Source: Chiloscyllium plagiosum (Eukaryota). Taken from it: a stretch of 64,000 bases of DNA. The number at the start of each line of letters is the position of its first letter. Position 1 is the first letter of the stretch. Positions 1 through 64,000 of this stretch are shown piece by piece. A program made the translations under genes and the position numbers. The notes beneath the pieces are model-generated. The model was not told where the DNA came from. It searched no databases and was given only the letters and a program-made list of their open reading frames with translations. The DNA lies in assembly GCF_004010195.1 (NCBI RefSeq), contig NC_057751.1, positions 11,522,578 to 11,586,577 of the forward strand, in the 5' to 3' direction.

Positions 1-647
1 ATAAACCAGCAAGCAAAAGTGAAGCAGAATGTTTTGTTTTAAAAACAGATGAAGTTCAAGAGGAAATGGAGAGTACAATTCCTGCAGAAGGAAAGGAAAA
101 ATAAGAGTCACATGAAAAGGTTGATGAGGAGTGGTGAGAGAGACCTGGAGAAAGGTATCGCAGCTGGAGCTAAGTTGATTAATTTTGAAGGAAGTGAGAT
201 GGCAGTTACAAATAGGCATGAAATGAAGAATGAGTGCACAATAGGAACTATCTCTTCATTTATGCATTCATAGAGATGATGTAAACAATACATCCTCTTC
301 CAGCAAAGATACCCTAAATTAAATTATTAACTTTGACATCAAGGAGATGGAAGCCCAGGACAGACTAATTGTGCATGAAGCAAACAGCTCCCAAAGGACA
401 TGGTTGTTTAACCTCTCATGTTGGAAAGGATTTGTCAATTATTTACATTCATTATTAGGGATTCGGTCAATGCGAGGGAGATATCTGCAAATTATGAAGA
501 GCTGAATGTTCATGGACAGGGTGGCAAAATACACACGGGAATCCACAGGCCCATGAGTCTGCCTTCTAATGCATGTCAAATATTGCTGAAAAAGCATGTG
601 TCAAAGAGTTTTGTCTGTGCTACCTTATGACAACATGTAAAATAATT

Positions 648-773
648 TCCTGAAGAAGGGCTTATGCCCAAAACGTCGATCCTCCTGTTCCTTTGATGCT
701 GCCTGATCTGCTGCGCTCTTCCAGCAACACATTTTCAGCTCTGATCTCCAGAATCTGCAGTCTTCACTTTCTC
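648..773 (+). mobile_element. Short Penelope-like (pLTR-derived) retroposed element with minimal hammerhead core, family A
   Basis: Flanked by a perfect 14-bp direct repeat CATGTAAAATAATT (634-647, 774-787). Begins tcCTGAAGA-A-GGGC-TTAT-GCCC-AAAA-CGTC. Body closely matches the elements at 18805-19046, 52256-52464 and 58941-59098. Confidence 0.75.
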
Positions 774-1479
774 CATGTAAAATAATTGGCTAGGTTATCA
801 GAAGTAGATTTCAAAATGATCTCTAAGAATAACTTAGTTAACACCCATGAGAATTGATTCCAAAAATGGAAGATCTGACCGAATAAGCTTCTGAGATTTC
901 AGGAACTGAATCACTTCCTCCCTCCCACACAGCAACACTGCCACCTTCTGCCTTCATTTGCACATGCTCCTCTGAAGCACATGGGACATTTCATGATGCT
1001 AAAGGCATGCTGTAAAGGAAAGTTGTTGTGACAAGGCAAGTGTTTTTTTTGCTGTTCTTTAGTGGGATATGCGCTGTGCTGGCAAGATCAGCATTTGTGC
1101 CCATCCGTAATGGCCCTTGACCTGAGCGGGAGGCTAGGACCCTGTCACTGAGCATTTGAGAGTCAATTATATTGCTGCAAATCTGGAGTTAAAATATAGG
1201 CCAGATTGTGTAAGGATGTGTGTTGCCTTTTTGCAACCATTGAGGAGATTTTCAGGGCTCCGTTCCTGAGAAAAGGTCTCGCTTCCAGATATGTGCAAAG
1301 AAATTGAAATCCCACCACCTGCTCTGCAATGCAGTGAACAGGACCTGGGTCACTAGTCCAGGAATGTCACCAAAACATCAAGGGTTCTGCCCCGCCCTTC
1401 CCCTATCACAACAAAGTTTACAACATTGAGCTTAATTCAAGCTGAAGTTCTGAGGCTGGAGTAGATGATGGAGGAGTGG

Positions 1480-2030
1480 ATAATAAGCTGGTTGGAGGTG
1501 CGGCAAGTACCTGAAGCAGAATTGTTTTACAGTTGGGGCTTAGTTCCAATGGGTGAGTTGTGTGGTGCTGGGACCACTGCAGTTTCTATTTAAATAATGG
1601 AGCTCTGTTCAGAAACCTAAATCAAAGTGATCAAATATGCTAAAAAGTAGAAAGGTCTGTAGAACAAGGCATGCTGCATAGAAAGCACAAAATTAACTGG
1701 GCAAAATGTGGAGCATTGGCTTTCAATGCAGAGACGTCAAACTGAGATTGATGCGAAATCTATTCTGCCAATGCGAAGTAGCAATCTAAGAAATCAACAG
1801 GATGTTCAACTACATTGCGAAGACAGTGGAATATCAATGAGGAGATGTCATGGTCACATTGTCCAGTGCTCTTGTTAAGGTGCTAACTTGAATACTGGTT
1901 GCCATGATACCAGACATATGTATAAGCACTGGGAGTAGGACAGTGAAAGCTACAAGTTTGATCTCTGGGGTCAGGAGAGGCCTGACAACAATGGGCTGTT
2001 CAGCCTGGAGTAAGGCAAATAATGAATTAT
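1480..2030 (+). mobile_element. Old, highly decayed CR1-like LINE RT fragment
   Basis: Remnants resembling GS(V)LGP..F..YIND and W...FN..KC segments of the better-preserved CR1 copies in this window; no intact ORF. Confidence 0.4.
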
Positions 2031-2100
2031 AGCGACTTGAGGTTGTTTGTAGCATAGAAACGGTTAGCTTGGTAATCTACTGCGAAGTAGGTTGCAGCAA

Positions 2101-2292
2101 GTCTCTCTCTCTCTCTGTTCCTCCCTCTGCCTCTCTGTTCCTCCCTCTGTCTCTTTGTCTCTCTCCCTCTCTCCCTGTCTCTCTGTTTCTCCCTCACACT
2201 CGCTCGCCCCTGCGCGCCCTCCCCCACTCTGTTCGTGTCTCGCACTCTCACGCACACACTCGCTTGTTCGCGCGCGTATACACACACACACA
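2101..2292. repeat. Low-complexity (CT)n/(CA)n compound microsatellite
   Basis: Runs of ctctct... grading into cgcacacac...; this tract produces the overlapping spurious ORFs at 2027-2409. Confidence 0.9.
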
Positions 2293-3369
2293 TTTTTTGA
2301 AAGCGGTATCGGGATTCCTTTTTGCCAAGATTGGTTGACTGAGATTCCAAAGAGAGCAGTGGAGGCAAACACTGTGCAGCTAGTTAGGAAACATTTCTGT
2401 CCGTTGTGACTGGCAGCTGTAAGCTGGGCTGAACCTGGCTCCCTCTCCTATCATGTGGCTTACCTGCTGATTTGGGGAGCCCTGTGACAAGGTTGTTCCT
2501 TGAGCCCTTGCTGGTGCAGGCCTCTGTTGGGTCACTCAGGGCATTAGATGCCATAGTAATTGCAATTAATAAAACTTCCCAATTGTTACTCGATAAACAA
2601 TGGACACCCCTGCACGTCTAAGACATTCCTGCAGCATTCAGTGCATGTTTGATGCCTCTGTGTGTGCATCAACCTCATTTTTTGCCTCGCTAGTTATGAA
2701 CACTGGCTTTGTGCTAATTTGTTGGAGCATGGTTTGTGTCTCCACTCATTTGGTCGATGATTAATTGACCCAGTTTTTTTCTGTTTTACTTACCATCTGT
2801 GAATGCAGATTATCCTGTATTTACTGCAAAAGGCCAGCCACAGTACAAACAGTCTGTGTTTGCTTAGTTGAAACTCGTCTGTCTTCTGTTTTTGAAAAAT
2901 TAAACGATTGTATTCTTGAGATTAAAGGCAGCATTTGGAAGCAGATTGAGGAGGTCAGGGTCATGCTCAAATTGTTTCATCAACCAATGTGCTATCATTT
3001 CATTTTCTTCAGACGTTTGTCCTCCAGGACTTGCTGAACAATGAGATTAGCCACCTGATCTGGAAGTGTTGTTGGAACACTGGGTTTAGGAGTAGGACTC
3101 AGCTCTTCAGTCCTTTAAGCTCACTTGCCACTCAGCATTTGATTAATAATTGGGTACATCATAGTTGCTCTGCACTACCTCCTTTTTTTAAAAAAAAAAA
3201 ACTTTTTGAGCACTATCTGGCAACATGCCTTTGATAACACACTTACGTAGGCAACTTGAGAGGTGTGTCATGAGGTAGTGAGGTTTCTGAGCCAGTTTTG
3301 GCACCTGCCTTGAATGTTTACTTGACATTCCAAACTCTGAAGGGAAGTAGTGCATTGCTCAGATTTAGT

Positions 3370-4470
3370 ACAAGAGCAGTGGTCAGTGTCATCTACATGG
3401 ACTTTAGTAAAGCTTTTGACAAGGTTCTGCATGGTTGACTAATCGGGAAATCACATGGGATTTGGGGCGAGCTTGCCAGTTGGATACATAGTGGGCCTGA
3501 TGGTAGGAGACTGAAGGTGATGGTGGAGGTTGTTTTTTGGACAGGAGGCCTGTGACCAGTGGTGTTCCACAGGGATCAGTGCTGAGTCCACTTGGTTTGT
3601 CATTTAGGAGGCGTAGATGAAACCAATATTGATGGTAGCATTGACAGTGAAGGAGGTTATCTAAGAGTACAAATGGCTCTTGATCAATTGGGCCAATGGC
3701 CAGATGGAGTTTAATTTGGAAAAGTGTGAAGTATTGCATTTTGGCAAAACAATTAAGGACAGGACTCGGATGGTCGATGGGGCCTTGCATAGTGCTGTCA
3801 AATAGAGAGACCGAGGGGTTCAGGTCTTTAGTTCTTTGCAAGTTGCATTGCAGGTAGACAGGATGGTTAAGAAGGCGTTTAGCACACTTGCCTTCATGCT
3901 CGGACCATTGAATATAGGTGACATGTTGAGGTTACACAAGATGCTGGGGAGGCCACTTTTGAAATACTATGCACAGTTCTAGCCATGGAAACAATGGTAA
4001 GGATATTGTTAACTTGGAGAAGGTTCAGTAAAGATTTACTCGGATGTTACTGAGATTGGGGCTTGAGTTATACGGATAGGCTGGGACTTTTATCATGGGA
4101 CCATAGGACGTTGAGGGGTGACCTTCATAGCGATTTATAAAATAAAGCGAATAGTAAAGGTCTTTTCCATAGGGTGGGGGAGTTCAAAACTAGGGGACAT
4201 GTTTTAAGGTGAGAGGAGAAAGACTTAGAGACCTCAGATGCAACCTTTTCACACGGAGGTTGGTTCCGATGTGGAATGAACAGCCGCAGGAAGTGGTAGA
4301 TGCAGATACAGTTGCAACATATAAAAAACATTTGGACAGGTACATGAACAGCAAAGATTGAGAGGGATGTGAGCCAAATGCAGTTAATTGGAATTAGTTT
4401 AGTTTGGGAAACTTGGTCGGTGTGAATAAGTTGGACTGAAGGGTCTGTTTCTGTGCTGCATGACTCTATT
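3370..4470 (+). mobile_element. CR1 (HER1-like) LINE 3' fragment (RT end plus 3' UTR), decayed
   Basis: Contains gtcatctacatggacttt-agtaaagcttttgacaagg (IYMDFSKAFDK) and agtggtgttccacagggatcagtgctg (SGVPQGSVL), then the typical tail gggtctgtttctgtgctgcatgactcta. Confidence 0.85.
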
Positions 4471-4484
4471 AACTGACCAATAAC

Positions 4485-4970
4485 AGCTTGCATTTTTTAT
4501 CGTGCCTTCAGTGCAGTAAAAGATTGCAGAATGCTTCACACGAGTGTTATCAAACAAACTTGACACCTCACTACAGAAGAAGACCTGAGGCCAGGTGGCT
4601 TGAGAACTGAATGAGTTGGTTTTCAACAGTACAATAAAGGAAGAGAGAAAGGTTGAAGGAAGGAGTTGTACAGTTGAGTCCATGCCACAGAAAGCCTGGC
4701 TGCCTATAGCATATAAGGGACCAGTATCAAACTATTCCTCAAGGGCTGGAATACTTGACAGGGGTGTGGAGGGATCAGGTGGTCATGGGATTGGAAAAGA
4801 AGGATGAGAATTTGAGTGTGGGATTAGGAGCTAATACAGGTCATTGAGCATGGGAATGATGGGTGAAAGCGACTAGGTGACAGTTTGGATATGAGCAACA
4901 AAGATTTGGACAGAATCAAGTTTCTTGAGGGTGGGAGGGTTGCCAGGTACGCATTGCAATAGTCCAGGCT
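4485..4970 (-). mobile_element. L2-like LINE 3' fragment
   Basis: Begins with the reverse complement of an L2/SINE-type tail (agcttgcattttttatcgtgccttc). Similar decayed pieces recur near 10245-10440, 11395-11760, 16380-16950, 22330-22690, 35860-36290 and 45370-45670. Confidence 0.45.
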
Positions 4971-6497
4971 AGATGCTGTGAAAGCTGAGTGTTTTGTCAC
5001 ATATAGTATAAGGAAAACACACTTGGATAAGGTAGTTTTGCAATTTTTTGATACAAACCTCCATATTCAAGCACGAGAGAGAGGTTTTATCTCTTGACTG
5101 CTTATTTGCCGATTTACAAAACTTCTGTAGATCTTTCCGAATTCTCGTCAATTCAGGAACAGGAGTGAGCCATTCAGCTCCTCAAGCATGTTGTGCCATT
5201 CAGTGAGGTCATTGTTCATCTGGATTATCTGTTCCTGATCTTTAATGACCAATATATATCCATAATTACTGTTTGGAATCTGTGTCATACATTGAAGATC
5301 TGTTGTCATGGTGACTCTCACTTTTGGTTGTTACTTATATTATTTTTATCAGTCACTCTCCATGCATAGTGCGACTACCGTTTGATTGACAAGGTTAGAC
5401 ATCGGGGATTCCAAACTCCAAAAGTTCTAAACCAAGACTTTGCAATAAATTGGTGACTGAAGCTGTGTGTCACCACAGCCAAACTGGTCCTGTCAGACAG
5501 TGAAATTTCAGACAAGTCTTCAGTTAGAAATGATTTCTAATTTTCAATTTGGGTTTCTGAGTATCTCCTGTCATGCACATGTTCAAAAGTCATCTAGTTT
5601 CAGTCTGCAAAATGATAATGTTGGGAGGGGGCAATTTATTGCCATACAATTCACTGACTCTACAGCTAGGACAAAATAGTTTTTCTGATGAGTTCTCTCA
5701 CACATTTCAACACTGGGGCAACACAGAGATCCATGTTGTGTCGTTGTTAACTTAGTTTGGAAAAAAAAAAACAAAAACTCCTTTTTGTTTACAAGTACTT
5801 GTTCATTATTTCGGAACAAGTTTTCATTTTAAACAGGAATTTCAGCCTAGTTATCAGATTGCTCCCTGCTGTTTCAGTACAACTGGAGAGTTGTGTGATC
5901 AAGGAGAATTAACAAGGGTGGGTCATCAACCAAGTGGCATTAGTGAGAGACTGGAACAGGTCTACCATGAAGATCGTCAGCCAGCTAATAGCCTTGCATT
6001 GTAATGCATGGTATTTCCATGACAGAAACAGGCCATTCAGACCAATAGATCACTGCTAGTGTTTGCAAGAACATAAGAAGGAGGAGCTTTTCGTGATTCA
6101 TGCACAAAGACCCCTTCAGCTACCTGTGCTGCAGTTTTCCGCAATCGTTCCCCATTTAATCAATATTCAGGTCTTCTATTCTTCCTGCCAAAGTTTGTAA
6201 ACTCGAATTTCCTGAAGTTAAGTTACGTTCAATTATATGGCTCTGCAGCAGAGTCATCTCCAGTCTCCTGCTTTCACTTCCCCATCAAAGGCTATTCAGC
6301 CCATTATGGGTCTTTGAAAGAGGTGTCTGCTTCAGGTCCTTCCTCAATCCTCCAAGTTAATGTATGTCCAATTTTCCTTTGAAGGTTCCCTCCGAATCTG
6401 TTTTACATTCCAATCTCAGTGTTAGTGTGAAGCGATTTGGCGTAAATTTCCCTTTGGTTCTTCCACTCATTATTGCAAATTGATTTTACTAATTTCT

Positions 6498-6955
6498 TAG
6501 AATCCCTCCAGTGTGGGAACAGGCCCTTCGGCTCAATACCGACCCTCTGAACAGTATCCCACCCAATAGGCATTCCCTACCCTATTACTCTACGTGACCC
6601 CTGACTAATGCATCTAACCTACGCATCTCTAAACACTATAGGCAATTTAGATTAGATTAGATTATTTACAGTATGGAAACAAGCCCTTTGGCCCAACAAG
6701 TCCACTCCGACCCTTTGAAGAGTAACCCACCCAGACCCATTCCCCCTGACTAATGCACCTAACACTCCGGGCAATTCACTTGGCTAATTCACCTAACCTG
6801 CACACCTTTGGACTGTGGGAGGAAACTACAGCACCCGGAGGAAACCCACAGAGATGCGGGGAGAATGTGCAAACTCCACACAGACAGTCGCCCGAGGCAG
6901 GAATCGAACCCAATCCCTGGCGCTGTGAGACAGCAGTGCTCACCACTGAGCCACC
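6498..6955 (-). mobile_element. Two adjacent HE1-like tRNA-derived SINE copies (3' fragment 6498-6646, near-full copy 6647-6955)
   Basis: Reverse complement starts ggtggctcagtggtgagcactgctgtctcacagcgccaggg...ggttcgattcc (A and B boxes), has the central gtgtggagtttgcacattctcccc core and a (TCTAA)n tail. Confidence 0.85.
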
Positions 6956-7930
6956 AATCTATCTGTCTTCACACAGATTCAGCAGCTGTTTATTTTTCCA
7001 GCACAGCAATGGTATGTGTTACACTGACCTTTGAAAATGCAGGTCTATTGTCAGAATTGTTGGTAGGGGATGCCTTTCTCCATGTTAAATGTCATTGAGT
7101 TGAAGGGTTTTTCGGGAGCTGTGAAGAAAAACAGCGTTTCTTTACCTGGTGCAAAGGATTGGGTTTGCTTCACAAAGGAAACAACTGAAGGTTACGTTTT
7201 AAGGATCAGGAAATTGATTCCCTTCTGCCACCACCTTTTCCATTCCCAGTAGCAAAATGTAAAGTTCATCAGATAAATAACTGAACCAAAATCTGCACAT
7301 GTCGGAAGATGGTTAGCAGCTTCAAATGGCAAAAGATAGACAAGATCAGATTAAGCAGATGCAAACTAGAAGTATTTTTTTCCTATGAACAGAAGCATAG
7401 AGCAAGGCTTCATGAGGAACCCAGGTCTTGGTTCCATGTGATCTGGCAACACCATAATATATAGCACCTTAAGCATGTGCTCAGTTGTCACCTGTGAGAC
7501 TGTTGATAAAGTTACCCTTTCACTCCTCAGCACATGAATGTGGTCCTGCCTTCAACTCAGTCAGCATGAAGGGATGGTTTCTCTCGGAATTGCAATTACA
7601 GAATCGATCAATCTGTGTTTGTTTATGTGTGTGACATTGATCTGCACCGATCGGGAGGCTGGAACTGTGCTTGCATGCAATGAAATTCAAGTGTCCCTTT
7701 ATTTAACTTTTTTTTTCATTTCATGCAATTTCTATTTCTATTTCCCACTTCTTTAAAAGCTCACTGCTAGCATGCGCATTTGCTCCTTGAGTTTATTAAA
7801 GCAAAGTCAGGTAAAATGTTGTGTTTTTTGCAGGATGATGTGATTTGACTGTTCTCCTGTATTTTTTCCCCCTCTCTTTTTGTTTCTTTCTTTCTTTCTC
7901 TGTCTCTCTCCTCTCCCTCTCTCCATGAAG

Positions 7931-7991
7931 GAATGCTTGCCGAGTGAAGAAATATGAAAACCAATCTCTGGTGTTGGATGTTTGCGACCAG
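7931..7991 (+). CDS. TACC1: TACC1 internal coding exon (61 nt): xNACRVKKYENQSLVLDVCDQ
   Basis: Long polypyrimidine tract, then ccatgaag|G...CAG|gtaaat. Peptide resembles vertebrate TACC1 SGCKVKKHETQSLALDACSR. Phase 0 end joins 20641. Confidence 0.85.
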
Positions 7992-8309
7992 GTAAATTTT
8001 CTTTGTTTTTCAGTTGAAGAGGGTATCTCTAGTCTGGCGTCCCTGACAATGATGAGTAGAAACACCACAGAACGGCCTTGGTTATGAGTGATTCCCATCA
8101 CCTAATTCCCTACCTCCATAAGGTTCGGCTTATTAACAGACTCAATGTGCTCCTTCAGATGGTACCTGAGTCTTGAGGACTGCCAATCTGAGTTTTGTGT
8201 AGTAACTGTGTGAGCACACCTTCATTGCCAGCATTTTAAGCTTGGAATTTGTCCAAATATTGGTTGCATCAAGTGAGTGATGTCCAAACCGAGTAGCCAT
8301 CCCAGTGAA

Positions 8310-8680
8310 TAAAGCATGAGGAGGGCTGCGGGGGTAACCTTATTGACGTTTATAAAATCATGAGGGACATGGAGAAGGTGAATAGACAAGGACTTTCCCC
8401 AGGGTTGGGGGAGCCCAGAACTAGAAGGCATATATTTAAGGTGAAAGTGGAAACTTTTTTACACAGAGGATGGTGCACGTATGCCAGAGGACTGGTGGAA
8501 AAGAGTGCAATTACAACATTTAAAAGGCACCTAGATGGGTATTTGAACAGGAGGGGTTTAGAGGGATATGGGCCAAATGCTGGCTAATGGACGAGGTCAG
8601 AAAGGGGTGACTGGTCAGTGCTGATGAGTTGTACCAAAGGGTCTGTTTCCATGCTGCACGACTATATGACTCCATGTTTA
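8310..8680 (+). mobile_element. CR1 LINE 3' end fragment
   Basis: LRG.LI.VYKIMR..EKVNRQGL-like sequence followed by the CR1 3' UTR (acatttaaaaggcacctagatggg...gggtctgtttccatgctg). Confidence 0.8.
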
Positions 8681-9526
8681 GGTCATTGGCTTGTGAGGGT
8701 AGAAAGCATCTCTGTGACAAAGCAACTGATAGCATTGTAACCAAGAAGCTTTATTTGTTTTTATCACTGCTATGTTATTCACATGGATCAGATCAGTTTG
8801 CTTTCTAATGGGACCATTTTTCCAACCCTACTTATATACGTGCTGTTAATTGTCCATTGATCCTTTTAGTATGTGAATAGCAATATTATTTTGGCTGTTT
8901 GTTACGTTAGCAACCTCCCTGGGGTTGTTGCAGTATCAGAGACGAGGAGAGCTCTTGTGCTTGTCCGGCTGTATTGAGACAGTGTCAGTATTCTGCTGTC
9001 CATCATTAGCCGTGAAATTCCCAAAAAATACCACTTTGGACAAAGAGGCCAAGATACCAATTTTGTGCTACCAGTGAAGAGTTGCACATGAAGAGAGCAT
9101 AGATCAGAAGCAAGGGTACAGTATTTCCAATTGGTATGTTTGATTTGATCATTGGTATGTGAATGCACTGGATTCCGGCTTCCATATTTGGACTCAGGTT
9201 GGAAGGAAGCAGCTATTTCGATTGTTTTTACTCTGCTGAATCAGGCTCCGGCTAGAAGTACGAGGGAGAATTGAGTACATTATTGCTTCACTTTTGAGGG
9301 CTTTCTTCATTCCAAATTGATCCAAGATTCGTTCTATCAGGGACAGTGTGACGATGATTCATTAATCTTAGTGATGTACTGATCACAACAATGACACAGG
9401 TAGTGAATGCCCAGTAACATTGTATTGACACACACACACACCTCTGCTTGAACAGACTGCTCTTGTCAATTCAGCTGGAACCCCATAAGAACAGAGGGGG
9501 ATGAAATTGTAGTGTGTCACTGATGG

Positions 9527-9773
9527 AATAGAATCATAGAATCCCTACAGTATGGAAGCAGACAATTTGGCCCATTGATTCCACACTGACTCGCCAATGA
9601 CCCAGATCCTCCCCGTGCCGCCCACCCCCAGCCTCTAACAGACTTTCTCTCTAACCATGCATTTCCCATGGCTAACCCACCTAACCTACACATTGCTGGA
9701 TACTGTGGGCAATTTAAAGTGACCTATCCACCCAACATGCACATCTTTGGACTGTGAGAGGAAACCAGAGCAC
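9527..9773 (-). mobile_element. HE1-like SINE 3' fragment
   Basis: tagaatccctacagtatggaagcag...catgcacatctttggactgtgagaggaaaccagagcac matches the other SINE copies. Confidence 0.7.
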
Positions 9774-12224
9774 TGATTCTTTGTTCCTCTGTAACAACAT
9801 AATTAAAGAGCTTTCCAGAGGGTTAGTCCAGTATTGGGTCAACACCAACATTCCTAAAATGCATCAACAATTCCTTGTTAACTAGCTAGTTACTGCCTTT
9901 CTCCAACCACTTCCCAAGCTGCTGATTAAAGTATTCTAAGCAGCTGCAGTTACTCTGCAGCTTTGGCCTTCATTGAGGGGTTCGAAACTCCATGGCAGAA
10001 GAGAAACATTTCATGGCCTATTTTTGGGGTATTTATTACATGTTAGGACTAGCCCAGTCTTCCAAACCTTTATCGTTTCTGGGTTTTGTTGTCCAATCTT
10101 GACTGTTGTGTCACTTCATTTCCCACAATGATTGGTGTCGGACAGAGTGACTTATGCCTTTTGGCAGTTTTATTCTGTGTTTACCAAACACTGTGACAGT
10201 TAATGACGTTACTGGTGGTCTTGTTGAACTGCATAAACATGAACAACAAGTTGTATTTATTCAATACCTTTTATTGCAGCAAAATATCACATGAACATTA
10301 TCAGACAAAACAAATTGAGACTGAACCTGCAAACTGAAAACTGGGAGAGCTAACTGAAAGTTTGCTCAGAGTTTAGGCGGCATTGTAACGGAGGAGGTTT
10401 AAGTTGAGAATCTTACAGCCTCAGGCCAGGGCATTTAAAAGCTGGGCATTTTGGAAACTCTTCATCCATATCAAGGTGGGCATATTGTTTGTGTTATTGT
10501 TTATGTTTTTGTTTATGCTTTAAAATAAAAAAGTTGTATCAACCAAACGATACAAGCAAGCTCGACCTGACTGAGCAAACACTGACCAAGAGCATAGTGG
10601 GTTAGGTGTAGAGCCTTAGTCAAGTCAAAATGAAGGAAGAACTGATCATGAGATCCAGAGATGCCGGAGTTGAAAGGTGTCATCACAGACAGAAACAAGA
10701 TGCAGATTGAAGCTTCAAGTGAAATTCTGAACAGATGGAATGTACTTGATGCAGAAATCCATCTTCCTGACATCATCAGTTGAAAATGTTGCTCGGGAAC
10801 TGATTACTAACAGCATATTAGCAACTTGATTGATTTTTGGAAGTCATTTGCTGATGCCCATTGCAGACATATGGTCCTATTTGACAGTGCAGATAATCTC
10901 TCCTTATTTGGAGAATGAGCTTAAGTGGGATTGGGGGATAATTCATGACAACAGACATGCTGGAGAATTTCCACGCTGCTTACCTCTGCTGTAGTAAAGA
11001 TCAGTGACATGGACTGACCATTGGTTAGTCTCATGAGTGAAGACACTGTGTGGAGGAAAGGTGACTAAGTTGGCACTGCTGCAATACTGCTGAGTACACA
11101 GTGAGGTCTATTGTTTTGTTGTTAATTGAAAATAACATGCCCACGTAACAAGAAGTCTAGGGATAAATGAGTCATCAGAATATCCCAGCCACATTGAGAA
11201 GAACACCCTTTCAGCAGAGCAACTTTGACTGAAAGTACAGTTTGGTTTGGTGCCCCAGAATTTGGTTTCTATACCCTCTCCGGCCTTGTGTCTGTTAACC
11301 AATACCAATGGAAAGGTTTGTTGAGCATAATCTTTGAGGTTTGATGTTTCAAGTAGGAAAGACCTTCGTCCTTCTAACAATAATTTGAGTTTATCTGGGG
11401 CCTATACCAGAGAAAAATCCCCAAGGGTGCTTCCCAAGCAAGTTTTTGAACAGGATTTGACACTGCATCATTGAGGAGAGGTGGTGATTGGTGATCAGAT
11501 ATGTGGTCAAAGGAGGGAATGCCACCATCTAAAGTTGAGGCTGCTGAAAGCAGAAGTACCAATAGTAATGGACTGAAATCAGTCGGTTGAGGGAATGGTA
11601 CATAAAGGGTGAATATTTGAGGAATCTAATGATCTTTGAGAGTTGACAAAGGATTGGAGTACACGAGAGCTTTTGAACATGATGATCAGAAGTATAAAAC
11701 TGAATCATTGCTGGATTATACAAGATGGAGTGAGAATGAGAAAGATGACCATGAAAGGGAGGTGCAAGCACTTATCACTCATGATTCATCTGTGCACAAT
11801 GTTGTTTATTAACACTGCGTCAGTGTGCTTTTCCTAGACAGCAACTTCTCCTTCCTCAGAAACCCTGTAACCACCTGGCTATGACATTGAATTCACCAAT
11901 CCCACAGCCTAGAAGTAGATTGGAACTGAAACAGTCCCATTCCCCTGTTTGGAATACAGAACAGCTTAATGCGGCTTGGAGAATGGGATTGAGCTAATGT
12001 CAGCGAGTTGTTTTTATAATGTGGGGAATTTTGGTTTAATTCAACTGTACTTCGAATATCCTAAATGAGCACAATTGATTGCATCGAACAACCCTTAGTT
12101 TCTGTTAACCTTTCTCAATGGAAGGTTTTTTGAGCACAGACTTTGATGTCCAATCAGGCCTGGTGGAAGTGTTGAACTTAATCTGGGGATGAATTTTTGA
12201 ATCACCTTAAATGCAAGAATGCAA

Positions 12225-12682
12225 TCCCATGTATGAGGAGCAGTTGAACTGCTTGGGTTTATACACGCTGGAGTTCAGTGGAACGAGGAGGGGGGGTCTA
12301 ATTGAGGGATATAAAATACTAAAGAGGATTGATAAGGTGGACGTTGATCAGATGTTCCCCTTTGTGGGACAGTCCCTAACAAGAGGGCATGGATATAGAG
12401 TGAGAGGAGGAAGGTTCAAAATAGCTGAGGAGAAACTACTTCTCTGAAGGTTGTGTATTTGTGGGACTCAATGCAACAGAATGCAGTGGAGGCAGAATCA
12501 ATTAACAGATTCAAGAAAGAACTTGTTTTGTTTCTGATGAAAAGCAGGATAAAGTGTTCATGGGGAGCAGGCCGAAAAGTGAACTTGAGACCAATATGAA
12601 ATCAGCTGTGATCATGTTAACTGGTAGAGCGGGCTTGAAGGGCTGAATTGCCTACTCCCGCTACTAATTCCTATGTTCCTAA
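12225..12682 (+). mobile_element. CR1 LINE 3' end fragment
   Basis: ORF 12211-12447 reads YEEQLNCLGLYTLE..RRGGLIEGYKILKRIDKVD..MFP (CR1 ORF2 C-terminus); tail ends cctactcccgctactaattcctatgttcct. Confidence 0.8.
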
Positions 12683-14419
12683 AAAACCAAACTGACCATG
12701 AGGTGGCACATTGCACTGACTGCGATTCATTATCCCACTGTGGTGATGGTAGAAATACTCTCTCATATCCTAATGCCTTTGTTCATGAGACCATAAAACA
12801 TAGGAGCGGCCTTTGGGCCATTCAGCCCCTTGAGTCTGCTACACCATTCAATCCTAGTTGCTAAGTTCCTATGTAATAAGAACATGACTGCTTTGAATTG
12901 TTGGGCAGTGAAACACAACTAAAAATCCATGTTGACACAAACATTTGAGTGACAGATCTGGCTGTAAACTTCAACAAAAATTTATACTTCTGCAGCTACA
13001 GTTACATGACAAGAATAGAGGAATGATAATGGCTGGGAGAGAGTTTTGATGAGAAACTGGAATGATTTGCTTATCCTTGTGTGAATCAGAAAAGACCAGC
13101 CAGAGCCTACACTTGGATCACAGTCATGTTTATGAAGAGTAATGCCTTTTTGTTCTAGATTTGACTCTTCGGCGAATGCGTCATGGCCAGTTTACTTTGT
13201 GATGATGTCACTGTGAGGGAGAATTTCCACTTGGTTTCCTCACTCCCTCTGTTAGGAAGATTTCCACAAAAGGTTTCTGCCAAATTGACTGGAAGTGAGC
13301 CTGCAGGGAAGTAGAGTTAGCAGTTACAGTGGAGTTGGTTGCTTTGAATTATTGGTTAATTATGCAGCAAAGAAGCATTACATTCAATAAGGTACCAGAG
13401 GTATGCAGTAATAGAGCTGTTGGACTTTAGATTATATGTCAAATCAAAACAAGAAAGGATACTTTGGTACATGGGCTGGATCTAGTTTATAAAATGTCTG
13501 TTTGTGGGAAGCAAGAGAATAGTTGAGAAGCAAAACATTCCTATGAGATGTAACACCTGAGTTATTATATTATGATGATCTTGGTGTGACATAGATGCAA
13601 CATTCTTACAAAACATACATATGTTTTTAAGATGTGCCAGCTATGTTGAGGTGGAGAATTTATTTACCATGACAGGAATGTAAGATCTTGCAATACATTC
13701 TTCTTCTTGTTCAACAGCCCTCTTATATAAACTCAGAATCTCAGTTCTGCGAATGGAAAAGCAGCTCCACTTTGGTCAGTCGTCTTTGATAATTTGGATT
13801 TCCTCGAACCCTTTTTCGCCTCACCAGTTTCCTGAAACTGAAGGCTGTACACCATACTCCGGTTCTGGCCCCCTTAAGATTCTGTGTATTATAACATTGT
13901 GCCATTCGATTTCAACTTGGCTGCTCCATAACAGTTGCCAGAAAACCTACTAGGCATTATCTGCTCAATTTGCTTCTCCTAAAATCTTGAATGCTCAAAT
14001 CCCGCTAGATTTCCCGTTACAAAGTACATGTTTATTAATTGAAAACTATTGGCTGACATTTGAATTCTATCAGCTGTGTTTTTAGAGTCTGCCTCTCCAC
14101 CTAATCAAAATCCCTTGCACCCTTTCAACCTTTTGAATTCGTTTCTGATATCAGGCAGTAATTTATCCAGCAGGGTCATTCATGCATATGATAAACAGAG
14201 GCAGCAGCAGAACAGAATCCACAATGTTTTACAACGCTGACGAGAAACTGCCTTTGAGCTTCTGTTCTGTTTCCTCCCTTCTAAGTGGTCATTAGTGCAA
14301 TTCATTGTCCTCCCACCAATTCCCATTTCCCGAATCCTCTCCAGTTGTGTCTTTGTGTGCTATCTTGTTGACGGCATCTATTCAATTTTCTTGTCCGACA
14401 ATAAAACCAAACGTAACCC

Positions 14420-15370
14420 AACTCATTAATGTTCCACCAGTCTTGATCATTGGTAAACTAATGGAAGGTGTCATCCACTGTGCTATCTATCAGTACTTTC
14501 TTGTCAATATTCTACTTGCTGCTCAGTTTGGGCTCAGTCAGGGCTGCTGTGTTCCTGCCCTCAGTTACATACTGGGTCCAAACAGGGACAGAAGAGCTGA
14601 ATGACAGAAGTGAGGCAAGAGTGATTGCAGTATCTGACTGAATAAGGTATCAAGGAGCCCTAGCAAAACTGAGTTTAGTGGGAATGGAGTTGGTGGGGAA
14701 CTCTCTCTACTGGTTGGAGTCGTCCTGAGCATTAGGGAAGATGGTTTATCTCAGCCCCAGGATATTGCTGCGTGAGCTTTTCAGCCATCATCAGCTGTTT
14801 CAGTGACCTTCCTCCATTGTGAGGTCAGAATTGGGATGTTCGCTGATGCTTGCACAATGTTCAGCACCATTCACGACTCCAATACTGAAGCAGTCTGTGT
14901 CCAAGTGCAGCAAGATAACATCCAGGCTTGGGCTGGTAAGTGCCAAGTAACTTTAATGTTGCATGAGTGCCAGGCAATGACCATTTCCAACAAGAGAAAA
15001 TCTAACCAGCAGTCCTCAATGTTGCTGGCAATTCCTTTGATGAATATAACCCCTGCTATCGACATCTTCAGGTCTTCCATTAACCAGAACCTGAGCTGGA
15101 CCATCTAAATACATATTGTCTACAAAAGCAGGGCTATGTGTGGTGAGTAACCCATGTCCTTTCTCCCAAAGTCTGACCACCATCTCCATGGTACAAGTCA
15201 GGAGTGTGTTGGAATGCTCCCCATTTACCTGCGTTAGTGCAGCCCCAAAAACACTTGATACCATCAGGCCAAATAAACCCACTGGATGGGCAGCTCCTAC
15301 ACCACCATCAATGCTCATCACCAATGCAGAATGGCAGCAGTATCTACCATCTACAGCAACTCACCAAGGT
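14420..15370 (+). mobile_element. Decayed CR1/L2-group LINE RT fragment from a different lineage than the HER1-like copies
   Basis: Translations include IIGKLMEGVI, EVRIGMFADACTMFSTIHDSNTEAV..QQDNIQAWAGKCQVT...CQAMTISNKR (degenerate (Y/F)ADD motif) and QVRSVLECSP..VSAAPKTL..DTI. Confidence 0.75.
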
Positions 15371-15765
15371 TCCCTCATAAGATTGATAACAAGGGGCAGC
15401 TTTTCGTGAAGAGGTATTGGGAACAGAGAGCTCTCTGACACCTTGCAGCCAGTGGATGTAGAGGACATTGCAAAGGTTGTATGAGAATGTCCCTGGGGAC
15501 AGTGCAGCAAGAGAGGCTGATGCAGGAATATTCCAACATTTTGTGAACAAAGTGTTGATTCACATTCACTGTCATGAAATCCACACACAAATTAGGATGA
15601 GTGTTTAAGGACTGATTCGGGACTGGGCCAAATTCTAACCAAGGGATCAGTCAATGAGATTATTGCTGTCTGGCAATTTATTTCACTCAGGATCAAACAA
15701 ATTTATATCTTTGTGAAGTGAATTTGGCAGTGATCTTCAAATGAGGGAATTGTCTGTCACAAGAA

Positions 15766-15984
15766 AGTTAAAACTCACACAACACCAGGTTATAGTCCAA
15801 CAGGTTTATTTGGAAGCACTCGCTTTCAGAGTGCTGCTCCTTCATCAGGTGGGCAACCACTTGATGAAGGAGCAACACTCTGAAAGCTCGTGCTTCCAAA
15901 TAAACCTGTTGGACTATAATCTGGTGGTGTGATTTTTTTTTTTTAACCTTGTCCACCCCAGTCCAACACCGGTTCCTCCAAGTC
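15766..15984. mobile_element. Hairpin-shaped Penelope-like element with two inverted minimal hammerhead cores, family B
   Basis: Inverted repeat ~15767-15851 versus ~15858-15947. Near-TSD ctgtcacaagaa (15754-15765) and ctgtctcaagaa (15985-15996). + arm reads cac-TTGATGA-A-GGAG-caaca-CTCT-GAAA-GCTC-gtg; - arm reads cac-CTGATGA-A-GGAG..CTCT-GAAA-GCGA-gtg. Confidence 0.75.
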
Positions 15985-18449
15985 CTGTCTCAAGAAGTTA
16001 CAGTTTAGAAAGAGCTGGCATGGTGGAGGACGAGGAGCTGCAACGGTATTGCTGAAGGATGTTGCATTTCGTCTAACTTACCATTATTTTCTGATTCGCC
16101 CCAACAGTTTTTGTCCTTTTTTTTTTGGGTTTCTGGCAAAATATTTCAATTGGTGCCTGGCATGCGGTTCAAGGGAGTTAGCTTTCTGTTCATTACTCTG
16201 AATTTGGTTTCATGCTGCCCTCTGCTGGTCTGCAGTGTGTGGTAACAAACGGAAATTTGCAATAGCCCAGCCTGCCTGCTGTGGCCATGACACCAGGCTT
16301 TTGGATTGTTGGATGGTTTACTTGAGAGTGGATTCATATCCGCCTTCTTTCACACCTTATTCTACCTGTTACTTCAAAAGATTGCAATTCCAAAGCTCTG
16401 TTGATCTGCATCCAACCTTGAGCACCTTCCGTACACTTGTCATTCAAAACTCTGCTGTCTGTATCCTAAGTTACAGTAATTGTTTTTTAACCGTCATCCT
16501 TGCTGTTGCTGAACGATGCTGACTTCTGATCTGCCAAGACCTGTATTTTTAAACTCTTGTCATGATTTTCAAATCCCGAAGTAGCCTTGTCCCTCTCTAT
16601 CTTTCTACTGTCTTTTGATGAGCCCCACAATCTTCCAAGATAGCTGTGCTGTTCCAATTCTGGACCATTAAGCACCTAATATTTCATTGTTTTCGCCATT
16701 CATGGTTGTGACTTTCGCCACATTGTTTCTAATGTTTGATGGAAATACCTGCCTGAATCTCAGTCTCTCTGCATCTTCGTCCTTTGAAGAGCTTTTCGTT
16801 AAATCAGAAACTTCTGTTGTACTAAAATCATTTGACAGGCCCTCAGTCAAACCTTGTTGGATAACACTCTCTTGCTAAATGTTTTGGGACCTTCTTATTC
16901 AGCTTCATAGCTGCATGTTATTCTTTTGAAGGTGCTATACATATGTAAGTTAAAGAAATTGCAAAAAATAAATTGGATGAAGATTGAAAATGATTTGTGT
17001 TATGAAATGAATAGCAATGAGAGAGCTGATTCTGGGAAGTGAACTTTGTGGATTTGAGTAAATTGTGGGTCCACCAACAGCACATGGACTGCAGAAGTAC
17101 CTAACGCAGCTCACCACCACCTCCTTAAGGGCAACTAGGGCTCGCAATGAATATTGACCCAGCCAGAAATGCCTACCTCCTATGAGTGCGTAAGGAAAAG
17201 GAAGAGTTACTTTATATAATGAAAACAGTTTTGGAGTAACTCAGCAAGTTGAGCACATCTGTAGAGAATGAAATAGAAATGTTTTGAGTTCAAGCTGACT
17301 CTTCATAACCCTTTTCCTTTTATACATGTGTGAATAATGCCTGCTAAAGTCTTACAATATACCTCCAGACCATTCACGTGCAATATGCTGCTGTCAAGTT
17401 TCATGATGGCCATGTTGGCAAATGTGTATCATTTCGACAAGCTCATATGTGAATATTGGCAATTGATAATGGTACAACATGCCAGCAACCTTTTAACCTT
17501 GCATCAAAATGTAAATTCAGCACACTCAATGTAACACTGATTGCCTTGCTTGTTTACTAAAAGTGTGTCCGCCTTTTCAAGACAAAGGAACAGTGTGACT
17601 CCAACATGGTCTTAAGGCACATTTTGGAGCTTGCCAACATCTTCAATACCGCCATGGGGGATATTGATGGTCAGGCTGTAATTAAATGGGATGGGCACAT
17701 CATGTCTCACACACACAGGCTGAGCATTTCACTGTCCTGCCCACTTTTCCTTTTTTAACTCTGTGGTTCAGAAAGTAATAATCAGCACTGCCTGGGACTT
17801 TGGGCTGCTTGTTAACACTGCTCTCAGAGAAATCATGGGTGTTCACTGGTCTCCAGTATGCATTACAGCAAACACCTGGGGCAATTCCTGTCAAATTTTA
17901 CACCCCATCTCCCCCCCCCCCCCAAATCTGTTGGAGTGTTGTCAAACACAAACAGAACTGGTTTGTCCCTGCACTGACAAATTGTGGCTTTGTAATAAAC
18001 TTCCTGACCCTGTGAATAGAAAACCTCTGATCGGATCAAATTGGTGGATGCTGAAACAAATCTGATTTGAATCAGTTTTGCTTTCTGCAAACTAGAGGTA
18101 GATTAGGAGGAAATGGTGTCATGGAGGCCACCACCTGAGTGGACTATTCTATCCAGGGGCAAATCCCTATTTCTGCCAGGGTTTGGTGATTTCCCAGCCC
18201 ATCAAGAAGAGATTTCCTTCATTGGTCTCATCACAAACTGTGCATCTTAAAATGTGTTGCGAATCACTCCTACTTTGCCACAAAGTGATGTGCGTACAGT
18301 CAGGGATGGCATCTGAGGGCAATCAGAATGTTGACCACCCAGCTGGTGGTTTGGATGTAACAGCAACAACATCTCTGGTTGAGACCTTCCTGGAGGGAAT
18401 TGTGAAGGCTAGGAAATAAAACGTGATGTTTGAAGGTCACCCCATAGCC

Positions 18450-19445
18450 TCTGACAATCCAGGGGAAAAAAAAGTCCCAACCTATTCAGCCTTCTCCTTT
18501 TAACTCCAGCCCTTCAGTCCCAGCAACATTTGTTGTAACGGTCTAAACCCTCTCAAGTCTAACAACGTCCTTCCTATAGAAGGACCAGCATTGTACACAA
18601 TATTCCAAAAGTGGCCTCACCAAAGCCTGGAGAACCACAATATGACCACCTAACTCTCATACTCAAAGTTCTGATCAACGAAGACAAGCATATCAAACGT
18701 CGTCTTCACCACCCTGTCTATATGCAACTCCAACGGCAAGGAAGTATGCACCTACAGTCCTAGGTCTCTTTGTTTGGCAATACTCCCCTGGGCCTGACCA
18801 TTAAGTTGAGAGTGTGGCGCTGGGAAAGCACAGCAGGTCAGGCAGCATCCGAGGAGTAGGAGAATCAACGTTTCTGGCAAAAACCCTGAATCAGGAACCC
18901 TACCTGATCAGGAGCCCTTCCTGATGAAGGGCTTTTGCCCGAAACATCGATTCTCCTGCTCTTCACACGCTGCCTGACCTGCTGTGCTTTTCCAGCACCA
19001 CACACTCGACTGTAATCTCCAGCAACTGCAGTCCTCACTTTTGCCTACCATTAACTGTATAAGTCCTGTCCTGATTTAGTTCACCAAAATGCAACATCTC
19101 ATTTAAATTAAACTCCATCTCCCATACACGGCCCATTGGCCTTTCTGATCAAGGTCCCAATGTACTCTGAGATGATCTTCCTTGAGGTAGTGTGCTACAC
19201 CATCTATTTTGATGTCATCTGCAAGCTTACTAACCGTATCTCCTATATTCACATCCAAACCATTTCTATAAAAGATGACAAGCAGTGGACCCAGCACCAG
19301 CCCTTGTGGCACACCACTTGTTGCAAGCCTTCAGTCCAAAAAGCAACCCTCTATCACCACCCTCTGTCTCCTGTCTTCCAGCCAATTTTGTATCCAATTG
19401 TCTGGTTTGCCACGATCCAATGTGATCTAGCCTTCCTAACCAAAT
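18450..19445 (-). mobile_element. CR1 LINE RT fragment interrupted by a nested hammerhead-bearing element
   Basis: Minus-strand ORF 19103-19312 reads PQGLVLGPLLVIFYRNGLDVNIGDTVSKLADDIKI (RT core). CR1 sequence is continuous across the insertion at 18805-19046. Confidence 0.8.
18805..19046. mobile_element. Hairpin-shaped Penelope-like element with minimal hammerhead core, family A, nested in CR1
   Basis: 8-bp TSD ACCATTAA (18797-18804, 19047-19054). Inverted arms ~18805-18896 and ~18918-19010. + strand core CTGATGA-A-GGGC-TTTT-GCCC-GAAA-CATC at 18921-18948. Confidence 0.8.
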
Positions 19446-20640
19446 TGAAATAGTTTTGACATTTTGTGTCAGGGAACACAAGTGATAAGTGCAATGGTTT
19501 TATAGATCTGATTCTTGTCTCCTGTGCAGGTTAAATGTTTAATGTACCCTCGTGGAATTGCAAAGCCACTCCATTGTTTAAAATTGAAGCGTGATGAACC
19601 AGTAGCTCTCTCAGTATCTGTATGGCTCACGTCTGGTGAAACTTGCACCTGAAGGTGACACACAATCCATGTTTGCAAGAATGCAAAATTCTTCAGCAGT
19701 ATCTCCCCTCATCTACTCAGTGACAAACCCACCATTCCCAATCAGCAAGGACAGAATGATTAGAGAAATTGGGTACTGTTTGAAACCAAATGGATTCATA
19801 CAGTCAAGTGTGAAAGAAGAGCTTAAAGTCAAGGTGAAGCTTGGCAAGTATTTCAATCTGGGAGAAACAGAGGGATAAAAGAATATTAAAAGGAGGTATT
19901 CAATTTCTCTCAAGTTTATTGTTTCCCTTCACCGTTCTGTTCTGAGCATTTATTCTGATGAATGATATCCAATTTTACTGTGTAACCAGTATTTACAGAT
20001 GATATGGAACGTTTTTTTGCTTGCTTGCTTGCTTTATTGGTGTCACTGACTGGTCCAATGTTCATTAATCATCCTGAATCTCCCTGGAGAAGCTGGTAAT
20101 GGGCTGACTTTTGAACCATTGTATCTCCCTTGAGCAGTGCAACAACGCTGTAATTTAGTTCATGCCAAAGTGCAAAGCAGTTTTTATTGTATCCTGAGTG
20201 TGTAAATCTCATGCGCTCCCCTTACCGTGTTAGCACTTGTTCAGTGATCTCTCAAACTAACCAGGTCATATCTGGACAAGAATCACTACAGTCTCTGACA
20301 TAACCCCCTACACCAAACACAAAGACCACTTCCTAACTGCTGATTTGGTGAAAAGACTGCTGGAATTTTATCTTTGGCTCAAAATTCGCAGGCAGAAGTT
20401 TCTAGAAAACCACTATATTGATAATGAGTGAAAACCTGAAGGTTTCAAATTATTCAGTGGCAGAAGTTCCTCAAAATCCCAGTAAAATTGTTTCTCCAAA
20501 TTAGAGGAGTACTTTTCATTGGATTCAGCAGAAACCGTCAACACTGGTCAGCACACAAGGAAATTGTTGTTCTCAGCAGGTCATAGTTGTAGACAGGAGC
20601 TTGCACTAAAAAGAACTAAAGCCTGTTGCCTCCATTTCAG

Positions 20641-20854
20641 GATGCTGAGCCCATTGAAAGGTGTGATGTCCCTGACCTTGCCCATAGAGAGAGGCATGCC
20701 ACTGATGAAGAGAAACTGGCTTCCACCACATCCGTCAATCAAAAACAGCCCTGCCAAGACGCAAAAGCTCAAGTGGAAGATGACACAGAGTACTTTGAAT
20801 GCTCCAACCATCCAGCAACTGCCACTAAACCAGAATTATTAGACTCTTTGGAAG
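20641..20854 (+). CDS. TACC1: TACC1 coding exon (214 nt): DAEPIERCDVPDLAHRERHATDEEKLASTTSVNQKQPCQDAKAQVEDDTEYFECSNHPATATKPELLDSLE(G)
   Basis: tccatttcag|GAT...GAAG|gtaaga. Contains the TACC1/2 HATDEEKLA motif and the TACC1-type EYFECSN. Confidence 0.95.
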
Positions 20855-21374
20855 GTAAGAGGTCTGTTTGGAGATTTCATGGGCCATTAGTGCCCAGGGG
20901 CTCCCTTGTGAGGCCAGCATTTTGCCTAAGCAGCCTCGCTGTCCAACCATTACATTTGCCACCCATGTCAAGGGGTGACTGAAAGCACCATTCACATTTT
21001 CTGCAAGTTCTGATGAAGATTTCAATGCTGTTAAAACAACTCTGGTACAGGTCCCTTACTGAGAAGATTGCATGCAAGCTTAAACTTTGTGGGCTGTTAC
21101 CGGGACTGAATAGTGAAATGTCAGTAACCTCAGGGAGCCAGTGATGGATTGCCAAGTGAGACATTTATTTTCATTACTAAGATGTGCTTTATTCATAAAA
21201 ATATCTTTGTGTATGTGTTTGTGACTGTATAATAGCATACCAAGGAAACAAGCAAACATTTGGATAGAGTTTGACTCTATGCAAGCAAGCCAAAGGTATC
21301 TCTTATGCATACGATACTATGTTTACATTTGCGACACCTGGAGGGTCCCACTTAACTTCAGCAGGAAGCCCTCA

Positions 21375-21600
21375 GACAGTGGTCTTTCCCCACTGTGCCT
21401 TGGCGGCAGCTGCCCCTAACTTTACTGCATCTCTCAGCACATAGTCCTCGACCTTGGAATGTGGCAGTTAGCAACACTGAGCCAAGGTCAACTCCTTGTT
21501 CTGGAAGACTGACATGTTCTGGGCAGAGCAAAGAATATCATTCACTGAGTTAATGGTCCTCCAGATGGACTTGATGTTTGTCTCTGTGTGTATCTTGGGG
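21375..21600 (-). mobile_element. Tx1/L1-clade LINE ORF2 C-terminal fragment
   Basis: Minus strand reads HTETNIKSIWRTINSVNDILCSAQNMSVFQNKELTLAQCC, then HSKVEDYVLRDAVKLGAAAAKAQWGKTTV*, resembling the C-terminus of Tx1-type ORF2 (K..(L/I)W..RN...F). Confidence 0.65.
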
Positions 21601-24149
21601 ATCACACCAGATATTCTCGGAGATATCTGACAGTCTCTAACCCCAATGCAGCTGCTACCAGGGCAGTGTACGGTGGCACAGACCAACAGGGTGTACATGA
21701 AGGATCGTGCACCTTCTCACCACCAGCCAAGCCATGTCTAAGTACTTATTGGAAAGTTCTGATGATGAGGCATTCTGCGAAATGACTTTCAGTGGGACAC
21801 ACTGAGGTTGGAGTCTATTTGTAATCAGGCAAAACTGCATTTAGAAAATGCGTGTGACTGAAGCTGGCCAGAAATGGTCCCAGAGACAGTGAGAGTAGCT
21901 CTTTCCTCGCACTTGCCCAAAAACATGCTGCACGTATGCTGAAGTTATTAGTGCACTGACCCACTGAAAATGGGAAGCCATAAACGTTTTTAAGCTGAAT
22001 AAAAGCTTTTATGTTGTGCACATTGTTAATGTTTCATTTATTTTTCATTCCCGACAGGCACTCTTGTCTTCTTCATTCACTGTGTCCTGTGAATATATTT
22101 TGTTGCTTCATCCATTTCTTCGTGCCATATTGTCTGTATAACATGTACCTTTGTGCCACTACTGTACTATGGAGATTATTTGGATGGTGGGCAGGGGGAC
22201 AAGCCACAACTTTCTCGTGAAAGTTCAAAGATATGTGAGCGTTTCTCTTGTCTGTCACAATTGGAAAAGTATGAGAAGTTCAAGTTAACTGCAGTTCCAA
22301 AAACAACTTGTTTCTTTCACTTGTTGCTTTTAAATTCATGTCTTTTTAAATCACTTCGAAACCTCCACTACATCCTCGACTCCGGAATCTCTAACCCTAT
22401 GTCCCTTTGAAATCTCTGAGCTCCTTCACTTCTGTCCTGTCTCATGTCCACGACTATAACTTGCGCAGCATCATCAGCTATGCCTTGAGCTGCCTGGGTC
22501 CTTTCTCTGGGATGCTCTCTGCTACACTTTGCCCTTTCTACTTTGTGTTCCTCCTTTAAGACGCTCCTTGTGATTTTTGTTATCTGACATTTAAGCTTAT
22601 TTTGTGGCTTGGCAGCGTCTAGTTTCAATAAAGCTCCTGTGAAATGTCTTCAGGTGTCTTACTGGGCTAAAGTGCAATATAATTCTGACTTTGTGATGGA
22701 GTGAGTGCCATTGTGCATCATTGCATTACACAAAGGGTTAGCTTTAGTACAGTGCCAATGTTGCTTTGGGTTCTCACTGCAGGTCATGTGAGATTGAAGC
22801 CAAATACCACTTAGTGCTCATTCTGCCTGGATCACCAATTTATGATCCTTTAAACGATCCGAAAAGAGATTTGGATGGTTAATTGCAGTCACAAGTGTAG
22901 AGGGGTATGGACTGCAAGTTGGGATGCCTTTTCGAAGCATGTACGCGGTAGGCCAAATGGCCACCTCATGCTGGGACTTTAAGTTGTGATGCATTCGTTT
23001 CTGGCCCCATACTTGAATGCAAATTAATCTCTGGACTGGAGAGCATGAGAGGTCTTCATTGTTATGTAATGGCAGAGTTTGATTGAACCGATGCTGAGTG
23101 AAGTTGTCACGTGTGAGATAATAGATTACAAGCTGAAGCCAGGCAGAATGTCACACAGTTGCATGTGTTTCATCCTATTGCTTGATGTTTGACTCATCCA
23201 TGTGATTTAGCTGACCATTGTTGCTTGTTTAATTTATACACAGCCCTCTCCATGATGCAGTATGTGTCTTGTGTAAGTGAGCTGACTGACAGCCAAACAT
23301 CCCTTAAAAGGGTTGACTCTGAGCTTCACTTTGGACTGGTGCATTTAATTTTAGTGTTGCACAATGTGAAACATGTTTGAAGGCACTTGGGCCAATGCTA
23401 AACAAAATGTGCATTATTCTTCTTGGCCTGGACTTGGGACCTGTTCAGGAGTTGCTCAGTGGGGGACAAACTGATGAAATAATTGGTAACATCAAATCAT
23501 GAATACAGTCCTGAAAATTGCCTTGAAATGGAGCCTCATACATCAGATATAACCAGTTCTGAATAGCTCTCTGTCAACTCTGGCGGTGGTTATTAACTGG
23601 TTGGGTCCAGCAGGGGTGCCTGAGGCCAAGTGGAACATGGAATCAGGGGTGGTTGAATGTTAATTGAGGGTTAATGGGTGAGATATATTAATAACAAACC
23701 AGCAAACGTAAATTTACCTAACCTCTGATATATGGAAAATCCAAGGGTGTTCTGGCATCTTCCTGCCTCTCAGCTAGAAAGTCTGGGTTCAGTTCCCACT
23801 TGCCCTGGAAGTGTGTCAATATGAGAAATGGCTATAAATTGTATTTAATAAGATATATGCAAATAAATTCTAGCTCTAATCCTCCACTTTTTAACTTGAT
23901 GTTATTTTAGTTCCGTTTGCCAGCAGAAGTAATTTAAAATCTGACTATCTTTGAGGTGATGAGGATTTGGAAGATTTGTTTTTTCAGACAGATGGCAATG
24001 TGTAGCAATGCTACAGTCTGTGCCACCTGCCAAACAGTCTGTATGGTGGTGAACTCATTCTAAAGAGGAGAAGTTGCCTACTTCATTGCTGGTTGATGCT
24101 GCTATATAGGCAATAAATCACCTACAATGATCTCTTCCACAAACCGACA

Positions 24150-24441
24150 TTGACACTCACACTTACACACGCACATACACTTACACACAGTCTCATAAAC
24201 ACACAATCTCTTTCTCTCAGTCACACACTCTCTTTCTCTCATTGACTCACATGCTCGCTCTCTCTCACTTACTTCCTCGCTCTTGCTCGCATGCTCCCTC
24301 TCTCTCCCACTCACATGCACTCTCTCTCCACTCATACACGCTCTCTCTCTCTCTCTCACTCTCTCTCTCACGCTCTCTCTCACTCACATGCGCTCACTCA
24401 CACGACACGCTTCCTCTCTCTCGCGCACGCACACACACACG
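24150..24441. repeat. Compound (CA)n/(CT)n low-complexity tract
   Basis: Directly visible; source of the spurious ORFs at 24102-24702. Confidence 0.9.
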
Positions 24442-26734
24442 TGCTGTCTCATTCTCATGTTGGGGTCAGTTCCCATTCTGAAGGTTGGCATACGTTCTGA
24501 CTCATTTGGGACATGCTGCACCATTGTCAGCCGTGCTATTTACTGTTCCCTGTTCTCTGCAAAGATTATCCCTCCCTGGGCTGGGATGGTTGATATTACC
24601 ATGAGGCCTTCAGACAAAAACCTTGCATATATACAAATCCCTGCTTGGATAAGGATGAAAATACTGTGTTCAGTTCTGTACCTTCAGAAGGACACCCAAT
24701 AAGGAGTGCTGTCTATATTTGGCAGAATTTGACCCATCTCTAAATTGCAAGGACAAGTGACACAAAGCCTGTGGTTGACTTGCTGGGATTTGAAGAGGTT
24801 TTCATTCCAAGTTTTTAAATGAGCTGACAGGGAAGTTTATGAGAAAGTATTTCTGCTGCTTCTGGAAATCTAGGACTGGGAAGTATAGTCTAAAGGTTAG
24901 AGCCAGACCTTTTTTAGCAATGAAATGGGAGATGTTCCTCTGCACACAGGGTGGTAGATATTTGGAAGACTGTTACACAAATGGAAATTTATGCCGTTTA
25001 ATTTGAAGTTTCAGATCGATACACTTTTTTTTATTATTGAAACGCAGTCAGGGATATTGAGCAAAGGAGGGTTTGGGCACAGGTTGCAGATCGGCTGTGA
25101 TTTGATTGAATGTTGGGACAGGCTTGGAGACCTGAATGATCACCATCGTTGGTGTATGTTCCACACCATGTGCTTGTGTGTTCGTGATGTGCCACAGAGG
25201 AGATTTTAAGAAGAGTGAGGACCATGTTGAATCTCGTAAAATAATTGATGGGATAACAAAAAGACCTCCAAGCATCTCATTGGTGTTAGCTGAAGAAACG
25301 TTGGTGTAAAATAGCTAGATTTCCATTGAAACATCTTCAATAAGCTGTGAGGTGAGGGAGGCAACAATATTTCCACCTGCTGACTGAGGCTGTTGATGAG
25401 CCACAGACTGAGAACAAACATGTTTATAAGGCTTGTGTTCAGAAATAGAGTATGAAGTTTTAAACCAAAGAAATTTTGGTTTTATCAGTGTGACTGAGGT
25501 AAATAATGCACAAAGATTATCTGTGTGCATGCTATAGATTTTGTCCTTTTCTCATTGGAAAGTGAATGACCATTGGCTGAGAACAGAAAGGACATTGACA
25601 CTGGTGTGGGGGAGCAGTTCGAGAAGTCTAGCTGGTTATGTTCCTGGAAGATGGTCCCCACAACGTTGGTGGAAACTGCAGCAATCGATGATTTCAGTTG
25701 GAAGCTGGGTGGATACTTGAAGGAAGTTACCATGTATGGAGATAAGGTGGGGGAGTGAGACTGACTGGATTGCTGTATTGTAATCCAGCTTGGTCTGAAT
25801 GGCCTCTTCCTGTGCTGGAAGAAACTATATCATCAAACTGCCTACAATGGTACATTGGCTCTAGTTTCACTGAAAATAGGCTGTTTACAGAACTTGCAGA
25901 ATGATGTGGGAGATGCACTGAGATAATGATGATGCTGAGGTCTCAAACTGGCACAGTTGACCCTTTGCTGAACTCAAGAGCAACCAAAGAGGCAACAGGG
26001 TGTTCCCCTCGAAGCAAAATTTGAAGATAATGTTTGTTAAAATGCCATCTTCGTTGTGTAATCAAGCTCCTGTGATGTGGCTTCTTCAGTTCTTGGGGGC
26101 ATTGTTGAAAATCGCTCTGCTGCAGGGAAAAAGTAAACACCGCAGGACTGGAGAACTCCTTCAGCTGGGGAAGATGAAAGTGAGGTGCCCCACCCTGTGT
26201 TTACAGTGCCTGCAATTCTGTGGGACCCACTGTCATGCTGCAACGTGAGTCCGTCAGGTTGATGACTGAACTCTTGCTGTTGCAACAAGAGGTTTTAATT
26301 ATTTGCTACGTGGTGAACCACAGAACCTGCATGTGTAGAACTCCAGTTCATTAAAATATTACGGAATGCACAATACCTGTGGCATGTGGCATAACCACAC
26401 TCAGCTATATGCTGATCAATTCTCACTTACCACCAGGATTGGACTTTCAGCATGGATTTCTGTTTCTAAAACAATCCAAGCTGCTTTCCTTCCTCTTGTC
26501 CCATTGTTTCAGCTGTTAAATCATAACCCAAATTAATGAGCATACAGGTAACCACTCATCATATTTGCATTCCCTTCTGTGACAAGTCACTCAGACAGAG
26601 AGAAGCCAGTCTGTCTCTGCTAGTGTTCAATCTTTCACCTGGGGAAACCATGCGTTGTACGTTCAATTGAAATACTGAGTGTTGGAAACTCACCAAATGA
26701 CAAAATATTGATTTGTGGTTGACCATTCACGAAT

Positions 26735-27635
26735 GGAGTTCAGGTTCACAGTTCCTTGAAGGTGGAGTCTCAGGTAGACAGGATAGTGAAGAAGGTGTTT
26801 GGTACGCCCACCTTTATTGGTCAATGCATTGAGTACAGGAGTTGGGATGTCATGTTGCGGCTGTACAGGACATTGATTAGGTCACTTTTTTGGAATACTG
26901 CGTTCAATTCTGCTCTCCCTACTCAAGGTAAGATGCTGTTAAATTTGAAAGGGTTTAGAAAAGATTTACAAGGATGTTGTCAGGACTGCAGGGTTTGAGT
27001 TAAAGGGAGTGGTTGAATAGGCTGAGGCTGTTTTCTGTGGGGCGTCAGAGGTTGAGGGGTGACCCCACACTGAGGTTAATAAAATCATGAGGGGCATGGA
27101 TAGGGTGAATAGCCAAAGTCTTTTCCCTGGGGTACGGGAGTCCAGAACTAGAGAGGCAGAGGTTTAGCGTGAGAGGGGAAGGATTTAAAAGGGGCAACTT
27201 TTTCATGCAGAGGGTGGTGCATGTATGGAATGAGCTCCCAGAGCAAGTGGTGGAGGATGGTACAATCACAACATTTAGAAGGCATCTGGATAGGTAAATG
27301 AGCAAGAAGGGTTTAGAGGGAAATGGGTCAAGTGCTGGCAAATGGGACTAGATTAATTTAGAATATAGTCAGTGCTTCTATAATGCAATGGTTGTGTTCT
27401 TGTGCAACCCCACACTATAGAAAATCACGCTTTAGAAACGGCACTTGAAGTGTTGGTGATGTAATTGCTTTGCAGCCAACGCGTTTTAAAAGTTCGCGCT
27501 TTGGAAACAGTATCCCCAACTCATCAATCGTGTTACAGTGAATTTATGTTTATAAAACGTGCGTTATAACGGAACGACCCTTATCTGGTCAGCATTGGAC
27601 GGGTTGGACCGAAGGATCTGGTTCCATGCTGGTAT
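26735..27635 (+). mobile_element. CR1 LINE 3' fragment with a MITE inserted in its tail
   Basis: ORF 26756 reads KVESQVDRIVKKVFG..FIGQCIEYRSWDVMLRLYRTLIR. The 3' UTR gattaatttagaata...tatctggtcagcattggacgggttggaccgaagg is split by the 27366-27581 insert. Confidence 0.85.
27366..27581. mobile_element. Tc1/mariner(Tigger)-type MITE with TA target duplication
   Basis: Flanked by TA (27364-65 and 27582-83), with CR1 sequence rejoining across it. Imperfect TIRs tagtcagtgcttctataatgc / gcgttataacggaacgaccct. Confidence 0.6.
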
Positions 27636-27808
27636 GATACCTGGTGCCACTATATGATCCCTCAAGCTGAAGGACATTCTGAGGGATGGCTTTCTATCTT
27701 CTCAGTAAATTATTTTGTGGAGCTGATCCACATCAAGCATATGAGATCCATACAACAACATTAAAACTCTTCATATGCCCATGTAATGCGTCTTTGTTTC
27801 ACTTCCAG

Positions 27809-27864
27809 GTTTGGCTAAATCCAAAGAAATAGACCAGCAGGAAAAAAATGCACTCTTGTCACCT
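27809..27864 (+). CDS. TACC1: TACC1 coding exon (56 nt): (G)LAKSKEIDQQEKNALLSP
   Basis: tctttgtttcacttccag|GT...CCT|gtaagt. Phase 1 in and phase 0 out bridge 20854 to 34958 exactly. Peptide conservation is weak, but size and position fit the short TACC1 exon. Confidence 0.75.
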
Positions 27865-28277
27865 GTAAGTATCTGAAGGTCTACCAATGTACTTGAAGAA
27901 ATTCTTGTAGCTTTTTTACCGTAACACTGGCTTTCTCAGTTGAACTTAGCACTCTCAAATTAATGGGAATGTAACCAGAAATATGGAAATTGTCACAGAA
28001 TGTTCATGTTCTGAAGATTTCCACCTTGTTTGGTGAGAATCCCACACAAAGCTGTTTTCAAAGTTACAGAAAATTTCCAGGACTGGTTCCCCAATTCCAG
28101 TTCATTGGCTTGCACACCTGGAAGATTTTTTCTAGTTGATGGCTAGTTAAAATAACATGGGTACCAATTACATGGCACAAAAAGTTACCATCACCTTTGC
28201 ACTTTTTTAGAGTAAATCCACCAACTTAAACCTAAATCTAAAACATTTCTCAACAAAATTTACAAGTGAAAACCTTT

Positions 28278-29060
28278 CATCATAGAGTCATCGAGGTGTA
28301 CAGCATGTAAACAGACTCTTGGGTCCAACTCGTCAATGCTGACCAGATATCTGAAATAAATCTAGTCCCACCTGCCAGCACCCTTTCTATTCATATAACC
28401 ATCCAAATGCCTTTTAAATGTTGTAATTGTACCAGCCTCCACCACTTCCTCTGGCAGCCCATTCCACGCATGCACCACCCTCTGCATGAAAACGTTTCCC
28501 CTTAGGTCCCTTTTATACCTTTCCTCTCTCACCCTAAACCTATGGCCTCTAAATCTGGAATCCCCTACCCCAGGGAAAAGACCTTGTCTATTTATCCTCT
28601 CCATGCCCCTCATGATTTTAGAAACCTCAATAATGTCACCCCTCAGCCTCCAATGATCTAGGGAAAACAGCCTACGCCTATTCAACCTCTCACTTTTTAG
28701 CTCAAATCCTCCAACCCTGGCAACATCCTTGTAAATCTTTTCTGAACCCTTTCAAGTTTCACAACATCCTTCCAATAGGAAGGAGACCAGATTTGCACAC
28801 AGTATTTGAGAAGTGGCCGAACTAATGTCCTGTACAGCTGCATCATGATCTCCCAACTCCTATACCCATGCTCTGACCAATAAAGGAAAGCATACCAAAT
28901 GCCGTCTTCTCTATTTTATCTACCTGCAACTTTACTTTCAAGCAGGACCTTATCCTGGAGTATGTAAGTCCTCCCCTGATTGGCTTTTCCAAAATGCAGT
29001 ACCTCACATTTTCCTAAATTAAACTCCATCTGCCACTCCTCAGCCCATTGGCCAATCTAA
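28278..29060 (-). mobile_element. CR1 LINE 3' fragment
   Basis: Minus-strand ORF 28362-28685 reads LFSLDHWRLRGDIIEVSKIMRGMERINRQGLFP...FKRHLDGYMNRKG; tail catagagtcat. Confidence 0.9.
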
Positions 29061-29319
29061 TGTAGAAGGAAATGGGTTACAGCATGTAGAAGAGGAGTTC
29101 TTCAATCTTTGCTGCATGATGGTCAACGTTTCAGAAAAATTGATGAAAATGATGAGGGACATGCATCTGTTCAGTGTATATTTTTTAACCCATGAAAGAT
29201 TTGTGCCTCTCCTCTTCTGACTTCAAATCCTAGGATTTCCCAACACCCACTGAAGTCTTTAATTTTCAGTCTCTGTTCAAGACAAGTGGTCACAGATGAA
29301 ATGGAAATGGAAAGGGAAT

Positions 29320-29550
29320 GAGAAACTTAGCAGGGTGCTTCATGTGTGGAACAAATTTCCTGAGAAAATGGTGGATGTGGGTATAATTACAAAATTTAAA
29401 AGATATTTGGATAGAATCATGAATAAGAAAGGTTTGGAGGTAAATGGCTAGGAACGGGCAGGTGAGATGAGTTTAGTTTGGGATTATGTTCGGCATGTAC
29501 TTGTTGGCACAAAGGGTCTTTTTCTCTGCTGTTTGACTCTGTGACTCTAA
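29320..29550 (+). mobile_element. CR1 3' UTR fragment
   Basis: aaaatttaaaagatatttggatag...gtttagtttgggattatgttcggcatg...gactctgtgactct. Confidence 0.7.
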
Positions 29551-30739
29551 GAAGAGTGATAAATGCTACCATTTGAAAATACATGAAGAAGATGAGGAAA
29601 CATTAGCTTTTTTCCATGTTGACCATGAAATTGGACAATTAATTTGAATCATTGTTTGAGGGCCAGAAATGTTGGTATTCTGGATCATTGAAAGGTGGGG
29701 GTGGGGAGGGATGATGAAGTGATTTATTCACATGTATACTTATCAAACTGCATGAGCCAATGGATGTGACTGTTCCAGTTGACATGAGTTTACCACTGGG
29801 TTATCTAATCAGCCCTGTCTGATTCTCTGAACATAGATAGATAGCTCATTGATGAGTTGGAAACTTTGGCTGGAATGTCAGCCTTGTTGCATTCCAACGA
29901 GGGTGTGTGGTTTCAGGATTGTGATAAATTCGACTGGGAAGTTCTGTTTGCCCTTTGATTGAGGACCTTGCTCCAATATTTCCCTCTGTTGTGACTTCCC
30001 ACATTTTTGTGGAACTGGTATAGCTCCAGTTCAAGTCTGAAAAGTGGCAGAAAGGTCATTTCCCTCCAATGACTTGGTTTTGTTGGCATTTTCAGCAGGT
30101 ACCAAGCATTGTTACAGGATATGTGGCCTCTGCAGCTGCATAAATTGGCAGCATTTTATTTTGTGGCTTTGTTTTCTTGATTCTTAGAATCGAGCCCTGA
30201 TTAAAATGATGAAATCTTTTGGTCTGGACAACAGCCGAGTCCTACAGTTAAAACTCAGGCACTGCAAACTCAGAGGAGCATGTGAATACAGCTCCCACAC
30301 AATACTCACTTCAGTGAGCCTTCCAAGTCTAATTGAAATGGATAGTAGAAAGGCTATTTTCTCATTATAATTCTGTGCAGCAGATGGATTTTTAAAGGGG
30401 CTCTGGCTCACCAGTCAGTGGAAGAGTCAAAAGAAATGAAGCTTGTAATAGTTGTTGGAAATGCAGATCAGGGTTCAGGTCAGCCTCACTGAAGACAGGC
30501 CAGAATTTGGAATTGTTTCACCAGGCACAACAAAAGGGTTTTTATTAATGCTGCCTTGGATAAACCTAATGTGAAAACTGGGAGACAAGTTTTGAAGTTC
30601 TCCAGTTTTGTACAAGTCATCTTGACTGATGCACAAATTGACTAGAAAAAAAATACCTTCTGTCTTCCACGGATTTGCTATCAAAAATGTGCTCCTTGCC
30701 ATTTTTTTTTTGTAGCACTGGGTCTGAAATGCCAAATCT

Positions 30740-32740
30740 GAACAGAGAACCTTACAGCGCAGTACAGGCCCTTCAGCCCTCAATGTTGTGCCAATCTGTG
30801 AAAATAATCTGATACCCATCTAACCTACTCCGTTCCATTACTATCCATATGTTTGGCCAATGCCCATTTAAATGCCCTTAACGTCAGCGGGTCTATTACT
30901 GTTGCAGGCAGGCCGTTCCACATCCCTACTACTCTGAGTAAAGCAACTACCCCGATTTCTGTCCTGAGTCTATCACCCCTCAATTTAAAGCGATGTCTCC
31001 TGGTGTTAGCCTTCACCATCCGAGGAAAAAGGACTCTCACTGTCCACCCTATCTAACTCTCTGATTATCTTGTACGTCTCAATTAAGTCACCTCTCAACC
31101 TTTTTCTCTCCAGCCTCAGTTCCCTCAGCCTTTCCTCGAAAGACCTTCTTTCCATATCAGGCAACATCCTAGTAAATCTCCTCTGAACCCTTTCCAAAGC
31201 TTCCACATCCTTCCTATAATGCGGTGACCAGAACTGCATGCAATACTCCAGGTGCGGCCTTACCAGTGTCTTGTACAGCTGAAGCATGACCTTATGGCTC
31301 TGGAACTCAATCTCCCTACCAATAAGCGCCAACACATCATATGCTTCTTACCAACTCTATCAACCTGGGTGGCAACTTTCAGGGATTTATGTACATGGAC
31401 ACCAAGATCTCTCTGTTCATCTACACTGCCAAGAATTTTATTAACGTCAGCGGGTCTATTACTGTTGCAGGCAGGCCGTTCCACATCCCTACTACTCTCT
31501 GAGTAAAGCAACTACCCCGATTTCTGTCCTGAACCTATCACCCCTCAATTTAAAGCTATGTCTCCTGGTGTTAGCCTTCACCATCTGAGGAAAAAGGACT
31601 CTCACTGTCCACCCTATCTAACTCTCTGATTATCTTATACGTCTCAATTAAGTCACCTCTCAATCTTCTTCTCTCCAGCATCAGTTCCCTCAGCCTTTCT
31701 TCATAAGACCTTCTTTCCATATCAGGCAACATCCTAGTAAATCTCCTCTGAACCCTTTTCAAAGATTCCACATCCTTCCTATAATGCGGTGACCAGAACT
31801 GCATGCAATACTCCAGGTGCGGCCTTACCAGTGTCTTGTACAGCTGAAGCATGACCTTGTAACTCCAAAACTCAATCCCCCTACCAATAAATGCCAACAC
31901 ACTACATGCCTTCTTATTAACCCTATCAATCTGGGTGGCAACATTCAGGGATTTATGCACCTGGACACCGAGATCTCTCTGTTCATCTACACTGCCAAGA
32001 ATTTTACCATTAACCCAGTACCCTGCATTCCTGTTACTTCTTCCAAAGTGAACTACCTCACACTTTTGCGCATTAAACTCCATTTGCCACTTCTGAGCCC
32101 AGCTCTGCATCTTCTATATGTCCCTGTGTAACCCACAACATCCTTTGGCATTATCCACAACTCTGCCTACCTTAGTGACATCCATAAATTTACTAATCCA
32201 TCCTTCTACGCCCACATCCAGATCATTTATAAAAATACCAAACAGCAGTGGCCTCAAAACAGATCCTTGCAGCACACCACTGGTAACTGAGTTCCAGGAT
32301 GAACATTTCCCATCAACCACCACCCTCTGTTTTCTTTCAGATTCAATTTCTGATCCAAACCGCTAAATCACCTTCAATCCCGAAACTCTGTATTTTGTGC
32401 AATAGCCTACCGTGTGGAACCTTATCAAATGCCTTACTGAAGTCCGTACACACCACATCAACCACTTTACCTTCATCCACCTGTTTTGTCACCTTCTAGA
32501 AGAACTCAATAAGGTTAGTTAGGCATGACCTACCTTTCACAAAACCATGTTGACTATCCCTAATCAAATTATTCATTTCCAGATGATGATAAATCCCAAC
32601 TCTTATAACGTTTCCAACACCTTACCCACAACCAAAGTAAGGCTCACTGGCCTATAATTACCAGGGTGTCCCAACTCCCCTTCTTAAACAAGGGAACGTT
32701 TGCTATCCTCCAGTCTTCTGGCACTATTCCTGTAGACATC
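30740..32740 (-). mobile_element. ~2 kb CR1 LINE fragment with an internal ~565-bp tandem duplication
   Basis: Minus-strand ORFs 32114-32323 (SGVLQGSVLRPLLF.IFINDLD..ISKFMD), 31571-32110 and 31006-31335 (both LYKTLVRPHLEYCMQFWSPHYRKDV). 30878-31440 is repeated as 31441-32006. Confidence 0.9.
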
Positions 32741-33126
32741 TTGGTGATGAATTGACAATTAGTGCAAAGGTTGAGATTTCCACTTACAAACTGACTTTTT
32801 TTTTGCACTTAGGGCCTGATGACTGTATTCCCAATTTGCCATGACACAAGTTCTTATAGTGTGTTGAATGAGATCAATACAGAAAAGGGGGTAAACAGTC
32901 AGTGGGTAAAAGGGGGCTCCGCGTTTAATGGGACAAAACAGTGTTGTTTTCTTGTTGATTCCTGAAATATGTAGCAAAATTTAAATGAAACACATGCTCA
33001 TCTCCTGTGCTGTGCTGTCTTGTAATATTCCACAATAAAGAGAATTGATTCTTTGGCTCTGACTAAAGTCAGATGAAAAGAACCTGGTCAAAACCTGCTA
33101 GGAGACCACATACAGTACCTTCTTTG

Positions 33127-33443
33127 AATCCCTACAGTGTGGAAGCAGGCCATTTGGAGCAGTCCACACTGACCTCCAAAGACCATCCCACCCAGACTCA
33201 CCCCCCCCAAATCTGTCCCTGTAACCTTGCATTTCCCTGGTCTGCACATGTCTGGACAGTATGGGACCATTTAGCAAATCAATCCACCTAACCTGCACAT
33301 CTTTGGACTATGGGAGGAAACTGGAGCATCCGGAAGAAACATGCAGAGACATGGGGAGAATGTGCCAACTCCATACAGTCGCCCAAATGTGACCCTGGCG
33401 CTGTGAGACAGCAGTGCTAATCACTGAGCCACTGTGCTACCCC
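33127..33443 (-). mobile_element. HE1-like SINE
   Basis: Same SINE core; reverse complement starts gggtagcacagtggctcagtgattagcactgctgtctcacagcgccaggg. Confidence 0.8.
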
Positions 33444-34224
33444 ACTTTCAACGACCGTGCAACCTGCTCTCCTACTCAATATAAAAATATGTGCTTGTGT
33501 GACACTCTGAACTTTGCTGTTAAATCAGTATGTATTTTGTTAGGGAGTGTGTCAAAGTCTGCAAGTTGCCCAACTTTGTTTGAATAGTTGTTTGGCTCCT
33601 GCAGAGGAGTGGCAGATGAGCACTGGATTATCTTTGTGCAGAATGAGATTACCCAGGTGGTGTAGAAACTGCTTTAATCCAGACCAAGGGCACATACAGA
33701 ATAGACCTGTGTTTGGTGCTGCCGTCTGGCTTCTCTTTTCAGCAGACAAAGACTGAAAGGATACTTTCATGCTGCAGAAACTTGCACTTCTCGGTTGCTA
33801 GTCTGTATGTTTGTTTGATTTTCTGAAAAGTGTTTTGATCATGATGCAGATAAATTTTCAGGGCTTCATCGAGTTAAGCAAGAGAGTTGTGAGTCATCCT
33901 TATTATCACTGCTGTTCAGCAACATCGAGATTGGAAACCTTTTAATATACTTTGTTGTCCAGCAATATTTGAAGTCCTCATTACTTTACACGCAAGCATC
34001 TTAAATTCAGGTGCCATGTGCCTTGTCCTTTACTCATATCACCTCCGCCTCCAAAACACACCCCTCCACCTATGCTCCTCCCACTGGCATTGAAAAGCTA
34101 AAATAGATCATCATTTGATAGATCCCATCAAGCCAAGAACCTTTAACCAGCTCTAATATTTTAAAATAAATCATTTTTGAACTTTATTCAATAATTGATA
34201 TTCAGAAAACCCATGTCCAGTACC

Positions 34225-34385
34225 TTTTTAGGGATGGAAATCTGCCATCCTTATTCAGTCTGACCTGCACATGACTCCAGACCCACAGCAATTTTGGTAG
34301 ACTGTTAATTGCTCTCTGAAATGGTCAAGAAAAGAATTCCATTAATGTGGCAATTAGGATAAGCAGCAATGCCAGTGACAACTCA
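34225..34385 (+). mobile_element. SINE-like repeat fragment of a second family
   Basis: ggaaatctgccatccttattcagtctgacctgcacatgactccagacccacagca...gcaattagg. Similar sequence at ~40200-40400 (+) and ~1050-1220 (-). Confidence 0.55.
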
Positions 34386-34393
34386 TGGAAGAG

Positions 34394-34740
34394 GGTGGCA
34401 TCATGGTTTAGTGGTTCGCACTGTTGCCTCAAAGTGCCAGGGACCCGGGTTTGATTCCACCCTCAGGTGACTGTCTGTCTGTGTGGAGTTTGCACATCCT
34501 CCCCTGTCTGTTGGTTTCCACTGGCTGCTCCAGTTTCCTCCCACAATCCAAGGATGTGCAGGTTAGAATGGATTGGCCATGCTGAATTGCCCATAGTGTT
34601 CAGGGATGTGCAGGCTCAGGTGGGTTAGCCATGGGGAAAATGCAGGGTTACAGGGATAAGGTGGGGAGGGGGGGGATCTGATTTGAGTCAGTGTGGACTC
34701 GACGGGCCGAAAGGCATGCTTCCACATGGTTGGGATTCAA
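34394..34740 (+). mobile_element. HE1-like tRNA-derived SINE, full length
   Basis: ggtggcatcatggtttagtggttcgcactgttgcctc (A box), ggtttgattcc (B box), core gtgtggagtttgcacatcctcccc, CR1-like tail gggccgaaaggcatgcttccac. Confidence 0.85.
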
Positions 34741-34957
34741 TAATTGCATTAAGAAGAATTTGTAAGAAATATCACCTTTGGTCCTGGATTCCTCACAGCA
34801 GAGTTCTGGATGCAATTTGTGAAGATTCCAGGCAAATCCTGGGAGAGTTAGCAGCCCAACCAATTGACTGACTGTTTGTTCAGTTGTGTCTTATTCAAAA
34901 CGTAAGATGTTGATGAAGCGGGGCATTGAGGTGACAAGTGTTTACTTTCTCCTTCAG

Positions 34958-35101
34958 CAAATTCCAGCCCCTGGGGTGTGCAGCATGGAAAGCATCCTCT
35001 CGTTTAAAGCACTTCTGAGTGAGATGGAAGGGTCAGTGGGCAACGAGCTGAACAACATCCAGGCAGACAAGACCGCTGTCCTGAGTTTAATCAGAGAAGA
35101 G
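34958..35101 (+). CDS. TACC1: TACC1 coding exon (144 nt): QIPAPGVCSMESILSFKALLSEMEGSVGNELNNIQADKTAVLSLIREE
   Basis: tttactttctccttcag|CAA...GAG|gtgatg. DKTAVLSLIREE matches TACC1 DKTAVLTLIREE at the start of the TACC domain. Confidence 0.9.
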
Positions 35102-36629
35102 GTGATGCCTCTAATTTCTTTGGCTTTATTGATAAACATTGGTGTCCATTGGGTTTGTGACTGGTCGGCAACGAGAAGCCAATGACTTTTTTCACAGGAA
35201 ATCTCGAGAATTGTTCACAGCAGATCTGGGCTTTTGAGGGGAATTTGATGTTTTTGAAGACTGACCACGTTCTGACTCAAATGGGTAGTTGTTGATCTCC
35301 ACAGACCAACCAAACATTGAAATATTATCAGTCACACAGTCCCTTCACTTAATTCTGGGAATTTTCTGGGGGGGTTAAAAAAATCCTCCCTTGCTTTGAT
35401 TCTGGGCGTTTAAAATAAAAACCAGCAGAGTTTCAGTTCAACCCTGCTGATCTGAATTCGGTGTAGTTATCCCCATGGTCAGAGACATGAAACAATTGGG
35501 CAAATTCCTTGTTCCTGATTTCCATCCAGTTACTTGCTGTAAGTGGAAATGGTGTTTCATCAGTTTGTCTTGAGTGTTCAGTCACCTATAATCGTGGAAC
35601 TCGAATGCCATTTGTTCAGTGTTGCTCGGTCGAAGTCTGAACCTGCCTCCTTACCAGCACTAAAGTTGTCCTTGCACTCCCATGGACCGCAGCAGTTCAA
35701 GGGGGCCACTTATCACCACCTTCCCAGCGCAAGTTGAGATGAGAAATAAATGTTGGCCCAGCCAGTGACGACCACATTCCCAAAAGAGGTTTTTGGAAAA
35801 ATGGGCAATGGATCTCGTCTCCTGCTGAAATAGTCACTCATGCCTTTGTTCCCTCAATCTTTGACAATCCAGACACATTATAGGCTCCATTCATTGCAGC
35901 TTCCCCAAACTCTGTCCATACTTGACTCGCACTGACTCCTGTTCTCCCGTTACATCTGAGCTTGCAGGCCTTCATTGACTCTGTTTTGTAATGCAGACAA
36001 AAATTCCCGTCCCTGTTTTCAGATAGCAGTCAATTTGATGGTGCCCTGCCTTAAGGTGCTCTGAGATTTCTGTTCTTTCTTTGCAATCTCTTGCACATCC
36101 CAGTGACAGACCTTCAGTTGCCAAGGCCCTCTGGCTCTCCACCTCCCTGTCTTCTCCTTCAGAATGGTCCTGAAAGCATTATAATTTTGTTCATGTGAAT
36201 TATCAGCAGTCTGTGGTGTCAAATTTAGTTTGCTCCTGTGCCGTGATGGCAACATTTTACTGTGTTGAAAATGATTTAAATCCAAGCTGTCACATTTGTA
36301 GAGATGCCAAAAGCAGGAACAGACAATCTGGCATGTTATCCAGTTGTCTTCTGTGATCTGCCTTTTTTCTCACCAAGGTTTAAGATCCATGTTTGAAGTT
36401 TCTCTGTCCCTCAGCTGCCCTCTCCTGGTAACTCCATTCCTGTCCATTTCCACACAGGGGAGGGCAGTCTGGTACACAAGCCACTGGAAACCCTGAATTC
36501 TAAACCGTATGTGTGTTAGAGTCCTCGGCCTATGAAACTAACACAAACTGGGAAGAGAACCACATTTTCCACTGAGGCGCTTTCTCATTTCAGGACTCAA
36601 CAAAAAATTTAACCAATTCTGATTTCCCT

Positions 36630-38070
36630 GTTATCGGAAGGATATTATTAAGCTGGAGAGCATGTTCAGAAAAGAATTACCTGGATGTTGCTGGGAATAG
36701 AGATTTATAAAATGCTGCGGGGTGTAGATAAGATGAATGAGATGGGGGATTTCAAGAGTGGGGACACATTTTTTTAAGGTGAGAGGAAAAAGACATGAGA
36801 GGCAATTTTTTTTTTTTGCAGTGATTTGTGTGTGTGAAATGAGCTACCAGAAGAACTGGTGGATTAAGGTACAGTTGCAACATTAGTAAGGGGAGGTCGT
36901 GCCTGACAAACTTGTTGGAGTTCTTTGAAGAGGTGACAAGTAGGTTAGACCGGGGAAACCCAGTGGATGTGGTCTACCTCGACTTCCAAAAGGCCTTTGG
37001 TAAGTGCCACATGGGAGGCTGCTGAGCAAGGTGAGGGCCCATGGTGTTCGAGGTGAGCTACTGGTATGGATAGAGGATTGGCTTTCTGACAGGAGGCAGA
37101 GAGTTGGGATAAAAGGTTCTTTCTCGGAATGGCAGCTGGTGACAAGCGGTGTCCCGCAGGGTTCAGTGTTAGGGCCACAGCTGTTCACATTATATATTAA
37201 TGATCTGGATGAAGGGACTGGGGGCATTCTAGCGAAGTTTGCCGACGATACAAAGTTAGGTGGACAGGCAGATAGTAGTGAGGAAGTGGGGAGGCTGCAG
37301 AAGGATCTAGACAGTTTGGAGTAGTGGTCCAGGAAATGGATGATGGAATTCAATGTGAGCAAATGCGAGGTCTTGCACTTTGGNNNNNNNNNNNNNNNNN
37401 NNNNNNNNNNNNNNNNNNNNNNNNNNNNNNNNNNNNNNNNNNNNNNNNNNNNNNNNNNNNNNNNNNNNNNNNNNNNNNNNNNNNNNNNNNNNNNNNNNNN
37501 NNNNNNNNNNNNNNNNNNNNNNNNNNNNNNNNNNNNNNNNNNNNNNNNNNNNNNNNNNNNNNNNNNNNNNNNNNNNNNNNNNNNNNNNNNNNNNNNNNNN
37601 NNNNNNNNNNNNNNNNNNNNNNNNNNNNNNNNNNNGTGGACACAGCCTTAGAATTAGAGGGGGTAAATTCAGAACAGAAATGCGGAGACATTTTTTCAGC
37701 CACAATGTGGTGGGCCTGTGGAATTCATTGCCACAGAGTGCAGTGGAGGCTGGGACGCTCAATGTCTTCAAGGCAGAAATTGATAATTCCTTGTGACATC
37801 AAGAATTTAAGGGCTACGGGGGAGTTGAAATGCCCATCAGCCATGATTGAATGGCGGAGTGGACTCGATGGGCCGAATGGCCTTACTTCCGCTCTTATGT
37901 CTTATGGTCTTATGGTCTTATTTAAAATACATTTAGATAATGACATTAATTAGCAATGTTTGGAGGGATATGGACCAAGTGTGGGCAGGTATAACTAGTT
38001 TAGTTTGGGATCATGGTCGCCGTGGATTGGTTGGACTGAACACTGTTTCCATGCAATATGACTTTATAAC
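36630..38070 (+). mobile_element. Older CR1 3' fragment hosting a younger nested CR1 (about 36885-37920)
   Basis: Host acagttgcaacatt... resumes as ...tttaaaatacatttag at ~37921. The insert has clean RT sequence (CLTNLLEFFEEVT; SGVPQGSVLGPQLFTLYINDLDEG...KFADDTKLGG) and a (CTTATGGT)n tail. Confidence 0.85.
37384..37635. other. Assembly gap (252 N) inside the nested CR1
   Basis: Run of n characters. Confidence 1.
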
Positions 38071-38339
38071 TTCAAACTGTGAACACTGTCCTTAATTTTG
38101 ACTATTTCAGTCTCCCACTTTCTGTCTCTGGTTTCCATGTTTTGTGTTCTTTTCTTTCTGTCAGTCAGAGCTGACCTTCATTATGCTGCGAATACCTCCT
38201 TGGATCTATGCTTTGTCCCTTCTCTTGGCCAAAATGTTCCCTTTCCTTTTATTGTGGATCATCTTTGATCTCTAATCTCTCTCTCACCCTCTGACCTTTC
38301 CTCTTCTGAAGAGTAGAAAATCCACTGCTTTTCCACGCA

Positions 38340-38470
38340 CATTCAGTTCCAAAGAAGGATCACATCAGACTCAAAATGTGACCTCTGTTTCTCTTCTTTA
38401 GAGATGCTGCCAGACCTGTTTAATTTCTCCAACACTCTGTTTTTGTTTTGGATCTCCGGTGTCTGCAGTC
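38340..38470 (+). mobile_element. Decayed Penelope-like short element, third subfamily
   Basis: cagttccaaagaaggatcacatcagactcaaaatgtg...gatgctgccagacctg...tctgcagtc shares the gatgctgcc.gacctg and tctgcagt blocks with family A. Minus-strand relatives lie near 17220-17310 and 45680-45755. Confidence 0.5.
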
Positions 38471-38721
38471 TTTTGGAACTGTGCGTCAAGATGGGAATGC
38501 CTTCTCATTTTGAAGGTGCAGTGAGGTAGGGAATCTGGAGGGAGCAGATGGTGAAAGGTGGTAGAAGGCTTGGGCTTGACTTATTTCTGAGATGGTTCAA
38601 TGAAGATCAGAAACTGAGGGACATTGGGAATTGCTGTTGTTAAGCTGCTTTCTGTGTCACTATGCTCAATCACCAAGTAATCTGGAATAGATATGCATGA
38701 CACATTATTTCTTTTTTACAG

Positions 38722-38798
38722 ATTGCAGCTAAGGAACTAGAGGCAAATGAATGGAAACAAAAATATGAAGACAGTCGACAAGAAGTCATTGAAATGAG
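38722..38798 (+). CDS. TACC1: TACC1 coding exon (77 nt): IAAKELEANEWKQKYEDSRQEVIEM(R)
   Basis: cttttttacag|ATT...ATGAG|gtaaaa; TACC-domain sequence. Confidence 0.95.
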
Positions 38799-39267
38799 GT
38801 AAAACACCAAAAGTTGAACAACACATGGTTCATTCCATTGTAAAATGAAAATTTATTTGACTTTGTTTTCTTTTTGACAGTTGAGATGCACAGTTTTCTT
38901 CAGTGTCTTGTGGTTTGGGTACTTTTTCTCAGTGAACTTCATTCTAAATAAAAAGTGCTCCGTTTGAAAGAGAGGCAGGGTGGGCAAGTTTTCAGTTATT
39001 TGTAGAGAACCACATCTGATTCTGACTTCTGTGGGTGGTGTCCCCACTAGGTTGAATCAGAAGTTGTATGATCTGTCTGCATCAGTTAACATGGATATAG
39101 GAGCATGGAAAAACCTTCATTGTACCTGGTAACTGTAAGATGAATGTGTTCATCTCGATTCAACAGATCTGGCTCAATGTAAATTATACATTGACCAAAA
39201 TCCTCAATCTGTCAGAACCGTAAACATTGTATCAAATGAATGAACGCTGGGAGTGACTAGTGACAAT

Positions 39268-39851
39268 AGAACATAGAACATAAAAAAAATACAGCGCAGT
39301 ATAGGCCCTTTGGCCCTCGATGTTGCGCCGATCCAAGCCCATCTAACCTGCATTAGCCCACTATCCTCCATATGCCTATCCAATGCCTGTTTAAATGACC
39401 ATAAAGAGGGAGAGTCCACCACTGCTACTGGCAGGACATTCCATGAACTCACGACTCGCTGAGTAAAGAATCTACCCCTAACATCTGTCCTATACCTACC
39501 ACCCCTTAATTTAAAGCTATGCCCCCTTGTAATAGCTGACTTCATACGTGGAAAAAGATTCTGACTGTCGACCCTATCTAAACCCCTAATCATCTTGTAC
39601 ACCTCTATCAAGTCACCCCTAAACCTTCTTTTCTCCAATGAAAACAGCCCCAAGTGCCTCAGCCTTTCCTCATACGATCTTTCTACCATACCAGGCAACA
39701 TCCTGGTAAACCACCTCTGCACCCGTTCCAGTGCCTCCACATCCTTCCTATAGTATGGCGACCAAAACTGCACACAATACTCCAGATGCGGCTGCACCAG
39801 AGTCTTATACAACTGCAACATGACCTCAGTACTCCGGAACTCAATTCCTCT
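39268..39851 (-). mobile_element. Young 5'-truncated CR1 LINE with intact ORF2 C-terminus
   Basis: Uninterrupted frame in ORF 39204-39905 (RGIEFRSTEVMLQLYKTLVQPHLEYCVQFWSPYYRKDV...FKQALDRHMED). (AGAACAT)n tail on +; ACAAT flanking repeats at 39263-39267 and 39852-39856. Confidence 0.9.
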
Positions 39852-39861
39852 ACAATCTTGG

Positions 39862-40025
39862 TTTGAGACAAAAAAAACTGCAGATGCTGGAACCAAAGTA
39901 GACAAACAGGAGGCTGGAACGACACAGCAAGCCAGGCAGCATCAGGGAGTGGAAATGTTGACTTCTCCCCTTCGTGATGCTGCCTGGCTTGCTGTGTCCT
40001 TCCAGTCTCCTGTTTGTCTACCTCG
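39862..40025. mobile_element. Hairpin-shaped Penelope-like short element (hammerhead core absent)
   Basis: Inverted arms gtagacaaacaggaggctggaacgacacagcaagccaggcagcatca (~39898-39944) and tgatgctgcctggcttgctgtgtccttccagtctcctgtttgtctac (~39975-40021). actgcagatgctgg end shared with family A. Confidence 0.7.
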
Positions 40026-41044
40026 GTGACAATCTTTGGCAAAATCAGAGAACATGAGCAGCTCCGTGACATCGCCACAATGTTGTTCTAGGATCCTAAA
40101 GCTTTTGCCAGACACAGATGGCATTTGTTCATAATTGAAAAGTTAGTGGTGAACTCATATTGACTGAATTAGTGTAAACACTGGTCTGCTTTCCCACTGT
40201 CCTTTAAGGATAGCAATCTGCAATCCTTATTCAATCTGAGTTCACTCTGACTGCAGACACACAGCTGGATGACTGATTGTGAACTGCCTTCTGAAATGGC
40301 CTAGTTTTATAGACATTCTAAAACACAACTCACACCACCATCTTGTTGAGGGCAATTGCAGCAACATTTGCTTTCCATGAATGACACATGAGAAAGGGGA
40401 GTCACATTTGATTTCCAGTTGTAGTTTGGGACTGTCTGCCTATTGCTTTTCATTACTACAAATATCATTTGCTTATCATTTCTGCAAATCAAATGTCCTG
40501 GCTACCAGATACAGCTTCTGACTATCTCCTTCATTGTGATGATGCCTCAGTGTGTAGTTGATTTAACACCACATTTCTTTAGCTGTGCTGGAATGATAGC
40601 CCTCATTTCTCACAGGAGACATCCAGCTTGTGTGGATAGTTCTCGTTTCCAAGTGACAAGTGGATTCAGTCTTGGGTAGATCCTGTGATCTTGTCATGAA
40701 GTCCCATGTCCACCTCGTGGGATAGCAGCGGATGATTTCCAATGGACTTCTTTAGTTATCCTGCCATTCCTAGAATGTTTTCTACTTGTTTGAAGTCGAA
40801 AATACCTACATCAGGACTGTTTGTAATTGACTCATTTGGCAATGGTAATCTAGACAATGCATCATCAATCCCACACAAGATGGAATTGTCTAAGTGTGAA
40901 CTTGTAGCAGCAACACCCACTTCTACAGAAGGTTCATTGCTAGCAAAGGTATCCTGTACGAGGCCCAAATATTGCGGTCACTGCTCTGTGCTCTATTATA
41001 GCAGGGTAAACTCCAAACTGTAGTTATTGGTGGGATCATCTCAT

Positions 41045-41223
41045 AGAACATAGAAAAATACAGCGCAGTACAGGCCCTTTGGCCCTCGATGTTGCGCCGA
41101 TCCAAGCCCACCTAACCTACACTAGCCCACTATCCTCCATATGCCTATCCAAAGCCTGTTTAAATGCCCATAAAGAGGGAGAATCCACCACTGCTACTGG
41201 CAGGGCATTCCATGAACTCCCGA
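41045..41223 (-). mobile_element. Short 3' end of the same young CR1 subfamily as 39268-39851
   Basis: Near-identical to ~39270-39456; CTCAT flanking repeats at 41040-41044 and 41224-41228. Confidence 0.85.
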
Positions 41224-41574
41224 CTCATGCCAATAATACTTCCTGGAGCTTTTTTCTTTATCTGTGCCTAGTTCATTTCTGCTATGTTTCACGTCTTGAT
41301 GCAAAAACTATTGGCTTCTCCTCACCATTTGGTAATCTGTGAGAAAGACTGCTCCCACTCCAAAATGTCCGATGATGTCATCATGTCACAAGTTTGGACT
41401 CTTAACCTGACAGTGCACTATATTAGGCAATACACCACAGAAAGTATGCTGGGAAGATCTTGCCTTTCCAATCTTTTGTTTATCTTATGGCATTCCAAAT
41501 ATGTTGCAGATACAAGAAAAATAATAAGCCCAGAACTGAGACATTGTGAAATACTTTGGACAACTATTGTATTT

Positions 41575-43065
41575 AGAACATAGAACAGTACAACACAGGA
41601 ATGGGCCATTTGGCCCACAATGTTATGCTGAACATGATGTCAAATGAAATGGATCCCTTCTGTCTGCCCTTGGTCCATATCCCACCATTCCTCACGTATT
41701 CATGTGTTTATCTAAAAGTCCCTTGATCAATCTCCGCCGCCACTCCTGGGCTGTGCATTTCAGAATCTTACCACTCTCTATGTAAAAAGATTGCCCCTCA
41801 CATCTCCTTTGAACTTTCTCCCTCTCATCTTAAATGCATGCCCCTAGCATTAGACATTTCAACTCTGGGAAAATATTCTGACCATCAACCTTATCCATGC
41901 AACTCATAATTTTATAGACTTCTACCAAGTCTCCCCTCAGCATCTGCTGCTCAAGAGAAAACAACCTGAGTTTTTCTAACCTTTCCTTATGGCTCATACC
42001 CTCTATTCCAGGGACCATCCTGGTATACATCTTCTGTATTCTCTCCAAAGTCTCCACATCCATCCTAGAATTGAATGCAGTCCTTTAAGTGTGGCCTCAC
42101 CAAAGTACTATCAAGCTACAACACGACATTCTGACTCTTGTACTCCATTCCCCGACCAATAAAGGCAAGCAGGCCATATGCCTTCTTTACCACCCTACCT
42201 ACTTGCATAGCCACTTTCAGGGAGCTCTGGACTTAAACCCCAAGATCCCTCTGTGTATCAATGCTCTTCAGGATACTGCCATTAACATTTGATCTCCCAA
42301 AGTGCAGCACCGCACGCTTACTCTATCTATCATTTCTCCAATCATGTCTGCAATTGATCTGTATCCTGCTGTATCCTTTGATAATATCCTACACTCTCCA
42401 CTGATCTTTGTCTTGTCTGTAAACTTACTAACCCATCCAAATCATTTATATATATCACAAACAACAGCGGTCCCAGTACAGATCCCTGTTGAACACCACC
42501 AGTCCCAGCCCTTCCAACCTGAAAAACACCCTTCCATTGTTACTCTGTCTCTGTGGGCAAGTCAATTCTGAATCCATACAGCCAAGTCACTGTACATCGC
42601 ATGCATCTTAATCTTCTGGATGAGCCTACCATGAGTGATAGTGTCGAAAGCCTTCCTAAAATCACTGTAAACGACATCCACTGCTCTACCCTCATCATCT
42701 TTGTCACCGTCTCAAGAAATTCAATCAAGTTCGTAAGACATGAACTGCCTTACATAAAGCCATGTTGAAAGTCCCTGATTAAGCAATGCTTTTCCAAATG
42801 TGTGTAAATCCTATTCCTAAGAATTTCCTTCCATAGTTTCCCAACCAATGATGTGAGACACATCAGTCTACAGCTTCCTGGATTATCCCTATTTCCCTTC
42901 ATGAACAGAGGAACAACATTAGCTACTTGTCAGTCCTCCGGGACCCCTCCAGTGGCTGGCAAGGATACAAAGATCTCGGTCAAGGCCCAGCAATCTCCTC
43001 TCTTGCCTCTGTCAATATCCTAAGGTAGATACCACAGGGCCCTGGGGACTTAGCCACCTTTAAGC
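41575..43065 (-). mobile_element. CR1 LINE fragment, decayed with internal deletions
   Basis: Minus-strand ORFs read LERIQKMYTRMVPG...LRLFSLEQQMLRGDLVEVYKIM and IEFLETVTKMM; upstream KSPGP-like remnant at ~43040. Confidence 0.85.
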
Positions 43066-43568
43066 TCTTGGTTTGGACCAACTTAGGCTCCGTAAAACTA
43101 ACAATTTTTTTTGAAATTGTGAAGATAGTTTTGAACAAGAATCATCATTTCCTTCAGAATTGTTACTACTTGAATGGCTTTAAGGCTTATTAAGATTATT
43201 CATCTCAAGAAATGTTTTGAATCACTTGATTGTGACAAGGTGCGACCATTGTTTTTTTTAAAACAAAAGCTTTTTTGTCTTGATTCACTTATTTCTTTCA
43301 TGGGTGAAATACATCTGACAGAATAAAGAACAAAATTGAGAATTGTTCCCTCCTAAAGTCCTTGCTTTTGATCTCAAATCTCAACAAACTGTTAAACTTT
43401 CAAGCAGAGTTCATCACTCAGAAAAAAAAGCAATTAAAGCACACTTACATTACATTTGGCCTCAAGTATCAAAAGAGATATTGACAGACTTTTGAGATCA
43501 GTGCTTTTTAAGAGGTACTTTCCAATTAGAAAATGAATCAACTAATTCTTTGTTCCATTTTCTTACAG

Positions 43569-43612
43569 AAGGATTGTTGCAGAGTATGAAAAAACCATTG
43601 CACAGATGATTG
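43569..43612 (+). CDS. TACC1: TACC1 coding exon (44 nt): (R)RIVAEYEKTIAQMI(E)
   Basis: ttttcttacag|AAGGATT...ATTG|gtatgt; matches TACC IVAEYEKTIAQMI. Confidence 0.95.
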
Positions 43613-44513
43613 GTATGTCTTCCACTTCTTAGTTTGATTGAATTAGATCACTATTAAATGACTTTAATTAACTCCATCCATTTTAAGATTTCTGCAAAGG
43701 AAAGAGTAGAGTAGTACTGAAATTATTCTGCCTTCATAGGAAGGAATCAATGCCACTTTGTACCTTTGCTGATAATACAATGACACACTCTCGCACCTTG
43801 GTTGATAGCCAATTAAATCATGTCCTTCTGCTCAAGTTCCTCTTTGAGCACGGAGTGGAGCTGGAAGGGAATGAGGAGTGCTTTTGTGATGGTTTCTTTT
43901 TGTGGTTTAAGAGTGTGTTTAAGAACTGAGCTCCTTTCAGTTTCCTGGGGAAGTATCATCACTGACCAATAGGTCAGGACATATTTCTCCTTTCTTGATA
44001 AAAGCTTCAAACTTAATTCTCCACGTTTCAATGCAATCCTCACTGCCTTCCAAATTCTTGGTTGATCAATAGAAACACTTTTCCTGCTGGAGATTTGTGG
44101 TTTTACTGGCAATCTACAGTGAGAAATATGTTTGCACTTCAGAAGTGCATGTCAGCTTCTTGGCTTCATCATCTTCGGTTTTTGGTTTACAAGTAGAAAC
44201 TGTTGATCCATTGAACATATCATAGACCTGTTCTTGCATTTCCGAATCTATATTTCAATGGGCAGAGGAATACCTGTCAGTATCATGGTCCAGAAATTTG
44301 TCTGCAGTAGTGGTGCTACATTGGTGCTTGTTAGACTGTTCCATGCCTGAAAATTTGATTTGATGCTTACAGTCTAACTAAATATCAGATGCTGATCAGA
44401 TACAGCCCATTTTGCGCCACCATCCAAGTTAGACTTCTACCCCAAGTTTTTAACTCAAGTACATATAAATTAGAGTCTTCCCTATGACTATTCAACTGTT
44501 CTTATTCTCACAG

Positions 44514-44674
44514 AAGATGAACAAAAGAACAAAATGGTTTCTCAGACATCCATTCAGCAGCTGATTACAGAAAAGGACCAGGCTTTGGCAGATCTTAATT
44601 CAGTGGAGAGGTCCTTATCAGATCTTTTCAGGAGATACGAGAACATGAAGAGTGTACTAGAGGGATTCAAAAAG
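44514..44674 (+). CDS. TACC1: TACC1 coding exon (161 nt): (E)DEQKNKMVSQTSIQQLITEKDQALADLNSVERSLSDLFRRYENMKSVLEGFKK
   Basis: cttattctcacag|AAGAT...AAAAAG|gtgcac. LNSVERSLSDLFRRYEN and EGFKK are TACC1-type residues. Confidence 0.95.
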
Positions 44675-44816
44675 GTGCACATCGCTTTTGTGTTTCTTCA
44701 GTCACGAGCTAAAAATGATAAAATAAAACTGCCAGTGGGGATGTTAGAAAAAAAAATACACTCTCTTATGACCTGTTGCATAAAAACTAACTTCTTTTCT
44801 GTCTTGTGTCTGAAAG

Positions 44817-44923
44817 AATGAAGAAGTATTGAAGAAATGTGCCCAAGATTACTTGGCTAGAGTCAAACAAGAGGAGCAAAGATACCAAGCTCTTAAACTC
44901 CATGCTGAAGAAAAACTAGACAA
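44817..44923 (+). CDS. TACC1: TACC1 coding exon (107 nt): [35 protein letters not shown](K)
   Basis: gtgtctgaaag|AAT...GACAA|gtaagt. Confidence 0.95.
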
Positions 44924-44994
44924 GTAAGTCTGACATATCGCTGTAGGGTACACAATTACATGAGATCTTTGTCATCAAGGTTGAAATAATTATA

Positions 44995-45304
44995 GATTAT
45001 GGAAACAGGTCCTTTAGCCTAACAAGACCCTTTGAAGAGTAATCCACCCAGATGCCTACCCTATTATCTTATATTTACCCCGAACTAATGCACCTACACA
45101 CCCCTGAATACTATGGGCAATTCAGCATGGCCAATTCGCCTAACCTGCGCATCTTTGGATTGTGGGAGGAAACTGGAGCACCCAGAGGAAACCCACACGT
45201 GCACGGGGAGAATGTGCAAACTCCACACAGCCAGTAGCCTGAGGCTGGAATCGAACCTGGGTCCCTGGTGCTGTGAGGCAGCAGTGCTAACTACTGAGCC
45301 ACCA
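44995..45304 (-). mobile_element. HE1-like SINE
   Basis: Same SINE core and tRNA-like head (reverse complement ggtggctcagtagttagcactgctgcctcacagc). Confidence 0.85.
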
Positions 45305-46302
45305 GGCTGCCATAAATCATGTTAACTTGCAAGCCTGGCTGAGCAGTACTTGGAGATACAACTTCGAGAAGCATGCCCAAAGTGTCACACAAAGGCACCG
45401 TTTAAACAAAACAAACATGAGAACCAAAGAAAGACAGGAGGTGCATTTGAAAGCTTAGTCACAGAAATGGAGTTGAAGAAAGGATCGAAAAGAGGTAGAG
45501 AGGATGAGTTACAAAGCATGGAGGCTGGTCAGCTAAGGGAGGGGCCAAAATGAAAGGGTAAAAGGATGATCAACCCTGAGTCCAGCTGTGTTTGGACAAT
45601 TGGAACAGGATGTGTGGGCTGGCTGATTAGTACTCCAGTGTGGGATAGGATTTGGGCAGCAGAGCTATCCAACATAACTAAAAACCGAAAGTGCTGGAGC
45701 AACTCAGCAGGTCTGGTAGCATCTGTAGACAGAGTCAATGTTTTGAGTCCAGTTCAGAGAGAGAGGGAGAGAGAGAGAGAAAACACCAAGGAGTTGAGCA
45801 TCTGCTTGAAGTTACTGAGTATGAAGAGTCATTGAGGCATGGAAACAGTGCAGGTGAGTCGAGGAGATAACTCCTTGCATTTCTAACGTTGACAAGTGAA
45901 TCCAACCCAACCACGTTTCAGTTTGAAATGGACGTTTTTCTCTGTCCTCTGGTCACCAAGGTACAAGAGAAATATCTTGTGAAATTCTTAGTGCAGTTAC
46001 AAGTAGGTCTCAGCCCATAATGCACATTCCTGCAACTTAAGAGTGAGCAGCTATACTTGGAGAGACCAGAACACTTCCACCCAGAACAAAATAATTCATG
46101 AGTGAAGTTCAGTTTTTTCCTCTAGCTTATGTGCGTTTTCATTCTTACAGATATCCTTCAATCTTCCAATCTCTTGCTCACTTACTTCACCACTGCTTTG
46201 ATTTTTACATATTTGGTGCTGACACATATCAGAATGAAAGTTGAGGCTTATTAGTTGTCTGTTTTACTTGAGGAAAAACTGCTTGCAAAGGCAAGATATT
46301 TT

Positions 46303-46530
46303 TGTTGTGATTACAATGAGATCAGCCAATTGGAACTCATAGAATCTGAGTTCCTTTATTGGGACTGGTAATCTGGTTCAATCAGGGAGCCCTGGCTGAC
46401 CGATAAAAAGGATGAATGTCGGAGATATTGACACTCTGAGAGCTGAGTCTATACAAAGCTGCACTGTGGTCAAGTACAGCTCCTATGTGATTTGGTAATA
46501 GGATACCAGCCTCTGAAAAATTTACTTTCA
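46303..46530 (+). mobile_element. Probable solo LTR
   Basis: Starts TGTTGTGATT and ends TTTCA (TG...CA), about 230 bp, with an internal gataaaa TATA-like site. No clear TSD. Call rests on recalled resemblance to shark Gypsy LTRs. Confidence 0.4.
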
Positions 46531-48139
46531 AATTGAAATAACTCCATAATGATCTGTGTGACTTAGGCCTCGGGTTCTGAAGTGTGTGGCATTCCCATTT
46601 TGTGCTCCATTCTGGAACAAATTACTTCACTCAAAATGTTGGAGTTTGAAATCGTGATGGTCATTGATTTAGAAAACAAGAATGTGAACCTGCTCACATT
46701 ATTCCAAAGTGGCAAAATCTCTTGCCCTCAGTTCACTATCCAACCCTTTGACTGATATTGAACTTATCTTTCTAAAGTACTGAAGGATGGGAATTAACAG
46801 GCCAACACATTATTCCCAACACATTCTTCTCCTAAGCCCCAAAGGCACTCTTAGTTTGGGAAGCTCCAACCTAAAGAGGATCTGTGAATCTGTAGAGCAG
46901 GCATTCTCAACCCGCGTGCGTCTGAAGCACATCTCCCTTGTATAAAGATTCCACAAGGGATTTCACCCCATTCCCCACCATAACACAAGTATTGTATCAC
47001 AAGGTAGTTTCACAGTTCAATGTATTTCTCACCATTTCTGTTTCATTTCATGTGGAACTTGTTGCTGAGCAACAACTTATTTTATTTCCTTATTCCACAT
47101 GTAGGGAGTAAATTAGAAACTAGCAATTATCATGGTTTTGTGGAATGGCCCGTGGAACACAATTTGTGCCAAATCACTTCAGTCAGGCTTGTAATGGCAT
47201 CTTCCCAAAAACCTGCCTCCAAAAAATTTCGTAAATGCTCAACTTCAGAAATTCTGATATTCTTGGTGTTAATTGCTAATTTGTGACTCGCAAATACAAT
47301 CGTGAAGAGAACTCAAATGCAATAGGTGCAGCTTCGCAGCCACTAATGTAATGCTGTTTCAACTGGAGTTATTTTAAAGTAATATTTATTCACCTTGCTT
47401 TCCATTACTTCATAAATTAAAATTAAACGTTTAGAACTACTAAACTTGGAAGTGATACAACAGAACAGAGTTTGCTGGTGTTGAGGTCAGTATGAGAGTG
47501 GTTCCCTCAAACCAATTAATGTTATTCATTTTCAGAAGCTCTATTCATTTCCAACAATGTGGTTGGGTGTATCCCATGCAATTAGGTTACACATTTTACT
47601 GTTGCCTCATGTCCTGTCCAGGACCGGTCAGCATTCCTGTGTTTTAGGGACTCCATGGCATTCAGGACTGGGTCAGCACAACACTACTATTGCAATAATG
47701 TCATGTTTGATGGCCAGATTGCATTATATTCTCTCCATTCTCACTTGATGGACTGGGGTAAGTTGCAGTTGTTCCACTGTGGCTATGCAGGCAGTCCCAT
47801 GAGAGAGAGCCATTGCAGGTGAATATGTTGTCCCTTTCCCACAGGCTGTGTACTCCTCGGTTCTTTATTGTTTAGCTATCTCCACTGTACTATAGGCAAG
47901 GACAGCGAAAGGCATTGGTATCCATTACTTCTAAGTTGCAGTTCTGGTCGAGCTCAGTGCCAGCTGTGGAACCTCTTAAAACAATGACACAGACCTGTGT
48001 TTGTGAAAGGCTGGTACAAAGGAATTAAAAATCTGTCATCATGAGTTTGTTATTGTGAGGGTTCATGGTCGAGGTCTTGTATGTTCCAGTGCTGTTTTGC
48101 AGCCCAGTCCGCTCACTCACTGTCCTGACCAATTTGCAG

Positions 48140-48260
48140 GGCCAATGAGGAGATCGCCCAAGTGCGTGCTAAGGCCAATGCAGAGGGAGCAGCCCTGCAA
48201 GCCAGCTTGCGAAAGGAACAAATGAAAGTGGATTCCATGGAACGGACAATTCAGCAGAAG
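48140..48260 (+). CDS. TACC1: TACC1 coding exon (121 nt): (K)[40 protein letters not shown]
   Basis: ccaatttgcag|GGCCAAT...CAGAAG|gtaaag. Confidence 0.95.
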
Positions 48261-49126
48261 GTAAAGCAAATGATGGTTTGGAGGTTACAGCACCAAAGCA
48301 CAATTGTACAGCAAGCCTTCCCAGAGTGGAGTTAAGGACCCCAAACTGGGGACATGAGCTGGAATTTTGAGGTTGCAAGCTATGAGGAAGTAGTGTCTAC
48401 TGTGGATCTCTGGCAGTGTCAGAATAACTGTGCTACAGCTCAAATAGCCATGTTCCCACACTCTCAGATCTCCCTCCCAACCCCTCCGCACCCTCTTCAC
48501 TAAAGGGGTCATAAAACTTTCAAACCTTGATTCAGTTTTTGGAAAAATTGGTAAGCACTGTCTTATTGAATCGGCGGGAAGCATGAGTATCCCAGCCTCT
48601 ACCTAGGCATGATGTGAGTGTGTAGGGATCCAAAGGAAGGGATACTAGTGTCCACTGAGTCTTACTGACTGCTGTCAGCTGTAATGAGCGTATGATATAG
48701 TGAAATTTTAGGGAGAGCATAAAGACCCTGATTTAATTTCTTCATGAAGCGCTCCTTTTGCTGATCTTTTGTCTGTTTTTTGGGTGTTGATAAATTTCTG
48801 GCATCTTACTTGATAGAACCAACTGAACAATTCCAGGCTACATGTTCACATGGGTTGTAGCTGGAATCAAAGCCAACATTGTGAAGTTTTGCTCTGCAAT
48901 ATTCACAAGTGATGAGACCATTTATAGTGCTCTCTGCACTCACTGGTTAATCATTGGGAACACAATTGAGACAAGAAATGTCCAGGCGCGTGACTTTGTG
49001 TCACTCCAGCAGGACAGTTTACCCACTTCCAAATGGAAATGGTGATGTACAAACCTAAAAGTGCGAACAGCTTATCTGGTTTCGAACAGGTTGCCAAAAA
49101 AAAATCATCTGTTTCTTCTTTCGCAG

Positions 49127-49195
49127 AACCAAGAGATTGAGGAACTGACCAAGATTTGTGACGAGCTGATTGCCAAGCTAGGGAAAACTGAATGA
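49127..49195 (+). CDS. TACC1: TACC1 last coding exon: NQEIEELTKICDELIAKLGKTE*
   Basis: tttcttctttcgcag|AAC...GAA TGA. The C-terminus LIAKLGKT(D/E) is TACC1-like. Confidence 0.95.
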   Translation, partial: NQEIEELTKICDELIAKLGKTE

Positions 49196-51135
49196 AGGCT
49201 GTAAACCCAAAAATGGACATTGCACGATAAAGCTTCCTGCAGACCTTTGTTCCTACAGCACGCTGCCTTACTTAGAAATAATATCCAACTCTAATGCATC
49301 TCGCCCCTGAAGTGGCAACACCCAGTAGTCTGCACAGCACATGTGGATCAGTCTTCATGCACTGTTTACTTCACAAATACAAGAAGTTGCCAAAACATTC
49401 CCACAGTTGGCGGTGCCCATTTTCTGACATGTAATTTGCTTTGCCGACACATCATCCTCATCTTTGTCACCCAGCGGTATTTAAAACTTCAACTAAATAT
49501 AGAATGCTTAAAGGTGCCATCCAGTTACTACGTGTAATTATGGTGCCAGCCTTTTATCTTCAGTTATGCTTCCTGCAGTTTGCTTCAACTGATGGTTAAC
49601 CCAGACTGAGAGAGATGGCCGCCTTCAGTGGAATGTTTCAATGTCACAGCTCTCAAGGTTCACTTTTCTGAAATGAGAGCTTTGACAGTCAGTGCCATGT
49701 TTTTTGTTTGAGTTCTTCCCTACAGCCTAATCTCTCAAATGTTGGGTTGAATAGAAGTAGTGAGTTGCTTGTGTCTTCCACCCCAATCATTGCCATATTT
49801 GGACAATGCACTGGCTTCCCATGTAAAATTAGGTACTCATTAATCAATGCTCTCAATGCCAATAATGTATTTTTTTCTTCAAAACAGTAGTGATTTTATG
49901 CAAATCATCTTGAACAAGTATTGAAATTCTGTGTGGGCATATAGACTCAATGGGAAATCTGAGGTGACCAGTGTGGATTTGGGGCTCCCATTCACGTCAG
50001 CATTACCAGAGCTTCACGAGAACTAGTAAAGGACTGTGGCAAAACTTTATCCTCAGATTAGATCCAAGCTTATCTTCTCCAGGCCTGTCAGCCTTGAGGA
50101 CCCAAATTAAAGCAAATCAGGGTCTTGAACTCAACAGTTTGGGTATGAAACCAGGAAGTGTCAGGCCACTGTTGAAACAAATTCTGATCGAGATTGTGCA
50201 TTGTCTTTTGTGCAGATATGAAGTGGGACAGTGTTCTTGTAGATGGGACACAGGTGTACCCAGAAGTATTTAATTTCAGAGTCGAAGTAAAGAATCATTT
50301 TCTTCCTCTCAGGATGCTCACCATTTCGATGCTCAGGGGTTTTGCAAACCTGGGTTTGAGGTTTTGAGATGTTGGCACACACCAGTGTTGCACACTGACC
50401 CTTCTTGCGAATGGCTTCTGTAAAGCAAGCAACACTTCCTCACACGAGATCACACAACATATTCACGGTTCCAGCAGGTGCTGTCCTCTCAATAGTGTAA
50501 CAGGATTTTGAACGCACAAAACTCTCTGTACGCTGAACAATATTTGTTTACTGCTAATTAGAGAATGTCATCACCCTGACACTGGCTGATAAAAAGTGCA
50601 TATATTTAAATTCTTTTTCTGGAGTCTTGTCTTTTTAACTCCCTATCCTGTCTTTTACAACAATGGCATAAAATGACATACAGCTGCATATTTACTGTAG
50701 AATCACCCCCGCAGGTTGAAGTCTGCAATTCAGTGAGAGATTTTCTTGAACTTTTGTTCTGCCTGCATTAATAACTTTCTGATATTGTGGTTGTGCCAGT
50801 GGAAATGAGCTTATGGTGATTCAAGTACAATTCCTTTTAGTGTGTTGTTTTCCCTTGTGACTTGTCTGAGTAACTTGCACCAGCTCTGATGTTCCTCCGT
50901 TATTCCTCCAACAATTTGCCTTGGCCATGTTAAGCTGCTTTTCACTTGGGGAAGACCCTTCACCTGCATAGTTTTTATACACAGATATATTTGTCTTTTT
51001 ATATGTTATGGTTCAATGAAGATTTTTAAAGTTGTAACTACAAAAAAAACAGATTATAAAATTTTAATTCCATGTACTAATATATTTTTTTCCATTGTCA
51101 TTGCCTGAATAAAAATGATGGTGAGTTTCACTTCT
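49196..51135 (+). other. TACC1: Putative TACC1 3' UTR (~1.9 kb)
   Basis: Stretch with no recognisable repeats between the stop codon and AATAAA 51108-51113; AU-rich near its end. Confidence 0.6.
51108..51113 (+). terminator. Polyadenylation signal AATAAA of TACC1
   Basis: U-rich upstream sequence (tatattttttttcc) and GU/U-rich downstream element (gttccctgttatgctttcttcctgttg). Repeats resume shortly after. Confidence 0.65.
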
Positions 51136-51364
51136 ATCAGTTCCCTGTTATGCTTTCTTCCTGTTGCATGATACAGTAATGGTAAAGAAGAGATTAGATG
51201 TTTAATGTATACTGGTTCACAAGATGCAGTGTGTTGCTTGCTGGATGCTCTTCGCTAATTGTCTCAGAGAAGATGATAATGAGCTGCCTTCTTGAATGGC
51301 TACTCTTTGGGTTGTTGGGGCATGGCGATAGTATTGTGTGGTTGGTGTTCCAGGATCTTTTTCA

Positions 51365-51673
51365 GATTAGATTCCCTACAGTACGCAAACAGGCCCTTTG
51401 GCCCAACAAGTCCACACCAACCCTCCGAAGAGTAACCCACCCAGACCCATTCCCCTAACCTTTACTCGTCTAATGCACCTGCGGGCAATTTAGCATGGCC
51501 AATTCACCTAACCTGCACATCTTTAGATTGTGGGAAGAAACTGGAGAACCCAGAGGAAACCCACGCAGATACGGGAGAATGTGCAAACTCCACACAGACT
51601 GTCCCCTGCGGCTGGAATCCAACTCAGGTCCCTGGCACTGTGAGGCAGCAGTGCTAACCTCTCAGCCACTGTG
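51365..51673 (-). mobile_element. HE1-like SINE
   Basis: agattagattccctacag...cactgtgaggcagcagtgctaacctctcagccactgtgc. Confidence 0.85.
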
Positions 51674-52255
51674 CGTCTGGTGGCTTTTGACCCACAACAG
51701 CGAAGGGTGATGATTTGGAGGGAAATGTGCAGGTGTTCACGTTACCAGACACTTGCCTCATTCTCCCAGGTATTAGACATAAAAGGGTTTGTAAGGTGCT
51801 GTCGAAGGAGGCTTGGGAGTTACTGCAGTGCATCATGTGGATGGTACACAGTGCTGTCACTCTGCATCTGTGGTGGATGGGGTATTTATCAAGAGGACTG
51901 CTTGATCCTTATGATGCAAACACTCATTATTGAATGGGTTACAGATTTGTCTTGATATTATTTGTTACCATACAAACGAAAAAATTAAGTCACTTCTGTT
52001 TCACGATTTTAGCAGCACACTTGCACCAATCAGCTGTTTCTTTTCCGAGATGTTAGTTGAGACCAGTGTGTCAGCAGTCAACAGGTGAGGTGCAAAACTC
52101 TGAAATCCAAGAAGCCTCCAAATGAAAATAGGATGTGATGTAACTGCACACCATCTCCATCATTAACATTAATTTGTGTCTCAAAGGCAGCGTGACCTGG
52201 TTAAGTGATAGCATTGCAACATAATATTGAAGTAAAAATGACTTATTTGTAAGCT

Positions 52256-52464
52256 CGGAGAAACTGAGGGCTGCAGATGCTGGAGATCAGAGCTGAAAAT
52301 GTGTTGCTGGAAAAGCGTAGCAGGTCAGGCAGCATCCAAGGAACAGGAGAATCGACATTTCGGGCATAAGCATGAAGAAGGGCTTATGCCCGAAACGTCG
52401 ATTCTCCTGTTCCTTGGATGCTGCCTGACCTGCTGCGCTTTTCCAGCAACACATTTTCAGCTTC
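52256..52464. mobile_element. Hairpin-shaped Penelope-like element with hammerhead core, family A
   Basis: 10-bp TSD TTTGTAAGCT (52246-52255, 52465-52474). Near-perfect inverted repeat ~52291-52371 versus ~52382-52462. aTGAAGA-A-GGGC-TTAT-GCCC-GAAA-CGTC at 52372-52399. Confidence 0.8.
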
Positions 52465-53566
52465 TTTGTAAGCTAACACGCTACCAAAAGGTTAGACAAA
52501 AGGTAACTTTGGTTTTAACTTGTTCGGAGAACAGTGTTTGGCAGATTGCAAAACAAGCTCTGTTCTTAGGTCGAGTGTTCTATCAGCACATATGAAAGAC
52601 TAGAGTGGAAGACTGAATGTGACTGAGAGAAATGAGCAAGTGGAAATGATTGTGCATTGATAAAACTCCTATACATAACTAAAAAAAAAAGACAAGCCCT
52701 CCACTGAGTTGTGCATCATTTTCAGATTCTTCAAATGATTGTATCGTGTTACTGGCTGAATGAGTGACCTTAGAGTTTAGGCATCCAAAGGTAGCAGCAA
52801 CACATTGTATTTAGGTTTTGTTTGGTGGTTTGTCTCAGGAGTGAGATTTGTGCATTTTTAAATATTGGTCAGCGTTATCATGAGGTATCTTTCTAACAAT
52901 GTAATGGCACCACCCATTTACAAGCTCTCATTGATTTGAACAGTGTCTCACTCTTGCCGAAGTTCTGTTTTGTTGCATATAGGATTGAAAAGGTTAAAAC
53001 ATGATTGAGTGCAGTAATGTCATGGAAACTTTGATAAAGTAAAGGAGCCTATAGAAGACAGACCTGGGGATAGCTCCCCCTAACATTCTCTCCGTTCATG
53101 CTCATATAATCTGTAAATAGTTGCAGTATTGCAATAAACCTCATTGTTTACTCAACAAGTAGACTCTTCCAGTTAGACGCAAAGGTGGATATCCTCATCC
53201 AAATTCAAATACTTTGAACATGAAGGAACCCACCCGAAATACATTTAAGAATGACAGAATCTTCAGCTGCCACTTCAGGAAGAAATCAGTCATTTCTAAC
53301 AGCAGAGAGTAGGTTTTCTTTTCAAACAATGTGTTAGTGAAATAGAGGGTCAAGTTCACTTTTCCTCTCAGAAAGCTATAAAGCACAGGTGAAAAAAACT
53401 GTCATAGTGACTGCAGAACACATGGAAGTGGAATCGGTCAGATTCCAGGAGGATACCTGTGTGGAGTTATGTTCAATAAAGTCTGTTTATGTTCACTGGA
53501 TGTGTGCAGACCTGAACTTAGTACAGTTGGTAGTTTTTTATGAATTGCATAATGCTGTAAAGTAAA

Positions 53567-53832
53567 TTAGATTAGATTAGATTACATTAGTGTGGAAACA
53601 GGCCCTTTGGCCCAACAAGTCCACATCGACCCGCCGAAGCGCAACCCACCCATTCCCCTACATTTACCCCTTTACCTAACACTACAGGCAATTTAGCATG
53701 GCCAATTCACCTCCCACGCAGACACTGGGAGAATGTGCAAACTCCACACAGACAGTCGCCTGAGGCGGGAATTGAACCTGGGTCTCCAGCGCTGTGAGGC
53801 AGCAATGCTAACCACTGTGCCACCGTGCCGCC
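53567..53832 (-). mobile_element. Young HE1-like SINE with internal deletion and (TCTAA)n tail
   Basis: (ttaga)x3 tail; head reverse complement gggcggcacggtggcacagtggttagcattgctgcctcacagcgc; central segment missing at gccaattcacct|cccacgcag. Confidence 0.85.
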
Positions 53833-53907
53833 CACAATGTGAAGTATAAAAGCGCACAGTTGCTGCTGACTAATCAGTTGCAACATAATTCAGCAGAGCA
53901 TCTTAAG

Positions 53908-54187
53908 ATTAGGTTCCCTAGAGTGTAACAAGTCCACACCCAAAGAGTATCCCACCCTGATCCTATATTTACCCCTGACGAATGCACCTAACACTATGGG
54001 AAATTCAGCATGGCCGATCCACCCTAACCTGCACATCTTTGGATTGTGGGAGGAAACCAGAGTGCCTAGAGGAAACCCACGCAGACACAGGGCAAATGTG
54101 CAAACTCTATATAGATAGTAATCAGAGGTGGGAATCGAACCCAGGTCCTTAGCACTGTGAGGTAGCAGTGCTAACCACTGAGCCACC
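53908..54187 (-). mobile_element. HE1-like SINE
   Basis: ORF 53890-54186 (MAQWLALLPHSAKDLGSIP...) is the translated SINE head. Confidence 0.85.
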
Positions 54188-54331
54188 CTGGCTTCGTTGA
54201 TTTCTTCTGAGATCAGTGAAATTTATCAAGGCCTGTGATCATTGCCACGAGACAAGATGTCTGAGGGTTGCTGCAGGAGCAGGGATATGTAGATTGTTAT
54301 GGTAAGGAGAGGCTGCATTATGCTAAGCCAC

Positions 54332-54550
54332 AAGACATAGGAGCACAAATTAGACCTTTCGGCCCATCGAGTCTGCTCCGCCATTCAATTATGGCTGATA
54401 GGTTTTCCAACTTCATTTTTCCACTTTCTCCCTGTAGCCTTTGATCCCCTTGGTAATGAAGAACTATCTATCTCTGTTTTAAATATACTCAATGACCTGG
54501 CCTCCACAATCTTCTGGTGCAGTGAATTCCACAGATTCACCACTCCCCGG
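54332..54550 (-). mobile_element. CR1 3' end fragment
   Basis: Minus-strand VVNLWNSLHQKIVEARSLSIFKTEID plus a caagacataggagca tail. Confidence 0.8.
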
Positions 54551-55515
54551 TTAAAGCAGGCATTCGGTGAAGACTGATGCCAGGGATCAAACTGCACAGT
54601 TGGCCGATATTTGCCTCTGATAGAATGCGTACCTGTTTCAGGAGGTCATCCCACTTCCTGTTAACAGGTTTGTTTCCTCAGCTTTGGGATGTGTTTAAAC
54701 AGCTGGATTCACAAATATCTCATTGCAGAAGTAGTTTAACAGCTCATTAGCAGCTTGAAACTAATTATTAATGTTCAGATACACAAAGGTTGGACAGTTT
54801 CTGCTCGGTGAATCTATTGCAATTATCAAGATCAAAGGCAGGAAATCAAGATGAACCCATTATTTACCTTTATAGGTGCTATACACAGTGTACTATAATA
54901 ATTACTACCAGTGCATAGGAAATGGAGCATTGTTACCTTGTACACAAATTGTTCCTTCATCCATTCAAACTCAAATGCCAATCTGCTATAGGGTTATGAT
55001 CCACTTGGCAAAAAATAACCTTACACATTCACAATGATTCATCTGAATGGTGACTTAGGGAGTGAGTGAGGGGAGTCTACTAGATGGAGTGGGAGGCAAC
55101 TACAGCCTGAATCAAACTGGTAAAACCTTAGTTTCAGACCAAAGAGAGATGTTGATATCTAATAAATCAACAAACATATCGATGAGACTTCCAATTCCAA
55201 TTGTGAAAGCTAAAAATCTTGGAATCAGTTGCAAAATAATGGAAAGCTGACAGGGCAGGACTTCAGATTCTTTCTTTGGGTATTTGGTCTATGATGAGCT
55301 GATTGGCCAATTCCACACCTGTAACTTTCTAGTGTCTAACCCTGTCTCCTCAGTCACCTCGTAAACATCAACTCTCCTGGAGCAACCATTGACAACGATT
55401 GCTAATTTAGAAATGGAAACATTTACTGGCAGTTTCTACCAGACAAGAAAATAATGGAAAATATCACCTTCAGATCTCCATACTTCACTCACGCATTAGC
55501 TTAACACATTTTGTC

Positions 55516-56031
55516 ATAGAATAGAATTTCTATAGTGCAAAAAGTGCCCAGTTGGCCCATCATGTCTGCACTGACCCGGTGAAGAGCATTTCACCAGACC
55601 CATCCCATAACCCTGCATGGGGTTTTTAACCATGGCTAACCTACTCATCCCTCGATACAATGGGTCATCTTTTTCGCATAGCCAATCTACCTAACCTACA
55701 CACAGTTGGACTGTGGGAGGAAATGCAGCTATGAAGAGAATGTGCAAACTCCACTCAATCAGCCAAGGTTGGAACCAAACCTGCTCTCTGGTGCAATGGC
55801 TACATTATTATGACTAATTCACTTACGTGTACATCCCTGGATACTCCAGGGAAATTTAGCATAACCAAACCACCTCACCTGCAGATCTTTGGACTGTTGG
55901 AGGAAACTAGAGTACTTGATGGAAATGCATGCAGACATGGAGAGAACATGCAACCTCCACACAGACACCCAGGGTTGAAAGCAAACCTGGGTCCCTGGTG
56001 CTGGTAAGCAGCAGTGCAAGCCATTGTGCCA
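55516..56031 (-). mobile_element. Two decayed HE1-like SINE copies in tandem (~55516-55795 and ~55810-56031)
   Basis: Two occurrences of the ctaacct.cac..tttggactgt.ggagga core; one tRNA-like head at ~55990-56031. Confidence 0.7.
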
Positions 56032-56473
56032 CATTATTTGGAGAAAGTTTATCAGTGTTTTCAATTGGAAAAAGGACAGTTGATTGAGCCATTCCAAAAT
56101 GGATAAAGGTTCCCGCTGAACATTTCTTGTGACTGCAAGAATAATATGAGATGGTTGGACTGTTCCATCACTAAGGCAAAAATCTCCCCTGCTGTTAGTG
56201 TGGTGGTAAGTGTTATCATTGAACCCACTGCACCAAGGCCTGGGATGAATGTTCGCACATGGTCTCCTGCTCTTCACCTCATTTGTTAATTCTGCAACTG
56301 TATTGTGGGGGCAATTTTCCAACAATTACATAACCAGAGAAGTGGAAGTGTTTATCACTGTGGGGACCTACTGGAACACACGCCTCTGTTGCCATATTCC
56401 AAACCAAGTGGCATGCTACTTTATTTGCTGCAAGCCATGGACTATGGTGCTCAAACTGAAATGTCTCAGAGAA

Positions 56474-56660
56474 CAGTGTTTTGCGAATAGGGATCTGCAC
56501 ATGCTGGCAGATGGGGTGGTAGAGAGCAGGACCACCCTTTTTCTAGCTGGTTGTCAAAAGAGGCCATGCCACAAACACAGCCACCCTGGTCAGAAATTGA
56601 ATCACATCAAATGAACTTTCATGCAGGTAGAAGGTCAGTGATCGTCTCTGCTCGACAAAC
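56474..56660 (+). pseudogene. Decayed Myb/SANT-like DNA-binding domain, probably from a PIF/Harbinger transposon
   Basis: QCFANRDLHMLADGVVESRTTLF..., then after a frameshift PPWSEI, then CR*KVSDRL. Fits the F..(D/E)L..L...V.....LF / W..I / (Q)C.KK..DL pattern, followed by a gtaa donor-like site. Confidence 0.5.
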
Positions 56661-58940
56661 GTAATTGCCCCCATCTTGTCTCTGTTATCTCGCATTCACA
56701 TTGCTAGCATTCAATCTAACCCTCCACCATGCATAAATCTTACCAAGTATCCAGTATTGCAACTCTCCATATTGTATGCTTTATGTCCACTCAAAGAATC
56801 ACACAAGCCTCGATACCTCGCACTCCATCCACGATACTTCCTGTTCCTTCCTAGGAGAGACCTCAGCATCTCTCCTGTTCATACATGATCAGAAACTGCT
56901 CTGAATCCACTTCCATTACATGCAGTCCCTCCCTTTTTGTCATTGTAGGGAAAATGGCCCACCCCTCCAGTATAATAGCTTAACTACACCCTGACTGACC
57001 TATTGTAATCCCTGAACCTCTTCCATTTAATATGCAAGACTGATTCTGGCCAGGACCCATGTCCAGTAATCAAATGAGCTCCTGGATTGATTGTGATGGT
57101 CTCCTGCTGATTGACGATGGTTCCCCTTCACCCCAGCACATGCTGCAGTTTGGATGTAGCACTGTGCCTTGCGTTGATATATGTGCACCCACTGCCTGGC
57201 TGAAATGTTTACACTGTAGTGTTCTCCACCATCACCAACCAGGTGCCTTCCCGCACTGCATACACACACAGAGGCTGGCGACCTGTACCTCAGTGGTCAA
57301 CACCATATGTGTCAGGAAAGCACAGTGAGGCAGACAGAAGTTGGCAGCATCTAATTTAGCACGACAGTAAGTGATTGCTGGAAAAGCAAGGTAAGAGCCA
57401 TAAAATGCACATGTACGTGTCAACACAAAAGCATGGCTGTTGCTGCTTGCAAAACCACCTGGAGGAAGCACACGATTCATGGCTGTCCACCTCTTTCAAA
57501 GATGAAGTGGTGCGGGGGGTTCGTCCCAGGGCAGGCATGACAATGTCTCGCTGATATTGACTTGGGTGGATGCAGAATTGATGGCTACAGAGGGCGTTTG
57601 AGCAGAAGAAGCAGTTGTACGATGGCAGTTGACAAGCCACAGCTGCCAGGTACCTGCTCTGTTGAACCTGTTGGGAATTTGCTGTTTCTTGATGGGGGAA
57701 GAGGAGAATGAGAAAGAGGATATACATAGGTTACGGTGGGATTTTAATGCATTGCAAATGCATAGAAATTAACTAATTGCCACCTATGTTGCCTCTAAAA
57801 CTTTATTATGTGTGGACCTTTGAGGTCCCTTGTGGCAGTGAGTTCCGAAACCCACAAGTCAATGTTACACTTACAGGGACTCTTGATCGCCACTTAAAAC
57901 AGAGACTTCAAGCTTAAGGTCAAAATTCAGAACATGTATCTTGACATAAAGAATCTGATTTTTAAAAAATTCTCACTCTATATGTCACCTTGCTTGCCAT
58001 TGACCTCGACACAGCAGGAAGAAGAGAATTCTGCTGTGAGTAAAGTTATGTTTTCGCATTTCTGGTCTGTGGTTTGACCTTTTTTTCCTAACAAGTTCTG
58101 ACCTTCTGCTGATAGTATTTCATTCAGCGGCGAATCTCTTATCATTTCCTGCAGAACTGCACCAGTCACTTTATGGAGAAAAATATACAAATTTATGGGA
58201 GAATGTGCACTGTCAATAAATACCTCATGCTTAAGAATAATAGCTAAACTTTTGTTACTCAGGAGAAAGAAAGTAAGCTTTTCTGTGGTTTGTTGTGTGT
58301 GGGTGAGGCATTGTTCTACCTGTGCGGCATCAAATGAGAATGGCTGCAATATCCAGAGATCACGGACGTGCCTGCTGTTTGCTGACAGCTGTTTTATAAT
58401 CCCGGGAGCAAGCGAGTACAAAGGGCCTGAGAGAAAGATTGGCTGCGACTGTTTCTCAAAATAGCTTTGATTCTCTTTTGTGCACTATTGTTTGGAAATG
58501 AATCTGGGAAACACCTGATACTTGGCTCACAACAGAACTAACTAATGCAGAATAATAGATCTTCCAAGAAAATGACCGAGCTGCCTTTTTGAGATCACTT
58601 TGCCAGTTCAAGAGACATGTTTTTATTCTGAGAGTAGGCCTACTCACCTATAGGTATGATGATTGGATGAAAATAAAGATGTCTCAATAACAAAACAGAT
58701 GAGAGAAAAGTGATAACAAACCTTTCACCAATTTTTATCAATACCTTAAATACTTTACCATATTTTTAACTGTTGCTCCCACTCCATCCAAATACATGTC
58801 ATGTGAAGCAAAAGCAATCAGCAAAGTAGACACTTACGGAAAAAAATGGCAGCTTTAAAGTGTTGCACTGATCTCACAGACTCCATTTGTTCTGGCCTGT
58901 CAGACCATATTGTTTACTGATGGAACAGGCACTTGCACAT

Positions 58941-59098
58941 AGGAGATAGTGAGAACTGCAGATGCAAGAGAGTCAGAGTCGATAAAGTGTGGCACTGGAA
59001 AAAGCACAGTCCTGATGAAGGGTTCTGCCTGAAACGTCAAATCTCCGGCTCCTCGGATGCTGCCTGACCTGCTGTGCTTTTCCAGCGCCACACTCGAA
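58941..59098. mobile_element. Partly hairpin Penelope-like element with intact hammerhead core residues, family A
   Basis: CTGATGA-A-GGGT-tct-GCCT-GAAA-CGTC at 59012-59038. Inverted arm agtgtggcactggaaaaagcacag versus ctgtgcttttccagcgccacact. Degenerate TSD aggcacttgcacat / aggcactgccccat. Confidence 0.7.
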
Positions 59099-60318
59099 AG
59101 GCACTGCCCCATGCCTGGTTATGACAGTTTAACTGATGCACTGGGTTCTGAATTTAATCTTCAGATCTCAGGTATTGAAGGCATGTACTGAAGAGCTGTC
59201 GGTTTAATTGTGGGTTAAACTTTTCTCACAGGCTCAATATAACTAGCCACACATAGACCCTCAACTGCAGATTGATGAACAAAGCACATTTATAACAGGA
59301 AGCATCAAATTTAACACCTTCCCTCTTCATCAACTTTACAAGTTTTTGATCAACTGCAGTTCTTTGTGAAATATAAATGTTATAGTAACAGTTTAATGTT
59401 GAGAACTTAAACAGTCCATGCAATGCTTCACATTGTTGGTGGAGACTCATTTGACAAATTGGATAGTCAACAAGGACCAGTGTATGTTCAGTGCAAATTC
59501 ATTAGGTCCAAGTGGAAAGCAAATGGGTCACTGCTCACGAACTGTGTTAGATAGATATTATTTCTCGTGAATGTACTTTCACAACCTCTCAGTGTGAAGC
59601 TTCTTATGAATCTCAACTTAACCAAAATTCAACCAATGAATGAATTGGAGGGTGGTGAGCATATGAGTGCTATCTGTAGTCTGTAATAGTCTCTAGCCAT
59701 TATTCTCCAACTAAACCTGGCATAACATCTTTCAGGAAGAATGACTTAACAATTGATACATGTTGGATGGAACTTAACTTTACAATTCAAGATCAATTGC
59801 AATGGAATTGATATGTGGGAGCAGGAATGGCAGGTAAACAGAAATTAAATGAGCAACTAAGAAAGGTAGGTGTGTAAATAAATCTATGACAGGTCTGAGA
59901 CTTGATGTGCAATTTTAACTTCAAATTTGCATCTGTTGTTCAAGACATTTCACACCAGGTACATTGGTTAAGTCTGTGACCAATCCCAATTTGCCACTAG
60001 TGAAGTAAATATGGACTGCTGTTTCACCGATGACTGTAATGGGCCTTCTAAAGTCAAGAGTACCAGCACTGGAAACAACAATGACACTGCAATCATCAAC
60101 AACCCAACACTAATTCTAAGTGCTTTCCTTGCATGAGGGCTAGTTTGTCAACTTTGAAACCAGTTTTCTTACCTGCTATTGATTCATGGTTGTAGCAGTT
60201 AAGGCTGTTGCACAACATTTATCACTTCATGAGAACGTGAATAAGGGAAATGCAAGACATTTAACAACACTTTAACAGCATAATTTTTGGAAAACTTTGA
60301 AAACAAAATTATCTCATA

Positions 60319-60324
60319 TTTATT
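60319..60324 (-). terminator. Possible minus-strand polyadenylation signal of a convergent neighbouring gene
   Basis: TTTATT on + (AATAAA on -), with U/GU-rich sequence downstream on - (tgagataattttgttttcaaagtttt). The adjacent 60.3-62.7 kb looks AT-rich and repeat-poor. Confidence 0.35.
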
Positions 60325-62799
60325 GGAACATTTCAGTAAACATTGAATCAAACATCAAAAACATTCAGTGTAAGAATGAATATTTTGATTATGTATTCAT
60401 TGAAGTCCACAGCAGTAACAAATCTTAAAGTTTACATATTCTATGAAAGCAGGTTTGATGCTATAAGATTGCAGAATGTGCAACAGCATTTTAGATAATG
60501 TGGAACACTCCTGATGTAAATTATTTCAGTGAATATTACGCATAGCTCAGTATTTTTGAAATGAAGTAACCAACAGCATTTGCTTTGAATTTATACAAAG
60601 GCACATCTGGACATGTTATAAAAAAGAAACCTGTTAATTTTTTGTGGAAAATTGTAGGAACCTCCAAATTCAACCTCAGTCTCAGTCTCCACCTCCCTCT
60701 TAGGGTCTTGTTTAACAGCAAAACATTTACAAAACGGATTACGTCACTTCAGAGCATTTTCACAAGAAAGTTGGTGGTTTCTGAAATAGTTTTATACCAT
60801 TTTTTGTAAGTTAGGACAAACTGAATAATGCTTTTGCTTACAGCTATATCAAAAAAGTAATTTTTCATTTCCAAATTTGTCATTCTCAGCAATATTATAT
60901 GCCTTGGAAAGGTAACATCATTTATTGTTCAGATTTAATAATTTCCTGAAAACTGGCCACATTATAAGTTTGACATGGTGAATATTCATCCCTTTCTAAA
61001 TGGAACTGCCATCAGTTCCACAAGTCCTCAGGGCTGAAAACCAACACTGAGCAAGTGAAGTTTGGGCTTAAGTTGGTAACTCATTTTGAGAAACAGTAAC
61101 ACAGAACAAATTTAAGATGTCTACATATCTTCCTCTATCTCAAATCTCCTATTTTCCCTTTTGCAAGCAAAAAATAGTTATTGGGAAGTAAACCAAAATC
61201 AATTTTGTACCAAATACTAAACAATGGCAAAAAACCCCGTCAAGGCCAAGCAATAACCTTGTCATGTCCAAGTGCTCAAATGTCTCAAATAACATCACAA
61301 CTATTCATTGCTGTTGTCACTACTTGCTCCCAGCAGTGTGTCTAATCATTTTCATTGTGTCTCATTGGATGAAGGAAGGTTGGGGTCCCTAGACACCAAT
61401 AACATTCAGGAGCCTTCTGCACAATCCTTTCCACATGTATTCAAAGACAAACAGGTTGCAACATGCATGTGCAGGTATGGGCTTGTCAAATATTCGTGCA
61501 CTGCATTGTGAACAAACCCAGTCATGTCACAATAGTTTATGCTTGGATATTTGAATAGGCCACTCAGGGCTAATAGATATTTGTATGAACCTCATGGAAT
61601 AATCCACCTCTGTTCATCATTACGTGAACAGAATTGAAGATGCAAGTGTTTATTGGGCACCTGAATTACTAGGGAAACATTTGAACTCAATCAATCAAAA
61701 ATGTCCACTCAAACCATGTGCATTATTGGTGGAATGCGTATATAGCAATCATCTCACTCTGTGACAAGCACAGTTTGCAGGAGGGAAAAGAAGAATGTAG
61801 GTTATTACAGGCCATTCTCACATGTTGCCCCTGATAGTTATCACCCTGTGCAGGCTTTTATTCTCACTTTCCCTGGCGTTTCTGGTTTCCCTGGCAGTTC
61901 TAACTACGGAACACACTGCATGTTCTTTATTACAGCGAAGTACACTGTAAAAATTACCGCAAAAATCTTACCCATACAATGTTTATCGTCACAAGTGCAT
62001 CCTTTTACATGGACTTGTCTGAAGATTAGACCAGAACAGGTGATCAGCCTACTCTGTCCCAACTTCCAGCCACTGATCAGGTAATCTCTTCCCCAGGAGA
62101 GCTAACTTTGCCATGAGTCAAGGATTTTTAAATTCTCTTTCCACACAAAGAAGCTATGCATTTCAACTGTTGACATTATCAAGGCTCCAGCAAATGACCA
62201 CCAACAAGCATCACAGAAGTGTCATCTACTAAATCATCTACAATGCAAATTCATTCAGACTTACTTGGGTCTCCTTGGAAAGAGACATGTATCTTGCTTT
62301 ACCTCCTCACAACTTTGATGTCAACTGATTCAACATACAAAACTTACACAGCAATATTATATGCCAATATAATATTGCTCTGACCAATCTCAAAATCAAC
62401 TCATAAATAGTCCACATTATCACATTTGATTTAGCATGTCTGCTTTTTCGTAAGCTTTTCCAGTTCAGTACATTATTGCTGAGTTATAATGCTTCAATCT
62501 TTAACACACACATTGTTTCAGCAAAGCGCAAAAACACTTTAAAACCAGCGACCTTTCTAATCAGTAGAGCATCACCAAACTTCATATATTCCTCCTCATT
62601 TCATTTAATTCCATTTACTTCATTTTAGCTAACCCAAAAATCTTAAGTTTTTATATATACACCAGGAGGCAAGCAAAGCAGTTTCATTATCTTGTATCTG
62701 GTGTATTAGTCATTTCCCTAATAAAACCATGGTGGGGAAACTGTGAGATGTTGGATGTGATCCCAGCAGAAGCCTGGAAGAAGACCTGAGGGGGCCCCA

Positions 62800-63140
62800 T
62801 TATGACTCAGTGGTTAACACTGCTGCCTCACAGCACCAGGGACCCAGGTTCACTTCCAGCTTTGGGACACTGTCTGTGAGGAGTTTGTACATTCTCCCCA
62901 TGTTTGCGTGGGTTTCTTCCAGGTGCTCTGGTTTCCTCACACAGTCCAGAGATGGTTAGGTGATTAGGCCATGCTAAATTGCCCATAGTATTCAGGGATG
63001 TGTAGGTGCATTAAGGTGTATTAGTCAGGGAAAATGTCAAGTAATAGGGTAGGGGAATGGATCTGGGTGGGCTACTCTCCGGAAGGTCAATGTGGACTGG
63101 TTGGGCCAAATGGCCTGTTTCCGTATGGTAGGGATTCTAT
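62800..63140 (+). mobile_element. HE1-like tRNA-derived SINE, full length
   Basis: tgactcagtggttaacactgctgcctcacagcaccagggacccaggttcacttcc...ggagtttgtacattctcccc...gggccaaatggcctgtttccgtatggtagggattctat. Confidence 0.85.
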
Positions 63141-64000
63141 GAAGAAGTGCATAGACACTGCTTTCCTTGCCTACTCCAAGGTTGTAGGTCTGTTTGCAAT
63201 TGGCAGCAGAATTCAGTATACTCATCCTTCATAAAACACACACCACTCATTCCCCCTGGAGACTTGCTCCCTGAAGATCCTGTGTGGTATACAGCTGAGA
63301 TATCTTCTCATCCACCTCCCGATCTTCCAACAGCCTACCTTTTCTCGTGTTACCATTCTACATTCTCCCTGCTATGACAAAGCAGTTTGAGGTCTCAAAA
63401 TCTCAAACCTCATGCCTTCATATGTGTCATACCAATCCTAGTAAACTTCACTGACTCTAATTAATAGTAAAAACCATCAAACATTTCTATTAATTTTGCA
63501 GTAACCAGTAGAAATAAGTGCATCAGCAACAAACCTGAAAATGCCTGATGATCCCTTTCAGTAGAGCTGTTGAGAGGTCCGTTATGCTGTTGACCACACA
63601 TCACACTGTGGGAAGTTAAGAGAAGTCTTTAATCGGAGTGTTGAGGTCTAAAATGGACTACAAGAATGAAATACACATGGACTGAAGTCACAATCTATCT
63701 AGCCTATATGCTTTTGCTGCTGTCGTTAGTGACCTAGCTGAAACAATATTCTGTGTGGCAAACATCACACTTATAAACAAAATATTACACCCACAAGGCC
63801 GGAAATATGGCATTTACAGAGCCCAGTTTTGGAGACCAAGGGGTGTGACACCTAAAAATAATTAACATGAGATGAATAGTGTTATAACATATTATTTCTT
63901 TTATCATTTGACAGAAGTCAGGAACTTGCAATAAAGAATTTTGGTAGACGTGATGTTGATGTCACAAATACCCAATCCATAATTTTCTAATCCTCTGTCA

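Follow-up and report, generated by a model that had tools for sequence, protein, structure and literature searches.

Short hammerhead-bearing insertions of two unrelated families at a shark TACC1 locus are probably stubs of Penelope-like elements

The insertion units of endonuclease-positive Penelope-like elements (PLEs) include a pLTR, an adjacent inverted and 5'-truncated copy, and an optional tail of 30-40 bp (Arkhipova et al., 2013, PMC3846280; Craig et al., 2021, PMC8557442). Metazoan PLEs also carry minimal hammerhead motifs, made up of CUGANGA, one unpaired base, a helix II that opens with G-C or G-U, and GAAA, in which a two-base palindrome replaces helix III and helix I has 2-3 bp; these motifs are mostly single and scattered, and opposite-strand pairs 100-700 bp apart have been described as well (Cervera and de la Pena, 2014, PMC4209133). 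For Poseidon of Anolis carolinensis (PAc), the purified protein cleaves and extends both strands, prefers AT-rich targets, copies an uncleaved RNA template, and begins at two internal sites by which the tail is delimited (Frangieh et al., 2024, PMC11167929). Non-LTR retrozymes, in turn, are defined as head-to-tail tandems, and in one account (Cervera and de la Pena, 2020, PMC7229834) by circular RNAs and canonical hammerheads too; they have been reported in a chondrichthyan, where 'monomer' copies were described (Li et al., 2026, bioRxiv 10.64898/2026.07.22.740005). As minimal hammerheads, inverted repeats and tails are already published for PLEs, a further example has little weight as a catalogue entry, while the formation of the inverted ends and the role of the hammerhead are stated as open in papers on PLEs.

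The window analysed here is a stretch of 64,000 nucleotides of the Chiloscyllium plagiosum genome that corresponds to the TACC1 locus, one exon being 100% identical to TACC1 of Chiloscyllium and Hemiscyllium. A first-pass annotation, made from the letters alone, had described five short insertions (c1-c5) as one abundant, non-coding, Penelope-type and retrozyme-like family in a shark. The five insertions are genuine: all lie where that annotation had located them, and each has flanking direct repeats (Table 1). The lengths of 8-14 bp given for these repeats did not stand, since with mismatches allowed they come to 14, 12, 13, 14 and 14 nt for c1 to c5. When the two flanks of each copy were aligned locally, 6, 0, 37, 2 and 116 of 5000 random pairs, respectively, reached the score obtained, so that the c5 repeat is weak when taken alone. 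At c1, the one copy of the five for which empty orthologous sites were examined, one contig each in the runs X10 and X17 (two other species) joins 633 directly to 774, skipping 140 nt; 14 letters match either side of the joint, and the 14-nt target is present once. We regard the repeats as target-site duplications of variable length (12-14 nt over c1-c5), made on insertion as the empty site shows for c1. Together with three decayed relatives (c6-c8), where three or four had been reported, the window holds eight loci of such elements.

Table 1. Positions of the insertions, their arms and their target-site duplications in the 64,000-nt window.
Feature	Position	Strand	Details
c1 left target-site duplication	634..647	+	14 nt, identical to 774-787; single at empty site in X10, X17
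c1 single family-A unit	648..773	+	minimal hammerhead, body to ~740, tail ~741-773
c1 hammerhead positions			C3 at 650; G12->A at 670; cleavage triplet 675-677
c1 right target-site duplication	774..787	+	
c2 left target-site duplication	15754..15765	+	12 nt, 11/12 matching 15985-15996
c2 family-B short arm, no tail	15766..15852	-	hammerhead C3 at 15848; U16.1->G
c2 family-B long arm	15857..15984	+	C3->U at 15861; tail ~15950-15984
c2 right target-site duplication	15985..15996	+	
c3 left target-site duplication	18792..18804	+	13 nt, 8 exact; right copy one base short
c3 family-A short arm	18805..18897	-	core 10/12 (broken); helix II broken
c3 junction filler	18898..18917	.	within a 17-nt local tandem of junction sequence, 2.4 copies, 18885-18925
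c3 family-A long arm and tail	18918..19042	+	core 12/12; 15.2-16.2 palindrome lost
c3 right target-site duplication	19043..19054	+	
c4 left target-site duplication	52242..52255	+	14 nt; 13/14 against 52461-52474, 10 exact
c4 family-A long arm and tail	52256..52371	-	5'-truncated within helix II; spans c1 positions 660-774
c4 family-A short arm	52372..52462	+	spans c1 positions 651-740; C3 lost at junction
c4 right target-site duplication	52461..52474	+	first 2 nt shared with arm end
c5 left target-site duplication	58927..58940	+	14 nt, degenerate; 7 exact against 59099-59112
c5 family-A long arm and tail	58941..59009	-	truncated downstream of hammerhead; spans c1 positions 711-774
c5 family-A short arm	59010..59098	+	core 12/12; helix I closing pair lost; helix II one base short
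c5 right target-site duplication	59099..59112	+	degenerate
c6 decayed family-A relative	39865..40026	.	head-to-head: long arm -, short arm +; no clear duplication
c7 decayed family-A relative	45661..45757	-	adjoins CT-rich tract
c8 decayed family-A relative	38341..38480	+	start again at upstream edge of hammerhead region

The description as one family had to be abandoned, because the copies fall into two unrelated ones: family A comprises four of the insertions and the three decayed relatives, and family B is c2 alone. By neither blastn nor nhmmer did c2 match the other copies, and only one of 14 cross-family alignments was better than shuffles at p<0.05. What the two families share is the hammerhead layout and nothing else; both agree with the published minimal consensus, down to the palindromic 15.2-16.2 pair and the additional base that follows A9. 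Family A may be Poseidon-like and family B Neptune-like, these clades being defined by RT phylogeny and a Zn-finger motif in the linker. A 26-nt family-A motif had no match among metagenome and viral contigs, as expected for a vertebrate repeat.

A feature absent from the first-pass annotation is that four of the five insertions (c2-c5), and also c6, consist of head-to-head inverted arm pairs. The unit is 90-126 nt long, begins with the hammerhead and can terminate at either of two 3' ends, which lie about 35 nt from each other; it occurs singly or head-to-head. In all four listed palindromes and in c6 the tail (about 33-37 nt in family A, 35 nt in family B) is confined to one arm. The arms are 93% identical over 81 nt in c2, 84% in c3 and 98% over 81 nt in c4. 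In c4, c5 and c6 they are not nested, the short arm extending further 5' while the tail lies on the other arm, and this speaks for both nicked strands having acted as primers; the asymmetry was seen in three of five palindromes with two ties (sign test, about 0.125). As the junction differs from copy to copy among c2-c6, and as contigs contain four distinct opposite-strand joints with one side at 646-650, the inversions appear to arise at insertion.

The 5' ends are concentrated in the 6 nt that precede the hammerhead core, where the transcript possibly starts. This clustering is judged from the window copies and from tandem joints in contigs rather than from the peak of loose ends at 647. With c1 as the reference, that peak is in part an edge artefact, because the consensus of all four runs has a few letters in common further upstream. 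Loose-end peaks at 735/740 and 774 match the two 3' ends. An AC-rich stretch lies upstream of the short end of family A.

A strict minimal-hammerhead pattern occurs at two places in the window (18921 and 59012); 200 first-order shuffles gave 0.025 on average and never more than one. The layout reported previously was confirmed, but departures from it had been attributed to some copies only, and all seven hammerhead-bearing arms proved to be damaged. Requiring all 12 core positions, the 15.2-16.2 palindrome, a helix I of at least 2 bp and a helix II of at least 4 bp, none of the seven is intact, and two keep all 12 core positions; moreover, the motif of c2-c4 sits inside a long hairpin. A functional ribozyme in the present copies, as their description as ribozyme-bearing implied, is accordingly unsupported. 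The search against Rfam that had been proposed with that description returned no match at the gathering score for the window, and among seven weak matches to 15600-19200 there was no hammerhead family. Folding energies are uninformative, as nine single-arm folds were mostly no stabler than shuffles (z from +0.70 to -2.36) and helix III is beyond the reach of a monomer. Cleavage as a dimer has reportedly been described by Lunse and colleagues.

At the level of the genome, the majority base of family A is canonical at every core position, variants of at least 10% within 650-677 are limited among genomic copies to N7, loop II and CpG sites, and G12 is G in 601 of 830 RNA reads. All seven hammerhead-bearing arms run upstream past the cleavage site, and the RNA template was therefore presumably uncut at the hammerhead. 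No pile-up of read ends was among the features listed for four runs, nor was one listed at 677/678 for one polyA run, the latter being a weak test of self-cleavage. RNA records containing the c4 stretch were absent from those listed, which says nothing on expression.

Such elements are unusually common in this shark. In X1, 19,033 of 19,387,400 records match c1, and summed contig depth reaches 2.6-7.5 million over the unit against 18-20 over the flanks, a sign of high abundance and not a copy number. Head-to-tail joints running from 734-757 back to 647 are present in a minority of contigs; the joint 739->647 was found in 9, 1 and 1 contigs of X1, X10 and X17.

Head-to-head palindromes with one-arm tails, duplications of 12-14 nt and a minimal type I hammerhead are the published anatomy of PLE ends. 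With endonuclease-positive PLEs the shark copies share head-to-head inverted repeats, a tail at one end, target duplications of variable length and a hammerhead in the repeat, as well as solo pLTRs and partial tandems. They differ in that the whole insertion is the repeat alone, 125-240 bp without an ORF, in the concentration of 5' ends at the upstream border of the hammerhead, and in that duplications are of 12-14 nt, compared with 8-10 in the rotifer examples compared here. CUGANGA, the unpaired base, the opening pair of helix II, GAAA, the two-base palindrome, the 2-3 bp of helix I and the mostly single, scattered occurrence correspond to the metazoan motifs, whereas helix II has 4-5 bp and every shark copy is damaged; the supplement file of PMC4209133 that was searched held no shark sequence. 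Points in common with PAc are the two start sites a tail-length apart, the uncleaved RNA template and the extension of both strands, as we propose them for the shark units, together with a hammerhead close to where the repeated segment begins and the AC-rich stretch before the short end of family A. However, PAc is autonomous and biochemically tested, while the shark families have no known protein and are likened to it by layout and not by sequence. The resemblance to non-LTR retrozymes lies in being non-coding, in the type I hammerhead and in the relationship to PLE terminal repeats, but the five shark copies are single or inverted, their hammerheads are minimal, and their ends are not at the cleavage site.

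Taken together, these observations suggest that the copies are probably inert PLE stubs of two unrelated families, written by a PLE reverse transcriptase and endonuclease. The protein would nick both DNA strands with 12-14 nt between nicks, and cDNA would be primed at one of two internal start sites (giving a tail or none) on an RNA uncut at the hammerhead. Copying would stop some 6 nt or less upstream of the core, either where the 5' end of the transcript is reached or at a structural block. Priming by one strand would yield a single unit such as c1, and priming by both would yield cDNAs joined at their 3' ends, that is, a palindrome with a tail on one arm and a copy-specific junction, as in c2-c6. 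The likeliest template would be the terminal-repeat portion of autonomous PLE transcripts, and the hammerhead would be conserved in the source elements, followed by neutral decay in the copies. This reading accommodates the single target at the empty c1 site, the one-arm tails (the PLE layout of PMC8557442 and PMC3846280), passage through the cleavage site, the copy-specific junctions, the non-nested arms and the restricted genomic variants, and purified lizard PLE protein does perform both-strand extension from two start sites on uncleaved RNA (PMC11167929). Against it, no autonomous partner emerged from the window, where none of 109 ORFs of at least 82 aa has a GIY-YIG domain, or from protein searches with the unit's open frame: two gave no match and the third gave three (a PDZ gene model carrying the peptide, a repetitive protein and a short ORF), none with an RT domain according to Pfam and none a PLE protein. 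In addition, loose 3' ends at 774 have no common continuation into an ORF (agreement 0.34-0.50), head-to-tail joints do exist in contigs, the arm asymmetry is limited to three palindromes, and the 5' ends scatter much less than expected from random truncation, a pattern compatible with a dedicated small RNA too. The open frame itself, of about 26 codons, was discounted as evidence of coding, its length being that expected by chance. It sits inside a PDZ-protein gene model (P0002).

Such a dedicated non-autonomous element (SINE- or retrozyme-like), the view of the first-pass annotation, would have its micro-copies, or 93-nt head-to-tail dimers, transcribed and then moved in trans by a PLE protein; the route might include self-cleavage of the dimer and a circular RNA. 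The great abundance, the uniform unit size, the best-supported 3' loose ends lacking an ORF continuation and the contig joints all agree with it, cargo can be mobilised in trans by nothing more than pLTR sequence (PMC3846280), and pLTR-related tandem hammerhead repeats have been reported from one chondrichthyan (bioRxiv 2026.07.22.740005). We nevertheless consider it unlikely: none of the five copies is a tandem, the nine X1 contigs with tandem joints are few compared with 261 loose 5' ends, and the cleavage site, which every hammerhead-bearing arm overruns, does not coincide with the unit ends. The junction unique to each palindrome further implies that no palindromic master was copied, and 95% of X21 reads continue into unlike sequence, although this polyA library is blind to small circles. 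The retrozyme-like label is therefore not retained for the window copies, while the absence of coding capacity, the Penelope-type affiliation and the abundance in a shark were upheld. Keeping the PLE origin, the palindromes might instead have formed by self-priming, a single antisense strand folding back on itself as already proposed in PMC3846280. The head-to-head geometry, the short palindromic or locally templated junctions of c2 and c3 and the near-identity of the c4 arms would suit this route, yet it appears improbable, as the second arm would be a subset of the first, whereas c4, c5 and c6 each split the tail and the 5'-most bases between arms, and purified PLE protein extends both target strands. 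The least credible reading, and one largely refuted, is that of DNA-transposon MITEs whose arms are terminal inverted repeats and whose hammerhead-like motif arose by chance. It would account for palindromes in four of five copies and for the narrow range of duplication lengths; still, fixed-length duplications and equal terminal inverted repeats, named at the outset as marks of a MITE, were not what we found, c1 being single-armed, arms unequal, junctions variable and duplications of 12-14 nt, and two unrelated families have only the hammerhead layout in common, with motif counts above those of shuffles.

A more specific version of the PLE-stub reading, which we regard as speculative and rather doubtful, is that each micro-copy represents cDNA from just the opening 90-130 nt of a PLE transcript. 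Transcription would be initiated 4 nt upstream of the hammerhead core, where there is an initiator-like motif, and a PLE protein dimer would use the two start sites in this 5' leader for priming on both target strands; promoter-bearing stubs would then flood shark genomes, re-amplify alone and seed 93-nt tandem retrozymes. If so, the tens of thousands of palindromes would document in vivo how a telomerase-related reverse transcriptase primes on two strands. So abundant a family is also a dataset in which 5' stops, arm nesting and duplication length, scored genome-wide, could separate two-strand priming from fold-back. For annotation the copies are a pitfall, as they resemble MITEs or microRNA hairpins; the weak Rfam matches in 15600-19200 include miRNA families.

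All five short insertions proposed in the first-pass annotation (c1-c5, see table) are present in the sequence, and the direct repeats described around them are real, reaching 14, 12, 13, 14 and 14 nt for c1-c5 when mismatches are allowed. Alignment scores as high as theirs arose in 6, 0, 37, 2 and 116, respectively, of 5000 flank pairs drawn at random. Four of 24 listed sequence runs were compared with window positions 300-1100, and in two of them, from two other species (X10 and X17), one contig each skipped exactly 140 nt at c1, with 14 letters fitting both sides. These contigs represent an empty site carrying the target once; c1, the copy examined in this way, is therefore a true insertion with a 14-nt target duplication.

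The insertions had been presented as a single family, but two were found, A (c1, c3, c4 and c5) and B (c2). Shared stretches of the family A copies are 76-98% alike. Neither blastn nor nhmmer matched c2 to any of them, and of 14 alignments across families, 1 was better than shuffles at p<0.05. From their sequences, c1/c4 and c3/c5 look like two subfamilies within family A. Family A may be Poseidon-like and family B Neptune-like. The three or four decayed relatives mentioned in the first-pass annotation amount to three (c6-c8), all of family A.

Coordinates of features in the window
Feature	Position	Details
c1	648-773	family A
c2	15766-15984	family B; junction with 4-nt spacer
c3	18805-19042	family A; junction with locally templated filler inside 17-nt tandem
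c4	52256-52462	family A; direct join, long arm cut inside helix II
c5	58941-59098	family A; direct join, long arm cut about 60 nt further in than c4
c6, decayed relative	39865-40026	family A
c7, decayed relative	45661-45757	family A
c8, decayed relative	38341-38480	family A
c5 inversion junction	59009/59010	c1 positions 647/711
Palindrome centres	15827-15882, 18862-18951
Isolated hammerhead-like match	21759-21788 (+)	CUGAUGA...GAAA-like
RT fragment	37004-37321 (+)	PF00078
N run	37384-37635	sole assembly gap
TACC1, ten coding exons	7932-49192 (+)	residues 511-860 of P0008
SINE-like copies	6497-6956, 9536-9772, 33123-33432, 45026-45303, 51364-51670, 53573-54187, 55522-56032, 62803-63139
Recent local duplication	30932-31796	300 nt, 96%, spacing 565 nt
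Recent local duplication	39285-41226	173 nt, 95%, spacing 1769 nt

Both families carry CUGANGA, one unpaired A, a helix II of 4-5 bp, GAAA and NUH, with a two-base palindrome where helix III would be, and match the minimal type I hammerhead consensus as described in PMC4209133, which admits a helix I of only 2 bp. A scan with a strict pattern gave 2 matches against a shuffle mean of 0.025. None of the seven hammerhead-bearing arms has an intact hammerhead, and all 12 core positions are retained in two. Among genomic copies, variants reaching at least 10% within 650-677 are confined to N7, loop II and CpG sites, so source elements appear to keep the core while copies decay. Core position G12 lies within a CpG and is G in 601 of 830 polyA RNA reads (X21), which underestimates G because c1 carries A at this position. 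Because all seven arms run at least 25 nt upstream past the point of cleavage, the template was either uncut or re-ligated at this point. No pile-up of read ends occurs there among the listed entries, although 150-nt reads from a polyA library test this only weakly. Transcribed whole, c2-c4 are predicted to form long hairpins (-135 to -168 kcal/mol) with the motif buried. The isolated hammerhead-like match fails the strict helix II pattern, is unlike either family, and is probably due to chance.

The first-pass annotation had not described that c2-c5, and the decayed c6, are head-to-head palindromes. In each, one arm has a short 3' end and its partner goes on for another 33-37 nt; loose ends across the genome peak at these two 3' ends (735/740 and 774 in c1 coordinates). 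The junctions differ in every palindrome of c2-c5. The c5-type junction recurs in one contig of run X1, three of X10 and three X21 reads, which may reflect a favoured joint, or c5 orthologues together with independent events. Two palindrome centres weakly match models of microRNA precursors, falling short of gathering scores, and could thus be mis-called as miRNA hairpins.

The 5' ends are also clustered. The single unit c1, both c3 arms, the c5 short arm and both c2 arms start 2-4 nt upstream of core position C3, and the c4 short arm starts at U4. Loose ends peak at 647 (261, 222, 359 and 93 records across the four runs), a peak that is partly an edge effect: the consensus strings of all four runs share their last six letters (TCCTCA), so some copies continue further upstream, although over 30 nt the agreement there reaches only 0.34-0.53. 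Head-to-tail tandem joints are a cleaner test. Among the 7 listed X1 joints into 647 with intervening letters (11 further ones exist), four add A, CA or TCA, in agreement with the shared upstream letters, and the remaining three add something else; the second units at those four begin 4-6 nt upstream of C3. A class of X21 loose ends at c1 position 655 (87 reads, agreement 0.84) points to one well-expressed transcript whose copy extends further upstream. In family A only, the upstream letters together with the unit start fit the initiator consensus YYANWYY, a resemblance spotted post hoc. Penelope of D. virilis is described as having an internal promoter and an intron end at helix I (PMC2377424, PMC4209133). 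Together, these likenesses make a transcript start or splice junction at the unit 5' end a plausible candidate, with a block to reverse transcription as the alternative explanation of the clustering.

As reported in PMC11167929, purified Anolis Penelope-like element (PLE) protein cuts both strands of its target and extends them, reverse transcribes from two internal sites whose spacing equals the tail, and prefers AT-rich targets, hammerhead cleavage not being required. Priming at a single target end would yield a single unit such as c1, and priming at both ends a palindrome with a newly made junction and a tail on one arm. Judging from the anatomy and the lizard enzyme, such two-site, two-strand priming could account for every part seen. 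Fold-back self-priming has also been proposed for palindromes (PMC3846280). It implies nested arms, but in c4, c5 and c6 the short arm extends further 5' and the tail is on the long arm alone, so the arms are not nested; c2 and c3 count as ties, and three cases with two ties make no significant sample.

A dedicated non-autonomous element seems an unlikely source of the insertions, even though no autonomous PLE partner emerged: none of the 109 window ORFs has a GIY-YIG domain, one has an RT domain, and no PLE protein came up when the open frame of the unit was used as a protein query. The RT fragment, which we take to be CR1/L2-type from its motifs, adjoins the N run. Head-to-tail joints (739->647; 9, 1 and 1 contigs) likewise speak for such an element, since they show that the tandem units by which non-LTR retrozymes are defined exist as a minority. 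The earlier label "retrozyme-like" does not hold for c1-c5, which fail the definition as worded in PMC7229834 and bioRxiv 10.64898/2026.07.22.740005. Flanks at the 3' loose ends are AT-rich and not common to copies. The family A open-frame peptide occupies residues 286-311 of P0002, in the C-terminal part of a PDZ-domain gene model, and is probably a mis-annotated or exonised copy.

Published descriptions of PLEs include solo repeats, tails on one side and inverted copies truncated at the 5' end (PMC8557442, PMC8969392, PMC3846280). Penelope is listed for the whale shark (PMC8455134), and hammerhead tandems are reported in one chondrichthyan by bioRxiv 10.64898/2026.07.22.740005, whose supplements may list shark families. 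The open literature searched showed no paper on shark micro-insertions of this type, on 5' ends clustered at the hammerhead or on the nesting of arms; the families may well be catalogued in subscription journals or Repbase/Dfam.

The window covers the TACC1 locus of a hemiscylliid-like shark, the exon tested being 100% identical to TACC1 of Chiloscyllium punctatum and Hemiscyllium ocellatum. Insertions c2 and c3 sit between coding exons, c1 upstream of the first mapped exon, and c4 and c5 3 and 10 kb beyond the last coding exon. The window also contains two recent local duplications and an abundant SINE-like family, unrelated to the insertions (repeat families D2, D3, D6, D7, D9, D11 and D17).
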